A DNA stretch of 55,595 nucleotides, counting the filler, from Jimgerdemannia flammicorona (lineage: Eukaryota): NCBI GenBank assembly GCA_003990765.1. It is 2 parts of 2 records of this genome, joined end to end, with 100 filler letters (N's around TTAATTAATTAA, not from the genome) between each part and the next. Parts side by side here need not be neighbours in the genome. Positions count along the whole stretch, not along the records: positions 27,855 to 55,595 come from RBNJ01000609.1; 1 more part is not named here. The stretch is one strand, 5' to 3'. The notes under the pieces were generated by a model that made no database searches, had not been told where the DNA came from, and was given only the letters and a program-made list of their open reading frames with translations. Made by a program: the position numbers and the translations under genes. Every line of letters starts with the position of its first letter. Within the stretch, counting starts at the first letter, position 1. Below are positions 1-55,595 of the stretch, piece after piece.

Positions 1-137
1 TATAGAGCTTAAGTCTAATGCTTCTATTGTAGACAGTTCAGATACTATGCTATTGAATATGATAACAGAAGAAGTGATCAAAGAGACTCAGAGCTACTAA
101 ATTGAAAGAATGTAATCCAGTACAAGAAGACTGAAGC
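1..137 (+). pseudogene. gag: Decayed Ty3/Gypsy gag fragment (zinc knuckle), left part; target of element A
   Basis: Frame reads CFYCRQFRYYAIEY, which is CFYCGQFGHYAIEC (CX2CX4HX4C) after reverting transitions. It continues in frame across the GAAGC TSD (..TEA|YSV..) at 27290. Confidence 0.7.
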
Positions 138-497
138 TATAATGGTTCTAGTTTCTAAATAAGGAAGTAACTAGTTCTGATAGTTCTAAGTAGCTCAAAG
201 AGATACTTAAGGATTCAAGTGTTCTTGAAGGATTTCTGAGAATACAAGATCTGAAAGAAGGATCTGGAAGAATCTGAGAAATCAAAGGAAAATGCCAAGA
301 AGAAAGTTCTTGGCCAAGATGATAAATAATGACAAATAAAGTACTACAAGTTTTCAGGACATTCAGTGACTAGCTAAATAAGTACTAGAGGATACTCAGT
401 GCCAAGAAAAGATTTCTAAGTATTTGGAAAGTACTGAAAGATCATAGAATATTGAGAAAAGATAAAGAAAAGAAATAAACTATACTAAAATATTACA
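138..497 (-). repeat. 3' LTR of element A
   Basis: T(G>A)TAATGG...ATTACA; direct repeat of 26886-27289 but lacking ~44 bp; followed by TCTCCCCCTCCTT (PPT on the minus strand). Confidence 0.95.
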
Positions 498-829
498 TCT
501 CCCCCTCCTTAAGAATCAACATCCTCATTGACTTCTCAAAGTTACACATAATAAACAATAAGACTAAAAGAAACCTCAAACAAAATATGTTGGTTCATTA
601 GCAAGGACTGGCCATTCTTATATAAAGTGAGGGCCAAAGTATCATCTTGATTGGATGAGAACTGGTTTGAACCTCATTGGTTGCAGGATTTATAGAGTTC
701 TCCTATATCTCTTGTTTCTGATACTGTGTCCTTTAGAGTGTCCTAATGCTTAATGTATCTAATTAGTACAGTATGTCATCTACTATCTAAGAAGAGAACC
801 TCATGGGCAGTCAATGAGTTCCTTTTTGC

Positions 830-1211
830 TCGAACTCTTGAATGAGGTCTTGAGAGTTCTTGAGATTGGCAGCAGGTTCCCAGGTGATATCATATTCAGA
901 GTAATCCATCCACTTGACCAGATATTCTGTGTGATGGTACTAGACTTATTTGTCTAAGATTTTCTCAACTTCATACTTGATGTGGTCTTCAACTATCACT
1001 GGTACTAATGGTGTCAGAATTCAGCCAGGGTATAGGGGTGACTGGTTCCAGGCCTTGAGTTGTGATATATGGAATACTAGGTATATATATATGGTTGTTG
1101 GCAGGTTGAGGCAGTAAGATCAGGTAGAGACTTGCTTGGTGATCTCAAAGGGTCCAAGGTACTTGGGCTGAAATTTGGCTAACTAGCAGTTAACTTGAAA
1201 TTGAGTCTTGA
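830..1211 (-). pseudogene. pol: Element A integrase C-terminus (GPY/F) and chromodomain
   Basis: Minus strand reads PKYLGPF and YEVEKILDK...EYLVKWMDYSEYDITWEPAANL. Confidence 0.9.
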
Positions 1212-4200
1212 TTTTTTTTTTTTTTTTTATAGTTACTTGGACTCTATCTTTATTACCAATCTATGAATAAGTATACATCATCACTACTTACTACCCAATC
1301 CCCATAGGGGAGTCCCTCCCCACCCCCTCATGAATAAAGATCACCCTCTCACCAACTACTCCAACCCTCCTGTCACTCTGTTGACAGATTTTCTCTACTC
1401 CAACCACCCTGCGGCCCCCACCCAAGCCACCATCCCATCAAGGTATCTTCCATGAGTCTCTGCCACTGCACCAATCGGATCCCCATGCCCTGTCTCCTTC
1501 CATCCTCAAATACAAATTGCCAGTGACCGGCCAGCTCTACCCAAATGGCCAATGCCCAGCCCAAGGTAAGCCACTCCTTTCCTACCCCCCCTACCAATCA
1601 TTCCCTCAAGCCCTCCCACCTCCCCTATACTCCACCCCTCCTACCCCTCACCACCAAGCAGTCCTCGATGGCCCACCAAAAGACCCCCAACACCTCGCAA
1701 TCTCCTAGCCAATGTTCTGGCATCTGTACAAAGCCCCCTTCCTGTCCTACATTATGGCACTCCTCACAGTCGAAGCAACCCCCTATAACAAGGTGCCCTG
1801 TGTGGAAGTTGAGCATTATGTTCCTCTTCAGCATACGCCACCAGACCACCCAGTACTTTGGTGGCAACCACTTTGGCACTACGGCACACCAGGTCTAAAC
1901 ACTATGCCAGTTCCACTCTTCTCCAATTCCAACTCCTTGCCAACTGCTAGGCCATAGATCCTGGCCTGGTCCCCTTTGGCATTCCATTCTATCCCCAATT
2001 TCGAAATCAGTTAAAGGAATGCCACCCAGCAGAACACCATCCCATCTCCACATCTCTGGATCCCAAGCCACCTCTCCCTCATTCCCCTGCCAGCAAATAC
2101 CAATGCAGTGCACCCCCTCCGCTATCCCCCACCAGAATCCTTTATATCACATTTGTTCCATGTTCTGAAGTCCAACCAATGAGAGGAGATCGCCAGTCGA
2201 ACCTCTCGGTGATGCCCGCCTCTCCCAGATCTTCTGCATCAAGGGAACCCAACCACCTCCTTGCAATTCCACCGCTCTCTTAAGCCACCATACCCTCAAG
2301 CAGTATAGTCATTTGGGAAAGTCCACCAGCCCAAGACCACCTCACTCCACAGCAGGGACAATGTCTCCCAACCAATCTGACTCTGTCTGCCAGCCCAGAT
2401 CCACCCCTTAGCTACCTTCATCAAATCTCTTCACTGCCTATGCCGGGAAGTCCAGGTGATAAGCTAAATACCATAGCTTCAGCAGCCAATATACGTTCAA
2501 AATCGAGACCCGCCCCATCAGAGAAAATTGTCTTCCTCCCCAACCCTGCAAGTCCTCCTCCCAGATTTCAATCCTCTGCTCCCACCAAAGCCTTGGCAAA
2601 ACTGACCCATAGACTGACAGATAAATGCCCAAGTACTGCACCACCTCATTGGTGGGGACAATTGTTCCTATAACTTCTCCTCCCACTAGTCCATTACCTA
2701 GCACTATAGTTTCACACTTGTGCCAATTCAGCTTAGCCCCAGAGTTCTCCTCATACCACTCCACTATCTTCTAGAGCTCCTCGACATCTTCAATTGAATC
2801 CAAACCAACCATCATATCATCCGCAAAGGCCCCAACTTTCCACCCAATTCCATAGATAGAGAGCCCTGCTATTCTCTGCCTAATTCTATCCATTAGGGGT
2901 TCCTGGGAAAGAGCTTACAAAATGGGGGATAGTGGGTCCCCCTGGGGCACTCCTCTACCCAGTGGGAAAGCTACCCCTCTATGTCTATTACACATGAGTG
3001 CAGCCCTGCTTCCTTCCAGAAGGCTGACCATTGTTGACTAGAATCGGTGTGGAACCTCTATTCTATCCAATACTTTCTCTGGCCAGACTCGTCGCACCCT
3101 ATCATAAGCCTTCTCCTGATCCAAGAAGACTAGATGCCCATCCAGTCCACAGGCTCTTGCCCCTTCAATGACTTCATGTACCCAGGCAGTGCCATCCCTA
3201 ATGAGCTGACCCCCCACGAATCCCCTCTGCTCAACACATGACTTGCTGGGCCACCTTTTGTAACCTTGCAACCACCACTTTAGTCACCATCTTTCTGTCT
3301 ATATCTAGCAACATTATCGGCCGCCAATTCCTCCAATCCTCTCTCCTTCCTTTGTTCTTATAAAGCAGCATCACCAGCCCAAGATCTTGCTCACCCACCC
3401 ATCTCCCTGTCTGTCATATAGAGTCGCACAATGCCATCATCTCCCCCATCACACCTAGGACCCTAACCATTTGCTTCCAGAAGTCCCAGGGCAGACCATC
3501 CTCTCCAGATGCCGTCCCAGAGGTTGTCGTAGCAAGAACCTGGTGGATCTCATCCTCTATTACAGGTGTCACCAGGTCACCAAGCCCCTCTACTAGTGGT
3601 GGGCGCCAATCCTCCAATGTTTGGTCAATAGTAGCAGCATCAGCCCCACCATCCTCCTCACTCCACAATCCACTCCATTGCTCCTTCAACGATCCAAGAA
3701 TGTCCTGCACCCCATGCACTAGCACCCCTTCTGAGTCTAGTAACCCATCCCACTGTTGCTATACTCTTCTTGCTCTAAGGGGCCTCGTGAGGAACTTAGA
3801 AGGCCTCTCCCCTTCCTCCAGCACCTGCTAACGAAGTTGTGCCACCAGGCTGTGCACCCTTGCCTCTTCCTCTTCCCACAGCATATGCTGTAGTTCCCCA
3901 ACCTCCATCTTTGCCCTCAGGAATTGCCAATCTTCTTCTCCCTCCAACAAAGCTATTCTTGCCCACTCCTCCAGAAGCCTAGCCAATCTAGCAGAAGCCC
4001 AACATACTCTACACCTTCTCTGCTTCCCTGCCTCCTTGCCAGCCTCACTCCAGTAAATCCTGGCCATCTCTTTCATCCTCATCCACCAGACCCCAATTGA
4101 GGCACCTTCCTGCCACCAGTTCTCCACCCTCAGCTGAATGTCTTTAGCCCACTCATCCCACTGAGACTTGTTATCTAACAAAGAGGAATTTAGGTGCCAA

Positions 4201-5712
4201 TGTCCAGGCCCATCCCCACTACCCCCAAAGCACCCCTGTCCCAAGAGGCCCCAGTGATCTGACCATGGGCACCATTCCACCTCCAGTGACTTTCAAACAT
4301 CTCGGCCCCAGCAGCTGGCTGTCAGAATCCATTCAATCCTTGTCCCCAGGCCCCCAGCCCAATGCATATACACTCTCCTATCCCCCCAGTACTCCCGGCT
4401 AGCATCTGCCAGTGCACTAAGCCTTTCTACTTCCTCCCACACAGCCAGTCTCCCACTCCTACTCTCAGTACCCTGTCCGCTATCTGTTCTATCCATCATC
4501 ATATCCCGAACCATATTGAAATCTCCCCCAAGCATATCCACCCCAGTCTCTGCAAGGGTCCCACTCTCCTGGAGACCTTTCACCCATTCTACACACTCAC
4601 CCCGTAAGGCTGGGCATTAGTAAGAGCCAACCGTTACTGGCTCCCAGCCAGCCCGAATCCACTCACCCCAAGCCAGTCTCTCCCCCCAGCTCCTCACATC
4701 TCTTATCTCCCCTCTGCTCTTCTGAACCAGAATCCTGACCTTGCCTTTCCAAATCACCATACCTCCCCATTTCTTTGTCCATTCCATCCTATCAGAACCA
4801 TCCTCACACCTTACATCCTGTAAGAGGAAGAGATCAGCTTCCAATCCCTTCAGCCAAGTAAAAATGTTCCTACACCTAACAGTGCCCCGAAGCCCATTTA
4901 TGTTCAGAGAAAAAATGTTGGTTGTACTGTTCATCATGAAATATGATTTGTTGTCAGTCGATCTCTACTGCTCCATATTCATCTCCTCCTGTGCCATGTC
5001 CAGATTATGTTCTGCCATCACCTCCTCCTCTTCAGCCCTCTGAGCTTCCAATCCAGCCAACTCTCAATCATCTCCTCATCAGCCTTCTCCTCAAACTCCT
5101 CCCGGTACTCAATGCAAGCCTCCTGCCAAAGCTGCAATCCATGATGCTTGTTCCAGCAATATTCAGCCTTCTCCCCAGTGACAACCACCAACTCTGCCTT
5201 CCGCTCCTTGTCCACCTCATACCCTTCCTCCTCCAGATACACCGCAAGAATTTCTGCCTTCAGTGCCATCGGCACTCCATCCCCCTGCAGTATCCTCATC
5301 TAGTGCTCATCACCCATCCCTCTCAAGTCCACGTCACCCAACTCTTCTGCCGCCAGGTTATTCATCATCCTGCACATCCAAAGTAGGTACCCCACCTCCT
5401 TCCCTCCAGGGGTCGCCAGCCTCCCTCCATCCAGCATTATGGTGTCAGCTCCAGCACTTGCAGCTTCATCCCATACCTCCAGGACATCCACCAGCTCCTC
5501 CTCTCCGGCTGCCACCACTTGTCCCCCAATCATCACTTCTGGAACACCAAATTTCACCCATTGGGTCCCCAGCATTATCATGTCCTCCACTATCTTGTTT
5601 CGAGAAGCCAGGCCTCGCCTGATAAGAGGGGAGGGGTGGGGGAGCCCTCCTCCCAAATCTCAAAGGTACCATCAGCATGCAGGTCATTAGTCTTTGCCTC
5701 CTTCTCCTTCTC
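1212..5712 (-). mobile_element. LINE copy 1 (L1/Tx1-like non-LTR retrotransposon): partial ORF1, ORF2, poly(A)
   Basis: Poly(T) at 1212-1228 on +; APE motifs NINGL, GGDFN, SDH; RT motifs DQEKAYD, PQGDPLSP, FADD; C-terminal CxxC...H...C. Confidence 0.95.
1373..4937 (-). pseudogene. LINE copy 1 ORF2 (APE endonuclease-RT-zinc finger), broken by stops and frameshifts
   Basis: ORF-track fragments 4617-4937, 4293-4583, 3828-4280, 3414-3725, 3038-3271, 2438-2764, 1625-1879 and 1373-1597 are collinear pieces of one ORF2. Confidence 0.93.
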
Positions 5713-5869
5713 TTTTTTTTTTTTTTTATAGTTACTTGGACTCTATCTTTATTACCAATCTATGAATAAGTATACATTAATGCCACCCTCTACCCAATCT
5801 CCATAGGGGAGTCCCTCCCCACCTCCTTACAAATAAAAATCACCCTCTCACCAATGACTTCAACTCTCC

Positions 5870-8800
5870 CACCACTCTGTTCACATATTTTCTCCACCAA
5901 GTAGCACCTCTACCCACTCTGCAGCCCCCAACCAAGCTACCAACCTATCAAGGTATCTTCCATAAGATACCACTACCACAACAACTGGCTCTCCAAGCCT
6001 TGTCTCCTCCCTTCCTCAAAAACAAATAGCCAGTGACTGGCCAGCCCCACCCAAATGGCCAATGTCTAGCCCAAGATAAGCCATTCCTTTCCTACCCTCC
6101 CTACCAATTGATCCCTCAAGTCCTTCCACCTCTCCCATACTTCACCTTCCCTACACCTCACCCCAAGTTGTCCCCAATAGCTCTCCAAAAATCCCCCAAT
6201 ACCTCACACTCTCCTAGCCAATGTTCTGGCATCTATACAAATCCCCCTTCCTGTCCTACATTCAGACACTTCTCACAGTCAAAGCAACCCCCTATGATAA
6301 GGTGCCCTGAGTGGAAGTTGAGCATTATATTCCTTCTCAGCATGTGCCACCAAACCACTCAGTACTTTGGTAGCATCTACTGATATACTATAGCACTCCA
6401 GGTCTAAACACTATACCAGTTCTACCCTTCTCCAATTCCAACTCCTTGCCAACTGCTAGGCCATAGATCCTGGCCTGGTCCCCTTTGGTATTCCATTCCA
6501 TCACTAATATCAAAATCAATTAGAAGAATGCCACCCAGTAGAATACTATCTCATCTCCACATCACTGGGTCCCAAGCCACCTCCCCCTCATTCCCCTGCC
6601 AGCAAATATCAATACGGTGTGTCCCCTCTACTATCCCCTACCAGAATCCTTTATACTGCAATAGTCTAGAGCTCTGAAGTCCAACCAATGAGAGGAGATC
6701 ACCAGTTGAACCTCTTGGCAATGTCTGCCTCTCCCAGATCTTCTATAGCAGGGGAACCCAACTATCTCCTTGCAACTCCACTGCCCTCTTCAGCCACCAC
6801 ACTCTCAAGCAGTGTAGTCATTTGGGAAAATCCACCAGCTTAAAACCCCCTCTTACCACCAGTAGGGACAAGGTCTCCCAACTAATCTGACTCTGTCTGC
6901 CAGCCCAAATCCATCTCTTTGCCACCTTCACCAATTGCTTCACCACCCAGGCTGGGAAGTTCAGATGATAAGCCAAATACCACAGCTTCAGCAGCCAATA
7001 TATATTCAAAATCGAGACCTGCCCTGCCAGAGAAAAGTGTCTTCCCCCCCAGCTCCGCAGGTCCTCCTCCCAGATTCCAATCCTCTGCTCCCACCAAAGC
7101 CTGAGCAGAACTGACCCATAGATTGACAAATAGATGCCTAAGTACCATACTGTCTCACTGGTGGGGACAATTGTTCCTATAACTTCTCCTCCCACCAAGC
7201 TATTGCCTAGCATCATTGTTTTACACTTGTGCCAATTCAACTTAGCCCCAGAGTTCTCCTCATACTACTCCACTGTCTTCTTGAGTTCCTTGACATCAGC
7301 AATCGATCCCAAACCAACCACCATATCATCTGCAAAGGCTCCAACTTTTCACTCAATTTCATAGATAGAGAGCCCCACTATCCTCTACCTAATTCTATCC
7401 ATTAAGGGTTCCAGGGACAGAGCATACAGAATGGGGGACAGTGGGTCCCCCTAGGGCACCCCCCTACCCAGGAGAAATGCTACCCCTCTATGTCCATTAC
7501 ATATGATAGCAGTCCTACTCCCTTCTAGTAGGCTGATCATTACTGATTAAAATTGATATAGAACCCCCATTCTATCCAATACCTTCACCAGCCAGACATA
7601 TTACACCTAGTCATAAGCCTTCTCCTGGTCTAAGAAGACTAGACACCCATCCAGTCCGCAGGCTCTTACCTCTTCAATAACTCCATATACCCAGGCTGTG
7701 CCATCTCTAATGAGCCAACTGCCCACAAATCCCCTCTGCTCAACACCCATGACTTGCTGGGCCACCTTCTGTAGCCTTGCAACCACTACCTTAGTTACCA
7801 GCTTTCTGTTCATATCTAGTAACATTATTGGCTACCAGTTCTTCTAATCCTCTCACCTTCCTTTGTTCTTATAAAGCAGTGTTACCAGCCCAAGATCCTG
7901 CTCTCCCACCTATCTCCCTGTCTGTAATATAGAGTTGCACAATACCATCATCTCCTCCATCACACCTGGGACTCTGACCATTTGCTTCCAGAAGTCCCAG
8001 AGCAGGCCATCCTCCCCAGGTGCCATACCCAGGGTCATTGTGGCAAGAACCTGGTGAATCTCATCCTTCCTTATAGACATTACCAGATCATCTAGCCCCT
8101 CTACTTGTGGTGGGTACCAATTCTCCAATATTCGATCAATGGCAGCAGCATCTACCCCACCCCCCTCCTTACTCTACAAACCACTCTACCACTCCTTCAA
8201 TGATCCAAGAATGTCCTGCACCCCATGCATGAGTATACCATCTGAGTCAAGTACCCCTTCCTACTATTGCTGTACCCTTTTTGCTCTAAGAGCCCTTGTG
8301 AGAAACCAGGAAGGTCTCTCCCCATCCTCCGGCACCTGCCAATGAAGCCTTGCTGCCAGGCCTTGCACCCTTGCCTCTTTCTCTTCCCGCAGCATCTGTT
8401 GTAGTTCCCTAACCTCCAACTTCACCCTCCTTACTCTCCAATCTTTCTCTCCCTCCAACATCACCAGTCTCACTCACTCCTCCAGAAGTCTAGTCAATCT
8501 AATAGAAGCCCACTGCACTCTTTGCCTTCTCTGCTTCCCTGCCTCCTTACCAGTCCCACTCCAGTAAATCCTGACCATCTCTTTCATCCTTAGCTACTAA
8601 ACCCCAATTGAGGTACCTTTCTGTTGCCAGATCTCCACTCTCAGCTGAATGTCTTTAGCTCACTCATCCCACTGGGACTTGTCATCTAACAAAGAGGAAT
8701 TGAGGCACCAATGTCCAGGCCCATCCCCACTTCCCCCAAAACACCCCTGTTCCAAAAGTCCCCAGTGGTCTGACCATGGGCACCACTCCACCTCTAGTGA

Positions 8801-9445
8801 CTTCCAAACATCTCGACCCCAGAAGCTGATGGTCAGGATCCAGTCGATCCTAGTCCCCAGGCCCCCAGCCCAATGTATATAAACCCTCCTATTCCCCCAG
8901 TACTCTCTACTAGTATCCACCAGTGTACTAAGCCTTTCTATTTCCTCCCACATTGCCAGTCTCCTGCTCCTGCTCTCAGCACCCTGTCCTCTATCTGTTT
9001 GATCCATCAGTATATCCCAAATCATATTGAAATCTCCCCCAAGCATATCCACCCCAGCCTCTGCAAGGATCCCACTCTCCTGGAGACCCTTCACCCAATC
9101 TACATACTCCCCCTATACAGCAGGACAGTAACAGGAGCCAACTGTAACTGGCTCCCAGCCTGCACAAATCCACTCACCCCAGACCAGCCTCTCTCTCTAG
9201 CTCCTCACATCTCTTAACTCCCCTTTGCTCTTTCAAACCAGAATCCCAACCTTGCCTTTCCAACTTGCCATGCCTCCCCATTCCTTTGTCCATTCCATCC
9301 TATCAGAATCATCCTCACACCTGACATCCTGCAAGAGGAAGAGATCAGCCTCCAATCCCTTCAGCCAAGTAAAAATGTTCCTATGTCTAACAGCACCCTG
9401 CAACTCATTCATGTTCAAAGAAAAAATGTTGGTTGTACTGTTCAT
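5870..9445 (-). pseudogene. LINE copy 2 ORF2 (APE-RT-zinc finger)
   Basis: MNSTTNIFSLN..., GGDFN, RIDWI, SDH, DQEKAYD, FADD; collinear with copy 1. Confidence 0.92.
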
Positions 9446-10478
9446 TATAAAATATGTTTTGTTATTAGTTGATCTCTACTCCTCCATGTTCATCTCCTCC
9501 TGTGCCATGTCCAAATTATGTTCTGCTATCACCTCCTCCTCTTCAGCCCTCTGAGCCTCCAATCCAGCCAACAGCTCATTCATCTCCCCATCTGCCTTCT
9601 TCTCAAACTTCTCCCAGTACTCAATACAGGCCTCCTGCTAAAGCTGTAATCTATGATGCTTATTTCAGCAGTATTCAGCCCTCTCCCCAGCAATAACTGC
9701 CATCTCAGCCTCCCGCTCCTTGTTTACTTCATACTCTTCCTCCTCCAGATATACTGCAAGAATTTCTGCCTTCAGTGCCATCACCACTCCATCTCCTTGC
9801 ATTATCTGCACCCAGTGCTCATCACTCATCACTTGCAAGTCCACCTCCCCCAACTCTTCTGCCACCAGGTTATTCATCATCCTGTATATTCAGAGTAGGT
9901 TTCCCACCTCCTTCCCTCCAGAGATTGTCAGCCTCCCTCCATCCATCATCATAGTGTCAGCTCCAGCACTCACAGCCTCATCCTATACCTCCAGAACATC
10001 CACCAGTTCCTCCTCTCTGACCACCACTACATGTCCCCCATTCATCATCTCTGGAACTCTGAATTTCACCCATTGTGCTCCCAGCATTATCATATTCTCC
10101 ACTATCTTGTTTCTGGAAGCTGGGCCTCGCCTGATAAGAGGAGAAGGGGTGGGGGAGTCCTCCCAGGCCTCCTTCCAAACCTCGAAGGTGCCATCAGTAT
10201 ACAGATCATTAACCTTCACCTCCTTCTCCTTCTCTGTCTCCTTCCTGGTATTCCCACCCCTCTTGCCAGTCCAGGCACTTGCTTTGGCCCCCTCCACACC
10301 CATCAACTTGCTCACATCCTCTAGTGGTCTGCCTCCCAGTTTAGCTAGCAGATTCTTCAGTCTCTTATGTCCCTGAGCTCTCTCCCACTATACCTTGTCT
10401 ATCTGAATCTGCTTTCCATCTACTACCTCCAAGTGCATTGACTCCACAAAGGCCTTCCAAGCCTTGGCTCACTACTCC

Positions 10479-12538
10479 TGTAAGAGGGTTGCTTTTTAGG
10501 GTAACCATTATGTAGTTCTGGAAAGGTTTTCAGGAAGTTCTGGATATTCTGGAAGACTGTTTTCTTATGGTCAAGATCAATTTCATATGGAGTACATCCT
10601 CTACACTTATTGATTTCAAGATCGGGTTAACATCTCAATCAAAGTCCTTTTTCGGACTAGTTCTGGATGTTCAGGATTTTCTATATTTCAGGAAGTTCAG
10701 GAAACTGAGACCAGCTTAGTTGAATTGATGTATTGCTGCAGACAATACCCAATTAGGAAATTTCGTGAGGGGGTTAGGAGTGGGACCTAACAGGAAGTGG
10801 ATTTACTTAAGAGTAGTTTGTGGGTTATTAAATAGGTTTATTCGCTATTCATGATATTGCTATACTAGGAGTAGTTATATGAAGGGATATTGTGGGGAAG
10901 TATTCAGGAATGTTCTTATGTGTTCGAGTCTGAGATTCTGAGGTCTGGGGGAGTGGGTATTTATACTAGTGAGGGGCTATCTGGACTATATTGAATATAG
11001 ATGTAGTACTAAGTGCCTTGCTGAGTTGGAATGCAGTCACGTAGTACAAGTGTAATCTGACATGTCAAGAGATCATCTGGCTGCTGAGTCAGTTCACAGT
11101 CATGTCGTACAGGACTAATCTAACTATATTATGACTGCTAGACTATTTATGGTTTAGACACTATCTGGGTAGTCTTTGATAACATCACCATTGATTGCAT
11201 CATCTCTGATGAAGTAGTTGTCTAGGAAGAGTGGTTTGTAGATTACTTCTCCTTATTCACTGAGGTAATAATACATTGGAACTTCATCTCCATCCTACAG
11301 GATAGTATCGTCTATCTTGTATACTGGATAAGGTATTGGTGGGTGAAGGAGGGGTGCATTGTTTTCACTTTCATCGGGTTTGCTGTCTGCATACCTTCTG
11401 TAAGTTATAGCACTATGAGTTGCAGGATTGTAGTAAGCTGGCAGCTGTGGTTCATATCATGTACTCAGATGGTGGAGTGGTTGGTTCAGTCTCGAGGGTT
11501 GTCTGGAGGTACAGGTTGTGTTCTCTGGTCTCTTCATTGTAGTTGAAATAATCGGGGGTGAATGCAGGTTGGTATTCGTGCCAGTGGTCATTATCTCAAT
11601 AAGTCTCATAGGCTGTTATGAATTGTTGTAAGTTCATCAGCAAGGTTGGTGGTGTGATCAGGGTTGGCAGAGATCCTTGGCTAGAGGTCATATTGGCATC
11701 AGAGGGATCATTGTCTTCTGCTTTGTCTTCATCGAAGTGGATTATATCATAGATATCTTTTATGGTATATTCAACTTGGGGCATTTGCAGGATATGATCA
11801 TTGGGGTGTGAGAAGGTTCTGTCTGTAGTTTCAACATACTCGAGGTACTTGTGGTTGAGTTCTTATATCATGTCATCAATTTGGCCATAGGACAGGGTAG
11901 CAATCATTTCACTGGTAGTAACTCAGAGGTGGGGAATAATGGTACTATACTCATAGAAGAGTTCTCGATGTTTGCAGGCGACGAGCTTCTGGTGTTGAGA
12001 CATCTTGGTAATGTCTATATCATGGTGGTGTTCGACCATGTCTTCCAGGAGGTGGCTGATCTGGTAGTAGCTTGAGATTTGTCCGATTCGGTGGGCCTCA
12101 CTAAACATGTTCAGAGCATTCCAATGGGCTTTCACAAAGTAGAGGGGTGCTAGGCTATGGATATTCATGAGGGGTAGAGAGGGTGTGGCTCAGTTGACAA
12201 TGGTATTCCAAATATCAGCATGGATGCAGGTATAGATCTTGGTGGTCATGTTTGTGTGTTTGGGAGTTATAGTTGTTGTTTTGTTTTAGTTCTCTGATTT
12301 GACGTGTCTTAGTACTTGGTATATATGCATTTGATCTTGATTGGTAAGATTCCGTTTATATAGATCTTATGTTCTGTGACTTCATATTGACTCAGCTTTG
12401 TGCACTGTGACTTCAGTTTGACTCAGCTTCATGATCGAGCAGGTGATTTCCAGATTTGTTCAGAGGTCATGTGTGATTTCAGTGGCTTGTTTGGAGGGTG
12501 ACATGTAATTTCGATGGCTTGGAGGTTGTGTGCTTACA
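10479..12538 (-). repeat. 3' LTR of element B (2060 bp)
   Basis: Direct repeat of 18828-20878 differing mostly by transitions; on the minus strand has TATAAATA (~10957), AATAAA (~10837) and TGACTCA motifs. Confidence 0.97.
11154..12249 (-). pseudogene. LTR-encoded accessory ORF of B (ancestral ~365 aa, unknown function), 3' LTR copy
   Basis: MTTKIYTCIHADIW...YYQISHLL...RELFYEYSTIIPHL...DYPDSV*; stops revert by single transitions; a 2-bp deletion here is absent from the other LTR. Confidence 0.75.
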
Positions 12539-12749
12539 ACTCTCCCCTTCTTAGCTTTCGACGTCCTTGTCGAGGCCTTCTAATTTCATTCAGTGGTATA
12601 GGGAAAATAGGCTTGCTTTCCGTTTTGCCATTTTTTCTAGAGGGTCAGTATTCTTATCTTGTTTTGCTGAGTTCTTGGTTTGGTCCCCAATAATTATAAT
12701 ATTTGGAAGGATAATATATGGGTAGGTGCAGAGTATTTGGTTCTAGTTG

Positions 12750-15700
12750 TTCAAGGAATCATATTCCTGAACTAGGTCGGTAGCATTCTGGAGATTGGTC
12801 TTGGGTTCCTAGGTTGCATTGTAGATCAGATAACCTTTCCATTTGACAAGGTACTCAGGGTGGCTCTTGTTGCCATGTTTGTTGAGGATTTGTTCAACTT
12901 TGTATTCTTCTTGGTCATTAATAATGATAGGTGCAGGTGGTTCAGTGGTCCGGTTTGGGAATAGCTCATCATCATTCTCATTATATTGCTTGAGATATTG
13001 AACATTAAAGACTGGGTGAATCTTAATGGTGTCTGGTAGTGCCAATTTGTAAGAGGTTGGAGAAACTTGTGCAATGACTTCAAATGGTCCAATGAACTTG
13101 CTGTTCAGCTTTGTAGATGGTCTATACTTGAGGTTGTCAACTCGGTATCCTCTAATGTCTAGTAGAACCTTTTCTCCCATATCAAAGATTTCTTCTTGGT
13201 GGTGTTGGTTAACATACTGTGACTGTTGTTCTTGGGCTCATGATAAATTCTCAATTGCGATCTGGCTTAGATTACACATTTAGAGTAAGAATTCTTCGAC
13301 AGCTTTGACTGTGGAGGGTTCTTCAGTAGTTTGGATGAGTGTCAAAGGGGTGTTTGGGTTTTGTCCAGTGTTGGCGAAGAATGGGGTCATTCTAAGAGAG
13401 GCTTGTTTACTATTGTTATATGTAAACTCAACTGCGGTGAGGTGTTCATGCCAGTCATCTTGTCTGTAGGAAATATAGTTTCTTAGCATTTGTTCAAGAG
13501 TTCGGTTCATTCTTTCCATTTGGCCATCAGTTTCTGGGTGAAAGGCTGTGGATAGTGCAAGTTTTGTTCCAAGGTGTGCATGGAGGGCTTTCCAAAAGTG
13601 GCTGGTGAATTTCGGGTCTCAGTTACTAACAATGATCTTGGGAAGACCATGATAGCAGAAGATATTATCAAACAAGAGTGTGGCTATGTCTGGTGCTGTT
13701 GCAGTAGTGGTAGTAGACACGAAGTAGGCTTATTTGCTGAGATAGTCCATAAAGACAATAATTGCATCTTTCCCGTTCTTGGTTTGAGGTAGTTGTACAA
13801 TGAAGTCTATAGAGATTTGTTCCCAATTTGTAGATGGTACTGGGATAGAGTGTAGTAAGCTGAGTTTTGCTAGTGTTGAGGACTTGTTTCATTGGCAGGC
13901 ATCACAGGAAGTGATGTAGGTTTTGAGCTGATCTACCATGCAGGGCCAATAGAAGTTTCAGGAGATAACTTCATAATATTTATCAAATCCTAAATGTCCA
14001 GCTGTAGGGGCATCATGACATTCAAATAGAATAGTCCTTTGGAGGTCTCGTTGTTTGGGATATACAGTCTGTCTTTGTAGTAGATAGTATTGTCCTTGAG
14101 TTGGTATTGATTGTACTGGGTATGTTTATCAGTATCATCACTGTTCAGGATATCACGGAGTGCTTGAGCTTCCTTATTATCAGTACATGCTGTGATAATT
14201 TGTTCCATGATAGAGTTTGTAACCAAGGTGAGAGTTTGGATAACCTCTTCGATTAGTGGTCTTGAGATTGCATCGGCAACAATATTTTCCTTGTCAGGGC
14301 AGTACTGGATTTTGTAGTCAAAGTTAGTGAGGACTTTCATCCATCTGGCTTGCTTTCGGGAAAGGGTAGCCTGAGTCTTGATGTTGACTAAAGACTTGTG
14401 GTCAGTCAATATAGTAAAGTGTGCTCCTTCTAGGTAGGGTTGCCATTTGATCAGAGTGTCTACTATGGCTAGCATCTCCTTCTCATGAGTTGCATAGTTG
14501 ATTTCGGCATCATTGAACTTGTAGGAGTGATAGGCTACAGGGTGTCCTTCTTGCATGAGTACTGCTCCAAGAGCTAGGTCAGAGGCATCAGTAGTGACTT
14601 CATATAGTAGGGGAGGATTTGCTGCTTGAAGTACTGGGGTAGTTATCAGGGCATCTTTCAGAGCTTGAAAGGTGGTATCTTGTTTGGGTCCCCAGGTTAT
14701 AAGATTGTTGAAGTCTTTTTCTTGTTTTATGGTCCAGGGTTGTTCTTGTTTCTTACTATGCTTGGTCATTTGAGTGAGGGCAGTAGCGATTTTAGCAAAG
14801 TTGACAACAAATCACTTGTAATAATTTGCTAATCTCAGGAATGACTGGAGGTCTTTCAGCTTCTTGGGTCTGGGCCAATCCTTGATTGCAGAGATTTTGC
14901 TGGGTTTCACTTTGATTCCATTTGGAGTGACAATATGTCCAAGGAATTGAATTTCTTTCAGGAGAAATTTGCACTTACTGAGTTTTGCAAAGAGTTGGTT
15001 TTCTCAGAGTTTCAGTAGTACTAGTTCAAGGTGTTCCTCCAGGGTTTTGCTGAAGACTAGGATGTCATCAATGTAGACAACAACAAATTTGTCTAGGTAT
15101 GGATGCAGAATGGTGTTCATCAGTATCTGGAAGGTTGCTGGAGCATTAGTTAAGCCAAAGGGCATAACCAGGAACTCAAAGTGTCCATAGTGAGTTCAGA
15201 AGGCTGTCTTGTAGATATCTTCTTCTTTCATGGCAATTTGCCAGTAGCCATTTCGCAGATCAAAGGAGCTCATGAATTGTGGGTTGGTAAGTCTATCAAA
15301 TATTTCATCAATCCTCAGTAGTGGGCAACAGTTCTTGATGGTCTGTTCATTGAGATCACAGTAGTCAATGTACATTTGCAGGTCTCCTCCTTTTTTAACA
15401 ACAAAGAGGACAGATGTGCCATAAGGTAATACACTGGGTCTGATGAATCCTTATTCTAGGAGTTCATCAATTTCTTTCTTGAGTGCATCAATTTCTCTCA
15501 GAGATATGTGGTAGATTAACTTGAAGGCTGGTTTGGCATCTAGAATAGTCTTGATAGTATGGTCTACTACTCGTTTGGGAGGTAGGCCTTTCGGGAGCTT
15601 CTTTGGGAATATGTCTCGAAATTTCTGGAGTAGTGGTCTGATATGGCTGTCAACTTTGGAAAAGTCTTCTTCAGAGTTCTCAGGTTCTCCTTTAGATGAG

Positions 15701-16180
15701 CAGATGGAGATGGTGAAGAGAGGGCATTTCTTGGCTAATTTCTTGAGTTATAGCTTGTTGATGTGAGTGATCTTTGGTACAGGGTCACCAGAATTAAGTG
15801 GGTCCTTTTCACCTTGCAGCTTGAAGTTGTGGTATTCTTTCTTGATGGTCAGAAAGTGGTTTACCCAATCAATCATAGGGTTCTCTTGTTTTAACCATGG
15901 AGTCCCAAGGATGATTTCATTGTCAGAAAGTGGTATGATTTGGAGGGTAACATGTACTCGGTAGTCACCAATTCGGAGGGGTAGATTGCAGACTTCTTTG
16001 CTAATAACATGTGAGGTTCCATTGGCTGTAGCAACTGTTTGAGTTTGCTATACTGGAGAGGTAAAGACCTTGAGTCTGTTTGCTATCTCTTCATTGATGA
16101 AGTTGCCTGAGGCACCACTGTCTATCATAATCTTGATAGGTGCTCAGTTGACAAAAGTCTTAAGGGTGAGCAGTTTGTCT
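12750..16180 (-). pseudogene. pol: Element B pol: protease, RT, RNase H, integrase, chromodomain
   Basis: [68 protein letters not shown]...YLVKWKGY. Confidence 0.95.
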
Positions 16181-16389
16181 GATCCAATGGTGGTGATTTC
16201 GGTTTTAGGAGCTCTCCTTCTGTTGTTTCTTCTTTGAGCCAGTTCATTGATATAGGAGAAGCAATCATCAATTATTCAGGAAGAGTACATTCCAATGCCA
16301 TGGAGATATCGGCCACTTGGTATATATCCATCTTCGATTTTCTTGTAGAATTGTTCTTCTTTGTTCATAATAGGTTGGGCTGGGGCCTT

Positions 16390-16810
16390 GTTTGATGAGC
16401 CAAATCCTTTGGATCCTCAGATAGTAGGTAGTAGTTTAGAGACTTCCTTGACTGTCAGAGTTGACTCAATTTTTTCGAATAGAATCTGGGCTATACAGAA
16501 ACCTATGGGGATCTTAAACGGTGTCCAATTATGGTTTCGGATGAGAATAATAATTTCGCCTATGTAATCCTCATCAATGACTCCTCTTTCTACTGAAAGT
16601 CCTTTCAATGCTAGGCTGCTGCGACAGCATATTCTTCCAACATGTCCTTCAGGGATTTGGATGCTGATTCCTGTGTAGATTTGTTTGACTTCTCGGTTGG
16701 AAACTGTAGTTTCTTTGGCTGCATACAGGTCATATCCAGCTACTTTTTGACTTTCTTTGGTTGGGGCCTTAGCAGTTTGTCTTAACTTGATAAAGTCTAG
16801 TGTTCTGGTG
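16390..16810 (-). pseudogene. dut: Element B dUTPase domain between gag and protease
   Basis: All five trimeric dUTPase motifs: AGYDL, RSSLA, GVIDEDYIGEI, IAQI, GFGSS. Confidence 0.9.
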
Positions 16811-16829
16811 GTCAGGTTGTTGAGGTGGT

Positions 16830-18700
16830 GCAGAGTGGTAATGGTTGCTCTTGTTGCTGTTCAGGGGTTTCGGTTAGGGCAGGCACTGGCCATGTGTCCT
16901 GTCTTTCGGCAATAGAAGCATGCTCCACTTCTTCGAAGTTCATTCCTTTCACCTTCAGTAAGTTTCTTGAAGGTACTTGGCTGGGTAGGTTCATGATTTC
17001 TGGGTGTCCAAGAGATAGATGTGGAGGGAGCTTGGGATGCTTCATGCTTGAGTTCTTCTTTCTTGGTCCAAGTCTTTTTCTTGTTGTTGAATTGTCTTCA
17101 GGGCAGAATTGGTCCAGCTGTTAGGATTCACTTGACCATAGTCTTGATTCTTGCCAGGTACCATTGTTGGTGGTCACAACCAACTGGGCGGCCTTGTTCT
17201 CGGATTTTTCTAGTAAGCCATTCAGGCAGAGCATCAAATAAATGGTCTGCTCTTGTACCATTTTGTACTTCATCGTTGGTAATATATCCTAAGCCAACAG
17301 TATTCAGGAGTGACTCAAGTTTTGTGCAGAAGGTTTTGAATTCTTCTTTGCCATGTACATCAAATTTGAGGCTGTGGAGTTTTACTCGAGATTCGGCAAT
17401 CATAGTTTTGCTGTGGTATTGAGCAATCATGAGTTATTTGAGTCCAGGGGCTGCAGGATGGGCTCTATATCCTGGGGTATTGTTTGCTGTATTCTGAGCA
17501 ACTACTGCAGGTCAGGTATCCCAAGTGAGGGGTTTTTCAGGAAGGGTTTGCCACCATTCTTTGGCAGGTCCTCGGAAGAATGTAACAACTCAGCAGACAT
17601 AGGCTATAGTGGTAGCAAAGAGTTGTTCCAGAGTGTGGTCTTGATTGTTTATCAGAATATGGTCAGCAACTTGCTCATTGGTCCATTGATTGGCTTTGAA
17701 GTTGGTGTCAACTATACTAATAAAGCTTTGGACTTCTTGTGTAGTACTATTGAAGGTAGGTAGGCTCAGATTTTTTGTAGATCAGGTCTGTTCAGCTAAG
17801 GCAGTAATGGTTGCTGCCATTATAGCTACTTGGGCTGTGAGATCAAGAATCTGTTGGTTCGCCATGTTGTTCACTGGAGGTGGTTGGACTACTGGTAGTA
17901 GTGTTACTGGTACTACTTGAGGTATTGGTGCAGAGTGTGATGGGGTTCTTTGGGTCTGTGTAAGTTGCTGAAGTAGTAGTTGTAGATCTGGAGTAAGGGC
18001 TTGATAGATAGCTGTTTGTTGTTGTGTAGGTGTATTCTGTCCTGATGGGAGTGTGTCTCCTTCTGTGGTGTATCCGGGATCGAATTCAGTGAGATACTCC
18101 TCCTCCTCTTCAGTTTGGTCTCCCTGTAATTGGGTTTGCTCGATGTCAAAGTAGACAGAATCAGTTATATATCTGATTTTGGATGGACTTAATTCAAAGT
18201 CAAGTTCAGGTTCGGTATTGATTTCAGATTCAGGTAGGGCTGTAGCAGGGCCTACTTCAGGTTCAGGGTCAGGTAGTTGATGAAGGGTTTCTCTTGCTTC
18301 TTCTTTAAGAATATGGTGGGCCTTGCTGTTCTGGAATCAGTAGTATAATGTGGTCTTGGTCCTGGTATAGTGAAAGTCGGTAGAGTTGAGCCACTTGGCT
18401 ACACTGGCTTGGGCTTCATGAGGGACTAAGGCTAGAAAGACTGCTGCTGGTTATCCTAGATTGCTCAGATTTGTGGAGCTGACAAAACTCTTATTGAGAA
18501 GAGTAAAGAAGGCTTCTATAAGACCTTCTTTGTCTTAACTTGCTGGGTGTAGTGCAAGGAGTTTGGTGAATAGGGTTTCACCTATTTGCTGGTTTAACCA
18601 GAGTACTTCTTTCTTTGAATGAAGTTTATCCCACTTGTTGCAGGTATGGAGGTCAAATTGTCCTTATATGTCAGGTTCAATTCTCTCCAGATTGTCAGAT
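16830..18700 (-). pseudogene. gag: Element B gag with long N-terminal extension and zinc knuckle
   Basis: CFYCRKTGHMASAC at ~16885-16925; capsid-like region upstream; 5' boundary approximate. Confidence 0.75.
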
Positions 18701-18811
18701 GGTTCAGGAAAAATTCCAGTTCAGAGGTTGGGCTTTATACCAACTTGTAGGAATTCTCAGAAGGGTTTGTAACAGGGTGAGAAAGTGTCTTGAAGTGGAA
18801 TTGGATTGTAA

Positions 18812-18824
18812 ACTGCTGCTACCA
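18812..18824 (-). promoter_or_regulatory. Primer-binding site of B (TGGTAGCAG, compatible with initiator tRNA-Met)
   Basis: ACTGCTGCTACCA 3 nt from the 5' LTR; decayed versions at ~26871-26883 (A) and ~47923-47933 (F). Confidence 0.8.
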
Positions 18825-18827
18825 AGT

Positions 18828-20878
18828 TGTAAAAGGGTTGCTTTTTAGAGTAACCATTACATAGTTCTGGAAAGGTTTTTGGGAAGTTCTGGATATTCTG
18901 GAAGACTGTTTTCTTATAGTCAAGATCAATTTCATATGGAGTATGTCCTCTATACTTATTGATTTCAAGATCGGGTTGACATCTCAACCAAAGTCCTTTT
19001 TCGGACTAGTTCTGGATGTTCAGGATTTTCTGTATTTCAGGAAGTTCAGGAAACTAAGACCAGCTTAGTTGAATTGGTGTATCACTGCAGATAATACCCA
19101 ATTAGGAAATTTCATAAGGGGGTTAGGAGTGGGACCTAATGGGGAGTGGATTTACTTAAGAGTGGTTTGTGGGTTATTAAATAGGTTTATTTGCTATTCA
19201 TGATATTGCTATACTAGGAGTAGTTGTGTGAAGGGATATTGTGGGGAAGTATTCAGGAATGTTTTTGTGTATTCGAGTCTGAGATTCTGAGGTCTGGGAG
19301 AGTGGGTATTTATACTAGTGAGGGGCTATCTGGACTATGCTGAATATAGATATAGCACTAAGTATCTTGCTGAGTCAGAATGCAGTCACATAGTACAAGT
19401 GTGATCTGACATATCAAGAGATCATCTGGCTGCTGAGTCAGTTCACAGTCATGTCATATAGGGCTAATCTAACTATATTATGACTGCTAGGCTATTTATG
19501 GTTTAGATACTGTCTGGGTAGTCTTCGATAACATCACTATTGATTGTATCATCTCTGATGAAGTAGTCATCTAGGAAGAGTGGTTTGTGGATTACTTCTC
19601 CTTGTTCACTGAGGTAATAATACATTGGAACTTCATCTCCATCCCACAGAATAGCATCGTCTGTCTTGTATGCTGGATAAGGTGTTGGTGGGCAAAGGAG
19701 GGGTGCATTGTTTTCACTTTCATCAGATTCACTGTCTGCATACCTTCTGTAAGTTACAGTACTATGAGTTGCAGGATTGTAGTAAGCTGGTGGCTGTGAT
19801 TCATGTCGCTCATACTCAGGTGGTGGAGTGGTTGATTCAGTCTCAAGGGTTATCTGGAGGTACAGGTTGTGTTCTCCAGTCTCTTCATTGTAGTTGAAAT
19901 AATTGGGAGTGAACGCGGGTTAGTATTCATACCAGTGGTCATTGTTCTAATAAGTCTTGTAGGCTGTTATGAATTGTTGTAAGTTCATCAGCAAGGTTGG
20001 CGGTGTGATCAGGGTTGGCAGAGATCCTTAGCTAGAGGTCATGTCGGCATCAGAGGGATCATTGTCTTCTGCTTCATCTTCATTGAAGTAGATTATATCA
20101 TAGATGTCTTTCATGACATATCCAACTTGGGGTATTTGCAGGATATGATCATTGGGGTGTGGGAAGGTTCTGTCTGTGGTTTCGATGTACTCGAGGTACT
20201 TGTGGTTGAGTTCTTGTATTATGTCGTCGATTTGGCCATAGGACAGGGTAGCAACTATTTCACTGGTGGTAACTTGGAGGTGGAGAATAATGGTAGAAGA
20301 GTTCTCGATGTTTGCGGACAACGAGCTTCTGGTGTTGAGACATCTCGGTAATGTCTGTATCATAGTGGTGTTCGATCATGTCTTCCAGGAGGCAGCTGAT
20401 CTGGTAGTAGCTTGAGATTTGTCCGATTCGGTGGGCCTCACTAAGCATGTTCAGAGCATTCCAATGGGCTTCCACAAAGTAGAGGGGTGCTAGGCTATGG
20501 ATATTCATGAGGGGCAGAGGGGGTGTGGCTCAGTTGACAATGGCATTCCAAATGTCAGCATGGATGCGGGTATAGATCTCAGTGGTCATGTTTGTGTGTT
20601 TGGGAGTTATGGTTGTTATTTTGTTTTAGTTCTCTGATTTGACGCGTCTTGGTGCTCGGTATATATGCATTTGATCCTGATTGGTAAGATTCCATTTGTG
20701 TAGATCTTGTGTTCTGTGACTTCATATTGACTCAGCTTTGTGTGCTGTAACTTCAGTTTAACTTAGCTTCATGATCGAGCAGGTGATTTCCAGATTTGTT
20801 CAGAGGTTGCATGTGATTTCAGTGGCTTGTTTGGAGAGTGATGTGTAATTTTGATAGCTTGGAGGTTGTGTGCTTACA
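18828..20878 (-). repeat. 5' LTR of element B (2051 bp)
   Basis: TG...CA ends, adjacent PBS, direct repeat of 10479-12538. Confidence 0.97.
19503..20589 (-). pseudogene. LTR-encoded accessory ORF of B, 5' LTR copy
   Basis: Same ORF with a different, 11-bp deletion (~20294); ORF-track pieces 20260-20508 and 20028-20363. Confidence 0.75.
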
Positions 20879-22003
20879 ACTCCACAGTACTACTCAATTT
20901 CTTGAGTACTTCTAGTAAATCCTCTTCCTCTTCCTCACTTCCCTTCACCCTCATCACCTTGTACAAGATTGCTCTCCAAACCATCACTGAAGGCCAGTCC
21001 CTCACCTTTCCAGTAGCTTCTCTCTCAGCCAGCTGAATCCTCACATCCATGTCACTAGTTCTGAGCAAGGTCCCTTTCCAGACCCTGAATCCGATATCCA
21101 CCATCTCTCTATATTTGGCCATAACTTCCTCAACTCTCTTTCTTGTCTCCCCTGCCATCACTATGGGCACTCCTTTCACCAGCAGTTGGACCACCCTTGG
21201 ATCCCATTTCAAGTACTGTATCATCAGAACACACACCTCCCCCACCACCAACCCCACCTTCAGTGCCTCCTCCAGTGGCTCAGCCTCTTCAAAACCCACC
21301 TCTACACCCTCCAGTCTCTTCAAAAACTTCACTGATATAGCTCTCACCATCTGCTTAGTGATAAGCCCCAGCACTATCTTCACCATCACTACTAAGCCCT
21401 GGAAGCACAGTATAACTATAAATACTGAGATCGATTTTTTGAGTAATAGGGCCACCACCAGGCCCATCATGCCATCTGCCAAATCTCCTTGTCTCCTAAG
21501 CCTCAGCTGCTCAGCCTCACCATCAGCCATCATATCTGGATTTTTTTCCAGATTGGTAGTCCCCTTTCTATCAGCAGTCACACTCCCCCCAGCCACTACT
21601 CCCCCAGCTCCACTGCTCCCCTTTCCAAGGGCTACTCCCCCACATACTACTGTCTTTTTGTTCTCCTTACCCTTCCTCAGTCAGCCCTCCAGCCCCAATG
21701 CCTGCTGCCTCTCCTTCACCATCTCTGCAAAGCTTGCCCTCCCAGATGCTTGGCCTCCACCATTACCTCCCCCCCTTCCACATCCTCCCACCAGCAGTCC
21801 CCTCATGTCCCCCCCCAGGCCCAGACCCCTCCCTACTTGCTGCCATTCGAAAGCACTTGGGCCACCCTGCCCAGTACACCCCTCAGATTGCCTATCGGTC
21901 ACCATGTTATTAGTCTCTTTTCTCCAAAAATGATGTTGTAAGTACCATCCAAAGGTTGTGTAACCTGAATGGTACTGGAGAAAGATGGAGATTGAGCCTT
22001 GAT

Positions 22004-25000
22004 ATTGTTGGCTTTGAGTAGAACCATATCACCAATATTGTATATGACATCTCACCACTTCTTATCTGCATACTTAGCTTAATGTTGCTGAGTCTTTTGC
22101 AGGTTCATAGTAGTGATCTTGAGAAGGGAATCCATTTTGTCAATAAGGTTCTGGGCTGTGGGGACTTGTGTGTGACTGGATTACTGGAATGAGACTAGGC
22201 TTACAGAGGTCTTGGGGTTTTGACTATGAAGTAACTAAAATGGGGAAAGGCCAGTTGATGATTGAGTGGCATTATTGTAAGCAAACTCAGTATAGGTCAG
22301 ATAGTGGTTCCAATCATCTTGTTCATAAGACACATAGTTTCTGAGCATTTGTTCAAGTGTTCTGTTCATTTGCTCAGTCTGTCCATTAGTTTGAGAGTAG
22401 AAGGCAGTGGACATAGCAATTTGGGTTCCAAGGGTCTTGAAGAGTACTTGCCAGAAGTGGCTTGTGAACTTGGGGTTACAGTTGCTAATAATTACTCAGA
22501 GAAGTCCATAATGGTAGAAGATAGTCTTGAAGAAGATTCTTGTAATTTCTGGGGCAGTAGCATTAGTTGTAGTTGGCTCAGCAATTGTAATCTTGGTGAG
22601 ACAGTCCACAAATACAACAATAGCATTATAGCCTGTTTTGGTTCATGGGAGTTGTACAATGAAGTCCATCATGACTTGTTCAAACTTCTTGGTTGGAATT
22701 GGTAAGGGTTGTAGAAGACTAGCAGGTGCTTAGTTACTTGACTTGTTTCTTTGACAAAGATCACAGCTTTGGATATACTCCTTGATTTCCTTGAGCATAT
22801 TTGGCTAGTAGTAGTCTTATTGGATATTCTTGATGGTCTTCTTGGTTTCAAGGTGGTCAGCTAGTGGGGAGTTATGATGTTCATGAAGAATCTTATACTA
22901 TAGTTCTGGGTTGGTAGGAATATATACTTTGTCTTGATAGTATACAAAGTTGTCCTTGATGGTGTACTTTTCCTTGAACTCCTTGGTATTCCTTTGTAGA
23001 GCCAGAGAGACTTATTTGTATGTCTTCTTGATCTGATTGAGGAATTCAGGTACCATGGTGACTTATAAAATTATAGCAAGGTCAGGTCTTCTTGAAAGTA
23101 CATCTGGTATAACCAGAGTTTTGCCAGGCTTATAGATGATGTTTGGGGTGAAGGTCTGAAGTAGTTGACTTCACTTGGCTTGTTGGTGAGAAAGGGTTGG
23201 TTGAGTGTTGATGTACTGAAGAGATCTGTGATCGGTGACCACATCAAACTCAACTCCTTCTAGGTAATATTACCAGGTCTTGAGGATATACATGATTGCC
23301 AGGAGTTCCTTTTTATGAGTAGCCAGCTTTTGTTCTGCTGGGGACAATTTTCTTGACTCAAAGACAATAGATTGGTGTCCTTGACCATTATCTTGAGAAA
23401 TGACTGCACCAATAACAAAGTTAGATACATCTGTAATAACCATAAACTTCAAGTTTGGGTCCATGTTTCTAAGAACAGATATATGGGTCAGGTGGTTCTT
23501 GAGTTCTTGAAAAGCTTATTAATAGAAAGCATCCCAGATATAGGAGACATAGAGGTCAGAGTTGAGTTCCTTTTGCAGGAGGTTTGTTAAAGATTCTGCA
23601 ATACCTGAGAAGTTCTTGACAAATTGATAGTAGTATTCAGTCAGACCAAGGAAGGACCTGAGTTCAGTGAGGTTTGCTGGTACAGGCCACTGTTCAATGG
23701 CTTGTATTTTCCTTGAGTCTACTTGAATTCCTTTAGCTGATATAATGTGTCCAAGGTATTCAACTTGATTCTTGAAAAATTCACATTTCTTGAGCTTTGT
23801 ATAGAGCTTGTTCTTGCAGAGGATCTTGAGGACTTGTTCAATATACTTGAGATATTCTTCTTCAGTACTACTGAAGATCATGATGTCATCAATATATACA
23901 AGTACAAAGATATAGAGCTGATTCTTGAAGACAGTTTGCATGAGATCTTGAAAGATTGCTAGTGCATTGGTGAGACCAAAGGCCATAACTAGGAATTCAT
24001 AGAGTCTAAAGAGTGTCATGAAGGTAGTCTTGGGTATTTCTTCTGGCTTGATTCGAATTTGGTGATACCTAGAGGTGAGATCAATCTTAGTGAAGTACTT
24101 TGCATTTTTGAGAGCATTAAAGATTTGATCTATGAGTGATAGTAGATAATGGTTCTTGACTGTGATCTTGTTGAGTGCTTGGTAATCTATACATATTCGC
24201 AGAGTATCATCCTTTTTCTTGACAAATAGGACTGGGGAGCCAAAGGGTGACTTGCTTGGTTGAATGGCTTCTCACTCAATAAGTTCATTGAGTTCCTTCT
24301 TGACTACTTCAATTTTGAGTAGAGATATATAGTACATTTTCTTCTTAGGTATAGCCACTAGTACTCCCAAATGAGTCAAATCAATTTGAATCAAATTGAA
24401 TTGAAGGTTAAACAAGTCAAATTGAATTGGGGATTTTTCAATTCAAATTAATTCAAATTGAATCAAAAGTCAAATTGAATTGAGGGTCTGATTCAAACCC
24501 TAAATTTCAAAATGCAATAACTCAGTGTAAACTCATCCAAATCTAATGTACTTTAACTTGTTAGGATCACATTAATATAGTGAATCTAACAAGCTAAAAT
24601 ATGTTAAATTTGGATGAGTTTTTGTTGAGTTATTATATTTTGAAAATTAAGGTTCAAATCAAACTTCGAATCAAATTGGATCTTTGATTCAATTTGAATC
24701 AAATCAAATTGGACCCTTGATTCAATTCATTGGGAGCACTAATAGCCACATCAGATACTAACTTGATTTTGTGGTCATGGTCTCTTGAAGGTAGTAGACT
24801 AGGTAGTTTGTCTGGGAAGACATTCTTATACTTGTTCAGTAGTAACTTGATGCTTTCACTAATTGATAGCTTCTTGTCTTCTTTCTTTGGTCAGATCAGT
24901 GCCACAAAGGTACAAGTAGCTTTCTTGAGGGCCTTCTTAAACTGAATTGCCAAAAGGGTAGTAATTGGGATTCTTGTCTGAGTCTTGTCTGGCTTGATGG

Positions 25001-25352
25001 TAATGTTGGCTCCATCCTGAATCAAGGTAACTTCATTCTTGGTCCAATTAATCTGAGGGTTGTATCGTGTAAGCTAGGGTTTGCTTAGGATCAGGTCATG
25101 GTCTCCTAGCAGTGCTATCTCGAAATTTAAATGTTCCCAGTACTTCTGGATCTTGAGAGGAAGTTTAGCAGCAATTGAGTCAATTGGTAAGATAGTGCTA
25201 TCTGTAGTAACAACTCCACCATTCTTGCTGGCTGGTTTGGTGAGAATCTTGAGCTTGTCGATGAGGTTCTTGTTGATGAAGTTTCCAACAGCTCTACTGT
25301 CTATGAGAACATCTAGTTCTTGTCCCTTGACTAGACCTTTGAAAATGAGCAT
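22004..25352 (-). pseudogene. pol: Element A pol: protease, RT, RNase H, integrase core (MITE inserted upstream of the RT core)
   Basis: VLIDSRAVGNFI; LFVKKKD; MAFGLTNA, VYIDD; ITDVSNF, HKKELLAI; MDFIVQLP; TEQMNRTLEQMLR. Confidence 0.93.
24359..24741. mobile_element. hAT-type MITE M1 (383 bp, palindromic)
   Basis: TIR TAGTACTCC/GGAGCACTA; perfect 8-bp TSD ATAGCCAC at 24351-24358 and 24742-24749. Confidence 0.9.
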
Positions 25353-25394
25353 TGAATTGACTCAGTTCTCAGCTATGCTTGCAACTTTGTCAGT

Positions 25395-25800
25395 GCTGCC
25401 AAAGCCTTTCTGATCTCACTTGGTTGGAGACAGCTTGGTGACTTCTTTGATGACTGGTAGAGTGGCTTACTCCAGAATGAGCTGTGCAATTCAGTCATCT
25501 TTATTGATGGTATATGGTTGGTTCTTGTGGTTGACTAATAGAACTTGCATTTTACCTCAGAAGTCAGGGTCAATGACTCCAGCACCAATATCTAATGAGT
25601 GCTTGAAACTGAGGCCAGATCTTGGTACAATTCTTGCATAATATTCCTTGGGGATTTTGACTGAAAGGCCAGTTGGAATGAGCCTTCTTTCATATGCAGG
25701 AATTGTGACTTATTGTACTACTTGAAGGTCCAAACCAATGGCTCCTTCTGACTATACTTGAGGGATCTGGGCCTTGGGGTTGACTTGTATGAAATTGAGT
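25395..25800 (-). pseudogene. dut: Element A dUTPase domain between gag and protease
   Basis: [32 protein letters not shown]. Confidence 0.92.
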
Positions 25801-25874
25801 ATAACTTCTTATTCAACTGGTTGGCCTTGAGTGTCTTTGGACAGGACCAGAATCCTCTTTGGTTTGGCAGTTTT

Positions 25875-26850
25875 CTTGGGACATTTAGTTGCAATGTGAC
25901 CAGGCTGATGACAAAAGAAGCAGGCTCCAGTCTTCTTGAGGTGCTGGTGTAAGCTTGCCTTTCTTGTTCTTATTGATAGTATCTAGGTCTGTGGGGGCAG
26001 GTCCAACAGTTCTGACTTTGGGTTCCTCCCTTTTATAGTAGTTGTTGAAAGGCAGTCTCTTCTGTTCAAAGTAGTGATCATAGATAATGACATCAAATCT
26101 ATCAGCAATTTTCATTGCTGTATCTAGATCCTTGGGTTCTTCTAGTTTGACATAAACTCAGGTTTGACCTTTCAGGCCTTAAATGTACTTGTCGACCTTC
26201 TCATCTTTAGTGATATGTGGTAATTCTAGTAAGATTGATAGGAATTATGCATTGTATATTTGTACAGACTTGAGTTGTTTGACATTTGCCAGACAGTCTT
26301 GCATGGTCTTGGTGCTATTGACTGGTTTGAATTGATCTTGAATGGCATCAGAGAAATCATTCCAGGTCCTGATTCAGCCAGAGAATCTGGTATTCTGAAC
26401 ATGGTTTTGCTACCAAATTGCAGCATTCTCTCAGAGGAGTGTGGCAGTGAATTGGACTAGTGTTGCTTCTTCCAAATTGGTCAGTTCTCCATATTGCTTC
26501 AATTGGAAAAGCCAGGTATCAGTAGATAGTCTTTCTCTTTGACCATCAAAGGTGTCAGGCTTCTGAGGCTTGATAGTTACTGCTGTTGGATATATTGATA
26601 TCAGTGGAGGTGTGGAGGTATGAGCAGGGGCCTTGCTTTCCTTTCTTTCTATGTACTCTTGAAGTTGAGCAATCTGAGCTAATGTGGTCTACAAAAGACT
26701 CTCAATGGCCCCATTTGACTGAGTAGAGTTTTGTTGTTCCTCTTCTTCTTGCTGATTGTATGAGGCATTGTCTGGACTATAGATACTGTATGAAGGGTTC
26801 TACCCATTGTCCTCTATAGTATTGTGACTGATATCTTGAGAGGTGTCTTG
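25875..26850 (-). pseudogene. gag: Element A gag
   Basis: KPDTFDG...WLFQL capsid start; PTDLD; zinc knuckle CFFCHQPGHIATKC. Confidence 0.88.
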
Positions 26851-26885
26851 ATAAGACTAGGTGTAACTTAACTGCTACTACCAAG

Positions 26886-27289
26886 TGTAATGGTTCTAGT
26901 TTCTAAATGAGGAAGCAACTAGTTCTGGTGATTTTAAGTAACTTAAAGAGATACTTAAGGATTTAAGTATTCTCAAAGGATTTTTGAGAGAAAATATTCT
27001 GAGACTTTATTTATGAAAACAAAGGGGATATTTATACAAGATCTGAAAGAAGGATCTAGAAGGATCTGAGAAATCAAAGGAAAATACCAAGAAGAAAGTT
27101 CTTGGCCAAGATGACGAATGATGACAAATAAAGTTCTATAAGTTTCCAGAACATTCAGTGACTAGCTAAATAAGTACTAGAGGATGCTCAGTACCAAGAA
27201 AGGATTTTTAAGCATTCAGAAAGTACTGGAAGGTCATAGAATATTGAGGAAAGATAAAGAAAAGAAATAAACTATGCTAAAATATTACA
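26886..27289 (-). repeat. 5' LTR of element A (404 bp)
   Basis: TGTAA...TTACA; preceded by decayed PBS CTACTACCAAG; followed by TSD GAAGC. Confidence 0.95.
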
Positions 27290-27754
27290 GAAGCCTACTC
27301 TGTCAAAGACTTTGAAAAAGAAAACAATAGTAAAGACTACAGTAATCTAGATATATATCCAATCAAAGTTATTTCTAAGAAAATAGTCTATCTAGCTGAG
27401 AAAAAGAAGAGACCAGTAGAAAGGCCATCCAGAAATACCAGCAGAAGAACTATTCAGAAAGAAGATAAAGAAGATGAAAAGGAGCAGATTGAAATACCTC
27501 TCAGATCTTTCTCACCTTTTGTCTCTGAAACAAATGAACTACTACCTGAGGATGAAGAAATGGAGCAGAAAGAACAAGAGCCAACAGTTCTGAACACCAA
27601 GAAAAAGTACACCCCAAAGACCATGTCCAGAGACATCTACAATGAAGTCTGGCAAAAGATTCAAAAAGATAATATAGAAGTCCCTCTTCTGCAGTTCCTA
27701 CAACTGATACCTGCTGGAGTTCAAACAAACTGTTGAGAACCATCAGGTCCAGCA
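27290..27754 (+). pseudogene. gag: Ty3/Gypsy gag C-terminal region, continuing 1-137; possibly the gag of element D
   Basis: LDIYP, RPVERPSR and DIYNEV resemble element C gag LEFYP, KPVGRPKK and YDIYKDL. Confidence 0.6.
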
Positions 27755-27854
27755 NNNNNNNNNNNNNNNNNNNNNNNNNNNNNNNNNNNNNNNNNNNNTT
27801 AATTAATTAANNNNNNNNNNNNNNNNNNNNNNNNNNNNNNNNNNNNNNNNNNNN
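27755..27854. other. Assembly gap with artificial six-frame-stop linker TTAATTAATTAA (27799-27810)
   Basis: 44 N + linker + 44 N. Confidence 0.97.
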
Positions 27855-29030
27855 TTTTTTGTTTTACGGACTCTATGTCCCACAGATTTTTATTGGAAGA
27901 GAACCTAGACTATATAGGCCAAAACCCTCCCCCACCACCCATCAAGCACTGCCCCCCCATTAATCTAGGCTAGCTATTGTCCAGCAGCTTGACCATGCCA
28001 GGCACAGTAGGGCAAAGTAGCCCACACCTCATTCTGCATACCATACTCTCCCTACCACCAGGAGAAACCCAGCCATATGCCAATGACTGAAAGTGCATGC
28101 CCGAGAACCCAACATATGTACAAGGCCACACCCGAGCCAAATAGAATAGCCCCTGCCACCTCAAAGAGAATGATAAGCAAAGAAAAAACCCTCATCAAAG
28201 CACAATATGGTGGGTAGGGCCTAGTTCTCCCAGTTGAGATGAGTAGAGGACTTATACATGAGGCAGGAGGAGACTCCCAATACCCCACTACTCAAGCCTG
28301 TGGTCCTTGATCATGTTGCCATATCAGCTCCTGGTTCTAGTTGAGTGTAGCCAAGATATCTGAAATGGGTAGCCTTGGGCCCCCCGACCCCCCCTGATGA
28401 CTGGGGCCCAACTCCATGAATTGCCAAAAGAAGCTGAGAGTGACACCTACCACCTAACCATACTGCACCAATCAAAAGGCCCCACCAAAGCAGCACCCAC
28501 CCCAGCCCTGATGACTGCCCCCAGTCTGGCACCCTACTGGTTCACCATAATCACCCTTCCTCCTATCTGTGACAGCCATCTCCTCTCCCATCCCAACATC
28601 ACCTGAAAAACAGTCACCTATGCCAGAACCACACTTGCCGGGAAGCTCGCCAAAGCCAAAGGGCCCCACTATAGGCACCGAGGACCTGCAGATAACCTAC
28701 ACTGAGCACTTGATGCCCAAGGTCGGCTAACTCCCTATGTAGCCCAAGACACACCAAGACAACTCCTTGTTGGTGATGGCAAAAGGAAGAAGGTGCCATA
28801 CCAAAATGGGTACACCCCAGACACAGCTGAAGGCATCAGAATCCACGAAAAAGTGGAGGAAGCACTGATCCGACACTGATAAAGGGGCAACTCATCACCA
28901 TTGCCCTCCTCCCACCATGTCCCTACAGGCACAGCAAACCAACCCGAGGTAGAGGGGGTAATATTAGGGGAAAGGGGACTCGGAAGATTGCCTATCAAAC
29001 CTTGTGACTGGTAAGGTAGTGGAGAAAGGG
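27855..29030 (-). mobile_element. Probable 5'-truncated LINE of a second family
   Basis: T-run then GGACTCTAT...TTTATT, like the 3' end of LINE copies 1 and 2; G/Trp-rich minus strand; no clear RT motif seen. Confidence 0.45.
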
Positions 29031-29997
29031 GTCAGTGAAAAGTCAGCTTTCATCACCCTAGATAGAATCTACATCTACCTACAAATGCCATTTGGAATGT
29101 ATAATGCACCAGCAAGTTTCCAGCAAATGATGAACAAAATCTTCCACTATGATATGGGAAGATGGATGATGGTCTATGTTGATGATGTAATCATCTACAG
29201 CCAGACACCAGAAGAATACCTGCAGCACATCTGGCAGATAATGGAAAGACTGAGAAAGTATGGCCTATACATCAAGCCCAAAAAATGCAAATTTGCAGAA
29301 ATCGAGATCTCCTATCTTGGCCACATTATCAACTGAGATAGAACACACACAGACCCCCTCAAGATACAAGCAGTGGCAGCATACCCAAGACCCACTACTG
29401 TTACAGAAGCCCAAGCCTTCATGGGACTTGACTTCTATTATTACAGATTTATTAGAGGATTTTCTAATATTATGGGACCAATCTATGAACTTAACAAGAA
29501 GGATACCAAGTTCCAGTGGACTGGCAGACAACAAAAAGCATTTGATGAACTCAAGGTCAGACTGACCCAGGCATCCATCCTCAGAAGACCTGACTGGACT
29601 CAAGAATTCATCCTACAGACTGATGCAAGTGCACAAGGACTAAGAGTAGTCCTAGCTCAAAAGAAAGATAAAGTGGAGTATATCATTACATATCTCAGCC
29701 ACAGAACCTGAGGAGCTGAAAAAGAATACAAATCCTACAAGTTGGAATGCCTCGCAGTCATCTGGGCCATAGAAAAGTTCCACTACTACTTGGCTGGAAG
29801 ACACTTCACTATCCAAACGGACCACTCAGCTCTTATCTGGCTACTGACAACTGGACAACTCAAAGGAATCTATGCCAGATAGATAATGAAGTTGCAAGCT
29901 TATGATGTAACTATTGTACACTGCTCTGGAAGAACCAATGCCAATATAGATGCCCTCTCATGGACACTCCAAACTACCTCCAACCAATAAATCAATT

Positions 29998-31191
29998 ATG
30001 AATAAGGAGCTCTACTATGGAATTATCACATACCTGAGACAGCGAAAGATACCCCAACATCTAGAAGAATGGACACAAATGATTATCAACAGAACATGGA
30101 AACAATTCGAAACTGATGAAGAAATACTGAAGAAAGGAAAACTACTAGTCATACCAGAACACAAGAAGGAGCAAGCGATGAAATCAGTATATAAACTTGG
30201 CCATCTAGGAGGAACAAATATATATGACAAGGTAAGAAGAACAATATGATGGCCAGGAATGGAGGAAGATATCAGACAATTTGTCAAGATCTGTGATGAA
30301 TGCCAGAAACAGAAACAAGACCAATGAAATCAAGTCCCAGGATCAGTATACATAGAACCAGTACCATTCGCCCACATTGCAATAGATGTAATTGGCTCTC
30401 TACCCTTAACTTTGACTGACAACCAATACATCATCATCATCATAGACCTTTTTACAAAATGGATAGAAGCAGGACTCCTTATGGAAGCCAATGCACAGTC
30501 AATCGCTGATCTCTTCCACAAAGAAATCATCTGCTGGTTCAAGACCCCAACACAAGTAACTACAGATAGAGGAACAGAATTTGTGAACCAGTTCTTTGAA
30601 GTTCTCTACAAGAAGTACAAGATCCAGTATATTCGGACCACAGCACATCACTCTCAAGGAAATAGACAAGTAGAAAGGACCAACAAAACCCTCAAGAATA
30701 TTATTGCCAAGATCTGTAATAACTACGAGAACTGGGATCACTATCTGCCAATAGCATTATCTGCTCTCCAGAATATCTGATCATAAAGTACCCACTTTAC
30801 TCCTCAAGAAATGCTGTTTGGAGAAGAATGTTCTCAGGGAACCCTATCATCCAATGGAGATGCTGTATAGAAATATGTGGACATGGAAATATGGAGACTA
30901 CACCAAATCAGGAAGAAGGCTGAGGATTATATAACCAAGGTACAGATACTATAATGGAGGAATGCAGAAAAGACCCACAAACCCTTGGAGATTATCAAGA
31001 TAGGAGATAAAGTCCTAGTGTATCAGAATATGGTAGAAGCTTCATGGTCATGAAAACTGGAGCCCAAGTGGGAAGGACCTTACCTTGTGCAAGATATAAA
31101 AGAGACCACCTTTTGGCTACAAAAACCCTTAGGCACAATAATCTCCACCACTATTCACTAAAACTGACTCAAGAAATATCATGGCCAGTAA
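29998..31191 (+). pseudogene. int: Element D integrase as its own ORF (MNKELYYG...LKKYHGQ*)
   Basis: ATG 29998 lies in the +1 frame, upstream of the RNase H stop at 30003-30005; HHCC, DDE and GPY/F motifs. Confidence 0.85.
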
Positions 31192-31657
31192 CAAAAGTAC
31201 TGTAATGGCACTTAAGATCACTAGTGCTGCCCAAAGAGCCATTGAGAGACAATAGTGCACCACCGAGCCTCTGACCATAGAGGAGTCTTATGACAGTATT
31301 CAAAGTATCATGTAGACTCATCTCTCTTAGATCTCACACTTCAAGGCCTATCAGCATTGAAATGAATTCCAAGAGTACTTCAAACTTGGCCAAGTACTCA
31401 ACCAAGACCCAGAAATGACCAAAGAAAATTGAATCGCAGAATGCCAGCTCTCCTATTTCCAGATTACCATTATTAAGAGAATCCATAAGCTATTCTGAGA
31501 GAATGAACCAGCACTAGCCCACCTGCGAGAAGTGACTCCCTCAGACTTTGACTGAGTCAGGCAATACTATTGGGAAACAGTAATGCAATAAATCATACAA
31601 TACAAGACCATACAGACCATTGAAGCCTGGGAGTTTGAATTGATGCTTCAAGGATAA
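31181..31657 (+). pseudogene. Element D ORF3 (~158 aa), homologue of the B and C accessory ORFs
   Basis: MASNKST...EYFKLGQVL...IIKRIHKLF.ENEPALAHLREVTPSDF; single frame with revertible stops; ATG overlaps the end of the integrase ORF. Confidence 0.7.
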
Positions 31658-31679
31658 GATTATCTATTCAGGAGAAAGT

Positions 31680-32139
31680 TGTGATGGTATAGCCAGATTC
31701 AGAAGAAGGAAATAGGGAACAGACACTTAATCACACCCAGTCCCAAAGTAGTATAGCCACATAGTTAGCAGTCCCTGATTTTGCCATTTGCTAAATATTT
31801 CGCAAAGTACAAGATCAAGCTTCTTGATATAGTATAACATTTCACAACTGGCAAAATATTTCACAAAGTGTTAAATGACTCATAACCTAGCCACATAACT
31901 CATCTCATAGCTAGCAAACTTATATAAATAACCCAGTATCTTCGAGTGAATAAACCTCAGATCGAAATAGTTCAAAGCAAAGAGATAGCAAAGGAACTAG
32001 TAAGCCTGCAGGTAGATATACTTCAAACTCACCCACCCTCCTCTACAACTTCAAGAGACTCTGTGAGAGTCAGAATAGTCAAGTTTTTAAGATACAGAAA
32101 TCTGATGTACTTTCAAGAGTAAGCATCTGCTACATTACA
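31680..32139 (+). repeat. 3' LTR of element D
   Basis: TGTGATGG...TTACA after the PPT; reverse-complement homologue at 43808-44265. Confidence 0.88.
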
Positions 32140-32605
32140 ATAACTAATTTGAAATATAACTACTTTGATTATTTGTTTGCAAAACAAATGACCTGTATTA
32201 TACTTAGGACAAATGCTTTAAATTTGTAATCAGAATAAATACTTTAGATATATCTTTCTAAATTATGATTAATACTCAAAGACTCTAAGTATAACTATGA
32301 AATCAATAATCTCTATAGTATAATACTTAGCTGAGACTATTTCTGATCTTATATAAATGACTTAAGATATTCTTACAAAAGTACAATATTACTAGTCTAA
32401 GTATACTAATTAGAAGTAAAGAGAAGTCTCCTATAATATTAGAGACTAGATCATGCTTAAGACAGACTATCTATACCCAGAGATTCTAATATAGTAATTA
32501 TTAAAGAAGCTCTAAGTTAGAAGAATTATACCCTACTAAATTCTGAAAAATTCAGTAAAGTCAACTACAAACTGAAGCTTCTCTATAATATCTATATATA
32601 TATAC
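32140..32605 (+). pseudogene. Very decayed Ty3/Gypsy integrase C-terminal remnant
   Basis: AT-rich; reads EKFSKVNYKLKL near 32545-32580, like the post-GPY/F region. Confidence 0.4.
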
Positions 32606-34138
32606 TATCACATAGTAGTTACTGAGTCCTTCAAATATGCCAGATTCTCTTCAAGGTGTATCTCTTAGACTAACTCAAGTTTGTTATAAGCAAGTTCTTA
32701 TTGGAGTGCCTTCTCAAGGTCTTATAGTCCTCAAACTTCTTATCTTTAACTGTCTTGTTATCTCTTAGATTGCTTGCAAGGAAGTGTGTATAAGTAAACT
32801 TGACTAACTTTATTTCAGAGAAAATAAGAGGAGTATTTATACAAAATATAATTCAATGATTGCTAAGATATAAAGCTAAATATAAATTACAATAACTAAA
32901 ACTACTAAGTTCCAGAGTCGGCACTGATGGTTGTACAGGTTCAGAATACTGGTACATATAATTCAGTATAACAAAGAACTTAGAGCAGAAAGTTCAGGAT
33001 CATGGGGGCTTTATCATCATTATCATTACTGAAGGAGATGAGATTTACAAATTCATTGTCACACAATTCGCATGCTTTGCATATGTCAATGTCACATGGG
33101 ATGATGTCATCGCTGATGACATCATCATGTTTAGCAGAATAAGATCTAGAGCTCTCCAGTCTATGAGGTTCTCTTCCAAAAAATAAAGAACAAATGTGAG
33201 ATCTTGGGGAGGTCTAATCTGGATGCTTGGGCCTTGGAATACTGAGATCAATCCTTGCAGAAATTGGTCTGGGTTGTCCTGAAGGATGAGATACCAGAAG
33301 TCTTCTACTTCATCACTGTTGAGGGTAATAGTGGACTGAGCTTCTGTAGCTACCCTGGCTTCTAGTGCATTGATATGGTGGGATGACAGGTCTCTGAAAT
33401 CTGAGACTCTAACATACTTCAAGTTGGGGATCAACTATGGTGCATACCTGAAGATCTGATGGATCTTCTTAGCTGTTCTTGCCTCATATATATCCATGGG
33501 AGTGGTATCTTGTAGCTCTTGAGGGCTGGCCTGTGGAAACTCCTGGCAGAGGAGGTTTCCTATTTTGTACTCCTGCCACATTTAGAGGCATTTAGTAGCA
33601 ATGGTGATCCTTATTTCTATTTCATAGTGGTAGAGGATAAAGTGATAGGGATCTGCAGTATCCAGGCTAACACTAGGAGTCCTTCTTGAGCAGATCCTCA
33701 TGGCTCTTCTGATGTCTTATAATATCCTTTCTTTGACTGAGATACCCTAGTGGTTCCTTGACCTTGAGGTTTGGCAGGCAGCAGGCATTCTGTTTGTGGT
33801 AAGTCTTTGAGCTATTTTGGGATTGGTGGGTCTTGTTGGTTGCTACTACTGTAGTTCCTTGATCCTTCTTTTATATTCTTCAGAATGCTTGTACTGTGGT
33901 CACAATGACTCACAGTTGGTCATCATTGCTCATCTCATATGCCATATGATCTTCTTGTACTCCAATCTGGTGGCTTGTAAGGAAAGGCTGTCTCCTGTGC
34001 TGATGTCATCATTCTGGGGTCACCATTACATCTTCCAGGATCTTCCTGAGCATCCTTATTCATTGGTCCAGTCTTAAAAAATTTGCTGATCCCATAACCT
34101 CTGACAAGGGGTTGAAAAGTGGTGTTTATAGGCTGACA
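32606..34138 (-). repeat. 3' LTR of element C (1533 bp)
   Basis: Direct repeat of 39711-41201; followed by TCTTCCCTTT (PPT on the minus strand). Confidence 0.9.
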
Positions 34139-34160
34139 TCTTCCCTTTGTATTTTGGCAT
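32980..34160 (-). pseudogene. Element C accessory ORF (~396 aa) starting before the PPT and reading into the 3' LTR
   Basis: One frame from MPKYKGKMSAY to ...ILNFLL*, with only revertible TAA/TAG/TGA stops and one 10-bp deletion relative to the 5' LTR copy. Confidence 0.75.
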
Positions 34161-34376
34161 GATGGTGAAGAGTCACTCCCTTTATATAGAGCAAGGGCCT
34201 GATTCTGATCTTGACCAATCAGTTGATGGTTCGAACTTCTCTGACTTTGAAAGTCTCATGGATGAGTAGTTGTCAGTGCCATATTCCTTAGAGAATGGTC
34301 CAGACAGATAGCCTGCTGGTCATGGGACATGCTGTTATGATTTATGGACTAGAACCTCATGGACAGTCATCACATT

Positions 34377-35582
34377 TTACTTCTCTTGTATAGGTTCATA
34401 GTACTTCTTGAGTCTGTTCCTATGTACTATGGTAGGCAGTATGGTCCCTGAGATTTTTCTAAGCCAGAAGGTGGTTCCTTTGATATCTTGCACATAGAAG
34501 GGTCCTTCCCATTTGGGCTTCAGTTTTCATGACCATGAGACTTCTACCATATTTTGATACAGTAGAACCTTTTCTCCAATTTGGATGGGTTCTAGGGCCT
34601 TGTGATTCTTTTCCACATTCTTCCTTGTCAGCATTTGTGACTTGGTGATGTAATATTCAGCCTCCTTCCTGATTTGGTATAGTCTCCAGATTTCTGCATC
34701 AACTCATCTCCAAGTTAGGTCTAGATTTGTAGCTGAGGTTCCATCAGAATCTTCTTCTCTGAAGAGCAGCTCTCTTAGGGTAAAGTGTGTGCTCTGTGAC
34801 CATATGTCTCATAGGACAGAGAGGGTGGTTGGGAGATAGTTATCCCAATTCTCATATGTCTCTGAGATCTTTGCTAAGATGTTCTTGAGAGTCTTGTTGG
34901 TTTTCTCTGTCTGTCTATTTCCTTGAGGGTGGTATGCAGTGGTCTTGATGTGCTGGATCTTATATTTCTGATATATTATCTTGTGGAATCTATTGACAAA
35001 TTCCATTCTATAGTCTTTTGTAATTTGCTTAGGTGTCTTGTAGTGGTAGATGATTTCTTGGTGCAAGAAGTCAGCTATAGAGAGGGCATTGGCTTCTTGT
35101 AATACTTCTGCCTCTATCCATTTGGTGAAGAGGTCTACAATAACTATAATATAGCAGTTTCCTGATAGTGTTACTAGTAGTGGTCCAATGATATCTATTG
35201 CGATGTGGTGGAAGGGGATAAACTCAATTCTTGATGACCTGGATGCCTGGTCTTGCTGATCTTGTTTCTGTTTTTGGTACTTATTACACCCTTTGACAAA
35301 TTGGCACATATCTTCTTCCATCTTAGGCCACCACATGGTTCTTTTTGCCTTATCATATGTATTGGTTCCTCCTAAGTGTCCTTGCTTGTGTACTTTCTTT
35401 ATTACTTGATACTTCTTATGTTCAGGTATTACTAGCTTTCCTCCTTTTCTGAGTATAGTGTTGTCTAGTTTAAACTATTTCTAAGTCTGGTTGATGATGG
35501 TTATTGTCCAGGGTTCAAGGTGGTTGGGCATCTTCTGCTGCCCAAGATAGCTGATTAATCCATAGTATAGCTCCTTATTCAT
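34377..35582 (-). pseudogene. int: Element C integrase as its own ORF (MNKELYYG...EPIQEK*)
   Basis: ATG 35582-35580 lies just upstream of the RH stop at 35577-35575, in a different frame; GHLGG, IAIDIIGPL, HPQGN, WEGPF. Confidence 0.87.
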
Positions 35583-38500
35583 ATTGAATAGTCTTGATGG
35601 GGATATTTTGAGGTGTTCTTGAGAGTGTATCAGCATTGGTATTGGTCATTCCTGAGTAGTGCTTGACAGTACAGTCATACTCTTGAAGCCTGTAGATCTA
35701 TCTGACATATATTCCTTTGGGGTTCAGAGTGTGGAATAGCCAGGCAAGAGTGGAGTGGTCTGTTTGAATAGTGAAGTGTTTCTTGGCTAAGTAGTAGTGG
35801 AACTTGTCTACTGCCCAAACTATTGCTATGTAAGCATTCAAGCTTACATAACTCATAGTTCTCTTCTGCACTACAGGTACCTTGGCTTATGTAGGAGATG
35901 ATATATTCATGTTCATCTTTCTTCTGAGCTAGGACTGCTCCACTTGTGTCTGTCTGCAGGATGAATTCTAGGTTCCAGTCTGGTCTTCTGAGGATAGGTG
36001 CTTGGGTTAATCTGGTCTTGAGTTCATTGAAGGTTTCTTGGTGCTCCTTGGTCCATTTGAATTTGGTCTCCTTCTTCAGTAGCTCATAGATAGGTGCTGC
36101 AATGTTGGAGTATTCTTTGATGAATTTTCTGTAGTAGCTGGCCAGTCCAAGGAAGGCATAGACTTCTGTGGTTGTTCTGGGTCTCAGGTAGGCTGCAACA
36201 GCCTCAATCTTCATGGGGTCTGTGTGGATTCTAGTCTGGTTGATGAGGTGTTCTAGATAGGTGATTTCTTAAGCTGCAAACTTGCATTTCTTGGGCTTGA
36301 TGTAGAGGTCATGCTCCTTGAGCTTCTTGAGGGCTAGCTATATGTGATTGATATGTTCCCATGCAGTATTGCTGAAGATAATTATATCATCAACATAGAC
36401 AAAGAGCTATTTTCCAATCTCATTGCTGAAGACTCTATTCATCATTCACTGAAAACTTACTGGGGCATTGCACATTCCAAATGGTATTCACAGGTATATA
36501 TAGGTGGCATCAGGTGTGATGAAGGCTGATTTCTCACTGGCATCTTGAGTGAGACCAATCTGATGAAAGCCTGAGAACAGATCCAAGATAGTGTAGTATT
36601 TGGCTTTACTTCCAAGAGTGGTAAGGATTTCTTGAATATTTGGCAAGGGCTGTCTATCCTTCTTGGTAATGGCATTGAGTTTCCTGTAATCAATGCAGAG
36701 TCTTGGTGTGAATTCTCCAGACTTGCTTCCTTTTTTTGGAGTAAGGACAATAGGTGAGGCCCAGGGGCTGATAGCTTGCTTGATGATTCCAGCTTCTTCC
36801 ATTTCCTTGAGTTCTGCTTACAGCAACTCTCTGTAGGCAGGTGGTATGGGTCTGGTTTTCTGATAGATGGGCTTGGTATCACTAGTGTCAACTTCGTGGT
36901 AGTACTTGGGTTCTTGATTGTGGATATCCCTGAAGTCTGTAGCAAGTACTCCTTTGTTCTGATACAGGATCTTGAGAAGTTATTCCTCCAGGGGAAAGTT
37001 TTCTCCAATAGTATATGTGTGCTTATTCTGGTCCTTGTCTTTCTTATGTTCAAGTTTGGTAATCTTGGTGGTAGCATAGGCTCCTCTTCCAGTAGATCCA
37101 AAGTCTTGTTCTTCTCTCTTGATCTTGATGAGTTTGATAGCTTCAATGATCTGGGGTTTCTTGATTTCGTGGATCAGTATCTGGCCAATCCTGTCATACT
37201 TCTTGACTTCAAAGGGGGTGGTGTGGTTGTGATTTCTGACTATGAGGAAGATCTTGCCAGTGTAATCAGAGTCAATTACTCCTTCTTTAACTGAGATTTC
37301 GCTTTTGGCCAGACTGCTCCTGGTCTTGATGATTCCAGCATGGTCCTCTGATAGCTTGACTCCAATTCTAGTGCCAAGTAGGGTGGTGGTCTATGGTTTG
37401 AGGGTAGTATCTTAAATTCTGGCAAGGTCTTTTCCTATGGCTCCTTTAGTCTTGTATTCTGGGATCTTGGCTTTGGGGTGAAACTTCTTGACCTTGAGGG
37501 TGATGTCTGATTCTTGTTCCTCCTCATCATTGCTGTCAGCTTGGAGCTCTGGGGGCTGGTCATCTTCTTTGGCTTTTCTTTTTGCTTTGGTAGCTTCTTG
37601 CTCATATTTCTGTTAGCAGATTTTTCTGACTTCACTGATACAGAACCAGCAGTCATTCAGGTGTTCAGAGCAGTACATCCTAGTACTATGGGGGCATCTT
37701 CCTTGAGGGGCATAGCCATCAATGATCTTGTTGTACCACTGCTCATCTGTGAGCTTAGGTATCTTGTTCTTATTCTTGTTCACCAAGTGCATGAAGACCT
37801 CTGTCTTCTTTATCTCCTTCCTCCATGTCTGGTAGAACTCCTTTGTGGACATTGATAGAGACTCATATCTTTCTTCCTCTATAGTTGATCTGCATCTTCT
37901 GGGCATTGAGGTCAATGATGGCCTTGGCCTTATGAAGCCATTGGTTGCCAATGAGGATGTTATAGTTGGTGGCACTTGTACCAATCATATCTACTAGGAT
38001 GGTAGCTCCTCTTATCTTGATGGGAACTTCTCAGATTTTGCCAAAGGGGGTAGCTCATGTACTATCTGCTGTAACATAGACCATTTTGGTGGACTCTTCA
38101 ATGTCCCAACCTAGGTGGTCAATTGCCTTCTTGCTCATGAGACATCTTCCAGCACTAGTATCAATGATGGCATCAAAGATACAGTCTTCGATTTGAAATG
38201 GGGTATAAGCTGATGTCTTGTACTGGTCTTCAGATTCTTCACCTGAGTTCTTGGATTCTTCTTGTACATTGTGAGCTTCTACAATCTTGTACTCTTAATT
38301 CTTGGTAGTAGTTGCAAGTTCTACTCTCAACTGCTGTCTGAAGGCAGGGACTTCGGCTAGCTGTCCAAAGGTGGCATTGACCTTCTGTTCCTTGAGGTCC
38401 TTGTAGATATCATACTGGTGGATCTTGGTCTTGTACAGCTTCTGTTCCTTCTTACTTTCACTTTCTCCTGAGACTGGAGTAGTACCTACAATAATTTGGT

Positions 38501-39600
38501 GGACAGCTTCATCTAACTCTATGTCTTGATCAATCTCCTTGGGTTGGGTCTTGCTTTGAATAGTAATAGCTGGGGTCTTCTTTGGTCTTCCAACTGGCTT
38601 ACTGTTGCTCTTCTTATCATAGGGCTTGGACTGGGTTCTGGTATCTTCAGTAGCTGGGTAGAATTCAAGCTCCTTGTAGTATTCTTCATCATCAGTGTCA
38701 CCAATCTCCTCAATGACTACTGCATTGGTTTGTTCTCTGGTTCTGCTAGCATTACTTGATTGGGCTTTGTATCTTATTTTGATCATGCAAATTCTTTGCA
38801 TAGTGGCCTTCTTCTCCACATCTGAAGCATGTGATATTATATTCTTCTGTAGCAGCTGCAAATCTCTGCACTGGTCTCCTGTTGGCACTTTGGACTTCTC
38901 TAACAACATCACCAAGATGTGCAGTCATCTCAGCGAACTGCTTGGCAAGTTCTTCCACTGGGTCAGCTTTGGCTATCTTGGGGGTAGGTGGGGTTGGTTG
39001 TCTGTTTACAACTGTGGCAGGTAGGATACTAGTTGGCTTTGATGGCTCCATCTTGATACCAGTTATTTTCTCCATTGAATGTTTGACAGGGTATCTGGCA
39101 GTCCAATATCTCTGTGCAAAGACCACTTTCTGATTAAGGGTCAGTGCAGCTGGGGTAGACTGGATTGCTAGAGCAATTTCAGGGTGAACTCTTTTGAGGA
39201 AGGTTGAATCCACTATTTGTTCCTTAAGGTGGTCATCATAGCCAGCCAAGACAATCTGGTGACAGATTCGGGTATAGAATGAGTTGGGATCTTCACTAAG
39301 TCTCTGGAAGATAGTATTGAGTTGATCTTTGAGAGCTTGCTTGATCTCTTCAGTATAATATATTATTCTGAGGAAGACCTTCATGTTGGCAAGTTTGGCT
39401 GCACCAGCATCAGCAATGGTGGCTGCATTAAACTTGTCTCTGGCAGGTCCTCTGAGGCTGACTGGTAGAAGGGCCAATTGAGCATCTACACCACAGGCTT
39501 GTATGGTGGTGAATTGTTCAATGTCTTCAATGAAGGTCAGGATTAACTCTTCAGTAGTATATCTATAGAATATGGGAGGATATATTTCCATCTTGTCTTG
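35575..39600 (-). pseudogene. gag-pol: Element C gag-protease-RT-RNase H
   Basis: ORFs 38752-39591, 38295-38915, 36488-36802 (SPWASP, LCIDYRKLN, LDLFSGFHQI) and 35675-36214 (QTDTSG). Confidence 0.92.
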
Positions 39601-39710
39601 AATTCTTACAGGGGTGACTCTTGTAGTCAGGGTAGTTGTTGTGGGGTTATTTGTTTTTCAGCTTGAAAGTGAGGGATTCATCTTGAATCACTGGTCAATG
39701 GGTATCAAGT

Positions 39711-41201
39711 TGTCACATAGTGGTTGCTGAGTCCTTCAAATATACCAGATTCTCTTCAAGGTGTATCTCTTAGACTAACTCAAGTTTGTTATATGTAAGC
39801 AAGTTCTTATTGGAGTACCTTCCCAAGGTTTTATAGTCCTCAAACTTCTTATCTTTAACTGTCTTGTTATCTCTTAGATTGCTTGCAAGAAAATGTTTGT
39901 AAGTAAACTTGACTGACTTTATTTCAGAGGAAATAAGAGGAGTATTTATATAAAATATAATTCAATGGTTGCTAAGATATAAAGCTAAATATAAATTCCA
40001 ATAACTAAAACTACTAAGTTTCAGGGTCAGCACTGATGGTTGTTTAGGTTCAGGATGCTGGTATAATTCAGTGTCACATCAGAATACTGGTACTGGAATA
40101 ATTTTGCATCACCTCAGAATACTAGTGCTGGCATTATTCAGTATAATAAAGAACTTAGAGCAGAAAGTTCAGGATCGTGGGGGCTTCATCATCATCATCA
40201 TCACTGAAGGAGATGAGATTTACAAATTCATTATCGCATGATTCACATACTTTGTATATATCAATGTCATGTGAGATGACATCATCACCAATGATATCAT
40301 CACATTTGGTGGGGAAATCGGGAATAAGATCTGGAGCTCTCCAGTCTATGAGGTTCTCTTCCAAAAAATAAGGAATAAATGTGGGGTTTTGGAGAGGTCT
40401 AATCTGGATGCTTGGGCCTTGAAATACTGAGATCAATTCTTGCAGGAATTGGTCTGAGTTGTCTTGAAGAATGGGATGCCAGAAGTCTTCTACTTCATCA
40501 TTATTGAGAGTGATAGTGGACTGAGCTTCTGTGGCTACCCTGGCTTCTAGTGCATTGATATGGTAGGATGACAGGTCTCTGAAATCTGAGACTCTAACAT
40601 ACTCTAAGTTGGGGATCGACCATAGTGCATGCCTGAAGATCTGATGGATCTTCTTAGCTATCCTTGCCTTACATATATCTATGAGAGTGGCATCTTGTAG
40701 CTCTTGAGGGCTGGCCTGTAGGAACTCTCGGCAGAGGAGGTTTCCTATTTCGTACTCCTGCCACATTTGGAGGCATTCGGTAGCAATGGTGATCCTTGTT
40801 TCCATTTTACAATAGTAGAGGATAAAGTGATAGAGATCTGCAGTACTCAGGCTAACATTAGGAGTCCTTTTTGAGTGAGTCCTCATGGCTCTTCTGATGT
40901 CTTAGAACATCCTTTCTTTGACTGAGATACCCTGATGGTTCCTTGACCTTGAGATTTGGTGGGCAGCAGACATTTCATTTGTGGTAAGTCTTTGAGCTAT
41001 TTTGAGATTGGTGGGTCTTATTGGTTGCTGCTACTATGGTTCCTTAATCCTTATTTTATATTCTTCAGAATGCTTGTACTGTGGTCACAATGACTCACAG
41101 TTGGTCATCATTGCTCATCTCATATACCGTATAAACTTCTTGTGCTCTGATCTGGTGGCTTGTAAGGAAAGGCTGTCTCCTGTGCTGATGTCATCATTCT
41201 A
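39711..41201 (-). repeat. 5' LTR of element C (outer ~120 bp missing)
   Basis: Starts TGTCACA; identity to the 3' LTR ends at ~41201. Confidence 0.88.
40155..40886 (-). CDS. Still-open 243-aa part of the element C accessory ORF in the 5' LTR
   Basis: ATG-initiated uninterrupted ORF containing the conserved EYEIGNLL...IAKKIHQIF...IPNL core and an acidic tail. Confidence 0.55.
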   Translation of the reverse strand: MRTHSKRTPNVSLSTADLYHFILYYCKMETRITIATECLQMWQEYEIGNLLCREFLQASPQELQDATLIDICKARIAKKIHQIFRHALWSIPNLEYVRVSDFRDLSSYHINALEARVATEAQSTITLNNDEVEDFWHPILQDNSDQFLQELISVFQGPSIQIRPLQNPTFIPYFLEENLIDWRAPDLIPDFPTKCDDIIGDDVISHDIDIYKVCESCDNEFVNLISFSDDDDDEAPTILNFLL

Positions 41202-43154
41202 GATTACAAGATCTATTATAGTTAAGTAGTCTTTCTTAATTAAGTTGAAAGATTATTTCATCTATAATATAATTTAAAAAAAAGGAGAAAATCTTAGAGA
41301 ATATATAAAAAGTACTATAGAAGTAGATATATCTAAGTATATAGTAATCTATATAGACTATAAAGAGCTATTTTAGTAGAAAGTAGCACTATTTCTAAAA
41401 AATAGTAACTATGGCCAGAAGTTTCTTTTTATGGATAATATAATATATTTTTACTAGCTTAAGCTTCTGAGATAAATAGGCTACTGGGCAGTTCTCTTAA
41501 CTAAATATAGTCCTAATAGTAATATTTGATATATCTATAGTCAATTTGAATGACCTGAGTACAATCAGTATAGAAATCTTAATAAGTAATCTCTTGAGAT
41601 ATTCTATAACTATTATATTGGCAGAGATCTATTCAGCTTTAATATTAACTCCTTTTTATACTAAACTAGTAAGTAGAGTAGTAATTTTAGAGTATCTCTA
41701 GATAAACTAGTAATAATAATTTATAATCTCTAAGAAATATTGAAGGATCTTGAGAGTAGTGGAAATAGAAATATCCTATAGGGCCAATATCTTTCAGAGA
41801 TCTATATTGATATTATTAGTTGAGATAATGTATTTTAGATATTTAATCTAATCTTAGTAAAACTTATACTTACTTATCTTGATATAAAGCTGGGGTTCTT
41901 ATAATAAAGTCAGTATACTTCAAAGATAGATATAATATAATTTGACTATTTCATTATAGATTAGAATATTATTTATATATATTAGAATATATATATTGAA
42001 CAATAGTCTAAAGATATTATTTATGAGATTTTGAAAGATTGTAGAGATATTAGTTAGATTAAAAGATATAACTTAGAATTGGTAATATTTAAACTATATT
42101 CTGAAAGCTGTTTTCTATATCCTTTTTATTAAAGAGAATCTTGTGATATCTATTTTATAGATAAGAATATCTTAGTTTTGAAAATCTAATAGAGTAGCTC
42201 ATCAATTCTTAATAAAGTATATGAGTTCTTAATAGTGATCTTATTAAAAGTCTGATAGTTAATATATATCTATAATAAGCTATTCTTCTTTTTGACAAAT
42301 AGAATTAGTACTTTAAAGAATGATCTACTTGATTTGATATATTCTTAAACCAGTAGTTTGATTAGTCTTCTTTAAGAACTTTGAGCTCAAGTTGGGCTAG
42401 TTGATAGATACTCTTATATGAGAGTTTAGCTTCTAATATAAGATTAATCTTATGTTGAATTTGATACTTGAGTAAAAAACCTATAGATTTCTGAAAAATA
42501 TCTTGAAATTTCTCAAAGAATTCCTGAGCCTCTAATGAGACTAGGCTAGTTAGAGCTTCTACTACTTCTTCTACTATATAGATATAATAGATATTTTTCT
42601 TCTTGTAAGATAGTCTCTTTATTTAGATAGCAGAAATGAGTTCAATCTCTTAGTAGTTAAGTTTATTTTACTGAGATATATCAGAGTAATTCTTTTTTCT
42701 TTATATAGTAGATCAACTTTATTTATCTATTAGTTAATATCTGAGTTATACTTATTCAACTAAGTCTTTTTAAGAATAATATTATATTCTAGAAATCTAT
42801 AATACTGAAGTCAAGCTTCTCTTAGTACTTACTAATTTTAAGTAGTAGGTTTTTGTAGATTCAGATCAATAGCTGAGTCTTGCTATTACTAAAGATTATT
42901 TATTTCTTTTCTATTATTGGTTTACTTTGAGCTATAATTCTTTTAGCTGTCTTTATACTGCTATAGTTTCTTGTGATACTACTGTCTAATAAAATTACTA
43001 TATTTTATTTATTGACTTATTCTTCAAACTTGATATAATGATCCTTCTTCTTGATGATAGTAAGTTTATTATTATTGTTTCAATTAATTTTATTCTCCTT
43101 AAAGTCAGTCTTGCTCTATTCTTTACAAGTGGTATATTCTGATTTAAATTCTAC

Positions 43155-43735
43155 TAGTACTCTAAACAAGCTGATCTGGATCAGATTCAAATCCTATCTG
43201 GATCAACTTGGATGGAATTTAGATCTTATTTGGATTGATTCAAATTAACTATTATTTTAATTTCCAAATTAGACAATTAAATATTTATATCAATAACTAA
43301 ATGAATAATTATTCAATTTTGATTATTTTGATATCATTTAAAAGCCCTTAATAAGGCCTTTCTAATGATATTAAGAATATTAAAATTGAATTATTCATTA
43401 TTGAGTTATCAAGAAAAATATCTGACTTGCTAATTTTGGAAATTATTCAACTTGCCAATTTTGGAAATTTCTTCAAAAGAATGTTTTCCTTAATAGCTCA
43501 GCAATATGTTATCTGATTTTAACATTCTTGATATCATTAGAAAGGCCATATTAAGGACTTTCAAATAACACTAAGATTATTAAAACTAGATAATTATTCA
43601 TTGAGTTATTAATATAAATATTTAATTATCTAATTTAGAAATCAAAACAATGATTGATTTGAATCAATCTAGATGAGATTCAATCCAAATCCAATCTAAA
43701 TCCATCTAGATTAAATTGACTTGTTTGAAATACTA
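43155..43735. mobile_element. hAT-type MITE M2
   Basis: TAGTACTC...TACTA; degenerate 8-bp TSD AATTCTAC/GATTTCAC differing by transitions only. Confidence 0.85.
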
Positions 43736-43807
43736 GATTTCACTATTATCTTCTTAGTTTGGTATCTTACAATTTGGATTTTGAAAACTTTAGAGAGATA
43801 TATATGT

Positions 43808-44265
43808 TGTAACATAGCGGACACTTACTCTTGAAAGTACGTCGGATTTCTGTATCTTGAAAACTTGACTGTTCTGACTCTTACAGAGTCTCTTGAAGTG
43901 GCAGGGGAGAGTGGGTGAGTTCGAAGTGTATCTGCCCGCAGGCTTACTAGTTCCTTTGCTATCTCTTTGCTTTGAACTATTTCGATCTGAGGTTTATTCA
44001 CTTGAAGATACTGGGTTATTTATACAAGTTTGCTGGCTATAAGAGGGTGGCTAAGTAATAAATGAGTCATTTGGACTTTGTCGAAACATTTGGACAATGT
44101 CTAAATGCTATACTAAATCAGAGTATTCAATTTGGATAATGTCTAAGAATTTAGACAATGTCGAAATCGAGGACTGCTAACTATAATACTATACTACTTT
44201 GGGAATGGGTGCGATCAAGTGTCTATTCCCTATTTCCTTCTTCCAAATCTGGCTGTACCATCACA
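43808..44265 (-). mobile_element. Solo LTR related to element D
   Basis: TGT...ACA; reverse complement of 31680-32139; flanked by ATGT/ATGT. Confidence 0.88.
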
Positions 44266-44764
44266 ATGTATAATATTTACTAATATATTCTATATAGTAT
44301 ATTCAAATAGAATAAGAGTATTATCTATATAGTGCATAACTATCTACAATTTTCTGATACTAGTTTTTATTATTTTTCTTTACTATATTGACTTTTTACT
44401 TATTAGATATTCAGTCAGTAGAGCCAAATCCTTTCTTATCTTGGTCAGACTTATCTAGTTTAGAGACTTCTTTAATAGTGAGGTCTTTTTAGATCTTTTT
44501 GATAATAGTTTGAATAATCCTTTGACTAATCTTTATATTAAAGGACATATTATCAAAGTTTTATAAAATAACTTAGATCTTATAAAGTCTCAGTCAATAA
44601 CTCCTTCTTCTAGATCAATATTGAATTCTTTGACAAGTTTACTTTAATCAGCTAGGTGATGTAGAGGCTTGTATTCCAATATCAGTTTATACTATTATAT
44701 TTGAATCTAGTGAGATAGTGAGATTCTAGCTACTGTAAAGATCATAATCTGCATTAGTTGGATC

Positions 44765-45398
44765 TAGTGCTCCTAATGAGTCAATTTAATCCAGATTGGA
44801 TTTGAATTGATTTGGATTGATTCGGATTGAATCCCATCTGGATCAACTCGGATGGGATTCAAATCCCATCCAGATCAACTCGGATTGGATTCGAATCCCA
44901 TCTGGATGGATTCGAATCAACCATTGTTTTGATTTCCAAATTAGATAATTAAATGTTTACATCAATAACTCAATGAATAATCATCCAAATTTGATGATCT
45001 TGGTGTCATTTAAAAGCCCTTAATAAGGCCTATCTAATGATACCAAGAATATTGAAATCTGATCATGCGTTGCTGAGTTATGAAGGAAACCGTCTGAATC
45101 GCCAATTTTGGAAATTCTTCGATTTGCCGATTTTGGAAATTTCGTCAAATAGAATGTTTTCCTTAATATCTCGGCAACGCGTAATCCGATTTTAATGTTC
45201 TTGATATCATTAGAAAGACCTTATTAAGGGCTTTCAAATGACATCAAGATCATCAAATTTGGATGATTATTCATTGAGTTATTGATGTAAAAATTTAATT
45301 GTCCAATTTGGAAATCAAAACAATGGTTGATTCAAATCCATCCAGATGGGATTTGAATCCATCCGAATCCCATCCAGATTGACTCGTTCGGAGCACTA
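44765..45398. mobile_element. hAT-type MITE M3 (634 bp, least mutated copy)
   Basis: TIR TAGTGCTCC/GGAGCACTA; perfect TSD GTTGGATC; retains many CpG. Confidence 0.93.
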
Positions 45399-45833
45399 GT
45401 TGGATCTATCTTAGTAGAGAGAGTGGTCTTGTATAACATCTTCTATATCTTAATGATATTTTCTAGGCTTTTCTTGTCTAGTTTTCTCCAATTATAGTGA
45501 TGCTATATTTTCTCAATTCACTAGATAGGTCCTTATTCTTTTTTTCAGAATAATTATAGAATATATATATATATATTTTTTTATAGTTAAAGTACAGACT
45601 CTTTTTCTGGAGCTAATTTTATTCATTATCACTATATGACTTAATTCTTCTATAGTCCTTTTTCTGAGTTCTTAGTTTCATAGAGTCTGAGCAGCTAGGA
45701 TTTTATAGACCCTATGTTATACTTAGGTAAAGTATCATAAATAATATCTATATCTCTAAGAGAGATTCTGTTTTTTAATCTTCTATATAAGTCAATCTAG
45801 TAGAACTATAAAGAGATAGTTAACTCTGATACT

Positions 45834-46438
45834 TAGTGCTCCTAATGAGTCAATTTAATCCAGATTGGATTCAGATTAATTCAGATTGAATCCCTTCTGA
45901 ATCAACTTAGATGAGATTCAAATTCCATCCAGATTGACTATTGTTTTGATTTCCAAATTAAACAATTAAATATTTATATCAATAACTTTGATGAATAATC
46001 ATCTAAATTTGATAATCTTAGTGTCATTTGAATGTTCTTAATAAGGTCTTTCTAATGATACTAAGATCATTAAAATTGAATTATATGTTGCTGAGTTAAC
46101 AAGGAAAATATCTGACTTGCTAATTTCAGAAATTATTCAACTTGCCAAGTTTGGAAATTATGTCAAAAAGAACATTTTCCTTAATATCTCAGCAATGCAT
46201 AATCTGATTTTAATGTTCTTGATATCATTAGAAAGGCCTTATTAAGAGCTTTCAAATAATATCAAGATCATTAAAATTGGATAATTATTTATTGAGTTAT
46301 TTATGTAAATATTTAATTGTCTAATTTGAGAATTAAAACAATAGTTGATTTGAATCAATCTGGATGAGATTTAAATCTCATCTGAGTTGATCTAGATGGA
46401 ATTTGAATCTTATCTAGATCAACTTATTCAGAGTACTA
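45834..46438. mobile_element. hAT-type MITE M4
   Basis: TAGTGCTCC...GAGTACTA; flanks CTGATACT/CTGATATA. Confidence 0.87.
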
Positions 46439-48361
46439 CTGATATATACTATTAATAGCTAAGTTGTTTTTCTAATAGATAAGTCTCATAGTCTTAAGAT
46501 AGGTATCTATCCTAGTAATAAAGGTTTCAAGATCCTTCTCACTATCCTTATAAAACTTTATATAGACTAGCTTGTTTTAGGTTTCCTAGATATAGGCTGT
46601 ATTTTGGAATTTGTTTAGCAGAAGAGTCTTGAGTTCTAGATCTATATTATAGTCATTCTATCCTGGTCAGTTATTAGTTAAATTTTGGCTATAAACTTAG
46701 GGTCTGTTTCTCAGATTATAAAGTATTCTTTTAGAATACACTAGACCTCAGCTGTAGTTTCTGTAAAAAAAGTTATACCTATTTCTACTTGGGCTACAGA
46801 TATGGTAAATACCTGCTGGAGTATACTGCCTATATTATTAGTAAGTATTCTGGAGAATACTTGGTCATTATTTCACTAGTTAGTATAATATTCTATATTA
46901 ACTATATTGATGAAGCTTTCAATAATACTGTTATTTCTACTGAAGATTGAAATTTGTAGAGTCTTAGTGAGTTTGTCCCATTTGGCTATCTGGCTTACTA
47001 TTCCTATCAAAGTTGCTAGCTATTAGATCAAAGCTTAGATGTAACTAATAGTCATTATAGTTATTAGTAGGAGTATTATAAAAATTAATTCTCTTAATAA
47101 AGATTCTGCCTAATATGATTGAGATACTATATAACTAGGGGTTACTTGGTTTTCAGATAGGAGATCAAATAAATTTGTAAGAGTAAATAGCTCAAATCTC
47201 TGAACTAGTGACTGATCTTGTTCAGGTATCTATAGTTCTTAGTTTTCTTAATTATTGCTAAAAGTGACTAATTGAAATATTCTTAGATCTGTAGTTTCTT
47301 ATTGATTATTATCAGATTGGTATTCTTTTTGATCTTCTTCAGAGTCACTATCTTAATAAGTTTGAGTATTATAATATTGACTTAGTTTTTTAAAAATAAT
47401 TTGTAGTTTTAGTTAAGTAACTGGTCTTGTTTTTTGTTCTGAAGTCTATAGGTTCAACCATTCTTAGATTATTAAGTTTATATAATAGATTCTTACTCTA
47501 TTGTAAAGTAATGTTTAAGTTGAAGTAATATAGTATTGGTCTGAATCAATCTACTCCTCAGTTACTATTTATGCTTCAGAGTTAGAGATATGATTTAAAA
47601 ATTTCTAGTTATTAGTAGTAATTGATTCTGGGGTCTTAGTGTAGTCAGTGTAACTTTGGACAAGTATATTAAATCTATAGTAGTTATAGATATTTTTAAG
47701 ATCTGGATGGTAGTTTCTAAATATCTTATAGATTTCAGTAAGTTTAGTCTATAAGCTATTAATTGAGATCTTGATCAGTATTTTCCTAGTTCTACCTATT
47801 CCTAATGGCTATTATAAAGTAATTGAATTATTTACAGTTAGTTCTGAGTATTCTTCTATTTAAGATTGGATCTTAGTTCTAACTTACAGAAGAGTCTTAA
47901 TGCTATTTTAGCTTGAAATTTTACTATTACTAAGTTATAGTAATAGTTATTTCAATCTCTCTTATATATTTAGATAACTTGGATAATAAGATATTACTTA
48001 GAGACTTAATATATATATATATATATTAAGAAGTCTTTCAATTGTTAGGAGATATACTAGTAGATGATTTTAGTCTGAGAGATAGAATAGAGTATCTTTA
48101 GAAGTATAGGAGATATTTATAGTCAGAGATTTAGCAGGGGGTAGGAATTAGTAAAGAGTAGGACTGGAATAGCATTTGGTCTTAGAGCAAGCAAGTGGTG
48201 AGATAGATTTTCTCCAAGTTTTAGATAGTATATTGGAGACTCTTGTAGCTTATCAGAACTCTTGCTCAAAGATATATTGATAGTATCTTTTCTCTGAATT
48301 ATTGTGAAAGATATTGTCAGAAGTTTATATAATATGAATTGTACTAGAGAAAGGTATTATT

Positions 48362-48905
48362 GTCCTCATCCAATCTTACAAGAAACCTCCTCTCCTCCTT
48401 TTCTCTATCTCTCCAGAAGGTCACCAACCCCCCTACTACCCCAAGCCTCCCCCTACTCTGTCTGCAAATTTTCTCTACAAGCCCTCTATAGAGCCTCAAT
48501 ATAGTTCTCCACCTCTGCTACCAACCATTCAAAAGATCCAGCATCAACTATTTCTACCTCACTATCTGCACTCTAAGTATCAACTACTGACTATCTTCAA
48601 ATATATATAGTCAATTTCTGATAAGCCCAACCCAAATAACTAGAGCCCATCTAATAGTTAGTTACTCATCACTACCAGTCTCCTCTGGACATTACCCCAT
48701 CTCTTACCCACTACTTGTCCAGACAGATATATCTCTAACTAACTCTTGATAGCTCTCCAAAAGTCTCTCATAACCTCACACTATCCCAGCCAATGCTCTG
48801 GAGTCTGCACCACTCTATCCTCCTGCCTAATATTAAGGCACATCTCATACTCCAAGGCACTCTCTTCTACCAAATGCTCTGACTGATAGTTCAATATCAT
48901 ATTAT
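48362..48905 (-). mobile_element. LINE ORF2 3' fragment (zinc-finger region)
   Basis: Minus strand reads VQTPEHWLG*CEVMRDFWRAI, homologous to VQMPEHWLGDCEVLG. Confidence 0.75.
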
Positions 48906-49822
48906 ATATACTGGGTCAGATGGATCTAGAGTATTTGGCTGACAATATGTGAAGAGGGGTTATGGCCTAGAGATGGGCTCTTTTGGAGGTGTGAAGAATG
49001 AAGAGAGCTCTGGAGAGTGACTAGTGTCTGGTAGAATTGGAGGAGAATCTGGGCCCCTGAGTTTTACTGATAAGGTAAAGGAGAGTAGATGGCCAGTAGG
49101 TGCTCAGACTGGTATAGTTAGTACTCCAAATGAGTCAATTTAATCTGGATTAGATTCAGATTGATTCAGATTAAATCCTATCTAGATTAACTCAGATGGA
49201 ATTTGAATCCCATCCAGATTGATTTGAATCTGATTTCTAAATTAGATAATTAAATGTTTACATTAATAACTCAATGAATAATCATCCAATTTTGATGATC
49301 TTAGTGTCATTGGAAAGCCCTTAATAAGGCCTTTCTGATGATACTAAGAATATTAAAATCGTATTATGTATTGCTGAGCTATTAAGGAATATGTTCTTTT
49401 GAAAATTGACAAGTCAAATAATTTTCAAAATTGGTAAGTCAAACATTATCCTTAATAACTCAGCAATACATAATCCGATTTCAATATTCTTGATATCATT
49501 AGAAAGGTCTTATTAAGGGCTTTCAAATGATATCAAGATTATCAAAATTGGATGATTATTAATCAAGTTATTGATGTTAACATTTAATTGTCTAACTTGG
49601 AAATCAAAACAATGGTTGATTTGAATTCATCTAGATGGGATTCAAATTCCATCCAAGTAGATCTAGATGGAATTCAAATCTGATCCAGATCAACTTATTC
49701 AGAGTACTAGGTACAGTTAAAGGGAAAGGCAAGATAAACCTAGAGAGGGCAGGAGGCTCTTTATCTAGAGGAGTAAATATAGAGGCAGGGGGGGCTGTGG
49801 CTAGAGGCAGTAGAGTGACAGG
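48906..49822 (+). mobile_element. LINE 5' fragment (ORF1 start), interrupted by MITE M5 and by LINE copy 3
   Basis: 48906-49118 and 49710-49822 are homologous to ~49931-50240. Confidence 0.75.
49119..49709. mobile_element. hAT-type MITE M5
   Basis: TAGTACTCC...GAGTACTA; TSD GGTATAGT/GGTACAGT. Confidence 0.9.
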
Positions 49823-52800
49823 CACCTTTCTCCTATATAATTCACATTACACCAACTTCAAGCAATGGTTTTTGACACAACTCAGAGAAAAGGTACTATA
49901 AAAATATCATCAAGCAAGAGTTCTGATGAGTATACTGGGTTGGGTAGACCTGGGGCTTTCAGCTGACAGTATGTAGAGAGGAGTTATAGCCTGGGGATGG
50001 GGGCCTTTGGAGGGTCAAAAGGTGGTGAGGGCTCTGGAGGTGGACTAGTGTCAGATGGTAATGGGGGAAGGCCTGGCCCCCCAAGCTTTGCAGATAAGGT
50101 GAAGGAGAGTGGGTGGCCAGCTGGATCTAGGGCTGGTGCTGCTGCAGAGAAGGGTAAGGTGAGCCTAGAGAGGGGGGGAGGTACTTAGGTGGGGGATGTA
50201 AGTATAGGTGCTAGAGGTGCTGTGGCTGAGAGTGGGACTGCTGATGGAAGTGTGATAGGGAATCAGGAAAAAAAAAGAGCTGTGATGGCTGATGGCGGAG
50301 TGGGGCAGAGATTCCCAATGCAGAAGGGAGACCTGGCTGATGGTGTAATGGGGCTGGCAGTAGCACCGTTACTCAGGAAATCAATCTCAGAGTTTGCAGT
50401 AATACTGTGCTTCTGAGGCTTAGCAGTAATGGCAAGGATGGTCTTGGGGCTTATCTCAAAGCAGGTAGCTGAGGCTATCTCAGTGAAGTTCCTGAAGAGT
50501 TTGGAGAGAGTTGAGGTGGACTTTGAGGAGGCGGGTCTACTGGAGGAGGCTCTGAAGACTGGAGTGGTAGTTGGGGAGGTGGTGGTCCCTATAGTGCACT
50601 GCTTGAGGTGGGACCCCAGGGTGGTATAGCTGCTGGTGAAGGGGGTGCCTATGGTGCTAAAAGAGGAGACTAGAAGGAGGGTAGAGGAGGTGATGGCAGA
50701 GTATGGCAATGTAGTAGATGTTGGTTTCCAGGTGTGAGAGGGGACCTCCATCAGGACAGGTGATATGGATGTGAGAATTTGACTAGCTAGCAGAGAGGCC
50801 ACAGGAAAGATAAGTGACTGGCCCTCAGTATTGATGTGGGGGGCTTTTGTCTGTAAGGTATCTAGGGTGAGAGGGAGTGAAGAGGAGGAAGAGGACTTGT
50901 TAGAGGCTCTGGAGGAGTTGAGCAGTACTGTTGAGAGAAGGGTGAAGGCCTGGAAAGTGTATGAGGAGTCAATATATCTGGAGATTGTGGATGGGAAGTA
51001 TATTTGCACTGACAAGGAGCAGTGGGAGTGGGCCCAGGGGTGCTTGAGACAGAGGGAGCTATTGGCAAGTATGAAAGGAAGGGCAAAGAAGAAGGTGGAT
51101 GGGGCTGAGGAGTCTGGGGGCATTGAAGCCAGCATATGGACTAGTAAAGGAGGAGGGAAGGGGGAGGCAAACAAGGAAGGGGCTGGGAAGGTGCTAAGCA
51201 AGGACCCCTATGCAGATGGTACATTCGAAGTCTGGGAGCAGGATTTGGATGCCACTCCCCCCCCTCTTATCAGAAGGGGCCCAGTTGGAAAGAGAGGGGC
51301 AGTGGAGGATGTGTAGATACAGGGGGCCTAGTGAGTACACTTTGGGGTCCCCAATGTGGTAAAAGGGGGCCAGGTGGTGGCAGTTGGTGAGGATGAGCTG
51401 GTGGATGTCTCTGAGGAGGAGTGGGATGAGGCTGCCAGTGTAGGAACTGATATCACAATGTTGGATGTGGGGTGGCCAGGGACTCCAGGAGAGAAGGAGG
51501 TGAGGAACCTGCTGTAGATAAGCAAGGTAATGGATAACCTTGTAGCTGAGGAGTTGGGAGAAATAGACCTGCATGTGATGCCTGAGGAGTATTGGGTGTG
51601 GATTCTGTATGGAGATGGGGTGGTGGAGGTACTGAAGGTAGAGATTTTTGTGATTTTCATGGAGGAGAAGGGATATGAGGTTAATAAGGTGAGAGAGGCA
51701 GAGCTGGTGGTTGTTGCTGGTGAGCAGGCTGCCTACTGTTGGGCTGAGCATCATGGTTTACAGCTCTGGCAGGAGGCCTGTCTGGCGTATCATAAGGACT
51801 TTGAGGAGAGAGAGGATGGAGTGATGGCTGAACTTCTGGGAGGGTTGGAGGCACAGGAAGCTGAAGAGAAGGGACTAGCTGCAGAACATAACTTGGACTT
51901 GATACAGGAGGAGTTGAATGCAGATTTGTAGAGGATGGGATCGATTAATAATATTATTTCTTATGAACAGTACAACCAAAATTTTCTTTCTGAATGTGAA
52001 TGGGTTAAGGGGATCTGGACAGTGTAAGAACATTTTTACTTGGCTTAAAATATTGGAGGCTGATCTCTTTTTACTACAGGATGTATGGTGTAAAGATGAG
52101 AACAATTGGGTGGAGTGGACTAGAGAATGGGGTGGAGCTACTGCTTAGTTTAGCAAAGTGATGATTCTGGTGAAGAAGGGTAGAGGAGACCTGGGGGGAA
52201 TCAGGAGCTGGGATGACTGCTTGGTCTGGGGAGATTGGCATTGGCCAGAGTGGGAATTGGTGAGAGTTAGCTCCTGCTACTGTCCTGCAGTTAGGGGCAA
52301 GAGGATTGCATGGATTAAGGAGCTGCTGGAGGAGAGTATTCTCTTGGAGGAAGGAGTTGATGTTCTGGGTAGTGATTTTAATATGGTTCAGGATCCACAC
52401 CTAGATAGAACTGATGGAGGGAGGAATGCCAGTGGGAGAAGTGGTGGCCTGGATGCATGAGAGGAAGTGGAGAATCTTAGTTTCTTAGGAGATATGAGCA
52501 GAACATGGTGGGGCAACACCAGAGTCTATATGTATTGGATAAATGGCTTAGGTATGAGAATTGACTAGATACTGACAGCCAAATGTTGGGGTGCTAATGT
52601 TTGGAAGACTTTGGAGATAGAGTGGTGTCTGTGGTCTGATCACTAGGAACTATTAGGGCAGGAGCAGTTTGGGGAGAGTGGAGATGGACCTGGATATTGG
52701 TGCCTTAACTCCTCCCTGCTGGCTGAGAAGGGGTTGTGAGACTCATGGGTGGAGGACATATAGGCAAAGGTTCCTATCTGGAGGCATGAGGGTTTGTCTG

Positions 52801-55595
52801 TAGGTGTCTGGTGGATGAGATTGAAGGAGGCTATAAGGGTCTATTGGGGAGGGGCTGGTAGAGAGGCTGGGAGACAGAGGAGGAAGTGCATCCAGTGTGC
52901 TTTGAATAGACTGATGAGATTGCAGATGGAATGAGCTGATTTGCTTTCTTCTGATGGGGTGGAAAATTAGAGGTTAGAGTAGGCAAAATTGGAGGTAGTG
53001 GAACTGCAACAGGTGTTGAGAGAGGAGAAAGAGATTCAGATGTAAGGTATGGCTACCAGGTTAAGGTGGCAGGTGCTTGAGGAGGAAGAGTGGTCTACTA
53101 GGTACTTGTCTAGACTTCTCAAAGCTAGGAGGGTGTGACATCAGTAGGATGGGGTCTTGGATGTCAAGGGGGATATGGTGCATGGCACACAACAGATCTT
53201 GGGGGTTTTGAAGGAAAGATGGTGGGGTCTGTGGAGTGAGAAAGAAGGGGGTGCAGAGGAAGAGGCAATTGGCGATACACTGGAGGAGTGGGAGCCACTG
53301 CAGGTGGAGGGACTGGGTGACTTGATCTTATCAGTCCAAGAGGAGGAGATCCAGGGAGTCCTTGCAGCAACTAAGCTTGGAACAGTGCCAGGGGAGGATG
53401 GGTTACCTTGAGACTTCTGGAAGAAGATAGCAAAAGTCCCTGAAGTGTTGAGAGAGATGACTGCCCTCTGTGACCATGTTATTCTGAATGGCAAGTGGGT
53501 TGGTGAGCAGGACTTGGGGTTGGTGGTCTTATTATATAAAGATAAGGATAGGTGGGAGGACTGGAAGAACTGGAGGCCAATTATGCTTCTGGATATAGAT
53601 TGGAAGTTGGTGACTAAGGTAATTGTTGTGAGGCTATAGAAGGTTGCTCAATAGGTGCTGTGTGAGGAGCAGCAGGGCTTTGTAGGAGATAGACTTATTA
53701 GAGATACATAGGACTGCCTGGGTGCATGGCATCATTGAAGGGGCCCGGGCTTATGGACTGGATGGTAGACTGGTCTTTTTGGACCAGAAGAAGGCCTACA
53801 ACCATATTTGGAGGGTATGGCTGGATAAGGTAGTAGACAGAATTGGTATTCCACTATAGTTTCAGACTTCTATATTGAATTTGTTAAAGGACAGTAGAGC
53901 AGTACTAATGTGTAATATTCACAGGGGTTTGGCATTTCCCTTGGGGAGAGGAGTTCCTCAAGGAGACCCACTGTCTTCTATCCTTTATGCCCTTTCACTA
54001 GAACCTTTGATGGATAAGATCCATCGGAAGATAGCTGGGCTCTCTATGTATAGTATAGTGTGGAAGGTGGGGGCCTTTATAGATGATATGGTAGTTGGGC
54101 TTAGATCAGTGGCAGATATAGAGATACTTAAAGAAATGATAGAATGGTATAAGGTATACTCTGGGGCAAAACTCAACTGGCATAAGTGTGAGACAATGGT
54201 GTTGGGGAATGGGCTAGTGAGAGGGGATGTCATTGGAACAATTGTCTCTACAGGAGAGGCAGTATCTCAGTATCTTTCTCTCTGTATATGGATCAGTCTT
54301 ACTATGGGTATAGTGGGAGAGGAGGGTGGCCATTTGGAGGGAGGCTCTAAGAGGTTGGGGGGGTTGTCACATCTCTCTGGCAGAGTGGGTGGCAATCTTG
54401 AATGTTTACTAGTTCTCCAAGCTATGGTATATAGCATATCACTTAGATTTCCAGCCTGGGTGGTGAAGAAGCTGATGAAACTAGCTAGAGATTGAATTTG
54501 GACCAGAAGAAGGTCCCAGATAAGTTGGAATACCCTTGTAGAGCCAGTGATTAGGGGAGGTCTGGGTCTTGTGGATTTCCCTAAGAGGCTACACTGCCTG
54601 CAAGCTTGGTGGTTGAAAAGAGCAGTTGAACTACAGAGAGAAGGTTGGGTACCACTGATACAGAAGGTGTGAGAGATGAGATTCTCCCCTTGAGGGTTCT
54701 CAGGAGATTTGCTCTCTCTGGTGGATCTGAATGGAAGCCAATAGATATGATATAAGGGCTTCTGGTGAGAGGTAGTGGATAGAGTACAACAGATAGACTT
54801 ACGCTGATGTGGAAATGAGAGGGAGGTGGTGTGGGGCTCTGCTATATGGCAATGGGACTGACTGCTTCTAGAGAGGGTTTCACTTGCTGAGTTTGACATT
54901 GGCAATGGAGTGAAGTGTCAGCAGGGGCTGGGCCAGGATCTTTGGCTGAGTAGTTGGCAGGCTGTGAGGATTGGTGAGGAGTGGAACTGGGCAGGAATCT
55001 GGTCCTAGAGTGTTGAGATGCAGAGGTGGCTTCCTCTTAAGTTCTGAGTAGTTTGGTGGTAAATGCTATAGAGGAATATTATGTTAAATTTCCATACTGG
55101 GCATCTGGTAGATGGTGGCCAACTGGATTGTGAGGAGTGTTATAATGTAGGGCAAGCTGGGGGATTTGTGCAGATGCCAGAACATTGGCTGGGAGAGTGT
55201 GAGGTTTTGGGGGACTTTTGGATAGCTATAGGGGACCAGCTGGATGTAGAAAGGAGGTCGGATAGAGAGAGAGGTCACTGGGAGGATTTGAAATCTAGAC
55301 TGGTGGGAGGTGTTAGCAATGGGTGGCTCACTATAGGGTGGGTTATAGCAGTATGTATAGGGTTGGCTGGGCATTGGCTGTTTGTTTTTGAGGAAGGGCA
55401 ATAGATAGGAATGCAGGAGAAGTTGTTGAGGTGGGAGGAGTTGTTGGGAGATCTACTGACTGGGTGGTGGACTGGTTGGGGACCCCAGAGTGGGTGCCAT
55501 CACTGGCTGGTAGAAGAGATCTGTGGATAGAGTGGTGGGCAGGTAGAGATGATGTTTGACAAAGTGGTCTTTCATTGTGAGAGGGTGAGGGGGGG
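49823..55595 (+). mobile_element. LINE copy 3 (diverged member of the same family), near full length, 3' UTR runs off the window
   Basis: 5' end CTTTCTCC...TTACAC matches the 5' end of copy 2; ORF1 to 51931; ORF2 from 51963. Confidence 0.93.
51963..55530 (+). pseudogene. LINE copy 3 ORF2 (APE-RT-zinc finger)
   Basis: MNSTTKIFFLNVNGL, GSDFN, SDH, DQKKAY, PQGDPLS, FIDD, CEEC...HWLGEC. Confidence 0.92.

Follow-up and report, generated by a model that had tools for sequence, protein, structure and literature searches.

A conserved accessory gene inside the long terminal repeats of two distantly related Ty3/Gypsy elements of Jimgerdemannia flammicorona

[quoted passage not shown] The two elements, referred to here as B and C, lie together with a truncated relative of C, element D, in a window of 55,595 nucleotides, which is the whole stretch of DNA that was analysed. 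Our overall interpretation, in which we have somewhat more confidence than doubt, is that B and C are complete elements, each with two copies of a separate LTR gene, that this gene belongs to one family in C and D and probably, at a distance, in B, and that it may encode a nuclear regulator acting in trans from U3, the last part being a guess.

Results

Structure and relationship of the elements

Element B occupies positions 10479 to 20878 on the minus strand and was delimited as a full-length chromovirus by Pfam searches of read-through frames and by its LTR pair in self-blastn. Its domains, as assigned by Pfam, follow the order gag zinc knuckle, dUTPase, protease, RT, RNase H, integrase, SH3 and chromodomain, and its place among the chromoviruses, as originally predicted, is given by Pfam matches to RVT_1, RT_RNaseH, Integrase_H2C2, rve, SH3_Tf2-1 and Chromo (E 5e-10). 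The 3′ LTR (about 2060 nt, 10479–12538, minus strand) and the 5′ LTR (about 2051 nt, 18828–20878, minus strand) are 91% identical over 2066 nt by self-blastn. These are true LTRs of an LTR retrotransposon, since the termini read TGTAAG...TTACA, with the expected TG...CA ends, a 5-bp target duplication, GGAGT, flanks the element at 10474–10478 and 20879–20883, a primer-binding site, TGGTAGCAGCAG, which we take to be a match to the initiator methionine tRNA, lies 3 nt past the 5′ LTR, a purine tract, AAGAAGGGGAGAG, stands ahead of the 3′ LTR, and contigs joining the flanks across B were found in two of the four sequencing runs examined. Thousands of contigs across four sequencing runs matched the element itself.

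Element C (32608–41200, minus strand) is also a full-length Ty3/Gypsy element, recognised by Pfam and by its LTR pair, and has its domains in the order zinc knuckle, protease, dUTPase, RT, RNase H and integrase (Pfam). Its 5′ LTR (about 1488 nt, 39713–41200, minus strand) and 3′ LTR (about 1408 nt, 32608–34015, minus strand) are 88–91% identical by self-blastn; no matching flanking 4-5-mer was found as a target-site duplication, and the 5′ edge of the LTR is ambiguous in the mutated sequence. Element D (27855–31186, plus strand) is a 5′-truncated relative of C, with an N run as its left boundary, in which Pfam finds part of RT, RNase H and integrase. No Chromo match at E ≤ 0.001 was obtained with Pfam in any of the three sense frames of C and of D, although copy decay could hide a weak one, so the description of both as elements in which no chromodomain is detected stands. 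The pol regions of C and D share about 70% of their nucleotides and about 60% of their amino acids. Because of this amino-acid identity we place C and D in one lineage, which with B makes two lineages in the window and not the three that had been proposed.

The accessory ORFs lie inside the LTRs

The original prediction had described sense-strand ORFs located 3′ of pol in three different positions. The ORFs do exist, but in B and C they are embedded in the LTRs. In B, one copy lies in the 3′ LTR (11154–12249, minus strand; about 365 codons with five in-frame stops and one frameshift near 11455) and the other in the 5′ LTR (19503–20589, minus strand; four stops and a frameshift near 20295), the length over both copies being 361–365 codons. 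In C, the conserved start codon is found at 40973 in the 5′ LTR copy and at 33788 in the 3′ LTR copy. The former (40155–40973, minus strand) has 272 codons from this start with one stop at codon 24, and its intact part encodes 243 aa (P0001, 40155–40886), whereas the latter (32980–33788, minus strand) has four stops and a frame-shifting 10-nt deletion; the range of 32980–34160 first given for this copy has to be shortened, as it continues past the start of the LTR, at about 34015, and takes in non-coding sequence. The D-type ORF (31181–31657, plus strand) has seven stops, and its ATG overlaps the final codons of pol.

The B and C ORFs begin about 230–290 nt from the 5′ end of the LTR (about 290 nt in B) and lie wholly within it, and their positions are equivalent, not different. 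Being inside the LTR, the gene is present twice in each of the two elements. The window copies bear the marks of a host that heavily mutates its repeats, a point on which the earlier reading was right: all 167 differences between the B LTRs and 127 of the 134 between the C LTRs are transitions.

Homologues and the extent of the family

Twelve public homologues of the C ORF keep its frame open at 28–77% identity; all lie on short contigs, and some could be copies of a single family within one organism. One search returned four of them at 61–76% identity, a scan of 1.84 billion representative proteins gave five at E ≤ 0.001 (one already among those four and four new, down to 28% identity), and three cluster members and one metagenome locus, L001, were found in addition. 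L001, which has an intact ORF of 291 codons, was the one locus found by a metagenome scan with P0009 as query, and a metagenome scan with the family alignment yielded 256 pattern matches and no relative. The B ORF is likewise conserved: its C-terminal 247 aa are 64% identical to a single homologue, P0006 (E 3e-55), and at seven of the eight stop columns of the B window copies a Q or W stands either in the other LTR copy or in P0006.

That D belongs to the same family as C is indicated by BLASTP (E 0.005 over 34 residues) and by a profile built without window sequences, which D matches at 13.3 bits (E 2.2e-6), with one of 5000 shuffles as good. Homology of the B ORF to the C/D family would be distant and is moderately supported. 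Against the same profile B scored 10.6 bits (E 1.6e-5 for a single target), with none of 5000 shuffles as good, and the reversed B sequence scored −2.6 bits. When 1662 six-frame pieces of the window were compared with the family, D at 13.1 bits and B at 10.1 bits followed directly after C's own LTRs, and the next piece, which is unrelated, reached 3.4 bits. Furthermore, hhalign and HMMER agree on one collinear stretch of B, about 100 residues long: the HMM alignment spans B 28–128 and D 31232–31594, and the sole hhalign match aligns C 41–119 with B 58–133, which are the places where a common core had been proposed.

Not all comparisons agree, and the window could instead hold two unrelated LTR-embedded genes, with C and D sharing theirs by common descent and the B ORF forming a separate family whose likeness to them is due to chance and similar composition. 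BLASTP between B and C found nothing significant, the best E of 0.61 being at non-corresponding positions, and the hhalign match has a P of 0.01 and a probability of 4%. The truncated piece of B from the 5′ LTR scored 0.4 bits, which 196 of 2000 shuffles equalled. The N-terminal core of B is known from one element alone, and since P0006 begins at a Met just past most of this core, the core may not be coding. We nevertheless regard two unrelated genes as unlikely, if deserving of serious attention, in view of the profile, shuffling and reversal results, the gap between B and the next window piece, the agreement of the two programs on one stretch, the same place of the gene in the LTRs of B and C and the acidic tail of both proteins. 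With a single, distantly shared family as the preferred reading, the claim that the gene spans lineages survives for the chromovirus B and the non-chromodomain C/D, that is for two lineages instead of three, and with homology that is moderately supported for B.

LTR signals and possible expression

About 190–200 nt downstream of the ORF stop codon, B and C alike have a TATA box and then AATAAA, where the genomic promoter and the polyadenylation signal are expected, and this suggests that the gene lies in U3. The TATA is at about LTR position 1250 in C and 1565 in B. On the other side of the ORF, TATAAAA stands 80–87 nt ahead of the start codon in C and L001, and no ATG intervenes between the two in the C 3′ LTR copy and L001. 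A TATA upstream of the ORF was also seen in B; it was discounted because it is present in one LTR copy alone and was probably made by C-to-T decay. Directly 5′ of the start codon is a 17-nt block that is identical in the C 3′ LTR (33792–33808) and the distant homologue L001 and differs by one base in the 5′ LTR copy (40977–40993, minus strand). This 17-mer contains a YTNAY-like CTTAC and then AG, which make a candidate splice acceptor.

In the mechanism that we propose, the accessory gene would sit on the sense strand in the U3 of an unusually long LTR (about 2.06 kb in B and 1.49 kb in C). Its expression would rely on a promoter of its own upstream of the ORF or on a subgenomic RNA of the 3′ LTR. 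The protein would be a nuclear, trans-acting factor that activates transcription of the element or counters its silencing. A bolder extension, which we put forward as speculation and consider unlikely, would make the LTR a self-contained cassette of own promoter, accessory gene, genomic promoter and polyadenylation signal; either LTR, or a solo LTR, could then express the trans-acting activator or de-silencer of the entire element family, and the cassette would have moved between unrelated lineages, the chromovirus B and C/D, by recombination, not by descent.

Features of the protein

The proteins of the family have a pI of 4.1–4.9 and a net charge of −15 to −21 in the C-terminal third, and their first 40 residues carry +5 to +8 in the full-length P0003 and the L001 ORF and only +1 in P0009. 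AlphaFold gave a weak model, with a mean pLDDT of 49, in which helices are placed at residues 18–120 (block-mean pLDDT 50–76) and residues 131–243 are below 50. From these data the protein is predicted to begin with a short basic stretch and to continue with a helical core of about 100 residues, which bears the conserved motifs. The remainder is a long and strongly acidic tail, probably disordered, in which short hydrophobic motifs occur; a hydrophobic C-terminal motif is conserved in the family. The proteins were found to have no membrane segment, because no 19-residue window exceeds a Kyte-Doolittle mean of 1.05 (maxima of 0.64–1.05 in the six family proteins tested), and the earlier conclusion that the gene is not env is borne out.

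Pfam found nothing below E 0.16 for eight family sequences, the PDB sequence profile search had no match at E ≤ 10, and fold searches with the low-confidence model reached at best Z 4.1 in VIA-align (48,161 chains) and E 0.39 in Foldseek against the PDB. In the ESM Atlas, the clusters nearest to P0001 are "hypothetical proteins", mostly from Mucoromycota, at 0.85–0.87 (below the 0.9 bar), and P0006, whose Atlas model has a pLDDT of 0.39, gave no usable feature match. The family thus appears to be without known relatives among the Pfam, PDB-sequence and fold searches, and its description as an uncharacterised accessory gene conserved as protein can be retained.

The assignment as trans-activator or silencing suppressor is our best guess from composition only, namely the basic start, helical core and acidic tail. 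The same composition could be read as that of a post-transcriptional cofactor, a Rev/Rex/Rem-like adaptor that would bind element RNA via an arginine-rich start and mediate export, translation or packaging via the C-terminal hydrophobic motif, and the positive charge at the start of P0003 and the L001 ORF, together with the conserved hydrophobic motif and predicted helical core, would be in keeping with it. We consider such a cofactor improbable, however, as the family has no sequence or fold match to Rev/Rex/Rem-like proteins, the first 40 residues of P0009 have a net charge of only +1, and a 100-residue acidic tail is atypical of factors of this kind.

Evidence for coding function

Several comparisons argue that the C ORF is a real, conserved protein gene. 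Between C and L001, pN is 0.41 and pS 0.71, giving a dN/dS of about 0.27, whereas off-frame controls of the same nucleotide alignment gave 0.84 and 1.17. The differences between the two number 130, 91 and 154 at codon positions 1, 2 and 3, and the second position changes least. Indels among the C homologues are in-frame, frames stay open at 28–41% identity, fewer alignment gaps fall in the ORF than in the LTR flanks, and a Met-Pro start is conserved in four homologues (P0003, P0008, P0009 and L001). The accessory gene is under purifying selection, yet evolves faster than pol.

It could be objected that the ORFs are open frames that arose by chance in LTR sequence rich in A and that the homologues are other repeat copies called as genes, considering that every homologue is on a short contig, that the window copies are decayed and that the LTR copies are not better conserved within the ORF than outside. 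This reading is disfavoured, and the open frames at such low identity, the in-frame indels, the frame-specific dN/dS, the constraint on the second codon position and the common start leave it very little room. Least credible of all is the reading that the pol polyprotein simply runs on at its C-terminal end into the 3′ LTR and that there is no separate gene: the integrase and the LTR ORF share a frame at the C 3′ end and the D ORF abuts the end of pol, but in C about 12 stops fall in the ~190 codons between integrase and ORF, compared with about 1.3 per 100 codons where the sequence is coding, the L001 ORF has an in-frame stop 54 nt ahead of its ATG, the ORF frame differs from the pol frame in B and D, and, as weak evidence, none of 822 candidates gave a score in a search for fused forms among proteins of 427–2000 residues.

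Discussion

The sag gene of MMTV resembles the gene described here in that a sense-strand ORF fills most of a long LTR and hence occurs twice per provirus. MMTV Sag is a type II membrane glycoprotein, whereas the B and C proteins lack any hydrophobic segment and do not resemble it in sequence; the host in our case is fungus-like, the elements are Ty3/Gypsy without env, and we infer the U3 placement. The retroviral trans-activators Tas/Bel1 of foamy virus and Tax of HTLV, together with HIV-1 nef, are 3′-proximal accessory genes acting in trans on the LTR, of which nef overlaps U3 and some have acidic activation regions. They provide a working analogy for 3′-proximal genes that would act in trans on the LTR, although the B/C protein has no sequence or fold similarity to them.

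Judged by titles and abstracts among the matches listed, the literature on ORFs in LTRs nearly all concerns MMTV, and the full-text literature search found no LTR-embedded protein gene in a fungal retrotransposon described by title or abstract. In bdelloid rotifers, LTR retrotransposons of unrelated lineages, some of which also have a dUTPase, share one type of accessory ORF, ORF3, and this is reported to be expressed typically from spliced messages (Rodriguez et al. 2017, PMC5408684). The likeness to our elements lies in an accessory ORF type carried by unrelated lineages. The rotifer ORF3s are situated downstream of pol, ahead of the 3′ LTR, and belong to known families (GDSL lipase, DEDDy exonuclease, env-like; PMC5408684), whereas the gene described here is located within the LTR and has no family match. 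The BcGypsy1 element of Botrytis cinerea, a fungal Gypsy element, likewise has an additional ORF whose role is not known, "brtn" (10.1101/2021.04.13.439636), and is comparable to the B and C elements by that description.

Outside retroviruses, little is understood of the accessory genes that LTR retrotransposons carry, and a protein gene embedded in the LTR has been described mainly for MMTV, as far as the titles and abstracts of our literature search show. The finding also bears on annotation, for gene callers already list such ORFs as hypothetical host proteins. In a soil eukaryote with elements present in high copy number, a conserved gene in their LTRs would be a candidate for a means by which these elements express themselves or resist silencing by the host.

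Ty3/Gypsy elements and repeats of the window

Self-comparison of the window revealed two pairs of direct repeats, one in element B (10479-12542 and 18828-20882; 2066 nt, 91% identity) and one in element C (32608-34015 and 39713-41200; 88-91% identity), and read-through translation of the minus strand gave a complete Ty3/Gypsy gene set between the members of each pair. Between its LTRs (12543-18827), B encodes a zinc knuckle, dUTPase, protease, reverse transcriptase (RT), RNase H, integrase, SH3 domain and chromodomain, in that order, whereas between the LTRs of C (34016-39712) the dUTPase comes after the protease (zinc knuckle, protease, dUTPase, RT, RNase H, integrase) and a chromodomain search of the read-through translation gave no hit. 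The two dUTPases are ~39% identical and the pol proteins only 30-39% identical; B and C belong to different lineages. Related to C, but truncated at its 5' end, is element D (27855-31186, plus strand), with ~70% nucleotide and ~60% amino-acid identity to C in pol; its single decayed copy is too little to define LTR borders. On its 5' side D is bounded by two 44-base runs of N (27755-27798 and 27811-27854), 12 bases apart.

B has true LTRs, which start with TGTAAG and end with TTACA; GGAGT is found on either side of the element, TGGTAGCAGCAG lies after the 5' LTR and a purine tract before the 3' LTR. B sits within a 4.5-kb G-rich repeat coding for an AP endonuclease and RT, and its flanks are joined across the whole element by contigs in two of four public runs (joints 10445->20908 and 10465->20916). 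B is very abundant in those four runs, with 8870, 1557, 767 and 1001 matching contigs. In runs X2 and X3, contigs have 26 other letters instead of 274 nt (12586-12861) between the chromodomain and the polypurine tract of B; this replacement is a length variant of the 3' end of pol in other copies. The LTR pair of C is clear; no target duplication was found in its flanks, and the exact LTR 5' edge is ambiguous in the mutated sequence.

Transitions account for all 167 of the 167 differences between the LTRs of B (10479-12538 versus 18828-20878), for 127 of the 134 in C (32608-34015 versus 39713-41200) and for 964 of the 1077 places that differ from the B-matching contigs of run X1. The base after the C state is A in 65% (B) and 58% (C) of the LTR differences, CpG contexts are favoured too, and CpG observed/expected in the elements is 0.06-0.24. 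This hypermutation of repeats resembles RIP or deaminase activity, and the insertions of B and C are therefore not datable by LTR divergence.

The 4.5-kb repeat is arranged in tandem at the left end (1214-10235, minus sense) and inverted at the right end (50945-55539, plus sense), and its two strands differ extremely in composition (GC skew ~0.4-0.49). Its products are an AP-type endonuclease (E 1.4e-4, short of the Pfam cut-off) and a reverse transcriptase (E 5e-15), which makes it a G-rich LINE. Repeats of ~500-600 nt occur in both orientations at 43154-49710 and 31679-32140, in a stretch of 26-30% GC, with one copy directly downstream of the ORF of D; these may be pieces of D-family LTRs.

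The accessory ORFs and their coding status

The accessory ORFs of B (12249->11154 and 20589->19503) and C (40973->40155 and 33788->32980), all on the minus strand, lie wholly within the LTRs and start ~290 nt (B) and ~228 nt (C) from the LTR 5' end. What had been described as an extra ORF 3' of pol is thus, in B and C, a gene of the LTR with two copies per element, and the three different positions originally ascribed to B, C and D do not hold, as the offsets in B and C are equivalent. In D, the ATG of the accessory ORF (31181-31657, plus strand) overlaps the final pol codons.

The ORF of C is a genuine gene. Its 5' LTR copy retains 243 intact codons, four homologues of 61-76% identity were found by word-indexed search, and scanning 1.84 billion representative proteins with a profile returned five matches at E <= 0.001, one already known and four new, with identity as low as 28%; a cluster look-up gave three more members. 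An intact C-type ORF of 291 codons is present in the metagenome locus L001, where an imperfect direct repeat of ~30-40 nt (172-198 and 1475-1500, ~1300 nt apart, by eye) flanks the ORF. Four C-type homologues start with Met-Pro, and the window copies of C, which a stop interrupts in this part, have the same start 29 codons ahead of the ATG at 40886. In L001 an in-frame stop precedes the ATG by 54 nt, and none of 822 candidates scored as a longer fused form; the accessory gene is therefore separate from pol.

Between the ORFs of C and L001, pN was 0.41 and pS 0.71, giving a dN/dS of ~0.27. The alignment was protein-guided and so biased toward low dN; this is addressed by off-frame controls, in which the same nucleotide alignment shifted by one or two bases gave 0.84 and 1.17. 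Differences at codon positions 1, 2 and 3 numbered 130, 91 and 154.

The ORF of B is conserved too. Its C-terminal two thirds share 64% identity with a single homologue of 247 aa, P0006 (E 3e-55). Stops occupy eight alignment columns of the two window copies, and for seven of these Q or W is present in the sister LTR copy or in P0006, matching the C-to-T and G-to-A decay expected of CAA, CAG and TGG codons. Both copies share the remaining stop (codon 20), with no outgroup there. Most of the shared core lies ahead of the start of P0006, which leaves B alone to show coding of the N-terminal part.

Homology between the accessory proteins

C and D match by BLASTP over 34 residues (E 0.005). Against a family HMM built from 11 sequences, none from the window, D scored 13.3 bits (E 2.2e-6 for one target), with 1 of 5000 shuffles as good. 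For B and C, BLASTP gave nothing significant. A single hhalign match, between C 41-119 and B 58-133, picked the very stretch aligned in the original prediction, but with a probability of only 4% (P 0.01). The window-free HMM scored B at 10.6 bits (E 1.6e-5), collinear over residues 28-128; none of 5000 shuffles was as good (maximum 9.4) and the reversed sequence scored -2.6. When the window was divided into 1662 overlapping six-frame pieces, D (13.1) and the ORF of the B 3' LTR (10.1) ranked next after the LTRs of C, and the best unrelated piece scored 3.4. Evidence against comes from the B 5' LTR piece, shortened by a frameshift, which scored 0.4 bits with 196 of 2000 shuffles as good, and from P0006, which lacks most of the core. 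On balance, B is probably homologous with C and D.

Protein features, expression signals and related systems

Eight family sequences gave no Pfam match below E 0.16, the family profile had no match among PDB sequences, and the family proteins have no membrane segment. An ESM Atlas match that falls short of the reliability bar hints at a host in Mucoromycota. An AlphaFold model from a nine-sequence alignment had a mean pLDDT of 49, with helices at residues 18-120 (block means 50-76) and residues 131-243 below 50; when this low-confidence model was compared with known folds, the best matches did not rise above noise (Z 4.1; E 0.39). The proteins are acidic (pI 4.1-4.9). The first 40 residues carry a charge of +8 in the homologue P0003 and +5 in L001, both full-length, and only +1 in the homologue P0009; over the last third the charge is -15 to -21, with conserved hydrophobic motifs alongside acidic runs in the tail. 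Such a composition would suit a nuclear adaptor or activator.

In both B and C, a TATA box and then AATAAA follow ~190-200 nt past the stop codon (LTR positions ~1567 and ~1690 of 2053 in B, ~1249 and ~1278 of 1488 in C). LTRs usually have their genomic promoter and polyadenylation signal there, and the accessory gene, lying upstream, would therefore be in U3. A further TATAAAA precedes the ATG, by 87 nt in C and by 80 nt in L001, with no other ATG between in L001 or the 3' copy of C, and the 17 nt directly before the ATG are identical in the C 3' LTR and L001 despite ~39% protein identity. An upstream TATA in B was rejected as a promoter, being in one LTR copy only and probably a decay product. 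Given these LTR signals, the gene may have a promoter of its own or be translated from a subgenomic RNA.

MMTV has a gene embedded in its LTR, as do B and C; by title or abstract, we found no LTR-embedded protein gene described for a fungal element. An accessory ORF common to more than one LTR-element lineage has a likeness in rotifers, where such ORFs are common to several lineages (PMC5408684). The original prediction is thus upheld in part, with two lineages (B and C/D) in place of three: two Ty3/Gypsy lineages carry, within their LTRs, a conserved and uncharacterised accessory gene.

Follow-up and report, generated by a model that had tools for sequence, protein, structure and literature searches.

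The window analysed here, 55,595 nucleotides of the Jimgerdemannia flammicorona assembly GCA_003990765.1 in two joined parts, carries two dead copies of a Ty3/Gypsy-type LTR retrotransposon lineage, termed C and D (Table 1). They lie on opposite strands and are 70% identical across about 2.1 kb. Both are heavily decayed: the integrase remnant contains 9 internal stops in D and 5, up to residue 397, in C, and the RT/RNase H parts of both carry further stops, accompanied in C by a frameshift. The integrase frame of C closes at TAA 34379-34377, where an intact relative (P0003, 83% identical) continues. C is flanked by direct repeats, in agreement with the LTRs of a Ty3/Gypsy element, and a CCHC motif is visible in its gag frame; LTRs were also sought for D and were not found.

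Table 1. Features of copies C and D and of remnant A (positions refer to the window).
Feature	Position	Strand	Basis and remarks
D decayed RT/RNase H	29033..30005	+	translation; RNase H profile matches 29613-29975; 70% alignment to C
D stop/start junction tATGAATAAg	29997..30006	+	integrase ATG 29998-30000, RNase H stop 30003-30005
D integrase ORF remnant, H2C2 zinc domain and rve core	29998..31191	+	one frame; Pfam, profile matches
D ORF3 remnant	31181..31678	+	65% identical to L006 ORF3
C decayed RNase H	35575..35944	-	closes at TAA 35577-35575; translation, profile search
C stop/start junction tATGAATAAg	35574..35583	-	ATG 35582-35580, stop 35577-35575
C integrase ORF remnant	34377..35582	-	one frame; translation, Pfam, profile matches
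C 3' LTR	32608..34015	-	direct repeat with 39713-41200, 88-93% identity
C 5' LTR	39713..41200	-	direct repeat with 32608-34015, 88-93% identity
Remnant A, different Ty3/Gypsy, RNase H end and integrase N-terminus in one open frame	13990..14811	-	

In translation, the RNase H frame of D ends in ...SNQ*INYE*, where the first stop (TAA at 29988-29990) occurs in D only and the second (30003-30005) is shared with C, whose own frame on the minus strand ends in ...IKTIQYE*. The integrase starts with MNKELYYG in both copies, each time from an ATG in the +1 frame relative to RNase H. The 16-nt sequence TATGAATAAGGAGCT is identical between C and D, and the 60 nt upstream of TATGAATAAG agree at 38 of 60 positions with no indel. 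These coordinates and frames bear out the preliminary description, which had reported that the RNase H stop and the integrase ATG overlap in both copies and that the linkers have diverged while the offset is the same. A similar overlap which it had seen at the integrase/ORF3 junction of D is present as described: cATGGCCAGTAA spans 31180-31191, and ORF3 begins with an ATG 8 nt upstream of the integrase stop TAA at 31189-31191.

Of nine sequencing runs listed, each with a small share (at most 0.15), four supplied contigs (80% likeness), which represent many diverged copies of the C/D region. Among those listed, four of the five junction-bridging contigs are gap-free, the fifth (X3 record 24) has 2 gaps within 35391-35625, and no contig row shows an indel at the junction of C or D. 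Remnant A, with an RNase H match at 14598-14260 and an integrase match from 14071 (profile search), has the usual fused form and provides an internal contrast to C and D.

Intact and near-intact relatives exhibit the complete layout. In L003, which is intact, an ORF1 of 1577 aa comprises zf-CCHC, aspartyl protease, dUTPase, RVT_1 and RT_RNaseH domains (Pfam), the integrase is encoded in a separate frame of 429 aa whose ATG lies in an ATGA overlap, and a third ORF of 233 aa is present. L006 is near-intact, interrupted by a single stop in the gag region of ORF1 and another in the integrase, and its junction ATGAATAAGGAGCT is the same as in C and D. The ORF1 of L007 reaches 1651 aa. The order protease, RT, RNase H, integrase with an upstream CCHC Gag was found by Pfam in the ORF1 and integrase ORFs of L003 and L006, to which C and D align; Pfam detected no chromodomain in the integrase ORFs. 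Integrase dN/dS is 0.099 between D and C and 0.133 between D and L006, and purifying selection evidently acts across the split. The initial view that the split does not stem from post-insertion decay is thus upheld by an intact and a near-intact element that have it and by the dN/dS of 0.10-0.13. Since such relatives carry the split and no close relative is fused, we regard it as an inherited trait of the family.

Aligning the RNase H/integrase junction over the relatives revealed the split in all 14 distinct loci that are readable on both sides, C and D included (L003 and L004 counted once). With the A of the ATG numbered +1, the RNase H stop begins at a position from -5 to +9 nt in 14/14. 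It is found at +2 (ATGA) in L001, L003, L014 and L022, at -2 (TGATG/TAATG) in L009, L011 and L013, at +6 in C, D, L006 and L010, and at +8, +9 and -5 in L007, L005 and L012, respectively, so that the motifs include ATGA, TAATG/TGATG, ATGAATAA and others. This recurrence, in lineages whose integrases are only 40-50% identical, exceeds chance. The frame relation, in contrast, varies: the integrase is read in the +1 frame relative to RNase H in 5 loci and in the -1 frame in 9, and both offsets occur within one strongly supported clade of three rows (L010, L005, L007). The identical offset of C and D had been taken for a conserved feature, a view that fails at the family level, where the closeness of stop and start is what is conserved. 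In the sister lineages L025-L028, 42-139 nt separate the stop from the ATG.

The start Met of the integrase is invariant in 31/31 aligned ORFs. The position is included in 64 of 112 database matches, 58 of which begin exactly at the conserved Met and 6 of which carry 7-31 extra residues; the starts of the metagenome proteins among them were called by prokaryotic gene finders, while the 14 junctions were read directly from the DNA. An exhaustive HMMER search gave 14 matches, among its best 150, that extend over the integrase N-terminus, each beginning no later than protein residue 18, and the long fused proteins align only from query residue 42-67, with at most 37% identity. A protein search found no fused close relative, the best fused proteins being at most 31% identical, and a search from the RT side detected an rve domain in none of 18 dUTPase-bearing ORF1 relatives. 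Fused RT-RH-IN proteins thus occur only among distant relatives, with identities of at most 37%. The integrase tree unites all 15 overlap rows in one clade of 22 rows (SH-aLRT 96), whose core of 20 rows has zero fused members; L059, a fused row on a long branch, stands at the base of this clade, where the tree leaves the branching order open. P0379, a fused protein of 2096 aa that is 50% identical in RT-RH, was considered as a counter-example and rejected: both its RNase H/integrase junction and its integrase match the usual fused form and lack the MNxELYY segment, which places it in a different lineage.

What has to be explained is that the ORF layout is conserved, that the Met never varies, that stop and start keep close together, that the offset changes and that no close relative is fused. 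From these observations we infer both the translational mechanism and its effect on protein ratios. Integrase is probably made by coupled termination-reinitiation and would then be less abundant than the other Pol products. This reading is favoured because the ATG is invariant and always adjoins the stop while the offset switches between +1 and -1. Two hallmarks of such coupling were found: the downstream AUG overlaps the upstream stop or is only a few nucleotides away from it (14/14 distinct loci), and the downstream product has a conserved initiator Met. The elements are polycistronic on this reading, with Gag, protease, dUTPase, RT and RNase H in one frame as ORF1 and the integrase as ORF2, its AUG only a few nucleotides from the stop of ORF1. 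Part of the ribosomes that end ORF1 would not leave the full-length RNA but resume translation from the adjoining AUG. A free integrase protein would result, and as only part of the ribosomes restart, it would be less abundant than Gag-PR-RT-RH. In this lineage the restart would replace the frameshift or readthrough at gag/pol as the control of protein ratio.

Reinitiation after a long ORF usually needs RNA structure near the junction. MFE z-scores, which apply to pseudoknot-free folds, revealed no shared stable structure in the 100 nt upstream (mean z 0.04, n=13); negative values were obtained only for L009 (-1.2), L011 (-1.7) and L013 (-3.2). The spacers of 42-139 nt in L025-L028 fit classical tight coupling less well, and the fused L059 at the base of the integrase clade was counted against reinitiation.

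Three mechanisms had been put forward at the outset, namely termination-reinitiation, +1 frameshifting and a spliced or subgenomic RNA. The comparison favours the first and speaks against the second, as the offset varies. The strongest rival, although we consider it unlikely, is that integrase is translated from an mRNA of its own, produced by splicing as a subgenomic RNA or transcribed from an internal promoter, and that the overlap reflects no more than compact packing. The env of errantiviruses and retroviruses is made from spliced subgenomic RNA. A separate mRNA would equally account for the fixed AUG and the freely varying frame, for the spacers tolerated by the sister lineages, and for the variable overlap of 1-68 nt between ORF3 and the integrase, as is often seen with overlapping genes on separate mRNAs. 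However, a spacing of -5 to +9 nt in 14/14 loci with integrases 40-50% identical is tighter than compaction requires. Furthermore, inspection by eye of six sequences of the C/D subclade revealed no CAG/TAG acceptor in the last 45 nt ahead of the ATG, and the DNA scan gave no consistent GT..AG intron.

Internal ribosome entry, by which an unstructured, G-poor tract before the AUG would recruit ribosomes independently of ORF1 translation, appears improbable. The 45 nt before the ATG do contain only 4-13% G in D, C, L006, L010, L005 and L007, against a background of 18-24%, and 7-13% G in the spacer lineages; in L006 (z +2.0) and L005 (z +2.8), the tract folds less stably than shuffled controls do. 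In the ATGA/TAATG lineages (L001, L003, L009, L011, L013), however, the G content is ordinary, and the adjacency of stop and AUG would be left unexplained.

Programmed ribosomal frameshifting, yielding an RT-RH-IN fusion, is very unlikely. An overlap window does exist, as 18-138 nt ahead of the ATG are open in the integrase frame, and a heptamer of the form X_XXY_YYZ occurs in 3 of 8 scanned -1 loci (L007 CCCAAAC; L014 CCCAAAG and CCCTTTT; L013 CCCTTTC). The other 5 lack one, however, and neither the offsets nor the heptamer scan showed the fixed frame relation and conserved shift site expected of this mechanism. The change between +1 (5 loci) and -1 (9 loci), even inside a tight clade, argues against +1 frameshifting. 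Moreover, the C/D site GAA UAA G would offer no re-pairing for a +1 slip, and frameshifting needs no invariant Met adjoining the stop.

That the split is a defect shared by dead copies of one broken ancestor is hardly credible, even though C and D are heavily decayed and have two stop positions in common, one in RNase H and one at integrase codon 352: intact relatives are split too with an integrase dN/dS of about 0.1, C has its own LTR pair and therefore transposed after diverging from D, and every internal integrase stop in C and D corresponds to a Trp, Arg or Gln codon of L006 one transition away, so that the positions in common are compatible with C-to-T or G-to-A decay having run in parallel.

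An Ogre-like intron that restores one frame is disfavoured, as the DNA scan gave candidates with a GTRNGY donor in only 4 of 13 loci, each deleting at least 15 conserved integrase codons. An alternative genetic code was dismissed, since each of the three stop codons is represented and the reading frame changes from one ORF to the other.

In retroviruses and LTR retrotransposons, integrase is cut from a Pol polyprotein, and the ratio of Gag to Pol is set by frameshifting or readthrough at gag/pol. The present lineage resembles canonical Ty3/Gypsy elements such as Ty3, Tf1 and gypsy in its LTRs, the CCHC Gag and the order PR-RT-RH-IN, but gag through RNase H form one frame with a break before integrase. 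In Ty3, Tf1 and gypsy, by contrast, cleavage of a Pol or Gag-Pol polyprotein releases the integrase, and the ratio is controlled at gag/pol, in Ty3 by a +1 frameshift (PMC5911963, PMC5009743).

The TAATG, TGATG and ATGA motifs found here are of the same kind as the reinitiation sites of fungal RNA viruses, that of HvV190S being AUGA. As in our junctions, CHV1 (UAAUG) and HvV190S have a long upstream ORF whose stop codon overlaps the next start codon, and reinitiation in these viruses is described in PMC2699510 and PMC10275272. The fungal viruses separate capsid or p40 from the replicase, whereas the LTR element would separate integrase from the rest of Pol; HvV190S also requires an upstream pseudoknot, whereas MFE z-scores revealed no common structure here. 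Two further systems are described in PMC10275272. The retrotransposon SART1 likewise expresses a downstream ORF from full-length RNA via UAAUG coupling, but it is a non-LTR element divided between ORF1 and a whole ORF2 and requires a downstream RNA structure, while the present split falls inside what is usually Pol. Cauliflower mosaic virus, a reverse-transcribing relative of Ty3/Gypsy, translates consecutive ORFs of its 35S RNA by reinitiation, but it needs the transactivator TAV, has no integrase and is episomal.

Two retrotransposon groups with divided coding regions differ from our case. In DIRS elements the recombinase has an overlapping ORF of its own, but this is a tyrosine recombinase and the termini are different. 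In Ogre elements, a stop-containing stretch interrupts pol, and splicing between the protease and RT regions restores the frame, unlike the present junctions, where the DNA scan found no consistent intron. Our literature searches, which covered parts of the sources concerned, returned no published account of integrase as a separate cistron coupled by stop and start codons.

If reinitiation holds true, a large, selectively maintained lineage shows that the dosage of integrase is separable from that of RT, and LTR elements join the few eukaryotic systems in which reinitiation follows a very long ORF (1300-1650 codons in this lineage). The natural junction variants (ATGA, TAATG, ATGAATAA, spacers) would then allow the requirements of reinitiation to be dissected. 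From a practical point of view, split-integrase elements will be scored as broken by annotation pipelines built around a fused Pol.

ORF3 is common to many family members and starts shortly before the integrase stop; its ORF in D belongs to a conserved protein family. No Pfam family corresponds to it. The AlphaFold2 model is all helical and of high confidence (pLDDT 89.6); Foldseek returned no match in the PDB at E <=0.001, and the best hit of a wide VIA search (Z 4.9) is within the noise for helical proteins. Tentatively, and with considerable doubt, one may picture a tricistronic lineage of the Metaviridae type, probably residing in soil fungi, in which integrase would have left the Pol polyprotein, integrase and ORF3 would be made by two successive restarts and the ratio control would have moved from gag/pol to RNase H/integrase. 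That the helical ORF3 protein might aid reinitiation in the manner of TAV is pure speculation. The starts of ORF3 overlap the integrase by 1-68 nt, and an ATG as far as 41-68 nt upstream of the integrase stop, as found in some members, was counted against reinitiation.

The RNase H frame and the integrase frame of pol are separate in both Ty3/Gypsy copies under study, D (plus strand) and C (minus strand). Coordinates and translations agree with the preliminary description, in which the RNase H stop overlaps the ATG of an integrase opening with MNKELYYG in the +1 frame; the overlap of integrase and a third ORF (ORF3) in D was likewise described accurately. C and D are identical at 38 of the 60 nt preceding TATGAATAAG, with no indels, and show no difference in the 16-nt stretch TATGAATAAGGAGCT, their identity being 70% across 2.1 kb. 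A point absent from that description is that both copies are dead: the integrase frame carries nine internal stops in D and five in C, the upstream parts contain further stops, and that of C is also frameshifted. Every one of these integrase stops is a Trp, Arg or Gln codon in the related metagenome locus L006, one transition away. This is a C-to-T / G-to-A decay pattern in both integrase remnants, and it accounts for the two stop positions common to C and D. Differences between window 28900-36600 and related public contigs are nearly all transitions.

Among the relatives, locus L003 is fully intact, with an ORF1 of 1577 aa (zf-CCHC, aspartyl protease, dUTPase, RVT_1 and RT_RNaseH domains), an integrase frame of 429 aa and an ORF3 of 233 aa. 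L006, whose junction is exactly that of the window, carries a stop in the gag portion of ORF1 and another in the integrase; ORF1 of L007 measures 1651 aa. A single frame spans gag to RNase H in these relatives, with no gag/pol frameshift, and thus the sole translation break precedes the integrase. In C, a stretch matching dUTPase was spotted by eye in the translation (window about 37390-37100, minus strand).

In 80 metagenome loci encoding relatives, RNase H and integrase profiles served to locate the two sides of the junction. Where both sides are present, separate ORFs that overlap or abut were found in 13 loci as well as in C and D, and separate ORFs with a spacer of 42-139 nt in four. A single fused ORF occurs in 20 loci, with integrase scores that are low throughout (182-287 versus 340-648 bits), and five loci hold broken versions of fused forms; in the remaining 38 the contig has no RNase H upstream. 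Relative to the RNase H frame, the integrase is offset by +1 in five loci and by -1 in nine. A further group (L029, L032, L039 and L071, related to L037, L051, L053, L063 and L066) has decayed integrase ORFs that open at a similar N-terminal Met, no RNase H within 500-1500 nt upstream, and a clade of its own in the integrase tree; possibly these elements consist of an integrase only or are DNA-transposon-like (Ginger-type).

Coordinates and geometry of junctions and associated features (C, D, winC, winD: window copies; L numbers: metagenome loci; stop position: first base of the stop counted from the A of the ATG as +1)
Feature	Position or loci	Strand	Detail
D RNase H frame end		+	...DALSWTLQTTSNQ*INYE* (translation)
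D-only TAA, RNase H frame	29988-29990	+	
D second TAA, RNase H frame	30003-30005	+	
D integrase ATG	29998-30000	+	opens MNKELYYG; one base ahead in frame
C RNase H frame end, TAA	35577-35575	-	...IKTIQYE*
C integrase ATG	35582-35580	-	
D IN/ORF3 junction	31180-31191	+	cATGGCCAGTAA
C LTR pair	32608-34015 and 39713-41200		88-93% identical
Stop at +2	L001, L003 (= L004), L014, L022		ATGA
Stop at -2	L009, L011, L013		TGATG / TAATG
Stop at +6	winC, winD, L006, L010		ATGAATAA / ATGAATAG
Stop at +8	L007		
Stop at +9	L005		
Stop at -5	L012		
Spacers	L026:117-256; L028:287-415; L027:2001-2045; L025 about 669-790		
dUTPase domain between protease and RT	L003 ORF1 residues 931-1058; L006 ORF1 residues 648-775		Pfam
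ORF3	L003:5960-6649; L006:5795-6253; window 31181-31678		and 12 further loci
LINE-like duplication	1214-10235		
Inverted LINE-like copy	50082-55539		
Repeat cluster	43154-49710		

Protein databases give the same picture. With the C integrase as query (stops written as X), 112 matches of 218-695 aa were obtained. Dozens of them are about 400-435 aa long, share 36-83% identity with the query over 99-100% of its length and open with M-N/D-x-E-L-Y-Y. According to a profile alignment, the integrase N-terminus is present in 64 of the 112; 58 of these start exactly at that Met and six carry an extra 7-31 residues. Among longer proteins, the fused RT-RH-IN forms found with this query do not exceed 31% identity. 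The intact relative P0003, compared exhaustively by HMMER with 1.84 billion cluster representatives, gave a result in agreement: in the best 150 matches, all 14 proteins spanning the N-terminal segment do so from residue 18 or earlier, and long fused proteins align only from query residue 42-67 on, at no more than 37% identity. The RT-RNase H part of L006 retrieved dUTPase-bearing ORF1 relatives of 785-1937 aa, and none of the 18 among the matches listed has an rve domain. One fused protein, P0379, is 50% identical in RT-RH; its junction is an ordinary fused one and its integrase is of a different type.

In an integrase tree of 59 rows (quick IQ-TREE method), all 15 overlap rows fall inside one 22-row clade (SH-aLRT 96), whose 20-row core (support 88) contains no fused member. 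Spacer forms group in clades adjoining the 22-row one, and most fused forms are on the far side of the deepest split. L059, a fused form on a very long branch, counts against a clean picture, its placement at the clade base being unresolved in this quick tree. Integrase dN/dS is 0.099 between D and C and 0.133 between D and L006, and synonymous sites are close to saturation; the split was therefore already present in the lineages while they diverged as working elements. As the preliminary description had argued, the split does not stem from post-insertion decay; it is inherited, given split intact relatives, no close fused forms found and dN/dS of about 0.1. The observation is confirmed: split pol is a genuine trait that selection has maintained in a large lineage, and C and D are fossils of that lineage.

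As to how the integrase is translated, the junctions point to termination-reinitiation, the best supported of the mechanisms proposed earlier and, in our prediction, a fairly probable one. An invariant AUG a few nucleotides from the stop of the preceding ORF, in one or other of the two remaining frames and with motifs such as ATGA and TAATG, is the signature of coupled termination-reinitiation. The process is documented in two fungal viruses, CHV1 and HvV190S, and in the non-LTR element SART1 (PMC2699510, PMC10275272). In the sister lineages L025-L028, the spacer between RNase H stop and integrase ATG is G-poor and pyrimidine-rich, and in all four the first AUG past the stop, as read from the sequences, is that of the integrase. 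This fits post-termination scanning but is not significant because G content is low. No common RNA structure was found near the junction (mean upstream z-score 0.04, n = 13), negative upstream folding z-scores occurring in L009, L011 and L013. The lack of common structure, the G-poor tract and the spacer lineages count against reinitiation or limit it. Internal entry could equally take place at the G-poor tract, which has 4-13% G before the AUG in the window's subclade, and a subgenomic or spliced RNA may yield the integrase. Programmed frameshifting, also suggested earlier, finds a heptamer in three of the eight -1 loci scanned, but it is missing from the other five, and frameshifting explains neither the invariant Met nor an offset that switches among relatives, even within the trio L010, L005 and L007 (support 100). 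An intron across the junction has only sporadic candidates, in 4 of 13 loci, and these would remove conserved integrase codons.

Many members carry ORF3 3' of the integrase, its ATG lying 1-68 nt ahead of the integrase stop and often within codons of the conserved KKYH end; in L002 the two overlap as ATGA, with ORF3 in the other frame. The ORF3 proteins of 14 loci and D align as a single family, for which AlphaFold2 gives a confident, all-helical model (pLDDT 89.6), and neither a Pfam family nor a convincing fold match was found. ORF3 is a new protein family, all-helical in this model.

We found no literature on an LTR retrotransposon integrase with reinitiation, though Repbase may list such elements uncommented. 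In the consulted parts of surveys of fungal LTR elements (PMC2864245, PMC3248453), the elements have one or two ORFs, with dUTPase in some families. An integrase ORF of its own is not mentioned there, and supplementary tables may list such elements uncommented. Bdelloid rotifer elements combine PR-dUTPase-RT and ORF3 with an integrase within pol, as far as the consulted part of PMC5408684 goes, and in a large review of frameshifting (PMC5009743) the word 'integrase' does not occur within the initial 300,000 characters. The Atlas cluster closest to P0003 is an integrase-only family in which Mucoromycota is the most frequent known phylum, which is a lead only. Related DNA occurs in runs from soil metagenomes and one coded organism.

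The window holds at least four Ty3/Gypsy pol remnants. Remnants A (13990-14811) and B (22238-23440), both on the minus strand, belong to other families. A has the usual fused form, with one frame for RNase H and the integrase start. The 5' LTR of C contains a long open frame of 248 aa (40155-40901, minus strand) with a homologous stretch in the 3' LTR (33300-33700, minus strand), and such a coding-looking frame within an LTR is unusual. Two runs of 44 N (27755-27798 and 27811-27854) in the D gag region are assembly gaps or masking. Elsewhere, a LINE-like unit of 4.5 kb is tandemly duplicated at 84% identity, with a third, inverted copy near the window's end, and direct and inverted repeats of about 500-600 bp each form a cluster.
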